From: Eledone cirrhosa
Taxonomy: Eukaryota
NCBI GenBank assembly: GCA_964016885.1
Contig: OZ024740.1
Location: 30,008,001 to 30,072,000, forward strand
Direction of reading: 5' to 3'
DNA: 64,000 nt
In this document: positions 1 to 64,000 of the stretch, piece after piece
Numbering within the stretch: the stretch's first letter is position 1
How the letters are laid out: each line of letters begins with the position of its first letter
Made by a program: the position numbers and the translations under genes
The notes under the pieces: generated by a model
Seen by the model: the letters and a program-made list of their open reading frames with translations, nothing else
Database searches by the model: none
Told to the model about the DNA's origin: nothing

Positions 1-1250
1 TGTTGCTACTGTTGTTGTTATTGTTGATGTTGTTGTTACTGTTGTTGTTATTGGTGATGTTGTTGATGTTACTGTTGTTGTTATTGGTGCTGCTGTTGTT
101 GTAACTGTTGTTGTTATTGTTGCTGTTGTAGTTGTTACTCTTGTTGTTATTGCTACTGTTGTTGTTATTGGTGCTGTTGATGTTGTTTCTGTTGCTGTTA
201 TTGGTGCTGTTGTTGTTGTTACTGTTGCTCTTGTTGGTGATGTTGTTGTTGTTACTGCTGTTGTTATTGGTGATGTTGTTGTTGTTACTGTTGCTGTTAT
301 TGGTGCTGTTATTGTTGTTCCTGTTGTTGTTATTGGTGCTGTTGTTGTTGTTACTGTTACTGTTATTGGTGATGTTGTTGTTGTTACTGTTGTTGTTATT
401 GGTGATGTTGTTGTTGTTACTGATGTTGTTATTGATGCAGTTGTTGTTACTGTTGCAGTTATTGGTGCTGCTGTTGTTACTGCTGTTGTTATTGGTGATG
501 TTGTTGTTGTTACTGTTGTTGTTATTGGTGATGTTGTTGTTACTGTTGCTGTTATTGGTGCTGCTGTTGTTGTTACTGTTGTTGTTATTGGTGATGTTGT
601 TGTTACTGTTTTTGTTATTGGTGATGTTGTTGTTACTGTTGTTGTTATTGGTGATGTTGTTGTTGTTACTGTTGTTTTTATTGGTGATATTGTTGTTGTT
701 ACTGTTGTTGTTATTGTTGCTGCTCTTGTTGTTACTGTTGCTGTTATTGGTGCTGCTGTTGTTGTTACTGTTGTTGTTATTGGTGATGTTGTTGTTACTG
801 TTGTTGTTATTGGTGATGTTGTTGTTACTGTTGTTGTTATTGGTGATGTTGTTGTTGTTACTGTTGTTGTTATTGGTGATGTTGTTGTTGTTACTGTTGT
901 TGTTATTGGTGATGTTGTTGTTACTGTTGTTGTTATTGGTGATGTTGTTGTTGTTACTGTTGTTGTTATTGGTGATGTTGTTACTATTGTTGTTATTGGT
1001 GATGTTGTTGTTGTTACTGTTGTTGTTATTGGTGCTGTTGTTGTTGTTACTGTTGTTGTTATTGGTGATGTTGTTGTTGTTACTGTTGCTGTTATTGGTG
1101 CTGTTGTTGTTGTTACTGTTGTTTTTATTGGTGATGTTGTTGTTGTTACTGTTGATGTTATTGGTGCTGCTGTTGTTGTTACTGTTGCTGTTATTGGTGC
1201 TGCTGTTGTTGTTACTGTTTAGGTTATTGGTGCTGTTGTTGTTACTGTTG
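1..1250 (-). repeat. 30/33-bp (GTT)n-derived minisatellite, inverted arm of the same family as 1251-24400; runs off the window edge
   Basis: Units such as gttattggtgatgttgttgttgttactgttgtt are the reverse complement of the downstream unit ccaataacaacaacagtaacaacaacaacatca. Confidence 0.95.
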
Positions 1251-4200
1251 CACCAATAACAGCAACAGTAACAACAACAACATCACCAATAACAACAATA
1301 GTAACAACAACATCACCAATAACAACAACAGTAACAACAACAACATCACCAATAACAACAACAGTAACAACAACATCACCAATAAAAGCAACAGTAACAA
1401 CAACAACATCACCTATAACAGCAACAGTAACAACAACAGCAGCACCAATAACAACAACAGTAACAACAACAGCAGCACCAATAACAACAACAGTAATAAC
1501 AACGGCAGCACCAATAACAACAACAGTAACAACAACAACATCACCAATAACAGCAACAGTAACAACAACAACATCACCTATAACAGCAACAGTAACAACA
1601 ACAACATCACCTATAACAGCAACAGTAACAACAACAACATCACCAATAACAGCAACAGTAACAACAACAACATCACCTATAACAGCAACAGTAACAGCAA
1701 CAACATCACCAATAACAGCAACAGTAACAACAACAACATCACCAATAACAGCAACAGTAACAACAACTACATCACCAATAACAGCAACAGTAACAGCAAC
1801 AACACCAATAACAGCAACAGTAACAACAACAACATCACCAATAACAGCAACAGTAACAACAACAACATCACCTATAACAGCAACAGTAACAGCAACAACA
1901 TCACCTATAACAGCAACAGTAACAACAACAACATCACCTATAACAGCAACAGTAACAACAACAACATCACCAATAACAGCAACAGTAACAACAACAACAT
2001 CACCTATAACAGCAACAGTAACAACAACAACATCACCTATAACAGCAACAGTAACAACAACAACATCACCTATAACAGCAACAGTAACAACAACAACATC
2101 ACCAATAACAGCAACAGTAACAACAACAACATCACCTATAACAGCAACAGTAACAGCAACAACATCACCAATAACAGCAACAGTAACAACAACAACTTCA
2201 CCAATAACAGCAACAGTAACAACAACAGCAGCACTAATAACAACAACAGTAACAACAACAGCAGCACCTATAACAGCAACAGTAACAACAACAACATCAC
2301 CTATAACAGCAACAGTAAGAACAACATCACCAATAACAACAACAGTAACAACAACTGCAGCACCAATAACAACAACAGTAACAACAACAACATCACCAAT
2401 AACAACAACAGTAACAACAACATCACCAATAACAGCAACAATAACAACAACAGTAACAACAACAACATCACAAATAACAGCAACAGTAACAACAACAACA
2501 TCACCAATAACAGCAACAGTAACAACAACAACATCACCTATAACAACAACAGTAACAACAAAAACATCACCTATAACAGCAACAGTAACAACAACAGTAA
2601 CAACAACAGCAGCACCAATAACAACAACAGTAACAACAACAGCAGCACCAATAACAACAACAGTAACAACAAAAACATCACCTATAACAGCAACAGTAAC
2701 AACAACAGCAGCACTAATAACAACAACAGTAACAACAACAGCAGCACCTATAACAGCAACAGTAACAACAACAACATCACCAATAACAGCAACAGTAAGA
2801 ACAACATCACCAATAACAACAACAGTAACAACAACTGCAGCACCAATAACAACAACAGTAACAACAACTGCAGCACCAATAACAGCAACAGTAACAACAA
2901 CAACATCACCAATAACAACAACAGTAACAATAACAACATCACCAATAACAACAACATTAACAACAACAACAGTACCAATAACAACAACAGTAACAACAAC
3001 AACAGCACCAATAACAACAACAGTAACAACAACAGTAGCACCAGTAACAACAACAGTAACAACAACAACAGCACCAATAACAACAACAGTAACAACAACA
3101 ACAGTACCAATAACAACAACAGTAAAAACAACAACAGCACCAATAACAACAACAGTAACAACAACAACATCACCAATAACAACAACAGTAACAACAACAA
3201 CATCACCAATAACAACAACAGTAACAACAACAACATCACCAATAACAACAACAGTAACAACAACAGTAACAACAACAGCAGCACCAATGACAGCAACAGT
3301 AACAACAACAACATAACCAATAACAACAACAGTAACAAAAACAACATCACCAATAACAGCAACAGTAACAACAACAACATCACCAATAACAACAACAGTA
3401 ACAACAACAACATCACCAATAACAGCAACAGTAACAACAACAACATCACCAATAACAACAACAGTAACAACAACAACAGCACCAATAACAGCAACAGTAA
3501 CAACAACAGCAGCACCAATAACAGCAACAGTAACAACAACAGCAGCACCGATAACAGCAACAGTAACAACAACAACATCACCAATAACAGCAACAGTAAC
3601 AACAACAGCAGCACCAATAACAGCAACAGTAACAACAACAGCAGCACCGATAACAGCAACAGTAAAAACAACAACAGCACCAATAACAACAACAGTAACA
3701 ACAACAACATCACCAATAACAACAACAGTAACAACAACAACATCACCAATATCAGCAACAGTAACAACAACAGCAGCACCAATAACAGCAACAGTAACAA
3801 CAACAACATCACCAATAACAAAAACAGTAACAACAACATCATCACCAATAACAGCAACAGTAACAACAGCAGCAGCACCAATAACAACAATAGTAACAAC
3901 AACAACATCACCAATAACAACAACAGTAACAACAACAACAGCACCAATGTCAGCAACAGTAACAACAACAACAACATCACCAATAACCACAACAATAACA
4001 ACAACAACAGCACCAATAACAATAACAGTAACAACAACAACATCACCAATAACAACAACAGTAACAACAGCAGCAGCACCAATAACAACAACAGTAACGA
4101 CAACATCACCAATAACAGCAACAGAAACAACAACAACAGCACCAATAACAGCAACAGTCACAACAACAACATCACCAATAACAACAACAGTAACAACAAC

Positions 4201-5502
4201 AGCAGCACCAATAACACAACAGTAACAACAACAGCAGCACCAATAACAACAACAGTAACAACAACAACATCACCAATAACAGCAACAGCAACAACAACAA
4301 CAGCACCAATAACAACAACAGTAACAACAACAGCAGCACCAATAACAGCAACAGTCACAACAACAACATCACCAATAACAGCAACAGAAACAACAACAAC
4401 AGCACCAATAACAGCAACAGCCACAACAACAACATCACCAATAACAACAACAGCAACAACAACAGCAGCACCAATAACAGCAACAGTAACAACAACAGCA
4501 GCACTAATAACAGCAACAATAACACAGCAGCAGCACCAATAACAACAACAGTAACAACAACATCACCAATAACAGCAACAGTAACAACAACAATATCACC
4601 TATAACAGCAACAGTAACAACAACAACATCACCAATAACAACAACAGTAACAACAACAACAGCACTAATAACAGCAACAATAACACAGCAGCAGCACCAA
4701 TAACAACAACAGTAACAACAACATCACCAATAACAGCAACAGTAACAACAACAATATCACCTATAACAGCAACAGTAACAACAACAACATCACCAATAAC
4801 AACAACAGTAACAACAACAACAGCACTAATAACAGCAACAATAACACAGCAGCAGCACCAATAACAGCAACAGTAACAACAACAACATCACCAATAACAG
4901 CAACAGTAACAACAACAATATCACCTATAACAGCAACAGTAACAACAACAACATCACCAATAACAACAACAGTAACAACAACAACAGCACCAATAACAAC
5001 AACAGTAACAACAACAACATCACCAATAACAACAACAGTAACAACAGCAGCAGCACCAATAACAACAACAGTAACAAAAACAACATCACCAATAACAGCA
5101 ACAGTAACAACAACAACATCACCAATAACCACAACAGTAACAACAACAACAGCACCAATAACAACAACAGTAACAACAACAACAGCACCAATAACAGCAA
5201 CAGTCACAACAACAACAGCACCAATAACAACAACAGTAACGACAACATCACCAATAACAACAACAGTAACAACAACAGCAGCACCAATAACAACAACAGT
5301 AACAACAACAGCAGCACCAATAACAACAACAGTAACAACAACAACATCACCAATAACAGCAACAGCAACAACAACAACAACAGTAACAACAACAACAGCA
5401 CCAATAACAACAACAGTAACAACAACAGCAGCACCAATAACTGCAACAGTAACAACAACAGCAGCACCAATAACAACAACAGTAACAACAACAACAGCAC
5501 CA

Positions 5503-8500
5503 ATGTCAGCAACAGTAACAACAACAACAACATCACCAATAACAACAACAGTAACAACAACAGCAGCACCAATAACAAAAGCAGTAACAACAACAACATC
5601 ACCAATAACAGCAACAGTAACAACAACAACATCACCAATAACAACAACAGTAACAACAGCAGCAGCACCAATAACTGCAACAGTAACAACAACAGCAGCA
5701 CCAATAACAACAACAGTAACAACAACAGCAGCACCAATAACAACAACAGTAACAATAACAGCAGCACCAATAACAACAACAGTAATAACAACAGCAGCAC
5801 CAATAACAACAACAGTAACAACAACAACATCACCAATAACAGCAACAGTAACAACAACAACATCACCTATAACAGCAACAGTAACAACAACAACATCACC
5901 TATAACAGCAACAGTAACAACAACAACATCACCTATAACAGCAACAGTAACAACAACAACATCACCAATAACAGCAACAGTAACAACAACAACATCACCA
6001 ATAACAGCAACAGTAACAACAACAACATCACCTATAACAGCAACAGTAACAACAACAGCAGCACTAATAACAACAACAGTAACAACAACATCACCTATAA
6101 CAGCAACAGTAACAACAGCAGCACTAATAACAACAACAGTAACAACAACAGCAGCACCAATGACTGCAACAGTAACAACAACAGTAACAACAACAACAGC
6201 ACCTATAACAGCAACAGTAACAACAACAACATCACCTATAACAGCAACAGTAACAACAACTGCAGCACCAATAAGAACAACAGTAACAACAACTTCAGCA
6301 CCAATAACAGCAACAGTAACAACAACAACATCACCTATAACAGCAACAGTAACAACAACTGCAGCACCAATAACAACAACAGTAACAACAACTTCAGCAC
6401 CAATAACAGCAACAGTAACAACAACAACATCACCAATAACAACAACAGTAACAACAACTTCAGCACCAATAACAGCAACAGTAACAACAACAGCAGCACC
6501 AATAACAAAAACATTAACAAAAACAACATCACCAATAACAGCAACAGTAACAACAACAACATCACCAATAACAACAACAGTAACAACAACAACATCACCA
6601 ATAACAGCAACAGTAACAACAACAACATCACCAATAACAACAACAGTAACAAAAACAACATCACCAATAACAGCAACAGTAACAACAACAACATCACCAA
6701 TAACAACAACATTAACAACAACAACATCACCATTAACAGCAACAGTAACAACAACAACATCACCAATAACAACAACAGTAACAAAAACAACATCACCAAT
6801 AACAACAACAGTAACAAAAACAACAGCACCAATAACAACAACAGTAACAAAAACAACATCACCAATAACAGCAACAGTAACAACAACAACATCACCAATA
6901 ACAACAACAGTAACAACAACAGCAGCACAAGTAACAGCAACAGTAACAACAACAGCAGCACCAATAACAGCAACAGTAACAACAACAACATCACCAATAA
7001 CAGCAACAGTAACAACAACATCACCAATAACAGCAACAGTAACAAGAACAACAGCACCAATAACAGCAACAGTAACAACAACAACATCACCAATAACAGC
7101 AACAGTAACAACAACAGCAGCACCAATAACAACAACAGTAACAACAACAACAGCACCAATGTCAGCAACAGTAACAACAACAACAACATCTTCAATAACC
7201 ACAACAGTAACAACAACAACAGCACCAATAACAACAACAGTAACAACAACAACATCACCAATAACAACAACAGTAACAACAGCAGCAGCACCAATAACTG
7301 CAACAGTAACAACAACAGCAGCACCAATAACAACAACAGTAACAACAACAACAGCACCAATGTCAGCAACAGTAACAACAACAACAACATCACCAATAAC
7401 AACAACAGTAACAACAACAGCAGCACCAATAACAAAAGCAGTAACAACAACAACATCACCAATAACAACAACAGTAACAACAACAACATCACCAATAACA
7501 GCAACAGTAACAACAACAACATCACCAATAACAGCAACAGTAACAACAACAACAGCACCAATAACAACAACAGTAACAACAACAACATCACCAATAACAA
7601 CAACAGTAACAACAACAACATCACCAATAACAGCAACAGTAACAACAACAACATCACCAATAACAGCAACAGTAACAACAACAACAGCACCAATAACAAC
7701 AACAGTAACAACAACAACAGCAACAATGTCAGCAACAGTAACAACAACAACAACATCACCAATAACAACAACAGTAACAACAACAGCAGCACCAATAACA
7801 AAAGCAGTAACAACAACACCATCACCAATAACAACAACAGTAACAACAACAACATCACCAATAACAGCAACAGTAACAACAACAACAGCACCAATAACAA
7901 CAACAGTAACAACAACAACAGCACCAATGTCAGCAACAGTAACAACAACAACAACATCACCAATAACAACAACAGTAACAACAACAGCAGCACCAATAAC
8001 AAAAGCAGTAACAACAACACCATCACCAATAACAACAACAGTAACAACAACAACATCACCAATAACAGCAACAGTAACAACAACAACATCACCAATAACA
8101 GCAACAGTAACAACAACAACATCACCAATAACAACAACAGTAACAACAACAACATCACCAATAACAACAACAGTAACAACAACAACATCACCAATAACAG
8201 CAACAGTAACAACAACAACATCACCAATAACAGCAACAGTAACAACAACAACAGCACCAATAACAACAACAGTAACAACAACAACATCACCAATAACAAC
8301 AACAGTAACAACAACAACATCACCAATAACAGCAACAGTAACAACAACAACATCACCAATAACAGCAACAGTAACAACAACAACATCACCAATAACAACA
8401 ACAGTAACAACAACAACATCACCAATAACAGCAACAGTAACAACAACAACATCACCAATAACAGCAACAGTAACAACAACAACAGCACCAATAACAACAA

Positions 8501-11500
8501 CAGTAACAACAACAACATCACCAATAACAACAACAGTAACAACAACAACATCACCAATAACAGCAACAGTAACAACAACAACATCACCAATAACAACAAC
8601 AGTAACAACAACAACATCACCAATAACAACAACAGTAACAACAACAACATCACCAATAACAGCAACAGTAACAACAACAACATCACCAATAACAGCAACA
8701 GTAACAACAACAACAGCACCAATAACAACAACAGTAACAACAACAACATCACCAATAATAACAACAGTAACAACAACAACATCACCAATAACAGCAACAG
8801 TAACAACAACAACATCACCAATAACAGCAACAGTAACAACAACAACATCACCAATAACAGCAACAGTAACAACAACAACAGCACCAATAACAAAAGCAGT
8901 AACAACAACAACATCACCAATAACAACAACAGTAACAAAAACAACATCACCAATAACAGCAACAGTAACAACAACAACAGCACCAATAACAGCAACAATA
9001 ACAACAGCAGCAGCACCAATAACAGCAACAATAACAACAGCAGTAACAACAACATCACCAATAACAGCAACAGTAACAACAACAGCAGCCCCAATAACAG
9101 CAACAGTAACAACAACATCACCAATAACAGCAACAGTAACAACAACAGCAGCACCAATAACAGCAACAGTAACAACAACATCACCAATAACAACAACAGT
9201 AACAACAACATCACCAATAACAGCAACAGTAACAACAACAGCAGCACCAATAACAACAACAGTAACAACAACATCACCAATAACAACAACAGTAACAACA
9301 ACAGCAGCACCAATAACAACAACAGTGACAACAACAACAGCACCAATAACAACAACAGTAACAACAGCAGCACCAATAACAACAACAGTAACAACAACAA
9401 CAGCACCAATAACAACAACAGTAACAACAACAACAGCACCAATAACAACAACAGTAACAACACCAACAGAACCAATAACAGCAACAGTAACAACAACAGC
9501 AGCACCAACAAGAGCAACAGTAACAACAACAACAGCACCAATAACAGCAACAGTAACAACAACAACAGCACCAATAACAGCAACAGTAACAACAACAACA
9601 TCACCAATAACAGCAACAGTAACAACAACAGCAGCACCAATAACAGCAACAGTAACAACAACATCACCAATAACAACAACAGTAACAACAACATCACCAA
9701 TAACAGCAACAGTAACAACAACAGCAGCACCAATAACAACAACAGTAACAACAACATCACCAATAACAACAACAGTAACAACAACAGCAGCACCAATAAC
9801 AACAACAGTGACAACAACAACAGCACCAATAACAACAACAGTAACAACAGCAGCACCAATAACAACAACAGTAACAACAACAGCAGCACCAATAACAACA
9901 ACAGTAACAACAACAACAGCACCAATAACAACAACAGTAACAACACCAACAGAACCAATAACAGCAACAGTAACAACAACAGCAGCACCAACAAGAGCAA
10001 CAGTAACAACAACAACAGCACCAATAACAGCAACAGTAACAACAACAACATCACCAATAACAACAACAGTAACAACAACATCACCAATAACAACAACAGT
10101 AACAACAACAGCAGCACCAATAACAACAACAGTGACAACAACAACATCACCAATAACAACAACAGTAACAACAACAACAGCACCAATAACAACAACAGTA
10201 ACAACAACAACATCACCAATAACAACAACAGTAACAACAACAGCAGCACCAATAACAACAACAGTAACAAAAACAACAGCACCAATAACAACAACAGTAA
10301 CAACAACAACAGCACCAATAACAACAACAGTAACAACAACAACATCACCAATAACAACAACAGTAACAACAGCAGCACCAATAACAACAACAGTAACAAC
10401 AGCACCAGCACCAATAACAGCAACAGTAACAACAACAACAGCACCAATAACAACAACTGTAACAACAACAACATCACCAATAACAACAACAGTAACAACA
10501 ACAGCAGCACCAATAACAGCAACAGTAACAACAACATCACCAATAACAGCAACAGTAACAACAACAACATCACCAATAACAACAACAGTAACAACAACAA
10601 CATCACCAATAACAACAACAGTAACAACAACAGCAGCACCAATAACAGCAACAGTAACAACAACAACATCACCAATAACAACAGCAGTAACAACAACAAC
10701 ATCACCAATAACAGCAACAGTAACAACAACAACATCACCAATAACAACAACAGTAACAACAACAACAGCACCAATAACAACAACAGTAACAACAACAACA
10801 TCACCAATAACAACAATAGTAACAACAACAACATCACCAATAACAACAACAGTAACAACAACAACATCACCAATATCAACAACAGTAACAACAACAACAT
10901 CACCAATAACAACAACAGTAACAACAACAACATCACCAATAACAACAACAGTAACAAAAACAACATCACCAATAACAACAACAGTAACAACAACAGCAGC
11001 ACCAATAACAGCAACAGAAACAACAACAACATCACCAATAACAACAACAGTAACAACAACAACATCACCTATAACAGCAACAGTAACAACAACAACATCA
11101 CCTATAACAGCAACAGTAACAACAACAACATCACCAATAACAACAGCAGTAACAACAACAACATCACCAATAACAACAGCAGTAACAACAACAACATCAC
11201 CAATAACAACAACAGTAACAACAACAACATCACCAATAACAACAGCAGTAACAACAACAACATCACCAATAACAACAGCAGTAACAACAACAACATCACC
11301 AATAACAACAACAGTAACAACAACAACATCACCAATAACAACAGCAGTAACAACAACAACATCACCAATAACAGCAACAGTAACAACAACAACATCACCA
11401 ATAACAACAACAGTAACAACAACAACATCACCAATAACAACAATAGTAACAACAACAACATCACCAATAACAACAACAGTAACAACAACAACATCACCAA

Positions 11501-14500
11501 TAACAACAACAGTAACAACAACATCACCAATAACAACAACAGTAACAACAACAGCAGCACCAATAACAGCAACAGAAACAACAACAACATCACCAATAAC
11601 AACAACAGTAACAACAACAACATCACCTATAACAGCAACAGTAACAACAACAACATCACCTATAACAGCAACAGTAACAACAACAACATCACCTATAACA
11701 GCAACAGTAACAACAACAGCAGCACCAATAACAGCAACAGTAACAATAATAACAGCAGCACCAATAACAACAACAGTAACAAAAACAGCAGCACCAATAA
11801 CAACAACAGTAACAACAACAGCAGCACCAATAACAACAACAACAGTAACAACAACAACATCACCAATAACAGCAACAGCAACAACAACAACATCACCAAT
11901 AACAACAACAGTAACAACAACAACAGCACCAATAACAACAAGAGTAACAACAACATCACCAATAACAACAACAGTAACAACAACAACAGCACCAATAACA
12001 ACAAGAGTAACAACAACATCACCAATAACAACAACAGTAACAACAACAACAGCACCAATAACAACAAGAGTAACGACAACATCACCAATAACAACAACAG
12101 TAACAACAACAACAGCACCAATAACAACAAGAGTAACAACAACATCACCAATAACAGCAACAGTAACAACAACAACAGCACCAATAACAACAACAGTAAC
12201 AACAACATCACCAATAACAGCAACAGTAACAACAACAGCAGCACCAATAACAGCAATAGTAACAACAACAGCAGCACCAATAACAACAACAGGAACAACA
12301 ACAACATCGCCAATAACGACAACAGTAACAACAACAACAGCACCAATAACAGCCACAGTAACAACAGCAGCAGCAACAATAACAACAACAGTAACAACAA
12401 CATCACCAATAACAGCAACAGTAACAACAACAGCAGCACCAATAACAGCAACAGTAACGACAACATCACCAATAACAGCCACAGTAACAACAGCAGCAGC
12501 AACAATAACAACAACAGTAACAACAACATCACCGATAACAGCAACAGTAACAACAACAGCAGCACCAATAACAGCAACAGTAACAACAACATCACCAATA
12601 ACAGCAACAGTAACAACAACATCACCAATAACAGCAACAGTAACAACAACAGCAGCCCCAATAACAGCAACAGTAACAACAACAACATCACCAATAACAA
12701 CAACAGTAACAACAACAACATCACCAATAACAGCAACAGTAACAACAACAACATCACCAATAACAACAACAGTAACAAAAACAACATCACCAATAACAGC
12801 AACAGTAACAACAACAACATCACCAATAACAACAACATTAACAACAACAACATCACCATTAACAGCAACAGTAACAACAACAACATCACCAATAACAACA
12901 ACAGTAACAAAAACAACATCACCAATAACAACAACAGTAACAAAAACAACAGCACCAATAACAACAACAGTAACAAAAACAACATCACCAATAACAGCAA
13001 CAGTAACAACAACAACATCACCAATAACAACAACAGTAACAACAACAGCAGCACAAGTAACAGCAACAGTAACAACAACAGCAGCACCAATAACAGCAAC
13101 AGTAACAACAACAACATCACCAATAACAGCAACAGTAACAACAACATCACCAATAACAGCAACAGTAACAAGAACAACAGCACCAATAACAGCAACAGTA
13201 ACAACAACAACAGCACCAATGTCAGCAACAGTAACAACAACAACAACATCTTCAATAACCACAACAGTAACAACAACAACAGCACCAATAACAACAACAG
13301 TAACAACAACAACATCACCAATAACAACAACAGTAACAACAGCAGCAGCACCAATAACTGCAACAGTAACAACAACAGCAGCACCAATAACAACAACAGT
13401 AACAACAACAACAGCACCAATGTCAGCAACAGTAACAACAACAACAACATCACCAATAACAACAACAGTAACAACAACAGCAGCACCAATAACAAAAGCA
13501 GTAACAACAACAACATCACCAATAACAACAACAGTAACAACAACAACATCACCAATAACAGCAACAGTAACAACAACAACATCACCAATAACAGCAACAG
13601 TAACAACAACAACAGCACCAATAACAACAACAGTAACAACAACAACATCACCAATAACAACAACAGTAACAACAACAACATCACCAATAACAGCAACAGT
13701 AACAACAACAACATCACCAATAACAGCAACAGTAACAACAACAACAGCACCAATAACAACAACAGTAACAACAACAACAGCAACAATGTCAGCAACAGTA
13801 ACAACAACAACAACATCACCAATAACAACAACAGTAACAACAACAGCAGCACCAATAACAAAAGCAGTAACAACAACACCATCACCAATAACAACAACAG
13901 TAACAACAACAACATCACCAATAACAGCAACAGTAACAACAACAACAGCACCAATAACAACAACAGTAACAACAACAACAGCACCAATGTCAGCAACAGT
14001 AACAACAACAACAACATCACCAATAACAACAACAGTAACAACAACAGCAGCACCAATAACAAAAGCAGTAACAACAACACCATCACCAATAACAACAACA
14101 GTAACAACAACAACATCACCAATAACAGCAACAGTAACAACAACAACATCACCAATAACAGCAACAGTAACAACAACAACATCACCAATAACAACAACAG
14201 TAACAACAACAACATCACCAATAACAACAACAGTAACAACAACAACATCACCAATAACAGCAACAGTAACAACAACAACATCACCAATAACAGCAACAGT
14301 AACAACAACAACAGCACCAATAACAACAACAGTAACAACAACAACATCACCAATAACAACAACAGTAACAACAACAACATCACCAATAACAGCAACAGTA
14401 ACAACAACAACATCACCAATAACAGCAACAGTAACAACAACAACATCACCAATAACAACAACAGTAACAACAACAACATCACCAATAACAGCAACAGTAA

Positions 14501-17500
14501 CAACAACAACATCACCAATAACAGCAACAGTAACAACAACAACAGCACCAATAACAACAACAGTAACAACAACAACATCACCAATAACAACAACAGTAAC
14601 AACAACAACATCACCAATAACAGCAACAGTAACAACAACAACATCACCAATAACAGCAACAGTAACAACAACAACATCACCAATAACAACAACAGTAACA
14701 ACAACAACATCACCAATAACAGCAACAGTAACAACAACAACATCACCAATAACAGCAACAGTAACAACAACAACAGCACCAATAACAACAACAGTAACAA
14801 CAACAACATCACCAATAACAACAACAGTAACAACAACAACATCACCAATAACAGCAACAGTAACAACAACAACATCACCAATAACAGCAACAGTAACAAC
14901 AACAACATCACCAATAACAGCAACAGTAACAACAACAACAGCACCAATAACAAAAGCAGTAACAACAACATCACCAATAACAACAACAGTAACAAAAACA
15001 ACATCACCAATAACAGCAACAGTAACAACAACAACAGCACCAATAACAGCAACAATAACAACAGCAGCAGCACCAATAACAGCAACAATAACAACAGCAG
15101 TAACAACAACATCACCAATAACAGCAACAGTAACAACAACAGCAGCCCCAATAACAGCAACAGTAACAACAACATCACCAATAACAGCAACAGTAACAAC
15201 AACAGCAGCACCAATAACAGCAACAGTAACAACAACATCACCAATAACAACAACAGTAACAACAACATCACCAATAACAGCAACAGTGACAACAACAGCA
15301 GCACCAATAACAACAACAGTAACAACAACATCACCAATAACAACAACAGTAACAACAACAGCAGCACCAATAACAACAACAGTGACAACAACAACAGCAC
15401 CAATAACAACAACAGTAACAACAGCAGCACCAATAACAACAACAGTAACAACAACAACAGCACCAATAACAACAACAGTAACAACAACAACAGCACCAAT
15501 AACAACAACAGTAACAACACCAACAGAACCAATAACAGCAACAGTAACAACAACAGCAGCACCAACAAGAGCAACCGTAACAACAACAACAGCACCAATA
15601 ACAGCAACAGTAACAACAACAACAGCACCAATAACAGCAACAGTAACAACAACAACATCACCAATAACAGCAACAGTAACAACAACAGCAGCACCAATAA
15701 CAGCAACAGTAACAACAACATCACCAATAACAACAACAGTAACAACAACATCACCAATAACAGCAACAGTAACAACAACAGCAGCACCAATAACAACAAC
15801 AGTAACAACAACATCACCAATAACAACAACAGTAACAACAACAGCAGCACCAATAACAACAACAGTGACAACAACAACAGCACCAATAACAACAACAGTA
15901 ACAACAGCAGCACCAATAACAACAACAGTAACAACAACAGCAGCACCAATAACAACAACAGTAACAACAACAACAGCACCAATAACAACAACAGTAACAA
16001 CACCAACAGAACCAATAACAGCAACAGTAACAACAACAGCAGCACCAACAAGAGCAACAGTAACAACAACAACAGCACCAATAACAGCAACAGTAACAAC
16101 AACAACATCACCAATAACAACAACAGTAACAACAACATCACCAATAACAACAACAGTAACAACAACAGCAGCACCAATAACAACAACAGTGACAACAACA
16201 ACATCACCAATAACAACAACAGTAACAACAACAACAGCACCAATAACAACAACAGTAACAACAACAACATCACCAATAACAACAACAGTAACAACAACAG
16301 CAGCACCAATAACAACAACAGTAACAAAAACAACAGCACCAATAACAACAACAGTAACAACAACAACAGCACCAATAACAACAACAGTAACAACAACAAC
16401 ATCACCAATAACAACAACAGTAACAACAGCAGCACCAATAACAACAACAGTAACAACAGCACCAGCACCAATAACAGCAACAGTAACAACAACAACAGCA
16501 CCAATAACAACAACTGTAACAACAACAACATCACCAATAACAACAACAGTAACAACAACAGCAGCACCAATAACAGCAACAGTAACAACAACATCACCAA
16601 TAACAGCAACAGTAACAACAACAACATCACCAATAACAACAACAGTAACAACAACAACATCACCAATAACAACAACAGTAACAACAACAGCAGCACCAAT
16701 AACAGCAACAGTAACAACAACAACATCACCAATAACAACAGCAGTAACAACAACAACATCACCAATAACAGCAACAGTAACAACAACAACATCACCAATA
16801 ACAACAACAGTAACAACAACAACAGCACCAATAACAACAACAGTAACAACAACAACATCACCAATAACAACAATAGTAACAACAACAACATCACCAATAA
16901 CAACAACAGTAACAACAACAACATCACCAATATCAACAACAGTAACAACAACAACATCACCAATAACAACAACAGTAACAACAACAACATCACCAATAAC
17001 AACAACAGTAACAAAAACAACATCACCAATAACAACAACAGTAACAACAACAGCAGCACCAATAACAGCAACAGAAACAACAACAACATCACCAATAACA
17101 ACAACAGTAACAACAACAACATCACCTATAACAGCAACAGTAACAACAACAACATCACCTATAACAGCAACAGTAACAACAACAACATCACCAATAACAA
17201 CAGCAGTAACAACAACAACATCACCAATAACAACAGCAGTAACAACAACAACATCACCAATAACAACAACAGTAACAACAACAACATCACCAATAACAAC
17301 AGCAGTAACAACAACAACATCACCAATAACAACAGCAGTAACAACAACAACATCACCAATAACAACAACAGTAACAACAACAACATCACCAATAACAACA
17401 GCAGTAACAACAACAACATCACCAATAACAGCAACAGTAACAACAACAACATCACCAATAACAACAACAGTAACAACAACAACATCACCAATAACAACAA

Positions 17501-18780
17501 TAGTAACAACAACAACATCACCAATAACAACAACAGTAACAACAACAACATCACCAATAACAACAACAGTAACAACAACAACATCACCAATAACAACAAC
17601 AGTAACAACAACAGCAGCACCAATAACAGCAACAGAAACAACAACAACATCACCAATAACAACAACAGTAACAACAACAACATCACCTATAACAGCAACA
17701 GTAACAACAACAACATCACCTATAACAGCAACAGTAACAACAACAACATCACCTATAACAGCAACAGTAACAACAACAGCAGCACCAATAACAGCAACAG
17801 TAACAATAATAACAGCAGCACCAATAACAACAACAGTAACAAAAACAGCAGCACCAATAACAACAACAGTAACAACAACAGCAGCACCAATAACAACAAC
17901 AACAGTAACAACAACAACATCACCAATAACAGCAACAGCAACAACAACAACATCACCAATAACAACAACAGTAACAACAACAACAGCACCAATAACAACA
18001 AGAGTAACAACAACATCACCAATAACAACAACAGTAACAACAACAACAGCACCAATAACAACAAGAGTAACAACAACATCACCAATAACAACAACAGTAA
18101 CAACAACAACAGCACCAATAACAACAAGAGTAACAACAACATCACCAATAACAACAACAGTAACAACAACAACAGCACCAATAACAACAAGAGTAACAAC
18201 AACATCACCAATAACAGCAACAGTAACAACAACAACAGCACCAATAACAACAACAGTAACAACAACATCACCAATAACAGCAACAGTAACAACAACAGCA
18301 GCACCAATAACAGCAATAGTAACAACAACAGCAGCACCAATAACAACAACAGGAACAACAACAACATCGCCAATAACGACAACAGTAACAACAACGACAG
18401 CACCAATAACAGCCACAGTAACAACAGCAGCAGCAACAATAACAACAACAGTAACAACAACATCACCAATAACAGCAACAGTAACAACAACAGCAGCACC
18501 AATAACAGCAACAGTAACGACAACATCACCAATAACAGCCACAGTAACAACAGCAGCAGCAACAATAACAACAACAGTAACAACAACATCACCGATAACA
18601 GCAACAGTAACAACAACAGCAGCACCAATAACAGCAACAGTAACAACAACATCACCAATAACAGCAACAGTAACAACAACATCACCAATAACAGCAACAG
18701 TAACAACAACAGCAGCCCCAATAACAGCAACAGTAACAACAACAACATCACCAATAACAACAACAGTAACAACAACATAA
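5503..18780 (+). other. Mucin-like Thr/Pro/Ser-rich open frame (PITTTVTTTTS repeats, 4425 aa); coding status unproven
   Basis: ORF track. No signal peptide or Cys-rich/vWD domain is visible. In-frame TCA>TAA stops at 3314, 18778 and 21739, and 1-bp deletions near 4217, 4525, 4686 and 4847. A long open frame is expected from a triplet-derived repeat. Confidence 0.2.
6530..18760 (+). repeat. Higher-order tandem duplication of ~6.06 kb inside the minisatellite (copy 1 ~6530-12660, copy 2 ~12660-18760)
   Basis: Rare variants recur at +6060: the 60-bp line at 7141 equals the line at 13201 (atgtcagca...tcttcaataacc), and acatcgccaataacgac occurs at 12304 and 18364. Confidence 0.9.
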
Positions 18781-21700
18781 CCAATAACAACAACAGTAAC
18801 AACAACATCACCAATAACAACAACAGTAACAACAACATCACCAATAACAACAACAGTAACAACAACAGCAGCACCAATAACAGCAACAGTAACAACAACA
18901 GCAGCACCAATAACATCAACAGTAACAACAACAACATCACCAATAACAACAACAGTAACAACAACAACAGCACCAATAACAACAACAGTAACAACAACAA
19001 CAGCACCAATAACAACAACAGTAACAACAGCAGCAGCACCAATAACAGCAACAGTAACAACAACAACATCACCAATAACAACAACAGTAACAACAACAAC
19101 AGCACCAATAACAACAACAGTAACAACAACAACATCACCAATAACAACAACAGTAACAACAACAACAGCACCAATAACAACAACAGTAACAACAACAACA
19201 GCACCAATAACAACAACAGTAACAGCAGCAGCAGCACCAATAACAGCAACCGTAACAACAACAACATCACCAATAACAACAACAGTAACAACAACAACAG
19301 CACCAATAACAACAACAGTAACAACAACAACATCACCAATAAAAGCAACAGTAACAACAACAACATCACCAATAACAACAACAGTAACAACAGCAGCAGC
19401 ACCAATAACAGCAACAACAACAACAGCACCAATAACAACAACAGTAACAACAACAACATCACCAATAACAACAACAGTAACAACAACAGCAGCACCAATA
19501 ACAGCAACAATAACAACAACAACATCACCAATAACAGCAACAGTAACAACAACAACATCACCAATAACAACAACATTAACAACAACAACATCACCAATAA
19601 CAACAACAGTAACAACAACAACAGCACCAATAACAACAACAGTAACAACAACAACATCACCAATAACAGCAACAGTAACAACAACAACATCACCAATAAC
19701 AACAACATTAACAACAACAACATCACCAATAACAACAACAGTAACAACAACAACATCACCAATAACAACAACAGTAACAACAACAACAGCACCTATAACA
19801 GCAACAGTAACAACAACAACATCACCTATAACAGCAACAGTAAGAACAACATCACCAATAACAACAACAGTAACAACAACAACATCACCAATAACAACAA
19901 CAGTAACAACAGCAGCAGCACCAATAACAGCAACAGTAACAACAACAACATCACCAATAACAGCAACAGTAACAACAACAACATCACCAATAACAACAAC
20001 AGTAACAACAACAACAGCACCAATAACAGCAACAGTAACAACAACAACATCACCAATAACAACAACAGTAACAACAACAACATCACCAATAACAGCAACA
20101 GTAACAACAACAACATCACCAATAACAACAACAGTAACAACAACATCATCACCAATAACAACAACAGTAACAACAGCAGCACCAATAACAGCAACAGTAA
20201 CAACAGCAGCAGCACCAATAACAACAATAGTAACAACAACAACATCATCAATAACAGCAACAGTAACAACAACAACATCACCAATAACAACAACAGTAAC
20301 AACAACAACATCACCAATAACAGCAACAGTAACAACAACAACATCACCTATAACAGCAACAGTAACAACAACAGCAGCACCAATAACAACAACAGTAACA
20401 ACAACAGCAGCACCAATAACAACAACAGTAACAACAACAACATCACCAATAACAACAACAGTAACAACAACAACATCACCAATATCAACAACAGTAACAA
20501 CAACAACATCACCAATAACAACAACAGTAACAACAACAGCAGCACCAATAACAGCAACAGAAACAACAACAACATCACCAATAACAACAACAGTAACAAC
20601 AACAACATCACCTATAACAGCAACAGTAACAACAACAACATCACCTATAACAGCAACAGTAACAACAACAACATCACCTATAACAGCAACAGTAACAACA
20701 ACAGCAGCACCAATAACAGCAACAGTAACAATAATAACAGCAGCACCAATAACAACAACAGTAACAACAACAGCAGCACCAATAACAACAACAGTAACAA
20801 CAACAGCAGCACCAATAACAACAACAACAGTAACAACAACAACATCACCAATAACAGCAACAGCAACAACAACAACATCACCAATAACAACAACAGTAAG
20901 AACAACAACAGCACCAATAACAACAAGAGTAACAACAACAGCAGCACCAATAACAGCAACAGTAACAACAACAGCAGCACCAATAACAGCAACAGAAACA
21001 ACAACAACAGCACCAATAACAACAACAGTAACAACAACAACATCACCAATAACAGCAACAATAACAACAGCAGCAGCACCAATAACAACAACAGTAACAA
21101 CAACATCACCAATAACAGCAACAGTAACAACAACAGCAGCACCAATAACAGCAATAGTAACAACAACAGCAGCACCAATAACAACAACAGGAACAACAAC
21201 AACATCGCCAATAACAACAACAGTAACAACAACAACAGCACCAATAACAGCCACAGTAACAACAGCAGCAGCAACAATAACAACAACAGTAACAACAACA
21301 TCACCAATAACAGCAACAGTAACAACAACAGCAGCACCAATAACAGCAACAGTAACGACAACATCACCAATAACAGCCACAGTAACAACAACAGCAGCAA
21401 CAATAACAACAACAGTAACAACAACATCACCAATAACAGCAACAGTAACAACAACAGCAGCACCAATAACAGCAACAGTAACGACAACATCACCAATAAC
21501 AGCCACAGTAACAACAACAGCAGCAACAATAACAACAACAGTAACAACAACATCACCGATAACAGCAACAGTAACAACAACAGCAGCACCAATAACAGCA
21601 ACAGTAACAACAACATCACCAATAACAGCAACAGTAACAACAACATCACCAATAACAGCAACAGTAACAACAACAGCAGCCCCAATAACAGCAACAGTAA

Positions 21701-24619
21701 CGACAACATCACCAATAACAACAACAGTAACAACAACATAACCAATAACAACAACAGTAACAACAACATCACCAATAACAACAACAGTAACAACAACATC
21801 ACCAATAACAACAACAGTAACATCAACAGCAGCACCAATAACAGCAACAGTAACAACAACAGCAGCACCAATAACATCAACAGTAACAACAACAACATCA
21901 CCAATAACAACAACAGTAACAACAACAACAGCACCAATAACAACAACAGTAACAACAACAACAGCACCAATAACAACAACAGTAACAACAGCAGCAGCAC
22001 CAATAACAGCAACAGTAACAACAACAACATCACCAATAACAACAACAGTAACAACAACAACAGCACCAATAACAACAACAGTAACAACAACAACATCACC
22101 AATAACAACAACAGTAACAACAACAACAGCACCAATAACAACAACAGTAACAACAACAACAGCACCAATAACAACAACAGTAACAACAGCAGCAGCACCA
22201 ATAACAGCAACAGTAACAACAACAACATCACCAATAACAACAACAGTAACAACAACAACAGCACCAATAACAACAACAGTAACAACAACAACATCACCAA
22301 TAACAGCAACAGTAACAACAACAACATCACCAATAACAACAACAGTAACAACAGCAGCAGCACCAATAACAGCAACAGTAACAACAACAACAGCACCAAT
22401 AACAACAACAGTAACAACAACAACATCACCAATAACAACAACAGTAACAACAACAGCAGCACCAATAACAGCAACAATAACAACAACAACATCACCAATA
22501 ACAGCAACAGTAACAACAACATCACCAATAACAACAACAGTAACAACAACAACATCACCAATAACAACAACAGTAACAACAACAACAGCACCAATAACAA
22601 CAACAGTAACAACAACAACAGCACCTATAACAGCAACAGTAACAACAACAACATCACCTATAACAGCAACAGTAAGAACAACATCACCAATAACAACAAC
22701 AGTAACAACAACATCACCAATAACAGCAACAGTAACAACAACAACATCACCAATAACAACAACAGTAACAACAACAACAGCACCAATAACAGCAACAGTA
22801 ACAACAACAACATCACCAATAACAACAACAGTAACAACAACAACATCACCAATAACAGCAACAGTAACAACAACAACATCACCAATAACAACAACAGTAA
22901 CAACAACATCATCACCAATAACAACAACAGTAACAACAGCAGCAGCACCAATAACAGCAACAGTAACAACAGCAGCAGCACCAATAACAACAATAGTAAC
23001 AACAACAACATCATCAATAACAGCAACAGTAACAACAACAACATCACCAATAACAACAACAGTAACAACAACAACATCACCATTAACAGCAACAGTAACA
23101 ACAACAACATCGCCTATAACAACAACAGTAACAACAACAACAGCACCAATAACAGCAACAGTAACAACAACAGCACCAATAACAGCAACAGTAACAGCAA
23201 CAGCACCAATAACAGCAACAGTAACAGCAACAGCAACAATAACAGCAACAGTAACAGCAACAGCACCAATAACAGCAACAGTAACAGCAACAGCACCAAT
23301 AACAGCAACAGTAACAACAACAACAGCAACAGTACCAACAACATCACCAATAACAGCAACAGTAACAACAACATCACCAATAATAGCAACAGTAACAACA
23401 ACAACAGCACCAATAACAGCAACAGTAACAACAACAACAGCAACAATAACAACAACATCACCAATAACAGCAACAGTAACAACAACATCACCAATAACAG
23501 CAACAGTAACAACAACAACATCACCAATAACAGCAACAGTAACAACAACAACAGCAACAGTAACAACAACATCACCAATAACAGCAACAGTAACAACAAC
23601 ATCACCAATAACAGCAACAGTAACAACAACAGCACCAATAACAGCAACAGTAACAGCAACAGCACCAATAACAGCAACAGTAACAGCAACAGCACCAATA
23701 ACAGCAACAGTAACAACAACAGCACCAATAACAGCAACAGTAACAGCAACAGCACCAATAACAGCAACAGTAACAACAACAGCAACAGTAACAACAACAT
23801 CACCAATAACAGCAACAGTGACAGCAACAGCACCAATAACAGCAACAGTAACAACAACAGCACCAATAACAGCAACAGTAACAACAACAGCACCAATAAC
23901 AGCAACAGTAACAACAACAGCAACAATAACAACAACAGTAACAACAACAGCACCAATAACAGCAACAGTAACAACAACAACAGCACCAATAACAGCAACA
24001 GTAACAACTTCACCAATAACAGCAACAGTAACAACAACAGCAACAATAACAGCAACAGTAACAACAACATCACCAATAACAGCAACAGTAACAACAACAG
24101 CACCAATAACAGCAACAGTAACAACAACAGCACCAATAACAGCAACAGTAACAACAACAGCACCAATAACAGCAACAGTAACAACAACATCACCAATAAC
24201 AGCAACAGTAACAGCAACAGCACCAATAACAGCAACAGTAACAACAACAGCACCAATAACAGCAACAGTAACAACAACAGCACCAATAACAGCAACAGTA
24301 ACAACAACAGCACCAATAACAACAACATTATCAACAACAATAATAATAACAACATCAATAACAGCAACAATAATACACTAACTACAACATCAATAACAAC
24401 AATTGAACCACTGGTACGTGTATCTGACTGATTCTTTAGGTCATCGCCCCGAAAACTGAAAAAAAGGGAAACAGTTGACGTAGAGGAGATTCGATCCCAT
24501 CATCTAATGAATCGCCACAAATACTACAACGGATTGTTTTCTCAACCTTCTAATGATTCTACCCATCTATCGCCCTTATTCTCTCATACGTCTTCTCGAT
24601 AACCAGAATATCAGTCGAG

Positions 24620-27600
24620 CCCGTAGCAGTGGAGGCTTCTTGTGTCGTTAGCCCTAGGACCACCTCATTACTCACCACCATCAGTACCCCGTAACTGTGG
24701 AGACTTCTGGTATCCTTGGCCCTAGGACCACCTCCCTACTCACCACCATCGATACCCCGTAACTGTGGACACTTCTGGTGTCCTTGACCCTAGGACCTCC
24801 TCCCTACTCACCACCATCGCTACGGCGTAAGTGTGGAGACTTCTGGTGTCCTTGACCATAGGACCGCCTCCCTACTCACCACCATCTGAACCCCATAACT
24901 GTGGAGTCCTCTGGTGTCGTTAGCTCTAGAACCACCTCCCTACTCACCACCATCGGTACCTGGTAACTGTGGAGATATCTGGTGTCCTTGTCCCTAGGAC
25001 CACTTCTTTACTAACCACCATCGGTACCCCGTTACTGTGGAGACTTCCGGTGTCCTTGGCCCTAGGACTACCTCCTTACTCACCACCATCTGTAACCCGT
25101 AACTGTGGAGACTTCTGGTGTCCTTGGCCCTAAGACCACCTCTTTACTCACGACCATCGCTACGGCGTTAGTGTGGAGACTTCTGGTATCCTGGGCCCTA
25201 GGACCACCTCACTACTCACCAACATCGGTACCCCATAACTGTGGAGACCTCTGGTGATCTTGGCCCTAGGACTACCTTCCTACTCACCACCATCAGCACC
25301 TTGTAATAGTGGAGACCTCTGGTGTCGTTGGCCCTAGGACACCTCCTTACTCACCACCATCGGTACCCCGTAACTGTGGGGACCTCTGGTGTCGTTGGCC
25401 CTAAGACCACCTCCGTAATCACAACCATCTGTACCTCGTAACTGTGGAAACCTCTGGTGTCCTTGGCCCGAGGACCAGCTCTTTACTCACCACCATCGGT
25501 ACCCCGTTACTGTGGAGACTTCCGGTGTCCTTGGGCCTAGGACCACCTCCCTACTCACCACCATCGGTACCCCATTACTGTGGAGACCTCTGGTGATCTT
25601 GGCCCTAGGACTACCTGCCTACTCACCACCATCAGTACCTTGTAATAGTGGAGACCTCTGGTGTCGTTGGCCCTAGGACCACCTCCTTACTCACCACCAT
25701 CGGTACCTCGTAACTGTGGAAAACCTCTGGTGTCCTTGGCCCTAGGACCACCTCCCTAATCACCACCATCGCTACTCCGTTACTGTGGAGACCCTGGTGT
25801 CCTTGGCCCTAGGACCACCTCCTAACTCACCAAGATCGGTACCCCGTAACTTGGAGACTTCTGGTGTCCTTTGCCCTAGGACCACCTCCCTACTCACGAG
25901 GATCGGTATGGCGTAGCTCTGGAGACTTCTGGTGTCCTTGCCCCTAGGACCACCTCCCTACTCACCACCATCACTACCCCGTTACTGTGGAGACCTCTGG
26001 TGTCCTTGATTCTAGGACCACCTCCCTACTCAACACCATCAGCACCTTGTAATAGTGGAGACCTCTGGTGTCGTTGGCCCTAGGACCACCTCCTTACTCA
26101 CCACCATCGGTACCCCGTATCTGTGGGGACCTCTGGTGTCGTTGGCCCTAAGACCACCTCCGTAATCACCACCATCGGTACCTCGTAACTGTGGAAACCT
26201 CTGGTATCCTTGGCCCGAGGACCACCTCTTTACTCACCACCATCGGTACCCAGTTACTGTGGAGACTTCCGGTGTCCTTGGGCCTAGGACCACCTCCCTA
26301 CTCACCACCATCGGTACCCCATTACTGTGGAGACCTCTGGTGTCCTTGGCCCTAAGACCACTTCCTTACTCACCACCATCGCTACCCCGTAACTGTGGAG
26401 ACTTCTGGTTTCCTTGGCCCGTGGACCACCTCCCTACTCACGACCATCGGTACCCCGATAACTGTGGAGACCTCTGGTGTCGTTGGCCCTAGGACCACCT
26501 GACTACTCACCACCATCGCTACCCCGTAACTGTGGAGACTTCTGGTTTCCTTGGCCCGTGGACCACCTCCCTACTCACCACCATCGGTACCGCGTAACTG
26601 TCGAGACCTCTGGTATCCTTGGCCCTAGAACCACCTCCCTACTCACCACCATTTGTACCCCATAACTGTGGAGAACTCTGATGTCCTTGGCCCTAGGACC
26701 ACCTCTTTACTTACCACCATCGCTACCCGTTATGGTGGAGACTTCTGGTATCTTTAGCCCTAGGACCACCTCACTACTCACGACGATCGGTACGGCGTAG
26801 CTCTGGAGAATTCTGGTGTGCTTGCCCCTAGGACCAGCTCCCTACTCACGACCATCGGTACCCCGTAACTTTGGAGTCTTCTGGTATCCTTGGCCCTAGG
26901 ACCACCTCCTTACTCACAACCATATGTTCCCTTGTAACTGTGGAGACCTCTGGTGACATTGGCCCAAGGACCGCCTCCCTACTCACCACCGTCGGTACCA
27001 CGTAACTGTGGAGACCTCTGGTGTCTTTGGCCCTAGGACCACCTCTTTACTCACCACCATCGCTACGCCATAAGTGTTGAGACCTCTGGTGTCCTTGGCC
27101 CTAGGGACACCTCCCTACTCACTACCATCACTACCCCGTTACTGTGGAGACTTCTGGTGTCCTTGGCCTTAGGACCACCTCCCTACTCACCAACATCAGT
27201 ACCACGTAACTGTGGAGACTTCTGGTATCCTTGGCCCTAGGACCACCTCCCTACTCACCACCATCAGCACCCCGTAACTGTGGAAACCTCTGGTGTCCTT
27301 GGCCCTAGGACTCCTCCCTACTCACCACCATCGGTACCCCATAACTGTAGAGACCTCTGGTGTCGTTGGGCCTAAGACCACATCTCTAATCACCACCATC
27401 GGTACCTCGTAACTGTGGAGACCTCTGGTGTCCTTGGCCCTAGGACCACCTCTTTACTCACCACCATCGGTACCCCGTTACTGTGGAGACTTCCGGTGAC
27501 CTAGGCCCTAGGACCACCTCCTTACTCACCACCATCGCTACCCCGTAACTGTGGAGACTTCTGGTGTCCTTGGCCCGTGGATCACCTCCCTACTCACCAC

Positions 27601-30600
27601 CATCGGTACCTCGTAATTGTGAAGACCTCTGGTGTCCTTGGCCCTAGGACCACCTCCCTACTCACGACCATCGGTACCCCATAACTGTGGAGACCTCTGT
27701 TGTCCTTGGCCCTAGGACCACCTCCCTAATCACCACAATAAGCACCTTGTACTAGTGGAGACCTCTGGTGTCGTTGGCCCTAGGACCACCTCCTACTCAC
27801 CACCATCGGTACCCCATAACTGTGGAGACCTCTGGTGTCGTTAGCCCTAGGACCACCTCCCTACTCACCATCTTCGGTATCTCGTAACTGTGGAGACCTT
27901 TTGTTTCCTTGGCAATAGGGCCACCTCTTTACTCACCACCATCGGGACCCCGTAACTGTGGAGACTTCCGGTCTCCTTGGCCCTAGGACTACCTACCTAC
28001 TCACCACCATCTGTACCCCGTAACTTTGGAGACGTCTGGTATCCTAGGCCCTAGGACCACCTCCCTACTCACCACCATCGGTACCCCGTAACTGTGGGGA
28101 CTTCTGGTATCCTTGGCCCTAGGACCACCTCCCTACTCACCACCATCGGTACCCCTTAACTGTCGAGACTTCTGGCATCCTTGGCCCTAGGACCACCTCC
28201 TTACTCACCACCATCGGTACCCAAAAACTGTGGTGACCTCTGGTGTCGTTAGCCCTAGGACCACCTCCTTACTCACCATCATCGGTACGCCGTAACTGTT
28301 GGGACTTCTGGTGTCATTGGCCCTAGGACCACCTCCTTACTCACCACCATCAGTACTTCGTAACTGTGGGGACTCTTGGTGTCCTTGACCCTAGAACCAC
28401 CTCCTTACTCACCACCATCGCTACCTCGTTACTGTGGAGACTTCTGGTGTCCTTGGCCTTAGGACCACCTCCGTACTCACGACCATCAGTACCCCGTAAC
28501 TGTGGAGACTTCTGGAGTTTGGGGCCCTAGGAACACCTGCCTATTCAACACCATCAGCACCCAGTAACTGTGGAAACATCTGGTATCCTTGGCCCTAGGA
28601 CCACCTCCCTACTTACGGCCATTGCTACGCCGTAAGTGTGGAGACTTCTGGTATCATTGGCCCTAGTACCACCTCCCTCCTCACCACCATCGGTACCCCA
28701 TAACTGTGGAGACCTCTGGTTATTTGTCCCTAGGACCACCTCCCTAATCACCACCATCGCTACCCCGTTACTGTGGAGAACTCTGGTGTCCTTGGCTCTA
28801 CGACCACCTCCGTACTCACCACCATCGTTACCCCGTTACTGTGGAGACCTCTGGTGTCCTTGGCCCTAGGATCACCTCCCTACTCACCACCATCGTTACC
28901 CCGTTACTGTGGAGACCTCTGGTGTCCTTGGCTCTACGACCACCTCCCTACTCACCACCATCGATATCCCATAACTGTGGAGTCCTCTTGTTTCCTTGGC
29001 CCTAGGATCACCTCTTTACTCACCACCATCGGTACCCCGAGGTGTACTCCCCGTTACTGTGGAGAACTCATTGGCCCAAGGCAACCTCTTTACTCACCAA
29101 CATCGGTACCCGTAACTGTGGACAATTATGATGTCCTTGGCCCTAGGAACACCTCCCTACTCCCGACCATCGGTACGCCGTAACTGTGGAGACTTCTGGT
29201 GTCATTGGCCCTAGGACCACCTCCTTACTCACCACCATCGGTACCCCATAAATGTGGAGACCTCTGGTGCACTTGGCCCTAGGACCACCTCCCTACTCAC
29301 CACCATCAGTACCCCGTAACTGTGGGGACTTTTGGTGTCATTGGCCCTAGGACCACCTCCTTACTCACCACCATCGGTACCCCATAAATGTGGAGACCTC
29401 TGGTGGACTTGGCCCTAGGACCACCTCCCTACTCACCACCATTGGTACCCCGTTACTGTGGAGACCTCTGGTGTCCTTGGCTCTACGACCACCTCCGTAC
29501 TCACCACCATCGTTACCCCGTTACTGTGGAGACCTCTGGTGTCCTTGGCCCTAGGACCACCTCCCTACTCACCACCATTGGTACCCCGTTACTGTGGAGA
29601 CCTCTGGTGTCCTTGGCTCTACGACCACCTCCGTACTCACCACCATCGCTACCCCGTTATGTGGAGATTTCTGGTGTCCTTGGCCCTAGGACCACCTCCC
29701 TACACACCACCATCTGTACCTCGTAACTGTGGGGACTTTTGGTGTCCTTGGCCCTAGGACCACCCCCTTACTCACCACCATCGCTACCCCGTTACTGTGG
29801 AGACCTCTGGTGTCCTTGGCCCTAGGACCACCTCCTACTCACCACCATCGTTACCCCGTTACTGTGGAGACCTCTGGTGTCCTTGGCTCTACGACCACCT
29901 CCCTACTCACCACCATCGATATCCCATAACTGTGGAGTCCTCTTGTTTCCTTGGCCCTAGGATCACCTCTTTACTCACCACCATCGGTACCCCGTAACTG
30001 TGGAGACTTCTGGTATCCTTGGCCCTAGGAACACCTCCCTAATCACCACCATCGTTACCCTGTAATTGTGGGGACTTCTGGTGTCCTTGGCCCTAGGACC
30101 ACCTCCCTACACACCACCATCTGTACCTCGTAACTGTGGGGACTTCTGGTATCCTTGGCCCTAGGACCACCTCCCTACTCACCACCTTCGGTATCTCGTA
30201 ACTTTGGATTTTTTTTTTTACTTGGCCCTAGGATCACCTCTTTACACACCACCATCGGTACCCCGTAACAGTGGGGACTTCTGGTGTCCTTGGCCCTAGG
30301 ACCACCTCCTTACTCATCAACATCGGTTCACCACCATAACTGTGGAAACCTCTGGTGTCCTTGGCCCTAGGACCACCTCTTTACTCACCACCATCGGTAC
30401 CCCGTAACTGGTGGAGACTTCCGGTGTCCTTGGCCCTAGGACCACCTCCCTTCTCACCACCATCGGTACGCCGTAACTGTGGAGACTTCTGGTGTCCTTG
30501 CCCCTAGGACTGCCTCCCTACTCAAAACATCTGTACCCCAAAACTGAGGAGACATCTGGTATCCTTGGCCCTAGGACCACCTCCCTACTCAAAACCATCG

Positions 30601-33600
30601 CTATCCCGTAACTGTTGGGACTTCTGGTATCCTTGGCCTTAGTACCACCTCCCTACTCACCACCATCAGCACCTTGTAATAGTGCAGACATCTGGTGTTG
30701 TTGGCCCTAGGACCACCTCCTTACTCAACACCATCTGTACCCCGTAATTGTGGAGACCTCTGGAGACCTTGGCCCTAGGACCACCTCCCTACTCACCACC
30801 ATCGGTACCACGTAACTGGTGGAGACTTCCGGTGTCCTTGGCCCTAGGACCACCTCCCTACTCCCGACCATCGGTACGCCGTAACTGTGGAGATTTCTGG
30901 TGTCCTTGGCCCTAGGAACAAGTCCCTACTCCCGACCATCGGTAAGCCGTAACTGTGGAGACTTCTGGTGTCATTGGACCTAGGACCACTTCCCTACTCA
31001 CCAACATCAGTACCCCGTACCTGTGGAAACCTATGGTGGCCTTGGCTCTAGTACCACCTCCCTACTCACCACCATCGCTACCCCGTTATGTGGATATTTC
31101 TGGTGTCCTTGGCCCTAGGACCACCTCCCTACACACCACCATCTGTAACTCGTAACTGTGGATACTTCTGATATCCATGGCCCTAGGACCACCTCCCTAC
31201 TCACCACCATCGCTACCCCGTGATTGTGGACACTTCTGTTGTCCTTAGCCCTAGGACCACATCTTTAATCACTACCATCAGTACCCCATAACTGTGGAAA
31301 CTTCTGGTGTTTTTGGCCCTAGGACCACCACCCTATTCACCACCATATGCACCCCGTAACTGTGGAAACCTCTTGTGTCCTTGGCCCTATGACCACCTCC
31401 CTACTCACCACCATCGCTACCCCGCTATGTGCAGATTTCTGGTTTCCTTTGCCCTAGGACCACCTGCCTACACACCACCATCTGTACCTCGTAACTGTGG
31501 AGACTTCTGGTATCCTTGGCCTAGGACCACCTCCCTACTCAACACCATCGGTACACCTTAACTGTGGGGACTTCTGGAGTCCTTGATCCTAGGACCACCT
31601 CCCTACTCACCACCATCGCTATCCCGTAACTGTGGAGACTTTTGGTGTCCTTGGCCCTAGGACCACCTCCCTTCTCACCACCATCGGTACGCCGTAACTG
31701 TGGAGACTTCTGGTGTCCTTGCCCCTAGGACTGCCTCCCTACTCAAAACATCTGTACCCCAAAACTGAGGAGACATCTGGTATCCTTGGCCCTAGGACCA
31801 CCTCCCTACTCAAAACCATCGGTATCCCGTAACAGTTGGGACTTCTGGTATCCTTGGCCTTCGTACCACCTCCCTACTCACCACCATCAGCACCTTGTAA
31901 TAGTGCAGACATCTGGTGTTGTTGGCCCTAGGACCACCTACTTACTCACCACCATCTGTACCCCGTAATTGTGGAGACCTCTGGAGACCTTGGCCCTAGG
32001 ACCACCTCCCTACTCACCACCATCGGTACCACGTAACTGGTGGAGACTTCCGGTGTCCTTGGCCCTAGGACCACCTCCCTACTCCCGACCATCGGTACGC
32101 CGTAACTGTGGAGATTTCTGGTGTCCTTCGCCCTAGGAACACGTCCCTACTCCCGACCATCGGTAAGCCGTAACTGTGGAGACTTCTGGTGTCATTGGCC
32201 CTAGGACCACCTCCCTACTCACCACCATCAGTACCCCGTAACTGTGGAAACCTCTGGTGGCCTTGGCTCTAGTACCACCTCCCTACTCACCACGATCGCT
32301 ACCCCGTTATGTGAATATTTCTGGTGTCCTTGGCCCTAGGACCACCTCCTTACACACCACCATCTGTAACTCGTAACTGTGGATACTTCTGATATCCATG
32401 GCCCTAGGACCACCTCCCTACTCACCACCATCGCTACCCCGTGATTGTGGACACTTCTGGTGTCCTTAGCCCTAGGACCACCTCTTTAATCACTACCATC
32501 AGTACCCCATAACTGTGGAAACTTCTGGTGTTTTGGGCCCTAGGACCACCACCCTATTCACCACCATATGCACCCCGTAACTGTGGAAACCTCTTGTGTC
32601 CTTGGCCCTAGGACCACCTCCCTACTCACCACCATCGCTACCCCGCTATGTGCAGATTTCTGGTTTCCTTTGCCCTAGGACCACCTGCCTACACACCACC
32701 ATCTGTACCTCGTAACTGTGGAGACTTCTGGTATCCTTGGCCTAGGACCACCTCCCTACTCAACACCATCGGTACACCGTAACTGTGGGGACTTCTGGAG
32801 TCCTTGATCCTAGGACCACCTCCCTACTCACCACCATCGCTATCCCGTAACTGTGGAGACTTTTGGTGTCCTTGGCCGGTGGACCACCTCCCTATTCACC
32901 ACCATCGGTACCTCATGATTGTGGATAACTCTGGTGTCCTTGGCCCTAGGACCACCTCCCTACTCTCGACCAGCGGTACCCCATAACTGTGGAGACCTCT
33001 GGTGTCATTGGCCCTAGGACCACCTCCCTACTCACCACCATCAGCACCTCAAAATTGTGAAGACCTCTGGTGTCATTGGCCCTAGGACCACCTCCCTACT
33101 CACCACCATCAGCACCTTATAATTGTGGAGACCTCTGGGGTCCTTGCCCCTAGGACTACCTCCCTACTCACCAACAGCTGTACCCGGAAACTGTGGAGAC
33201 TTCTGGTATCCTTGGCCCTAGGACCACCTCCGTACTCCCAACCATCGGTACCCCGTAACTGTGGGGACTTTTGGTGTCCTTGGCCCTAGGACCACCTTCC
33301 TACTCACGAACATCTCCACGCCGTAAGTGTGGAGTATTCTGGTATCCTTGGCCCTAGGACCACCTCTCTACTCACGACCATCGGTACCCCATAACTGTGG
33401 ACACCTCTAGTGTCCTTGGCCCTAGGACCACCTCCATACTCACCACCATCAGCACCTTGTAATAGTGGAGACCTCTGGTGTGGTTGGCCCTAGGACCACC
33501 TCCCTACTCACCACCATCTGTCCCCCTTAACTGTCGAGATTTCTGTTATCCTTGGCCCTACGACCACCTCCCTACTCTCCACCACCGCTACGCCGTAAGT

Positions 33601-36600
33601 GTGGAGGCTTCTGGTATCCTTGGCCCTAGTACCACCTCCCTACTCACCACCATCGGTACCCCATCACTGTGGAAACCTCTGGCGGACTTGGCCCTAGGAC
33701 CACCTCCCTACTCACCACCATCGGTACCTCGTAACTGTGGAATCCACTGGTCTCCTTGGTCCTAGGACCACCTCCCTACTCACCATCATCGCTACCCCGT
33801 TACTGTGGAGACCTCTGGTGTCCTTGGCCCTAGGACCACCTCCTTACTCACCAACATCGGTACCCGTAACTGTGGAGACTTCTGGTGTCCTTGGCCCTAG
33901 GACCACCTTCCTACTCACGACCATCGCCACGCCGTAAGTGTGGAGTATTCTGGTATCCTTGGCCCAAGGACCACCTCTCTACTCACGACCATCGGTTCCC
34001 CCAAACTGTGGAGACCTCTTGTGTCCTTGGTCCTAGGACCACCTCCCTACTCACCACCATCAGCACCTTGTAATGGTGGAGACCTCTGTTGTCCTTGGCC
34101 CTAGAACCACCTCCCTATTCACCACCATCTGCACCCCGTAACTGTTGGAAACCTCTGGAGTCCTTTGCTCTAGGACCACCTAACTACTCACCACCATCTG
34201 TACCTCGTTACTGTGGAGACCTCTGGTAACATTAGCCCTAGGACCACCTCCCTACTGAACACCATCGGTACCCCGTAACTGTGGGGACTTCTGGTGTCCT
34301 TGATCCTAAAACCACATCCCTACTCACCACCATCGCTACCCCGTTACTGTTGAGATCTCTGGTGTCCTTGGCCCTAGGACCACCTCCCTACTCACCACCA
34401 TCAGCATCTTGTAATAGTGGAGACCTCTGGTGTCCTTGTCCTTAGGACCACCTCCTTACTCACCACCATCGCTACCGCTACCCCGTTACTGTGGAGATCT
34501 CTGGTGTCCTTGGCCCTAGGACCACCTCCCTACTCACCACCATCAGCATCTTGTAATAGTGGAAACCTCTGGTGTCCTTGGCCCTAGGACCACCTCCTTA
34601 CTCACCACCATCGCTACCCCGTTACTGTGGAGACTTCTGGTGACCTTGGCTTAGGACCACCTCCGACTCACCACCATCAGTACCCCGTAAATGTGGAGAC
34701 TTCTGGTGTCCTTGGCCCTAGGACCACCTCCCTACTCACCAGCATCGGTACCCCGTAACTGTGGACACCTCTGGTGCCCTCGGCCTTAGGACCACCTCCC
34801 TACTCACCACCATCGCTACCCCGTTATGTGGGTATTTCTGGTGTCCTTAGCCCTAAGGACCACCTCCCTACACACCACCATCTGTACCTCGTAACTGTGG
34901 AGGCTTCTGGTTTCCTAGGCCCTAGGACCACCTTCCTACTCACCACCATCGGTACCCCATAACTGTGGGGACTTCTGGTGTCCTTGGCCCTAGGACCACC
35001 GCCCTACTCACGACCATGGCTACGCAGTAAGTGTGGAGACTTCTGGTATCCTTGACCCTAGGACCACCTCCCTACTCACCACCATCGGTACCTCGTAACT
35101 GTGGAAACCACTGGTGTTATTGGCCAAAGTATCACCTCCCTACTCACCACCATCGCTACCCCGTTAGTGTGGAGACCTCTGGTGTCCTTGGCCGTAGGAC
35201 CACCTCCTAACTCACCAACATCGGTAGCGGTAACTGTGGAGTCTTCTGGTGTCCTTGGCCCTAGGACCACCTCCCTACTCACCACCATCGGTACCTCGTA
35301 ACTCTGCAGACCTCTGGTGTCCTCGGCCCTAGGACCACCTCCCTACTCACGACCATCGTTACCCCATAACTGTGAAGACCTATTGTGTCCTTGGTCCTAG
35401 GACCACCTCGCTACTCACCATCATCAGCACCTTGTAATAATGGTGAGCTCTGGTGTCGTTGGCCCTAGGACCACCTCTTTACTCACCACCATCGGTACGC
35501 CGTAACTGTGGAGACTACTGGTATCCTTAGCCTTAGGACCACCTCCCTACACACGACCAACGGTATGCCGTAACTGTGGAGACTTCTGGTGTCTTTGGCC
35601 CTAGGACCACGTCCCTACTCACCACCATCAGTACCCCGTAACTATGGGGTCTTCTGGTGTCCTTGGCCCTAATACCACCTCCTTACTCACCACTATCGCT
35701 ATCCCGTTACTGTTGAGACTTCTGGTGTCCTTGGCCTTAGGACCACCTCCCTACTAACCACCATCGCTACCCCGTTATGTGGAGATTTCTGGTGTCCTTG
35801 GCCCTAGGACCACCTCCCTACACACCACCATCTGCACCTCGTAACTGTGGAGACTTCTGGTGTCCTTGATCCTAGGTCCACATCCCTACTCACCACCATC
35901 GTGATCGCGTAACTGTGGAGACTTTTGGTGTCCTTGGCCCGTGGACCACCTCCATACACACCACCATCAGCACCTTGTAATAGTGGATACCTCTGGTGTC
36001 CTTAGCCCTAGGACTACCTTCTTACTCACCACCATCGGTACACCGTAACTGTGGAGACTTCTGGTGTCCTTGGCCCTAGGACCACCTCCCTACTCACCAA
36101 CAGCGGTACACCGTAATTGTGGAGACTTCTGGTGTACTTGGCCTTAGGACCAGCTCCCTACTCACGACCATCGGTACCCCGTAAGTGTGGTGACTTTCGG
36201 TGTCCTGGGCCCTAGGACCACCTCCCTACTCACCACCATCGGTACCCCGTAACTGTGGGGACTTCTGGGATCCTTGGCCTTAGGATCACCTCCCTACACA
36301 CGACCATCGGTATGCCGTAACTGTGGAGACTTCTGGTGTCTTTGGCACCAGGACCACCTCCCTACTCACCACCATCAGTACCCCGTAACTATGGGGTGTT
36401 CTGGTGTACTTGGCCCTAGTACCACCTCCTTACTCACCACCATCGATAACCCGTTACTGTGGAGACCTCTGGTGTCCTTGGCCCTAGGACCACCTCCCTA
36501 CTCACCACCATCGCTACATCGTTACTGTGGAGACTTCTGGTATCCTTGGCCTTAGGACCGCCTCTCTACTCACGACAATCAGTACGCCGTAACTGTGGAG

Positions 36601-39600
36601 ACTTCCGGTGTCCTTGGCCCTAGGACCACCTCGCTATTCACCACCATCAGAACCCCGTAAGAGTGGAAACCTCTGGTGTCCTTGGGCCTAGGACCATCTC
36701 CCTACTCACCACCATCGGTACCCCATAACTGTGGAGACATCTGGTATCCTTGTCCTTAGGACTACCTCCCTACTCACGACCATCTATACGCCGTAACTGT
36801 GGAGACTTCCGGTGTCCTTGGCCCTAGGTTCACCTCCCTACTCACCACGATCGCTACCCTGTAACTGTGGAAACTTCTGGTATCCTTGGCCCTATGACCA
36901 CCTCCCTACTCACCAACATCGGTACCCCGTAACTGTGGGGACTTCAGGTGTGCTTGGCTCTTGGACCACCTCCCTACTCACGACCATCGTGATCGCGTAA
37001 CTGTGGAGACTTTTGGTGTCCTTGGCCCGTGGACCACCTCCCTACACACCACCATCAGCACCTTGTAATAGTGGATACCTCTGGTGTCCTTAGCCTAGGA
37101 CCACCTCCTTACTCACCACCATCGGTACCCCGTAACTGCGGAGACTTCTGGTATCCTTGGCCTTAGGACCACTTGCCTACTCACCACCATCGGTACCCCG
37201 TAACTGTGGAGACTTATGGTATCCTTGGCCTTAAGACCACCTCCCTACTCACCACCATCAGCACCTTGTAATAGTGGAGACCTCTGGTGTCCTTAGCCCT
37301 AGGACCACCTCCTTACTCACCACCATCGCTACCCCGTTAGTGAGGAAACCTCTGGTGTCCTTGGCCGTAGCACCACCTCCCTACTCACCACCATCGTTAG
37401 CCCGTAACTGTGGAGACTTCTGGTGTCCTTGGCCCTAGGACCACCTCCCTATTCACCACCATCAGCACCCCGTAACTATGGGAACCTCTGGTGTCCTTGG
37501 CCCTAGGACCAACTCCATACTCACCACAATCGTTACCCCGTTATGTGGTGATTTCTGATGTCCTTGGCCCTAAGACCACCTCCCTACTCACCACCATCAG
37601 CACCTTGTAATAGTTAAGACCTCTGGTGTCGTTGGAACTAGGTCCACCTCCTTACTCACCACCATCTGTAACCCTTAACTGTGGAGACCTCTGGTGAGCT
37701 TGGCCCTAGGACCACCTCCATACACACCACCATCGGTACCTCATAACTGTGGAGACCTCTGGTGTCCTTGGCCCTAGGACCACCTCTTTACTCACCACCA
37801 TCGGTACCCCGTAAGTGTGGAGACTTCCGGTGTCCTTGACCCTAGGACCACCTCCCTACTCACCACCATCGGTATCCCGTAACTGTGGGGACTTCTGGTG
37901 TCCTTGGCCCTAGGACCACCTCCCTACTCACGACAATCGCTACGCCGTAAGTGTGGAGACTTCTGGTATCCTTGGCCCTAGGTCCACCACCCTACTCACC
38001 ACCATCGGTACCCCATAAATGTAGAGACCTCTGGTGACCTTGGTCCTAGGACGACCTCCCTATTCACCACCATCGGTACCTCGAATCTGTGGAAACCTCT
38101 GGTGTTCTTGGCCCTAGTACCACCTCCCTACTCACCACCATCGGTACCTCGAATCTGTGGAAACCTCTGGTGTTGTTGGCCCTAGTACCACCTCCCTACT
38201 CACCACCGTCGCTACCCCGTTACTGTGGAGACCTCTGGTCTCCTTGGCCGTAGGACCACCTCCTTATTCACCACCATCAGTACCCGGAAACTGTGGAAAC
38301 CTCTGGTGTCCTTGGCCCTAGGACCACCTCAATACTCACGACCATCGGTACCCCGTAATTGTGGAGACTTCTGGTGTCCTTGACCCTAGGACCACATCCC
38401 TATTCACCACCATCAGTGTGGAAACCTCTGGTGTCGTTGGCCCTAGGACCATCTCCCTTACTCACCACCATCGGTACCCCGTAAGTGTGGAGACTTCTGG
38501 TGTCCTTGGTCCTAGAATCACCTCACTACTCACGACCATCGGTATGCCGTAACACTGGAGACTTCTGGTGTTTTTGGCCCTACTACCACCTCCCTACTCA
38601 CCACCATCGGTACCCCGTAACTTTGGGGACTTCTGGTGTCCTTGATCCTAGGACCACTTCCCTACTCAGCACCATCGCCATCGCGTAACTGTGGAGACTT
38701 TTGGTGTCCTTGGCCCTTGGACCACCTCCCTACTCACCACCATCGGTGCCACATAATTGTGGAGACCTCTGGTGTCCTTGGCCCTAGGACCACCTCCCTA
38801 CTAACGACCATCGGTACCCCATAACTGTGGGGACCTCTGGTGTCCTTGGCCCAAGGACCACCTCCCTACTCACCACCATCAGCACCTTGTAATAGTGGAG
38901 ACCTCTGGTGTCCTTAGCCCTAGGACCACCTCCTTACTCACCACCATCGCTACCCCGTTACTGTGGAGACCTCTAGTATCCTTGGCCCTAAAACCACCTC
39001 CCTACTCACCAACATCGCTACCCCGTTAGTGTGGAAACCTCTGGTGTCCTTGGCCCTAGGACCACCTCCCTACTCACCACCATCGGTACCCCGTAACTGT
39101 GGAGACTTCTGGTGTCCTTAGCCCTAGGACCACTTCCCTATTCACCACCATCAGCACCCCGTAACTATGGAAACCTCTGGTGTCATTGGCCCTAGGACCA
39201 ACTCCATACTCACCACAATCGCTACCCCGTTATGTGGAGATTTCTGGTGTCCTTGGCCCTAAGACCACCTCCCTACTCACCACCATCAGCACCTTGTAAT
39301 AGTGAAGACCTCTGGTGTCGTTGGAACTAGGTCCACCTCCTTACTCACCACCATCTGTAACCCGTAACTGTGGAGACCTCTGGTGACCTTGGCCCTAGGA
39401 CCACCTCCATACTCACCACCATCGGTACCTCATAAGTGTGGAGACCTCTGGTGTCCTTGGCCCTAGGACCACCTCCCTACTCACCACCATCGTTACCCCT
39501 TAACTGTGGAGACTACTGGTGTCCTTGGCGATAGGCCCACCTCCTTACTCACCACATTCGGTACCCCGTAACTGTGGAGACTTCTGGTATCCTTGGCCCT

Positions 39601-42600
39601 AGGTCCACCTCCCTACTCACCACCATCGGTACCGCATAACTGTAGACACCTCTGGTGACCTTGGTCCTAGGACTATCTCCCTACTCACCACCATCGGTAC
39701 CTCGTATCTGTGGAAACTTCTGGTGTTCTTGGCCCTAGTACCAACTCCCTACTCACCACCATCGCTACCCCGTTACTGTGGAGACCTCTGGTCTCCTTGG
39801 CCGTAGGACCACCTCCCTATTCACCACCATCAGCACCCCGTTACTGTGGAAACCTCTGGTGTCCTTGGCCCTAGGACCACCTCACTACTCACCACCATCG
39901 GTACCCCGTAACTTTGAAGACTTCTGTAGACTTTGGCCCTAGGACCACATCCCTATTCACCACCATCAGCACCCCGTAAGTGTGAAAACCTCTGGTGTCG
40001 TTGGCCCTAGGACCATCTCCCTATTCACCACCATCGGTACACCGTAACTGTCGAGACTTCTGAAATCCGTGACCATAGGACCACCTCCCTACTCACCACC
40101 ATCGGTACCTCGTATCTGTGGAAACCTCTGGTGTTCTTGGCCCTAGTACCAACTCCCTACTCACCACCATCGCTACATCGTTACTGTGGAGACTTCTGAT
40201 GTCCTTGGCCCTACGACCACCTCCCTACTCACCACCATCTGTACCTCGTAACTGTGGTGACCTCTGGTGTCCTTGGCCCTACGACCAACTCCCTACTCAC
40301 CACAATCGCTACCCCGTTACTGTGGAGACCTCTAGTGTCCTTGGCCCTAAAACCACCTCCCTACTCACCACCATCGCTACCCCGTTAGTGTTGAAACCTC
40401 TGGTGTCCTTGGCCATAGGACCACCTCCTTACTCACCACCATCGGTACGCTATAACTGTGGAGACCTCTAGTGTCCTTGGCCCTAAAAGCACCTCCCTAC
40501 TCACCACCATCGCTACCCCGTTAGTGTGGAAACCTCTGGTGTCCTTGGCCCTAGGACCACCTCCCTACTAACCACCATCGATACCCCGTAACTGTGGGGA
40601 CTTCCGGTGTCCTTGGCCCTAGGACTACCTCCATAATCACGACCATCGCTACGCCGTAAGTGTGGAGACCTGGTAACCTTGGCCCTAAAACCACCTCCCT
40701 ACTCACCACCCTCGGTACCTCGTATCTGTGGAAACCTCTGGTGTTCTTGGCCCTAGTACCACCTCCTTACTCACCACCATCGCTATCCCTTTACTGTGGA
40801 GACCACTGGTCTCCTTGGCCGTAGGAACAACTCCTTATTCACCACCATCGCTACCCCGTAACTGTGGAGACTTCTGGAGTCCTTGGCCCAAGGACCACCT
40901 CCCTAATCACCACCATCAGCACCCCGTGACTATGGAAACCTCTGGTGTCCTTGGCCCTAGGACCAACTCCATACTCACCACAATCGCTACCCCGTTATGT
41001 GGAGATTTCTGGTGTCCTTGACCCTAAGACCACCTCCCTACTCACCACCATCAGCACCTTGCAATAGTGGAGACCTCTGGTTTCGTTGGAACTAGGTCCA
41101 CCTCCTTACTCACCACCATCTGTAACCCGTTACTGTGGAGACTTTTGGTGTCTTTGGCCCTAGAACCACCTCCCTACTCACCACCATCAGTACCCCGTAA
41201 CTGTGGGGACTTCTGGTGTCCTTGGCCCTAGTACCACCTCATTACTCACCACCATCGCTACCCCGTTACTGTGGAGCTTTCTGGAGTCCTGGGCCCTAGG
41301 ACCACCTCCCTACTCACCACCATGAGTACCCTGTAATTGTGGAGACTTCTGGGGTCCTTGGCCCTAGGACCACCTCCTTATTAACCACAATCAGAACCCC
41401 GTAAGAGTGGAAACCTCTGATGTCCTTGGCCCTAGGACCACCTCCCTACTCACCACCATTTGTACCTCGTAACTGTGGAGACTTCTGGTATCCTTGGCTC
41501 TAGGACCACCTCCCTACTCAACACCATCGGTACCGCGTAACTGTGGGGACTTCTGGTGTCCTTGGCCCGTGGACCACCTCCCTACTCACCACCATCGCCA
41601 TCGCGTAACTGTGGAGACCTGTGGTGTCCTTGGCCCTAGGACCACCTCCCTACTAACGACCATCGGTACCCCATAACTGTGGAGACCTGTGGTGTCCTTG
41701 GCCCTAGGACCACCTCCCTACTCAACACCATCAGCACCTTGTAATAGTGGAGACCTCTGGTGTCCTTGGCCCTAGGACCAACTCCCTACTCACCACCATC
41801 GCTACCCCGTTAATGTTGAAACCTCTGATGTCCTTGGCCCTAGGACCACCTCCCTACTCACCACCATCGGTACCCCATAACTGTGGAGACGTCTGGTGAC
41901 CGTGGTCCTAGGACCACCTCCCTACTCACCACCATCGGTACCTCGTATCTGTGGAATCCTCTGGTGTTCTTGGCCCTAGTACCACCTCCCTACTCACTAC
42001 CATCGCTATCCCGTTACTGTGGAGACCTCTGGTCTCCTTGGCCGTAGGAACACCTCCCTATTCACCACCATCAGCACCCCGTAACTGTGGAAACCTCTGG
42101 TGTCCTTGTCCCTAGGACCACCTCCCTACTCATCACCATCGGAACCCCGTAACTGTGGAGACTTCTGGTGTCCTTGGCCCTAGGACCACATCCCTATTCA
42201 CCACCATCAGCACCCCGTAAGTGTGGAAACCTCTGGTGTCTTTGGCCCTGGGACCATCTCCCCTACTTTCCACCATCGGTACCTCATAACTGTGGAGACT
42301 TCTGGTGTCGTTGGCCCTAGGGCCACCTCCCTACTCACCACCATCGGTACCTCATTACTGTGGTGACCTCTGGTGTCCTTGGCCCTAGAACCACCTCTTT
42401 ACTCACCACCATCGGTACCCCGTAACTGTGGAGACCTCTGGTGACCTTGGCCCTAGGACCACCTCCATACTCACCACCATCGGTACCTCATAACTCTAGT
42501 GACCTCTGGTGTCCTTGGCCCTAGGACCACCACTTTACTCACCACCATCGGTACCCCGTAACTCTGGAGACTTCTGGTGTTTTTGGCCCTAATACCACCT

Positions 42601-45600
42601 CCCTACTCACCACTATCGGTACCGCGTAACTGTGGGGACTTCTGGTGTCCTTGATCCTAGGTCCACTTCCATACTCACCACCATCGCCATCGCGTGACTG
42701 TGGAGACTTTTGGTGTACTTGGCCCGTGGACCACCTCCCTACTCACCACCATCGGGGCCACATAATTGTGGAGACCTCTGGTGTCCTTGGCCCTAGGACC
42801 ACCTCCCTACTAACGACCATCGGTACCCCATAACTGTGGAGACCTCTGGTGTCCTTAGCCCTAGGACCACCTGCTTACTCACCACCATCGCTACCCCGTT
42901 ACTGTGGAAACCTCTAGTGTCCTTGGCCCTAAAACCACCTCCCTACTCACCACCATCGCTACCACGTTAGTGTGGAAACCTCTGCTGTCCTTGGCCCTAG
43001 GAGCACCTCCCTATTCACCACCATCAGCACCCCGTAACTATGGAAACCTCTGGTGTCCTTGGCCCAACTCCATACTCACCACAATCGCTACTCCGTTATC
43101 TGGAGATTTCTTGTGTCCTCTGCCCTAAGACCACCTCCCTACTTACCACCATCAGCACCCCGTAAGTGTGGAAACCTCTGGTGTCGTTGGCCCTAGGACC
43201 ATCTCCCTACTCACCACCATCGGTACCCTGTAACTGTGAAACTTCTGATATCCGTGACCCTAGGACCACCTCTTTACTCACCACCATCGGTACCCCGTAA
43301 CTGTGGTGACTTCTGGTGTCCTTGGCCATAGGACCACCCCCCTACTAACGACCATCGGTACGCCGTAACTGTGGAGACTTCTGGTGTCCTTGGCCCTAGG
43401 ATCACCTTCCTACTCACGACCATCGGTATGCCGTAACTCTGGAGACTTCTGGTGTCCTTGATCCTAGGACCACCTCCCTACTCACCACCATCGCCATCGC
43501 GTAACTGTGGAGACTTTTGGTGTCCTTGGACCGTGGACCACCTCCCTACTCACCACCATCGGTGCCACATAATTGTAGAGACCTCTGGTGTCCTTGGCCC
43601 TAGGAACACCTCCCTACTAACGACCATCGGTACCCCATAACTGTGGAGACCTCTGGTGTCCTTGGCCCTAGGACCACCTCTCTATTCACCACAATCATCA
43701 CCCCGTAACTATGGAAACCTATGGTGTCCTTGGCCCTAGGACCAACTCCATACTCACCACAATCGCTACCCCGTAATGTGGAGACTTCTGGTGTCCTTGG
43801 CCCTAAGACCACATCCCTACTCACCACCATCAGCACCTTGTAATAGTGGAGACCTCTGGTGTCGTTGGAACTAGGTCCACCTCCTTACTCACCACCATCT
43901 GTAACCCTTAACTGTGGGGACCTCTGGTGACCTTGGCCCTAGGACCACCTCCATACTCACCACCATCGGTACCTCATAACTGTGGAGACCTCTGGTGTCC
44001 TTGGCCCAAGGACCACCTTCTTGACTCACCACCATCGGTGCCCCGTAAGTGTGGGGACTTCCGGTGTCCTTGGCCCTAGGACCACCTCCCTACTCACGAC
44101 CATCGGTACGCCGTAACTGTGGAGACTTCTGGTGTCCTTGGCACTAGGACCATTTCCCTACTCACCACCATCGGTACCTCGTAACTGTGGAGATCTCTGG
44201 TGTCCTTGGCCCTAGGACCACCTCCCTACTCACCATCATCAGTACCCTGTAACTGTGGAGACTTCTGGTGTCCTTGGTCCGAGGACCACCTCCCTATTCA
44301 CCACAGCACCCCGTAACTGTAGAGACCTCTGGTGTTTTTGGCCCTGTGCCCTGTAACGGTGGAGATTTCTGGTGTCCTTGGCCCTAGGACCACCTCCCTA
44401 ATCACCACCATCAGCACCCCGTAAGAGTGGAAACCTCTGGTGTCCTTGGCCCTAGGACCACCTCCCTACTTACCACCATCGCTACTCCGTTACTGTGGAG
44501 ACCTCTGGAGTCCTTGGCCCTAGGATCACCTCCCTACTCACCACCATCGCTACCCCGTTACTTTTGAGACCTCTGGTCTCCTTCGCCCTAGGACCATCTC
44601 CCTACTCACCACCATCGCTACCCGTTACTGTGGAGACTTCTGGTGTTCCTTGGCCCTAGGACCAACTCCCTAATCACCACCACAGTACCCCGTAACTGTG
44701 TAGACTTCTGGTGTCCTTGGCCCTAGGACCACCTCCCTACTCACCACTATCGTTACCCCGTTACTGTGGAGACCTCTGGTGTCCTTGGCGCTAAGACCAC
44801 CGCCCTACTCACCACCATCGGTACCTCGTAACTGTGGAGACCTCTGGTATCCTAGACCCTAGGACCACCTCCCTACTCACAACCATCGTTACCCCATAAC
44901 TGTGGAGACCTCTTGTGTCCTTGGTCCTACGACTACCTCCCTACTCACTACCATCAGCACCTTGTAATAGTGGAGATCTCTGGTATCGTTGGACCTGGGA
45001 CCACCTCCTTACTCACCACCATCTATAATCCGTAACTGTGGAGAGCTCTGGTGACCTTGGGCCTAGGACCCCCTCCATACTCACCACCATCGGTACCTCA
45101 TAACTGTGGATATCTCTGGTGTCCTTGGCGCTAAGTCCACCTCTATACTCACCACCATCGGTACCACGTAAGTGTGGATACTTCTGGTGTCCTTGGCCCT
45201 AGGACCACCTCCCTACACACCACAATCGGTACCTCATAACTGTGGTGACCTCTGGTGTCCATGGCCCTAGGACCACCTCTTTACTAACCACCATCGGTAC
45301 CCCGTTACTGTGGAGACTTCTGGTGTCCTTGGCTCTAGGACCGCCTCCCTACTCACCACCATCAGTACCCTGTAACTGTGGAGACTTCTGGTGTCCTTGG
45401 CCGTAGGACCACCTCCCTATTCACCACCATCAGGACCCCGTATGAGTGGAAACCTCTGGTGTCCTTGGCCCTAGGACCACCTCCCTACTCACCACCATCG
45501 TTACCCCGTTACTGTGGAGACCTCTGGTGTCCTTGGCGCTAGGACCACCTCCATACTCACCACCATCGGTACCTCGTAACTGTGGGGACCTCTGGTATCC

Positions 45601-48600
45601 TAGGCCCTAGGACCACCTCCCTTCTCACAACCATCGTTACCCCATAACTGTAGAGACCTCTTGTGTCCTTGGTCCTAGGACCACCTCCCTACTCACCACC
45701 ATCAACACCTTGTAATAGTGGAGATCTCTGGTGTCCTTGGCCCTAGGACCACCTCCCTACTCACCACCATCGGTACCCCGTAACTGTAGGGACTTCTGGT
45801 GTCATTGGCCCTAGGACCAACTCCCTACTCAACCCCATCGCTACTCCGTTACTGTGCTGACCTCTGGTGTGCTTGGCCATAGGACCACCTCCCTACTCAC
45901 CACCATCGGTACCTGGTAACTGTGGAGACTTCTGGTGTCCTTGGCCCTAGGACCACCTCCCTACTCACCGCCATCGCTACCCCGTTACTGTGATGACCTC
46001 TGGTGTCCTTGGCCATAGGACCACTTCCCTACTCACCGCCATCAGCACCTTGTAATAGTGGACACCTCAGGTGTCGTTGGCCCTAGGACCACCTCCTTAC
46101 TCACCACAATCGGTACCCCGTAACTTTGGAGACCTCTTGTTTCCTTAGCCCTAGGACCACCTCCATACTCACCACCATCTATACCCCGAAACTGTGGAGA
46201 CTTCTAGTATCCTTGACCCTAGGACCACCCCCTACTCACCACCATCGGTATCTCGTAATTGTGGAGACCTCTGGAGTCCTTGGCCCTAGGACCACCTCCC
46301 TACTCACGACCATCGTTACCCCATAACTGTGGAGACCTCTGGTGTCCTTGGCCCTAGGACCACCTCCCTACTCACCACCATCAGCACCTTGTAATAGTGG
46401 ACACCTCAGGTATCGTTGGCCCTAGGACCACCTCCTTACTCACCACAATCGGTACCCCGTAACTGTGGAGACCTCTTGTTTCCTTAGCCCTAGGACCACC
46501 TCCATACTCACCACCATCTGTACCCCGAAACTGTGGAGACTTCTGGTATCCTTGGCCCTAGGACCACCTCCCTACTCACCACCATCGGTACCTCGTAATT
46601 GTGGAGACCTCTAGAGTCCTTGGCCCTAGGACCACCTCCCTACTCACGACCATCGGTACCCCATAACTGTGGCGACCTCTGGTGTCCTTGGCCCTAGGAC
46701 CACCTCCCTACACACCCTATCAGCACCTTGTAATAGTGGAGACCTCTGGTGTCGTTGTCCATAGGACCACCTCCCTACTCACCACCATCGGTACCCCGTA
46801 ACTGCCGAAACTTCTGGTAACATTGGCCCTCGGACCACCTCCTTTCTCACCACCATCGGTACCCCATGACTGGGAAGACCTCTGGTGTCGTTGGCCCTAG
46901 GACCACCTCCCTACTCACGACCATCGGTACCCCATAACTGTGGTGACATACGGTGTCCTTGGCCCTAGGATCACCTCCCTACACACCACCATCTGTACCC
47001 CGTTACTGTGGAGACCTTTGATGCCCTTGGCCCTAGGACCACCTCCTTACTCACCAACATCGGTACCCCATAACTGTGGAGACCTCTGGTGTCCTTGGCC
47101 CAAGGACCACCTCCCTACTCACCACCATCGCTACCTCGTAACTGTGGAGACCTCTGGCGTGCTTGGCTCTAGGACCACCTCCCTACTCACCACCATCAGC
47201 ACCTTGCAATAGTGGAGACCTTTGGTGTCGTTGGCCCTAGGACCACCTCCTTACTCACCACCACCTGTACCCCGTAACTGTGGAGAGCTCTGGTGACCTT
47301 GGCCCTTGGACCACCTCCCTACTCACCACCATCGCTACCTCGTAATTGTGGAGACCTCTGGTGTCGTTGGCCCTAGGACCACCTCCTTACTCACCACCAC
47401 CCGTACCCCGTAACTGTGGAGACTTCCGGTGTCCTTGGCCCTAGGACCACCTCCCTATTCACCACCATCAGTACCCCATAACTTGTATTGACTTCTGGTG
47501 TCCTTGGCCCTACGACAACCTACACACCACCATCAGCACCTTGTAATAGTGGAGACCTCTGGTGTCGTTGGCCATAGGACCACCTCCCTACTCACCACCA
47601 TCGTTACCACGTAACTGTCGAGACTTCTGGTAACATTGGCCCTAGGACCACCTCCCTACTCAACACATTCGGTACCTCGTTACTGTGGAGACCTCTTGTT
47701 TCCTTGGCCCTAGGACAACCTCTTTACTCACCACCAGCGGTACCCCATAACTGTGCAGAACTCTTGATTCGTTGGCCCTAGGACCATCTCCTTACTCACC
47801 ACCATCTGTACCCCGTTACTGTGGAGACCTCTGGCGTCCTTGGCCTTAGGACCACCTCCCTACTCACAACCATCGGTACCCCATAACTGTGGAGAACTCT
47901 TGTGTCCTTGGTCCTATGACCACCTCCCTACTCACCACCATCAGCAACTTGTAATAGTGGAGACCTCTGCTGTCGTTGGCCCTAGGACCACCTCCTTACT
48001 CACAAACATCGGTACCCATAACTGTGGAGACCTCTGGCGTCCTTGGCCCTAGGACCACCTCCCTCCTCACGACCATCGGTACCCCATAAGTGTGAAGACC
48101 TCTTGTGTCCTTGGTCCTATGACCACCTCCCTACTCACAACCATCAGCACCTTGTAATAGTGGAGACCTCTGGTGTCGTTGGCCCTAGGACCACCTCCTT
48201 ACTCACCACCACCTGTACCCCGTAACTGTGGAGACCTCTGGTGACCTTGGTCCTAGGACCACCTCCCTATTCACCGCCATCAGTACCCCATAACTGTGGA
48301 GATTTCTGGTGTCCTTGGCCCTAGGACCACCTCCCTGCTCACGACAATCGGTAGGCCATAACTGTGGAGACTTCTGGTGTCCTTGGCCCTAGGAACACCT
48401 CCCTACTCACGATCATCGGTACGCCGTAACTGTGGAGACTTCTGGTGTCCTTGGCCATAGGACCACCTCCCTACTCACCACCATCACTACCCCGTAACTG
48501 TGGGGACTTCTGGTGTCCTTTACCCTAGGACCACCTCTCTAAACACCACCATTGGTACCCCGTTACTCTGGAGACCTCTGGTCTCCTTGGTCCTAGGACC

Positions 48601-51600
48601 ACCTACCTACTTACCACCATCAGCACCCCGTAATTGTGGAGACTTCTGGTGTCCTTGGCGCTACGACCACCTCCCTACTCACCACCATCAGTACCCCGTA
48701 ACTCTAGGAACTTCTGGTGTCCTTGGCCCCAGTACCACCTCCCTACTCACCACCATCTCTACCCCGTTACTGTGGAGACCTCTGGTGTCCTTGGCCCTAG
48801 GACCACCTCTCTACTCCCCACCATCGCTACCCCGTTACTGTGGTGACTTCTGCTGTCCTTGGCACTAGGACCACCTCCCTATTCACCACCATCGGTACCT
48901 CGTAACCGAGGAGATCTCTGGTGTCCTTGGCCCTAGGACCACCTCCCTATTCACCACCATCAGTACCCCGTAACTGTAGGGACTTCTGGTGTCCTTGGCC
49001 CTAGAACTACCTCCCTACTCACCACCATCGCTACAACGTTACTGTGGAGACCTCTGGTGTCCTTGGCCCTAGGACCACCTCCCTATTCACCACCATCGGT
49101 ACCTCGTAACTGTGGAGACATCTGGTGTCTTTTGACCTAGGACCACCTCTTTACTAACCACCATCGGTACCCCGTAAGTGTGGAAACTTCCGGTGTCCTC
49201 GCCCTAGGACCACCTCTCTACTCACCACCATCGCTACATCGTTACTGTGGAGACTTCTGTTGTCCTTGGCCCTAGGGCCGCCTCCCTACTCACCACCATC
49301 AGTACCCTGTAACTGTGAAGACTTCTGATGTCCTTGGCCCTAGGACCACCTCCCTACTCAACCCCATCGCTACTCCATTACTGTGCTGACCTCTGGTGTC
49401 CTTGGCCCTAGGACCACCTCCCTACTCACAACCATCACTACCCCGTTACTGTGGAGACTTCTGGGGTCCTTGGCCCTAGGACCACCTCCATACTCACCAC
49501 CATCGGTACCTCATAACTGTGGATATCTCTGATGTCCTTGGCCCTTGGACCACCTCCCTACTCACCACCATCGGTACCCCGTAACTGTAGGGACTTCTGG
49601 TGTCCTTGGTCCTAGGACCAACTCCCTACTCACCCCCATCGCTACTCCGTTACTGTGCTGACCTCTGGTGTCCTTGGCCCTAGGACCACCTCCCTACTCA
49701 CCACCATCGCTACCCCGTTACTGTGGAGACCGCTGGTATCCTTGGCCCTAGGACCACCTCCCTACTCACCAGCATCGCTACCCGTTACTGTGGAGACTTC
49801 TGATGTCCTTGGCCCTAGGACCACCTTCCTAATCACCACCACAGTACCCCGTAACTGTGGATGCTTCTGGTGTCCTTGGCCCTAGGACCACCTCCCTACT
49901 CACCACCATCAGCACCCCGTAACTGTGGAAACCTCTGGTGTCCTTGGCCCTAGGACCACCTCCCTACTCACCACCATCGGTACCTCTTAACTGTGGAGAC
50001 CTCTGTTATCCTCGGCCCTAGGCCACCTCCCTACTCACAACCATCGTTACCCCATAACTGTGGAGACCTCTTGTGTCCTTGGTCCTAGGACCACCTCCCT
50101 ACTCACCACCATCAGCAACTTGTAATAGTGGAGACCTCTGGTGTCGTTGGACCTAGGACCACCTCCTTACTCACCACCATCTGTAACCCGTAACTGTGGA
50201 GACCTCTGGTGAACTTGGCCTTAGGACCACCTCCATACTCTCTACTATCGGTACGTCGTAACTGTGGAGACCTCTTGTGTCCTTGGCCGTAAGACCACCT
50301 CCTTACTCACCAACATCGGTACCCGTAACTGTCGAGATTTCTGGTGTCCTTCGCCCTAAGACCACCTCCCTACTCACCACCATCAGTACCTCATAACCGT
50401 GGTGACCTCTGGTGTCCTTGGCCCTAGGACCACCTCTTTAATCACCACCATCGGTACCCCGTAAGTGTGGAGACTTCTGGTGTCCTTGGCCCTAGGACCA
50501 CCTCTTTACTCACCACCATCGGTATCCCGTAACTGTGGGGACTTCTGGTGTCCTTGGCCCTAGGACCACATCTCTACTCACCACCATCGCTACATCGTTA
50601 CTGTGGATACTTCTGGTATCCTTGGCCCTAGGACCACCTCCCTACTCACCACATTCGGTACCCCGTAACTGTGGAGACTTCTGGTATCCTTGGCCCTAGG
50701 TCCACCTCCTTACTCACAACCATCGGTAACTCGTAACTGTGGAGACCTCTGTTGTCCTTGGCCCTAGGACCACCTCCCTACTCACCACCAATTGTACCCC
50801 GATACTGTGGAGACCTTTGGGGCCCTTGGCCCTAGGACCACCTCTTTACTCACCACCATCGGTCCCCGTAACTGTGGAGACTTCCGGTGTCCTTGGCCGT
50901 AGGACCACCTCCCTACTCACCACCATCGGTACCCCGTAACTGTGGAGACCTCTTGTTTCCTTGGCTCTAGGACCACCTCCTTACTCTCCACCATCTGTAC
51001 CGCGAAACTGTGGAGACTTCTCGTATCCTTGGCCCTAGGATCAGCTCTTTACTCACCACCATCGGTACCCCGTAACTGTGGGGACTTCCGGTCTCCTTGG
51101 CCCTTGGACTAACTTCCTACTCACCACCATCTGTACCCCGTAACTGTGGCGGCTTCTGGTGTCCTTGGCCCGTGGACCACCTCCCTACTCACCACCATCG
51201 GTACCTCGTAATTGTGGAGACCTCTGGAGTCCTTGGCCCTAGGACGACCTCCCTACACCCCACCATCAGCACCTTGTAATAGTGGAGACCTCTGGTGTCG
51301 TTGGCCATAGGACCACCTCCCTACTCACCACCATCGTTACCACGTAACTGTCGAGACTTCTGGTAACATTGGCCCTAGGACCACCTCCTTACTCAACACA
51401 TTCGGTACCTCGTTACTGTGGAGACCTCTTGTTTCCTTGGCCCTAGGACAACCTCTTTACTCACCACCATCGGTACCCCATAACTGTGCAGACCTCTGGA
51501 TTCGTTGGCCCTACGACCATTTCCTTACTCACCACCATCTGTACCCCGTTACTGTGGAGGCTTCTGGTGTCCTTGGCCCGTGGACCACCTCTCTACTCAC

Positions 51601-52290
51601 AACAATCGGTACCCCATAACTGTGGAGACCTCTTGTGTCCTTGGTCCTATGACCACCAACCCTACTCACCACCATCAGCAACTTGTAATAGTGGAGACCT
51701 CTGGTGTCGTTGGCCCTAGGACCACCTCCTTACTCACCAACATCGGTACCCATAACTGTGGAGACCTCTGGTGACCTTGGCCCTAGGACCACCTCCCTAC
51801 TTACCACCATCGGTACCTCGTAACTGTGGAGACCTCTGGTGTCCTTGGCCCTAGGACTACCTCATTACTCACCACCATCGGTACCCCGTAACTGTGGAGA
51901 CTTCCGGTGTCCTTGACCCTAGGACCACCTCCCTATTCACCACCATCAGTACCCCATAACTGTGGAGATTTCTGGTGTCCTTGGCCCTAAGACCACCTCC
52001 CTGCTCACGGCCATCGGTACGCCATAACTGTGGAGACTTCTGGTGTCCTTGGCCCTAGGACCACCTCCCTACTCACCACCATCGGTACTCCGTAACTGTG
52101 GAAACTTCTGGTGTCCTTGGCCCTAGGACCACCTCCCTACTCACCACCATCGGTACTCCGTAACTGTGGAAACTTCTGGTGTCCTTGGCCCTAGGACCAC
52201 CTCCCTACTCACCACCATCGGTACTCCGTAACTGTGGAAACTTCTGGTGTCCTTGGCCCTAGGTCCACCTCCCTACTCACCACCATCGGC
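24620..52290 (+). repeat. 68-bp tandem satellite, ~400 copies, consensus GTAACTGTGGAGAC(T/C)TCTGGTGTCCTTGGCCCTAGGACCACCTCCCTACTCACCACCATCGGTACCCC; retrotransposon-derived
   Basis: Period measured directly (atcggtactc at 52081 and 52149). The unit translates to PVTVETSGVLGPRTTSLLTTIGT, matching the single-copy element at 53108-53175. Confidence 0.97.
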
Positions 52291-52440
52291 ACAGACTTGG
52301 TTACCCTCAGGTGTGAGTCTCAACTGGAATGGCTCTTCCAACGCGTCCCCATCGCCATCCTCCGGGGAAATGCCTTTTCTATTCAGTCCGCCTGGGTCGC
52401 GGAACGACTAGCACATTGGCTCCCATTTGCTCTTAATAGG
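52234..52440 (+). mobile_element. 3' end of a CRE-like (RLE-endonuclease) non-LTR retrotransposon, continuous with the last satellite unit
   Basis: Frame reads VETSGVLGPRSTSLLTTIGTDLVTLRCESQLEWLFQRVPIAILRGNAFSIQSA. The L.QR.S.AI.RGNA motif is characteristic of CRE-clade RLE C-termini. DNA aligns by eye with 53117-53336. Confidence 0.85.
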
Positions 52441-52887
52441 AGAGATGGGGAGAGTAGGAGAGGTGGAGACAGTGACAGTGTGAGTTTGGTTCCTTTGTGT
52501 TCGGACCTGGTGTATATGTATATATTTACCAGACCACATCCTTCATCTATACACTAAAATAACACTGACTTATCTGTAAACAACAACATTAACACAATAA
52601 ACACTAAGAATAAGAATAACTTTAAACACAACAGTAAAGGCAGCAAAAGAGTAAAACACAGCAATTCAATTAATATATCATGGGGCCCAAGTTGTCGGCC
52701 TCCACCCCCTACATGGTGGGCTCTAGAAACTGAACTTTGTATCTTTGATCTCGAGCAGGTGAACGACAACATGAGACAAACTCAAGAAGAAGATTTAAAT
52801 CATTACTAAGAACAAACATTTTCAAATTTTGCAATACAACAGTAACAGCATTAAAACCACCTTTATGGAACAAGAGTGATTATCACT

Positions 52888-53336
52888 TAGCCGGTGGGGC
52901 TGGTCCGAGGGGATAGCAAAAGGCCAAACGGTATGACCATCTTCCCATTCCGCGGTAGCAAACCCCTCGTCTGGGATGCCACTTACAGCGACACTTTCTC
53001 CAGCCGCCGCAACCTGGTGCAGTCTGCGACTAACCCAGTTACTGAGCACGTCGGGCTGAGGAGGCCAAACTCTCCAAGTACAGGTCGCCGACAGGTTTGC
53101 GGTCGTGCCCTTGGCAGTGGAGACTTCTGGTGTCCTTGGCCCTACGGCTACCTCCCTATTCACCACCATAGGCTCTGAGCAGGCCAGCCGCAGGTGTGAG
53201 CCTCGCGAGCTGGAATGGCTCTTCCACCGCATCTCCCTTACCATCCTCCGGGGAAACGCCTTCTCCATCCTGTCCGCCGGGGCTGTTAGGATGCCAGCAC
53301 GTGGGACCCCATTTACTCACCATACGGATTAATAGG
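52888..53336 (+). mobile_element. Degenerate 5'-truncated CRE-like non-LTR retrotransposon, RLE (PD-D/ExK-type) domain, two frameshifts
   Basis: Three successive frames give PVGLVRGDSKRPNGMTIFPFRGSKPLVWDATYSDTF / ARRAEEAKLSKYRS (53046-53087) / DRFAVVPLAVETSGVLGP...ELEWLFHRISLTILRGNAFSIL. These are the RPDG..WD, KxxKY, PxxVExxG and RGNA motifs, with catalytic PD mutated to PN. Confidence 0.88.
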
Positions 53337-53689
53337 CAAAGTTATAAACTATTGTTTCTACCGGTTGGAAGTCGGTGTTACATTCATGTTACAATAATTG
53401 AGAAAATGTTCTTACGACTACAAGAAGGATACCTCACTATTCTAAATTATACACAGACTAGGCGGATACTTGGTGACATATAGTACCGGTTTATTCCAGT
53501 TCAAACCTAGCATCACAACATAACGATGTTCTATAGCCTCATACCTCTATTACTTTTCTTCCCCCTAAATTTCTTTCACTCCTTTCTTCTTTTCATTAAT
53601 TTCTGTTCTTATGTTTCTATATTTTCTTGTTTCTAATTTTTCTTCTCGACATTTCTTACAATTCTGTAAGCAGCTGCATGTCCTCTTTC

Positions 53690-53912
53690 TAGTTATCATC
53701 CTTATCTTCATCTTTATTATCATCATCACTATCATGATCATCATCATTATCGTTGGCGTCGTCATTATTATCAAAGCCATTACCATCATCATCAACGTCA
53801 TAATCATTACTATGATCATATCTCCTGCAACCATCACTATCATTATCATCATTATCGTCACCACCATCATAGCTATCACCATAGCAATCATCATCATCAT
53901 CAGCAGCAGCAG
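53690..53912 (+). repeat. Degenerate (ATC)n microsatellite
   Basis: atcatcatc/attatc runs ending in (agc)4. Explains the poly-Ile and poly-Met ORFs. Confidence 0.9.
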
Positions 53913-54186
53913 CCGATCATAAACTTTACATGAATATAACTCCATAAATGTGACGTAAAGTTAAAACAAAAATGGAGATTATCAAGTCTTTTGAAGGACA
54001 GAATATGGAGAAGACATTATTAAGTGGCTATTAAGAGAGTGAGAGGTATCAACTGCCTCCACTAACGGTATTAGTAACTACATACAGTACACACTGTTGA
54101 CGTCACGATTTATTTACCAACGTCACAATGACGTCAGTATAAAATACTATTTGCTTATATGACATTATATTGTCGAATTATTATTT

Positions 54187-54345
54187 ACACGCATATACAC
54201 ACACGCGCGTGCACACACAACACATACACACACATACATACGCACGCACACACACATACATACACATACATAAATAGAAGCAAATGTATACGTACATACA
54301 TAAATATATAGTGACACAAACAGGCATACTTACACATGTGTGTGT
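54187..54345 (+). repeat. Compound (CA)n/(CATA)n microsatellite
   Basis: acacacacgcgcgtgcacacacaacacatacacacacatacata read directly. Confidence 0.85.
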
Positions 54346-54517
54346 ACTTTTGATTTTTTGTTTAAGATGAAACATTTCTCACTCTGTGCCTTAAACATCA
54401 ATTGAAAGTTTCTATTAAAGATAGGGAGAACTTAAGTTGTAGTTACTCTTTTCAGTTTTGCTGCTCATTTTCAAGTACTATTGAATACTTTTATCCTCGT
54501 TTGTGGACACAAACATT

Positions 54518-54578
54518 CATACATACAAACATACATACATACACATATACAAACATACATATATACATATATATATAA
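54518..54578 (+). repeat. (CATA)n/(TA)n microsatellite
   Basis: catacatacaaacatacatacat...tatatatata read directly. Confidence 0.85.
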
Positions 54579-54771
54579 GGGAAATCATTTTTTTAAAAGG
54601 GTTTGAGAAGCGCACCTGGTATATATATAAAGAATCTTTATATGTACAAAATTGATGTTAGCAAAGCCTGCTTTCTCCGTTTTGGATTATTAAAACATTT
54701 GTTATTAGGTTAAATTGTTTTTCCATTAATTCTGGACCACATTGGTTTGGGTCGCTTCTATCCTTACTAAA

Positions 54772-54774
<3 letters not shown>

Positions 54775-54806
<32 letters not shown>
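54775..54806. repeat. (TA)n microsatellite
   Basis: Uninterrupted TA run. Confidence 0.95.
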
Positions 54807-54811
<5 letters not shown>

Positions 54812-54911
54812 CAGATTAAAGTTTAAGCAAAGAATCGTTGCTTTCACCCTTAACGGGGTCCCGTTAAGGGTGAAAGCAGTGATTCTTTGCTTAAACTTTA
54901 ATCTGTTATTT
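54806..54911. repeat. Near-perfect palindrome, 52-bp arms with 2-nt centre, within a (TA)n-flanked insertion (54806-~55010); possibly an inverted Penelope-like pLTR junction
   Basis: 54806-54857 is the reverse complement of 54860-54911 apart from two adjacent G-T pairs. The Penelope assignment is inference. Confidence 0.9.
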
Positions 54912-55313
54912 TAATAAATATTTGCTCTAGGGTTCTTATATATTTGATATATATTTATCCCTATCGAGCCCTCTTTGGATTTTAATCTTCATATTTATTA
55001 TATTTACTATATATATATATATATATACATACACTACAAGGTGAACATTCAGCAAATAAAGAGAACGCAATGCTGTATGATGTGTCTTTATATAGTACAT
55101 AAGTTGTACTACTTAAGTTTCACGCTATTTAGTTGACATTACGTCTTGATAAATGACACATATTCTATTCAAGTAACGATTTCAATGGATCTGAAGATTT
55201 ATAAGTCGTCAGTCTGGTGTATATTATTTGTGTTTATTTTAGCATTGTGAAAGCTCTTTGGTTAGTTCTTCCGTTGTTAATTTGTAAAGAATAATGTATA
55301 GTATAGAACCTAT

Positions 55314-55594
55314 GTTGGAGATCACACAGCGAATAAATCGCTCTACGGCTCACACCTTCATCTTTCTGACACGATAAAGCATAGGGGGTTCGATTTATCC
55401 GACATGTGAAACGTCACAATGAACCTGCTGGCAGAGTTCTTTTCTGGAAACCTGATGTGTGCAGACGAGTTGAGAGACCAACCACCACGTTGAAGGATGT
55501 TCTTGAAGATGACACCGTGTTGGAGACAGGAAATTTAGACGGAAATGCTGGACAGGGTGCGCTGGAGAAGGAACTTCGTTATAGCACCCGGTAA
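55314..55594 (+). mobile_element. RTE-clade non-LTR retrotransposon 3' ORF fragment, frameshifted
   Basis: Joined frames read WR.HTANKSLYGSHLHLSDTIKHR..RFIRHVKRHNEPAGRVLFWKPDVCRRVERPTTTLKDVLEDDT...EMLDRVRWRR, matching the RTE C-terminal pattern W..H.TN..LYG...RRLRF.GH..R...LLW.P...GRP..T..D...DR..WR. Confidence 0.8.
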
Positions 55595-55614
55595 TGGGTG
55601 TATAGAAAAAGAAT

Positions 55615-55804
55615 ACTTGTGTATTTTTGCTAATTGTTTCCTATTTAGATCTGTTGTGTTGTGTGATGAAGGAATTAGCAATTGCTCCTTGTTCTCCATT
55701 AAGAACAGGTAGGTAAATGTTGTCTCCATGTAACCAATATAATAGTTGTATTGATGAAATTTACAACTGTCATGTTTGCAACGAAACTTATAAATCACAT
55801 TACT
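55615..55804 (-). mobile_element. Penelope-like element GIY-YIG endonuclease fragment
   Basis: Minus frame SNVIYKFRCKHDSCKFHQYNYYIGYMETT fits the Penelope pattern VY.F.C..C...YIG.T. It is cut off by the adjacent SINE. Confidence 0.75.
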
Positions 55805-55990
55805 CCGGTGAATTGGCAGTATCGGTAGAGGGTCAGACATGCTTTCCAGCACAGTTACGTCCCTTTACGATCCGAGTTCAAATCCCACCGAGGTTAACTT
55901 TGCCTTTCATCCTTACGAGGTCGATAAAATAAAGTACCAGTAATGTACTGGTTAATTGCTGGCCTTGTGCCAAAAGTAGAAACAATTACT
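55805..55990 (+). mobile_element. tRNA-derived SINE (octopus-type)
   Basis: A-box-like tggcagtatcggtag and B-box gagttcaaatccc, body gaggttaactttgcctttcatcct..ggtcgataaaataaagtaccag, tail aattgctggccttgtgccaaaa..gaaacaatt. Family recognised from memory. Confidence 0.8.
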
Positions 55991-56378
55991 CATTAGTAAC
56001 GCATTCTTTGTTTTACATGCTAGTGACTTGTTGTAAAGCTGTAGTGTGTTTATGAGTACTTACTGCCAATATTAAAAGTTATATGAAGTCCAAGATGCAG
56101 ATAAATAACTACACTGCCTCAGTGTGTGTCTGTGAAATAAATACACCAGGTCCGAACACAAACCATATTCATAAAAATGGTTTTAATCTTAGTATTTTGT
56201 AATATAATGTTAGTGTAAGGTTTGGTATTGTGTCTTTTGCTATCTTCTTTCTGAGACTTTCGGTATTTAAATTTATTCGATAGTTAATATACACTTGATT
56301 CGTGTAGTACACTTAATGCGTTGTAGTGTGTGTTTGAATAGGTGATCATGTTGTTATTGTTGGTGCTGCAGTGATTAT

Positions 56379-56544
56379 AAGATACTCTCATGGAATGACT
56401 AAATGAGGTTTAATATCCAACATAGTCCCTGCAAAATAACAATGCAGTTATTAATAAGAAGAGTTGAAATTAATGCATGCTAGATTTCACAACTCTAGCA
56501 TCACTTCTTCATAGTCAGCCTATGAACGTTTCAGCTCACCCTTG
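56379..56544 (-). mobile_element. Mariner-type MITE, partial copy (one TIR), inverted relative to 56657-56842
   Basis: tctcatggaatgactaaatgaggttt...acaatgcagttatta...agttgaaatt...cttcatagtcagcctatgaacgtttcagctcacccttg-TA is the reverse-complement homologue of the neighbouring copy. Confidence 0.8.
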
Positions 56545-56656
56545 TATTTAGTGCTGCATATGTGGATGAGTAATTAGATGGTCTTCTAAAAATGGATTTT
56601 GCCACAGATATTTTGTATCTGTTTTGACATTGTCTTTATATAAGTATATGAATATA

Positions 56657-56842
56657 CGAGGGTCGGCTGTAAAGTTTATAGGTCGACTATGAAGGATTCA
56701 AACTAGATCTGTGCACGAATTTCAACTCCTTTTAATAATAACTGCATTGTTTCTTTCCGAGAAATATGTTAAAAAATAAACCTCATATAGTCATTCCATG
56801 AGAATATCTTGGTCAACCTATGAAGTTTTCAGTCAATACTCG
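56657..56842 (+). mobile_element. Mariner/Tc1-type MITE (186 bp) with ~33-bp imperfect TIRs and TA flanks
   Basis: TA|cgagggtcggctgtaaagtttataggtcgacta ... tggtcaacctatgaagttttcagtcaatactcg|TA. Confidence 0.82.
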
Positions 56843-56859
56843 TATATGAATATATATTT

Positions 56860-57040
56860 TTGCAGTATTTGTTCTGAATCTTAACGATCTGTGTCTAAAA
56901 CCCACCGAGCTCAATTTCGTCTTCATCTCTTCGGAGCCAATAAAATAAAGTACCAGTCAAGTATTGGGATCGATATACTATCGATAGACTTTCTGCGCCC
57001 CACAAAATTAATGGCTTCGGGTGGAAGTTAGAAACAATTC
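56860..57040 (+). mobile_element. 5'-truncated, diverged copy of the same tRNA-derived SINE
   Basis: cccaccgagctcaatttcgtcttcatc..ataaaataaagtaccagt..gggatcgat..aaaattaatggc..ttagaaacaatt aligns with 55883-55990. Confidence 0.7.
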
Positions 57041-57794
57041 ATAAAATAATGAGAAAAACTCAATGCAAGAAGAGCTACTAAAATAGCAAAATGCCATCAA
57101 TGACAGCGACGGGTAAAATTTACATCAAAGGACAAAAATCAGCGGCTAGACATGATAGGAAGAAAGGAGCAAAGGAAGAAAAAGAACGAGACATCACACA
57201 AACATCATTTCACCTCTTCAGCTCTCAGACCGGTTGTAGTTTCGCACGATTTAATTTGCGAGGACTACATAAAATTGCCGGCTTGTGCAACAGAAAATAA
57301 ATATTTCTGCTGGTATGATGTATACGTAATAAAACGAACAAATTAGATAGACAGGTAGATAGAAACAATATTTGTGTCTTTGATGTAAATGAATAAGATG
57401 TATCTGTTATTTTTAATGTGATAGTTTTTGCCCATAAATGGAGTTGTTGCAGCGGTAGCTATCTTATCTCTATTATTCTGTATGTTTAATTTTAGTTCAG
57501 AATTGTTTGAGGTCTACCTTTAATTTCACCCCGTCTTTCGGTATGTCCATCACAACGAGTGTATCGCCTATACACCGTATGTGTATCACATGTTTACAAT
57601 ATATCTTGACACCATTTTGTTCTCTATTGGGACATTAGGGTAGACGTTCGCGACGTCTTCCGTAGCCATTCACACACAAAACAAGGTAATTAACAAGACA
57701 TAAACATACGATATACACCAGGTACGTGGGTAATAAACTGATCTTAATAGGAGAGAACAATATAGAAAGAATGAACTAGATAGAAGGGTTGTGG

Positions 57795-57820
57795 GAGGAG
57801 AGAAAGAGAAAGAGAAAGAA

Positions 57821-57854
<34 letters not shown>

Positions 57855-57992
57855 TGGGGAGAGAAGAATAGAGACAGGGTTGGAGAAGAGTGTGAGACAA
57901 AGATAGTTTGAAACTAGATAGAGAGTAGAGAATAGGCTTGGGGGGGGGGAGATGGAGGAGAAAAGGGAAAGAAAGAAAGAAAGGAAGGAAGA
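57795..57992 (+). repeat. Purine-rich (GA)n/(GAAA)n low-complexity tract
   Basis: gagagaaagagaaagagaaagaaagagagagagagag read directly. Confidence 0.85.
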
Positions 57993-58044
57993 ACTTTAAC
58001 ATTAATAAATAACAATAAACTATATATAATAAAATAACAATTGA

Positions 58045-58406
58045 AGTCCCCAATAGGGGGGGGCGTTACTGCAGGGTTGTCTTACACCCCGTGGATAGAA
58101 CAACCCTCAACACCAGGAACAGGTTTTGTAGGTGTTCCCGTCTTCCCTCTGTTTATCTTCCTCAACCTACAGGTTTATATACAGAGAACGCCCATTCACC
58201 CAGGCCATTTCGCCACATTCACTCACCTTTCAGCGAATTTACTGAGGTGTAGCACCTCTCTCTCCATTCTCACCTTCCTTCAGAAGTGTTACTTAAAGAA
58301 AAGGATAAGTTGTTGTCCGGAGAGAAAGGCGTTTGTCCTCAGTCCTTTTAACCTCGTCCACCATATTACCTGTTTCGCCATAGCAGCCAGACAGAGGAAA
58401 ACCGCC
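58045..58406 (-). mobile_element. L1/Tx1-clade non-LTR retrotransposon 3' end (ORF2 C-terminus with stops, plus part of 3' UTR)
   Basis: Minus frame AVFLCLAAMAKQVIWWTRLKGLRTNAFLSGQQLILFFK*HF*RKVRMEREVLHLSKFAER*VNVAK fits the L1/Tx1 AK..IW..R...F...W C-terminal pattern. The 3' boundary is uncertain. Confidence 0.7.
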
Positions 58407-58427
58407 AGATAGATAGATAGATAGATA
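58407..58427 (+). repeat. (AGAT)5 microsatellite at the 5'-truncation point of the Tx1-like element
   Basis: agatagatagatagatagata read directly. Confidence 0.9.
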
Positions 58428-58511
58428 AGGTATTAGCGGGCGATGTTATGAGAACTAGAGAGGAAGACAGAGATGTGTTGCTAAGACAACCATGAAGATA
58501 TACTGTCGTAG

Positions 58512-60090
58512 ATGAGGATGGTGGAATGGTGACAGAGAATGGTGGAATGGAGGAATGGTGACAGAGGATGGGGGAATGATGACAGAGAATGGGGGAATGG
58601 TGGAATGGTGACAGAGGATGGTGGAATGGTGGTGGGTGGAATGGTGGAATGGTGACAGGGAACGGTGGAATGGTGACAGAGGATGGTGGAATGGTGACAG
58701 AGGATGGTGGAATGGTGACAGAGAATGGTAGAATGTAACAGAGGATGGTGGAATGGTGGTGGGTGGAATGGTGGAATGGTGACAGGGAACGGTGGAATGG
58801 TGACAGAGGATGGTGGAATGGTGACAGAGAATGGTATAATGGTGACAGGGAACGGTGGAATGGTGACAGAGGATGGTGGAATGGTGACAGAGGATGGTGG
58901 AATGGTGACAGAGGATGGTGGAATGGTGACAGAGAATGGTAGAATGTAACAGAGGATGGTGGAATGGTGGTGGGTGGAATGGTGACAGGGAACGGTGGAA
59001 TGGTGACAGAGGATGGTGGAATGGTGACAGAGGATGGTGGAATGGTGACAGAGGATGGTGGAATAGTGACAGAGAATGGTAGAATGTAACAGAGGATGGT
59101 GGAATGGTGAAATGGTGGAATGGTGACAGAGGATGGTGGAATGGTGACAGGGAATGGTGGAATGGTGACAGGGAATGGTGGAATGGTGACAGGGAATGGT
59201 GGAATGGTGACAGGGAATGGTGGAATGGTGACAGAGGATGGTGGAATGGTGGTGGGTGGATGGTGGAATGGTGGTGGGTGGATGGTGGAATGGTGACAGA
59301 GAATGGTGCATGGTGGAATGGTGACAGAGGATGGTGGAATGGTGGTGGGTGGAATGGTGGAATGGTGACAGAGGATGGTGGAATGGTGGTGGGTGGATGG
59401 TGGAATGGTGACAGAGGATGGTGGAATGGTGACAGAGGATGGTGGAATGGTGACAGAGAATGGTGTATGGTGGAATGGTGATAGAGAATGGTGGAATGGT
59501 GATAGAGAATGGTGGAATGGTGACAGAGGATTGTGGATTGGTTGAATGGTGGAATGGTGACAGAGAATGGTGGAATGGTGACAGAGGATGGTGGAATGGT
59601 GACAGAGGATGGTGGAATGGTTGAATGGTGGAATGGTGACAGAGAATGGTGGAATGGTGACAGAGGATGGTGGAATGGTGACAGAGGATGGTGGAATGGT
59701 GACAGAGGATGGTGGAATGGTGACAGAGAATGGTGGAATGGTGATAGAGATTGGTAGAATGGTGACAGAGATTGGTAGAATGGTGACAGAGAATGGTAGA
59801 ATGGTGATAGAGAATGGTAGAATGGTGATAGAGAATGGTAGAATGGTGATATAGAATGGTAGAACGGTGATAGAGAATGGTGGAATTGTGGAATGGTGAA
59901 ATGGTGGAATGGTGACAGAGGATGGTAGAATGTGAAGGAGGATGGTGGAATGGTGGCATAGTGGAATGGTGACAGAGAATGGTGGAATGGTGGAATAGTG
60001 ACAGAAGAGGGTAGAATGGTGATAGAAAATGGTGGAATGGTGGAATGGAGGAATAGTGACAGAGGATGGAGGAATGGTGACAGAGGATGT
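58512..60090 (+). repeat. 21-bp G-rich minisatellite GAGGATGGTGGAATGGTGACA built on an 8-bp ATGGTGGA subunit
   Basis: Periodicity read directly, with gaga/ggga/gagg variants and extra ATGGTGGA subunits. Confidence 0.95.
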
Positions 60091-60127
60091 TAACATTAAC
60101 TTTGAATGTAATGGAAAACAGTGCCAT

Positions 60128-63100
60128 CTGTATAGTTGTATATATAGTACTGTAGGTGTTGTATATATAGTACTGTAGGTGTTGTATATATAGTATTGTA
60201 GGTGATATATATATAGTATTGGAGGTGTTGTATATATAGTACTGTAGGTGTTGTATATATAGTACTGTAGGTGTTGTATATATAGTATTGTAGGTGTTGT
60301 ATATATAGTATTGTAGGTGTTGTATATATAGTATTGGAGGTGTTGTATATATAGTACTGTAGGTGTTGTATATATAGTACTGTAGGTGTTGTATATATAG
60401 TACTGTAGGTGTTGTATATATAGTATTGTAGGTGTTGTATAAATAGTATTGTAGGTGTTATATATATAGTACTGTAGGTGTTATATATATAGTACTGTAG
60501 GTGTTGTATATATAGTACTGTAGATGTTGTATATATAGTATTGTAGATGTTGTATATATAGTATTGTAGGTGTTGTATATATAGTATTGTAGGTGTCGTA
60601 TAAATAGTATTGTAAGTGTTGTATATATATAGTACTGTAGATGTTGTATATATAGTAAGGTAGGCGTTATATATATATAGTAGTGTAGGTGTTATATATA
60701 TAGTAATGTAGGCGTTGTATATATAGTATTGTAGGTGTTGTATATATAGTATTGTAGGTGTTGTATATATAGTATTGTAGATGTTGTATATATAGTATTG
60801 TAGGTGTTGTATATATAGTATTGTAGGTGATGTATATATAGTACTGTAGGTGTTGTATATATAGTATTGTAGGTGTTGTATATATAGTATTGTAGATGTT
60901 GTATATATAGTATTGTAGGTGTTGTATATATAGTATTGTGGGTGTTGTATATATAGTATTGTAGGTGTTGTATATATAGTATTGTAGGTGTTGTATATAT
61001 AGTATTGTAGTTGTTGTATATATAGTATTGTAGGTGTTGTATATATAGTACTGTAGGTGTTGTATATATAGTATTGTAGGTGTTGTATATATAGTACTGT
61101 AGGTGTTGTATATATAGTATTGTAGGTGTTGTATATATAGTATTGTAGGTGTTGTATATATAGTACTGTAGGTGTTGTATATATAGTACTGTAGGTGTTG
61201 TATATATATAGTATTGTAGGTGTTGTATATATAGAAATGTAGGTGTTGTATATATAGTATTGTAGGTGTTGTATATATAGTATTGTAGGTGTTGTATATA
61301 TAGTATTGTAGGTGTTGTATATATAGTATTGTAGGTGTTGTATATATAGTATTGTAGGTGTTGTATATACAGTATTGTAGGTGTTATATATATAGTATTG
61401 TAGGTGTTGTATATATAGTATTGTAGATGTTGTATATATAGTATTGTAAATGTTGTATATATAGTAAGGTAGGTGTTGTATATATAGTATTGTAGGTGTT
61501 ATATATATAGTATTGTAGGTGTTGTATATATAGTATTGTAGGTGTTGTATATATAGTATTGTAGGTGTTGTATATATAGTATTGTAGGTGTTGTATATAT
61601 AGTATTGTAGATGTTGTATATATAGTATTGTAGATGTTGTATATATAGTATTGTAGGTGTTGTATATATAGTATTGTAGGTGTTGTATATATAGTACTGT
61701 AGGTGTTGTATATATAGTACTGTAGGTGTTGTATATATAGTATTGTAGGTGTTGTATATATAGTAATGTAGGTGTTGTATATATAGTAATGTAGGTGTTG
61801 TATATATAGTATTGTAGGTGTTGTATATATAGTATTGTAGGTGTTGTATATATAGTATTGTAGGTGTTGTATATATAGTAAGGTCGGCGTTATATATATA
61901 GTACTGTAGATGTTGGATATATAGTATTGTAGATGTTGTATATATAGTATTGTAGGTGTTGTATATATAGTAATGTAGGTGTTGTATATGTAGTATTGTA
62001 GGTGTTGTATATATAGTATTGTAGGTGTTATATATATAGTATTGTAGATGTTGTATATATAGTAAGGTAGGTGTTGTATATATAGTATTGTAGGTGTTGT
62101 ATATATAGTAATGTAGGTGTTGTATATATAGAATTGTAGGTGTTGTATATATATAGTAATGTAGGTGGTGTATATATAGTATTGTAGTTGTTGTATATAT
62201 AGTATTGTAGGTGTTGTATATATAGTATTGTAGGTGTTGTATATTTAGTACTGTAGGTGTTGTATATATAGTATTGTAGATGTTGTATATATAGTATTGT
62301 AGGTGTTGTATATATAGTATTGTAGGTGTTGTATATATAGTATTGCAGGTTTTGTATATATAGTACTGTAGGTGTTGTATATGTAGTATTTAGGTGTTGT
62401 ATATATAGTATTGTAGGTGTTGTATATATAGTACTGTAGGTGTTATATATATAGTATTGTATATATAGTATTGTAGGTGTTGTATATATAGTACTGTAGG
62501 TGTTGTATATGTAGTATTTAGGTGTTGTATATATAGTATTGTAGGTGTTGTATATATAGTATTGTAGGTGTTGTATATATAGTATTGTAGATGTTGTATA
62601 TATAGTATTGTATGTGTTGTATATATAGTAATGTAGGTGTTGTATATATAGTAATGTAGGTGTTGTATATATAGTATTGTAGGTGTTGTATATATAGTAT
62701 TGTAGGTGTTGTATATATAGTATTGTAGGTATTGTATATATAGTACTGTAGGTGTTGTATATATAGTATTGTAGGTGTTGTATATATAGTATTGTAGATG
62801 TTATATATATAGTACTGTAGGTGTTATATATATAGTATTGTAGATGTTGTATATATAGTAAGGTAGGTGTTGTATATATAGTATTGTAGGTGTTGTATAT
62901 ATAGTATTGTAGGTGTTGTATATATAGTATTGTAGGTGTTGTATATATAGTATTGTACGTGTTGTATATATAGTATTGTACGTGTTGTATATATAGTATT
63001 GTAGGTGTTGTATATATAGTATTGTAGGTGTTGTATATATAGTAATGTAGGCGTTGTATATATAGAATTGTAGGTGTTGTATATATATAGTAATGTAGGT

Positions 63101-64000
63101 GTTGTATATATATAGTAATGTAGGTGTTGTATATAGTATTGTAGATGTTGTATATATAGTATTGTAGGTGTTGTATATATCGTAATGTAGGTGTTGTATA
63201 TATAGAATTGTAGGTGTTGTATATATATAGTAATGTAGGTGTTGTATATATAGTAATGTAGGTGTTGTATATATATAGTAATGTAGCTGTTGTATATATA
63301 TAGTAATGTAGGTGTTGTATATATATATAGTAATGTAGGTGTTGTATATATAGTAATGTAGGTGTTGTATATATAGTAATGTAGGTGTTGTATATATAGT
63401 AATGTAGGTGTTATATAAATAGTAATGTAGGTGTTGTATATATAGTAATGTAGGTATTATATATAGTATTGTAGGTGTGGTATATATAGTAATGTAGGTA
63501 ATATATATATATATATATATCATATTGTAGGTGTTGTATATATAGTATTGTAGATGTTGTATATATAGTATTGTAGATGTTGTATATATAGTATTGTAGA
63601 TGTTGTATATATAGTATTGTAGGTGTTGTATATATAGTAATGTAGGTGTTGTATATATAGTAATGTAGGTGTTGTATATATAGTATTGTAGGTGTTGTAT
63701 ATATAGTAATGTAGGTGTTGTATATATATAGTAATGTAGGTGTTGTATATATAGTAATGTAGGTGTTATATATATAGTAATGTAGGTGTTGTATATATAG
63801 TCTTGTAGGTGTTGTATATATAGTATTGTAGGTGTTGTATATAGAGTAATGTAGGTGTTGTATATATAGTAATGTAGGTGTTATATATAGTAATGTAGGT
63901 GTGGTATATATAGTAATGTAGGTGATATATATATATATATATCATATTGTAGGTGTTGTATATATAGTATTGTAGATGTTGTATATATAGCATTGTAGGT
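60128..64000 (+). repeat. 23-bp AT-rich minisatellite TATATATAGTA(T/C/A)TGTAGGTGTTG, ~165 copies, runs off the window edge
   Basis: Periodicity read directly. Length variation is confined mainly to the internal (TA)n. Confidence 0.97.

Follow-up and report, generated by a model that had tools for sequence, protein, structure and literature searches.

A 68-bp tandem array within a CRE-like LINE copy of Eledone cirrhosa: likely local overgrowth of a repeat probably spread between LINE copies by recombination

The 64,000-nucleotide stretch of Eledone cirrhosa DNA analyzed in this study (hereafter the window) contains a large tandem array of a 68-bp unit, embedded in a 5'-truncated copy of a CRE-like LINE that encodes reverse transcriptase (RT) and a restriction-like endonuclease (RLE). 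The array probably represents local overgrowth of a repeat which in turn was probably spread between LINE copies by recombination. On balance, we favour the reading that it is one of the genome-wide 68/79-bp satellites derived from this LINE, the joint between its units having arisen elsewhere, spread ectopically and grown in place. Ectopic spread is supported by the occurrence of the joint at many loci, the crowding of these loci at chromosome ends, a joint variant restricted to one chromosome arm, and 79-bp joints of the old subfamily B in young hosts.

The array and its host LINE copy

The features identified in the window were listed in Table 1. TRF returned a period of 68, 408 copies and 80% matches (27.7 kb as assembled), which bore out the array of about 27.7 kb that the initial annotation had described inside a CRE-like LINE fragment. 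Distinct sequences were found for 334 of the 342 full-length units and no internal duplication of at least 96% (64-base seed) was detected within the array, which is therefore apparently not an assembly artefact. A search within the array for higher-order repeats and recent block duplications found none. With this and a pairwise difference of 17% the array appears old, and array and LINE flanks are apparently about equal in age. When compared with 279 units from other loci, 96% of the 342 units had their nearest neighbour within the array itself, which supports the in-place growth suggested earlier. Since the period of 68 cannot be divided by 3 and stop-free stretches in the six frames reach 149 aa at most, a DNA segment was amplified rather than a coding motif as first supposed, and amplification for coding was rejected. 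The array is non-coding and no function was assigned to it. AvrII sites number 266 and KpnI sites 128. It was the largest 68-bp array seen (408 units versus at most 47 elsewhere) and the most diverged of the eight measured (0.172 versus 0.017-0.098), and the ancestral joint was present in none of its units.

Both element flanks are present and the last unit continues in frame into ...VTVETSGVLGPRSTSLLTTIGTDLVTLRCESQLEWLFQRVPIAILRGNAFSI, in agreement with the initial annotation, whose quoted sequences were located at the left edge (24612) and at 53100. The first unit plus the right flank was colinear with monomeric LINE copies (best 80.8% over 343 columns, E 4e-88), with a mean identity of 79.5% to 24 copies of the old subfamily B. 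The collapsed retroelement fragment is thus colinear as proposed, its length being about 325 bp (element to about 52539) instead of about 230 bp. The tentative upstream match covers 10 of 11 bases, was noticed post hoc, and is equalled by 1.6% of random 11-mers. The copy around 53100 does belong to the same LINE family, and it was rejected as the parent of the array on account of its subfamily (A) and its identity of 76.8% over 181 columns. Around the LINE copy of the window, only candidate target-site duplications of 6-7 bp were found, none of them convincing.

Table 1. Features of the window (all on the forward strand)
Feature	Position	Strand	Remarks
Tentative extra upstream element bases	24607..24617	+	Joined via a 22-bp deletion between two short repeats
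Truncated LINE 5' end and first unit	24612..24687	+	Subfamily-B upstream bases; ancestral state just before the unit core
68-bp tandem array	24620..52289	+	About 408 copies; 10% from consensus, 17% pairwise; without higher-order period
Scattered CCTTG units (23)	25294..51267	+	Shared with four other C1 0-12 Mb loci and one unplaced contig
Host LINE 3' remainder	52290..52539	+	End of RLE domain (3-nt deletion) and B-type 3' UTR
Separate monomeric 3' fragment, same LINE family	52889..53355	+	Younger subfamily A; not the parent of the array

The parent element

Near-full-length relatives of the LINE are present in the same genome. The LINE copy L132 has a 725-aa open frame with RVT_1 (E 2e-12), in which RT and a C-terminal RLE share one reading frame and which ends in the segment found in the array. 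The parent LINE matched a barnacle protein named SLACS (44% over 96%) and Diplonema 'SLACS 132 kDa' proteins (E about 1e-52 over 95%), these names being automatic annotations, while R2 and L1 matched in the RT only (E 1e-3 to 1e-6); matches in the protein atlas were confined to unnamed RT clusters. By sequence similarity the parent LINE appears nearer to CRE/SLACS than to R2 or L1. The L132 frame and the SLACS matches support the earlier proposal that the array derives from the 3' end of a CRE-like LINE, where the endonuclease is encoded. Inspected by eye, the REL motif shows C, C, H, C, RH, E, RPD and D in order, RH being followed by T where the reference pattern calls for D or N, and three of its spacers differ by one from the SLACS/CRE spacing given in the available text of PMC12857005.

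According to the available parts of the literature, CRE-type LINEs have been reported from cephalopods, and some CRE and FoTeR elements contain internal repeat regions or VNTRs (PMC12857005, PMC12278014, PMC10294476). Insertion of the trypanosomatid and fungal members is site-specific with target-site duplication. With the CRE clade as described in those papers (CRE1/2, SLACS, CZAR, Cnl1, MoTeR and FoTeR), the parent LINE shares a single frame with RT followed by CCHC and RLE, and it is similar over its full length to proteins annotated as SLACS. Unlike the clade, it has thousands of dispersed copies, whose flanks are mutually unrelated, with no target site seen, and a weak PHD finger stands upstream, where the clade has C2H2. 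The repeat breaks the RLE frame here, whereas the VNTRs of FoTeR, as far as described in those texts, are mostly 5'.

Loci sharing the joint and their distribution

The 68-bp joint of the window was found at no fewer than 30 other loci (29 fetched plus one unplaced contig), with 2-47 copies where fetched, many of these loci carrying the ancestral joint, and the claim that the array lies at the birthplace of the satellite was accordingly not borne out. A 79-bp joint from the same LINE segment was present at at least 17 loci. A free-gap search yielded 1128 matches; among the 100 listed, the period was 68 in 45, 79 in 53 and another value in 2. Among the 29 fetched 68-type loci the immediate flanks differ, except for one pair (L101 and L111) that shares flanks and represents one event, both members being kept in the locus counts. 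The initial annotation had named arrays elsewhere with identical flanks as evidence against itself; none were seen. As the flanks of the 68-type loci differ, the array was not moved as a whole; instead, one internal repeat is common to many individual LINE copies. Many copies have two to four units, variable 5' ends and mostly unrelated flanks, and the majority joint of the window was also present in a two-unit copy (L115) 4.7 Mb away. Seven A-like hosts (tails A, G and H) hold a 79-bp joint that is B-type on both sides. No RNA run with the array was found among the sequencing runs listed. Contigs from X1 and X2 include the unique right flank, although they may represent the source sample itself. 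In contigs of a second organism (B, X4), joints of both registers, 68 and 79, were seen, their sides being shorter than 30 letters, a lead only.

With contig ends taken as a proxy for chromosome ends, 19 of 23 68-type loci were located within 35 Mb of an end of C1-C3, versus 16 of 60 subfamily-B copies (Fisher p=5e-6). The control was limited to subfamily B and replaced one pooled over all subfamilies, in which distal tail-G copies made the comparison too lenient; some monomeric subfamilies are thus end-biased too (tail G, 32 of 73 on C1), a point that weighs against ectopic spread. All 40 genome-wide matches to the CCTTG joint variant fell within C1 0-31 Mb, where they occupy five loci, or on contig C1354, and the variant was present at 5 of 10 loci on the arm of the window versus 0 of 20 elsewhere (p=0.002). 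Typing of the 3' tail succeeded for four of its hosts and revealed three kinds, and no colinear flanks shared with the window were found at these loci. Segmental duplication was rejected as the cause of this sharing, the loci having in common just other interspersed repeats in non-colinear arrangement. A 48-bp array within another interspersed repeat was observed in the same chromosome-end compartment.

Origin, spread and comparison with known satellites

Under the favoured reading of ectopic spread followed by growth in place, the 68-bp joint, which lacks microhomology in its own register, would have originated in the old subfamily B, in one event or very few. Breaks in monomeric copies might then be repaired from an array template, or a unit circle might recombine in; either way, units bearing the joint of the donor would be added and the flanks of the host retained. 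Each array would subsequently be extended and made more uniform by unequal crossing-over and conversion, and in this case reach about 400 units. It may well be that the joint is 'contagious', an array converting neighbouring monomeric LINE copies (landing pads) by ectopic gene conversion or through a unit circle.

It is rather unlikely that one or a few subfamily-B masters carrying the 68-bp duplication were instead retrotransposed in trans, with local growth thereafter and later exchange only mixing the arrays. Subfamily B holds 23 of 24 68-type hosts, as this would predict, and a single clade for them was not rejected in the 3'-flank tree (AU p=0.08; 24 rows versus 72, 150 columns, with 9 mis-anchored, short or duplicate loci excluded); for the 79-type hosts a single clade was rejected (AU p=0.0015, 11 rows versus 85). 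The one A-like 68-type host, L107, is favoured as a foreign host by its motifs alone and was dropped as proof of one, the tree test not rejecting a B-side placement (p=0.50). Master copies also agree with the enrichment of tails C and D in 68-type hosts (11 of 30, versus 2 of 24 sampled monomers), with the many two- to four-unit copies, their variable 5' ends and mostly unrelated flanks, and with the apparently equal age of the window's array and its flanks. Against them stand end crowding above that of matched B copies, the confinement of one joint variant to an arm across three tail types, and B-type 79-bp joints within A, G and H hosts.

Repeated de novo formation at a sequence hot spot of distal, recombination-rich chromatin is improbable, although the squamate study, in its available text, favours independent emergence (PMC10702118). 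The clear microhomology of the 79-bp register and the 48-bp array of the same compartment fit such recurrence, and the joint of L140, which lies in the 68 register and is A-type in its right half, could mean independent formation. Yet the 68 register, at whose offset there is no microhomology, is dominant alongside 79, and the joints in A-like hosts differ from the host's own bases on both sides. The G4Hunter score of the segment was also unremarkable, 6-16% of element windows being as extreme, and a G-quadruplex or hairpin was rejected as the cause of a hot spot. Equally doubtful is the birth of the 68-bp joint at the window's locus, with the array as a mother exporting it to other loci. Its size and divergence, and a majority and one minority joint shared with loci on the same arm, would be expected of such a mother; however, no unit has the ancestral joint expected from its own flanks, other loci carry exactly that joint, and the array is one of no fewer than 31 candidates, counted from a listing that covers the smaller chromosomes incompletely.

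The LINEs CR1 and L1 carry an AP endonuclease. Satellites derived from LINE ORFs, namely chicken HinfI from CR1, Phodopus PROsat from L1 and the cetacean common satellite, likewise have monomers homologous to LINE coding or 3' sequence, and the review counts non-allelic and ectopic recombination among the processes that give rise to tandem repeats; their parents are CR1 and L1, and no CRE or RLE example was found in the available text (PMC9659126). The closest known case is that of the SINE-derived satellites of squamates, sSat1-3, described in the available text as having units of about 70-290 nt from inside a retroelement, in few to hundreds of copies, with unequal recombination and concerted evolution proposed (PMC10702118). 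There, terminal units run on into the element, in some cases at both ends, as is the case here; one or two unit types dominate at many loci (68 and 79 being 98 of the 100 matches listed here); and a subtelomeric bias is set against a more even parent (PMC10702118). Of the features that mark an sSat-type repeat, a unit homologous to an internal part of the element, continuing terminal units, many loci with one or two dominant unit types, and subtelomeric bias were found, but not a SINE parent. Unlike the SINE-derived sSats, the present repeat has an autonomous RT and RLE LINE as parent and a unit from a coding region, and the available text on sSats mentions neither joints across subfamily lines nor arm-restricted variants (PMC10702118). 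The array works like an sSat but is not one. No CRE- or RLE-derived satellite, cephalopod case or seeding of monomers by conversion was found in the open-licence literature searched.

How satellites arrive at new loci is generally deduced from the end result. In the present family the retroelement flanks are preserved at each locus, so that host subfamily, 3' tail, insertion age, unit number (2-408) and joint alleles can be read separately, and seeding, spread and growth become distinguishable. The array of the window is only the largest example seen, and no function is implied. If the joint is contagious, the repeat would colonise a chromosome arm with no transposition and no transfer of its flanks, and the subfamily alleles of host and joint would record each event. 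If joints do move into existing monomers, dispersed transposons would be receptors as well as sources of satellites.

The parent LINE and its subfamilies

The window occupies C1:30008001-30072000 in a 3.0-Gb assembly. The element neighbouring the array belongs to a LINE family for which a first search of this assembly gave 6117 candidate copies. One fetched copy (L132) contains a 725-aa frame that encodes a reverse transcriptase (RT; Pfam RVT_1, E 2e-12) together with a CCHC knuckle and an RLE domain, and a weak PHD match lies upstream. Its named relatives include uncharacterised proteins of Octopus sinensis (up to 51%), a protein from a barnacle that bears the name SLACS (44% over 96%) and, across about 95% of the length, 'SLACS 132 kDa' proteins of Diplonema; similarity to R2 and L1 is confined to the RT. 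Judged from this pattern of protein similarity, a CRE-like identity of the parent LINE appears well supported. CRE-type LINEs are reported from cephalopods (PMC10294476). Many longer relatives (P0121-P0138) were found to carry ubiquitin hydrolase domains (PF00443/PF13423) in frame with the RT.

The 68-bp unit is located downstream of the RPD...D core. Several subfamilies that differ in their 3' tails make up the family, and at least eight tails on the conserved RLE end were recorded among loci L002-L050 and L117-L157, which suggests repeated 3' UTR replacement. The host of the window array is a member of the old subfamily B, whose copies are about 80% alike. The copy at 52889-53355 falls in the younger subfamily A, with about 91% similarity between copies, and was rejected as parent of the array. 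Among 29 B-type matches, eight (L028, L031, L038, L042-L045 and L047) have a 5' truncation point no more than about 15 bp from the unit start, near which many arrays likewise begin; reverse transcription may stall at this site.

The window array and its surroundings

The initial annotation described a satellite born and grown in place within a CRE-like RLE domain. The array itself was confirmed (see table), its last unit continues, in frame, to the C-terminal RLE segment, as that annotation stated, and the first unit plus right flank align colinearly with monomeric copies at about 80%, as far as window position ~52539. With a period that three does not divide and no stop-free stretch longer than 149 aa, the array is non-coding. 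Splitting yielded 405 units, including 342 of 68 bp (334 distinct), with 10.4% divergence from the consensus; neither a higher-order period among the units nor a long recent duplication within the array was found. No larger 68-bp array was seen, and among eight arrays measured it shows the highest divergence (0.172 versus 0.017-0.098).

Growth in place is supported, as the nearest neighbour of 96% of the 342 units lies inside the same array when 279 units from other loci are compared. Each larger array has its own fixed variants, and in the window host alleles are kept in the first unit and right flank while derived alleles occupy the internal joints, where consecutive units meet. Unequal exchange and conversion would be the motor of such growth, going by established satellite biology (PMC9659126).

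Tandem repeats of the window and its continuations, and of locus L142
Feature	Location	Copies	Orientation or context
33-bp AAC-rich satellite	window 1-24402 and L137	~712 in 1251-24402	
68-bp tandem array	window 24620-52289	408 (period 68, in assembly)	
Further satellites, 21/42-bp and 23-bp	window 58595-60089, 60135-64000 and L136		
48-bp tandem array	L142:1262-3137		minus strand; inside another interspersed repeat

Tandem repeats fill almost all of the region. The 33-bp satellite flips orientation abruptly at 1250/1251 without a spacer, its inverted part extending at least 10 kb farther upstream (L137), and the 23-bp array runs on at least 10 kb past the window. Elsewhere, the interspersed repeat that hosts the 48-bp array of L142 was also seen at L138, L139 and L141, there with few units; this array adds another satellite derived from an element to the same distal compartment.

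Other repeat-bearing loci and the origin of their joints

A right-junction search revealed further LINE copies in which this segment contains internal repeats. A joint-pattern search gave 190 matches and a free-gap search (periods 58-88) gave 1128, the first 100 of the latter comprising 45 with period 68, 53 with 79, one with 69 and one with 71. Locus counts were taken from the first 100 places of each search and are lower bounds. Besides the window, 29 loci with the 68-bp joint were fetched (2 to 47 units; three with a period shifted to 67 or 69 bp, and two with common flanks representing one event), and another lies on the unplaced contig C1354. A weak lead suggests that the joints may be present in a second organism as well. 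The 79-bp joint was found at at least 17 loci (14 fetched), one having at least 125 units across a whole 9.9-kb stretch. Repeats of 51, 54 and 69 bp in or near the segment, and a 50-bp repeat farther upstream, were also observed (L135, L145, L146 and L050), some of which appear to derive from the 68-bp unit by deletion.

The window locus is thus not unique, and the proposal that it is the birthplace was not supported. Arrays elsewhere continue into the 3' part of the element wherever the end was fetched, and several retain upstream element sequence, so that the flanks taken to mark a birthplace are common anatomy. The ancestral joint of the B consensus is present at many loci but in none of the window array's units, which makes birth of the joint here improbable.

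Ectopic spread, by which a joint would reach many LINE copies and then grow locally, may well account for the repeat loci, whose distal position (next section) bears on this reading too. All 40 matches to the CCTTG joint fall at C1 1.56, 3.59, 6.42, 11.78 and 30.03 Mb (the window) and on C1354, that is, at 5/10 loci on its C1 arm versus 0/20 elsewhere (p=0.002). The hosts bear tails C, B, D and B (one untyped), and no colinear flanks common to the other CCTTG loci and the window were found. In the window array this joint marks 23 units dispersed among the others; six sites set these units apart from the majority, and at five of the six they agree with L139 and L141. The majority joint is found again at C1 25.3 Mb, in a copy of two units. 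In seven A-like hosts (tails A, G and H) the 79-bp joint is B-type on both sides, while the last units and, where kept, the 5' flanks are A-type; a single clade of 79-type hosts was rejected (AU p=0.0015). Joints may have moved in either direction.

Repeat-bearing master copies, a doubtful main explanation, may have contributed, given that a flank tree (150 columns, 96 rows; nine mis-anchored, short or duplicate loci left out) placed 23/24 68-type hosts within subfamily B, that neither their monophyly (p=0.08) nor placement of the sole A-like host in B (p=0.50) was rejected, and that tails C and D are enriched among them (11/30 versus 2/24). The joint of L140 may be an independent one, which also bears on repeated birth of joints; microhomology is present at offset 79 but absent at offset 68, so recurrent formation of an identical 68-bp joint is difficult to account for and quite unlikely.

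Chromosomal distribution and known systems

On C1-C3, 32/36 repeat-bearing loci are found no more than 35 Mb from a contig end, a zone that makes up 17% of the length. When pooled, the monomers show a nearly even spread along C1 0-107 Mb, but copies with tail G have a distal bias of their own (32/73 on C1), so subfamily B was taken as the fair control, two known repeat loci being removed and the others not checked singly; against it, the distal share is 19/23 for 68-type loci versus 16/60 (p=5e-6). Four contigs span 379-443 Mb; none of the others seen exceeds 137 Mb. An interior cluster at C1 202-214 Mb holds 9/24 of the B matches on C1 plus two 68-type loci, and a second cluster of B copies and repeat-bearing loci lies at C4 86-92 Mb; speculatively, these may mark fusion sites at which former chromosome ends persist.

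Satellites from LINE coding regions are already known (PMC9659126) and internal repeats are reported in CRE and FoTeR elements (PMC12278014, PMC12857005). A literature search of open-licence papers found neither a CRE- or RLE-derived satellite nor seeding of monomeric copies by conversion. The closest case is that of squamate SINE-derived satellites (PMC10702118), which share anatomy, few dominant units and subtelomeric bias with the present family. The value of the system lies not in the window locus as a birthplace, but in a family of loci where host and joint can be traced separately.
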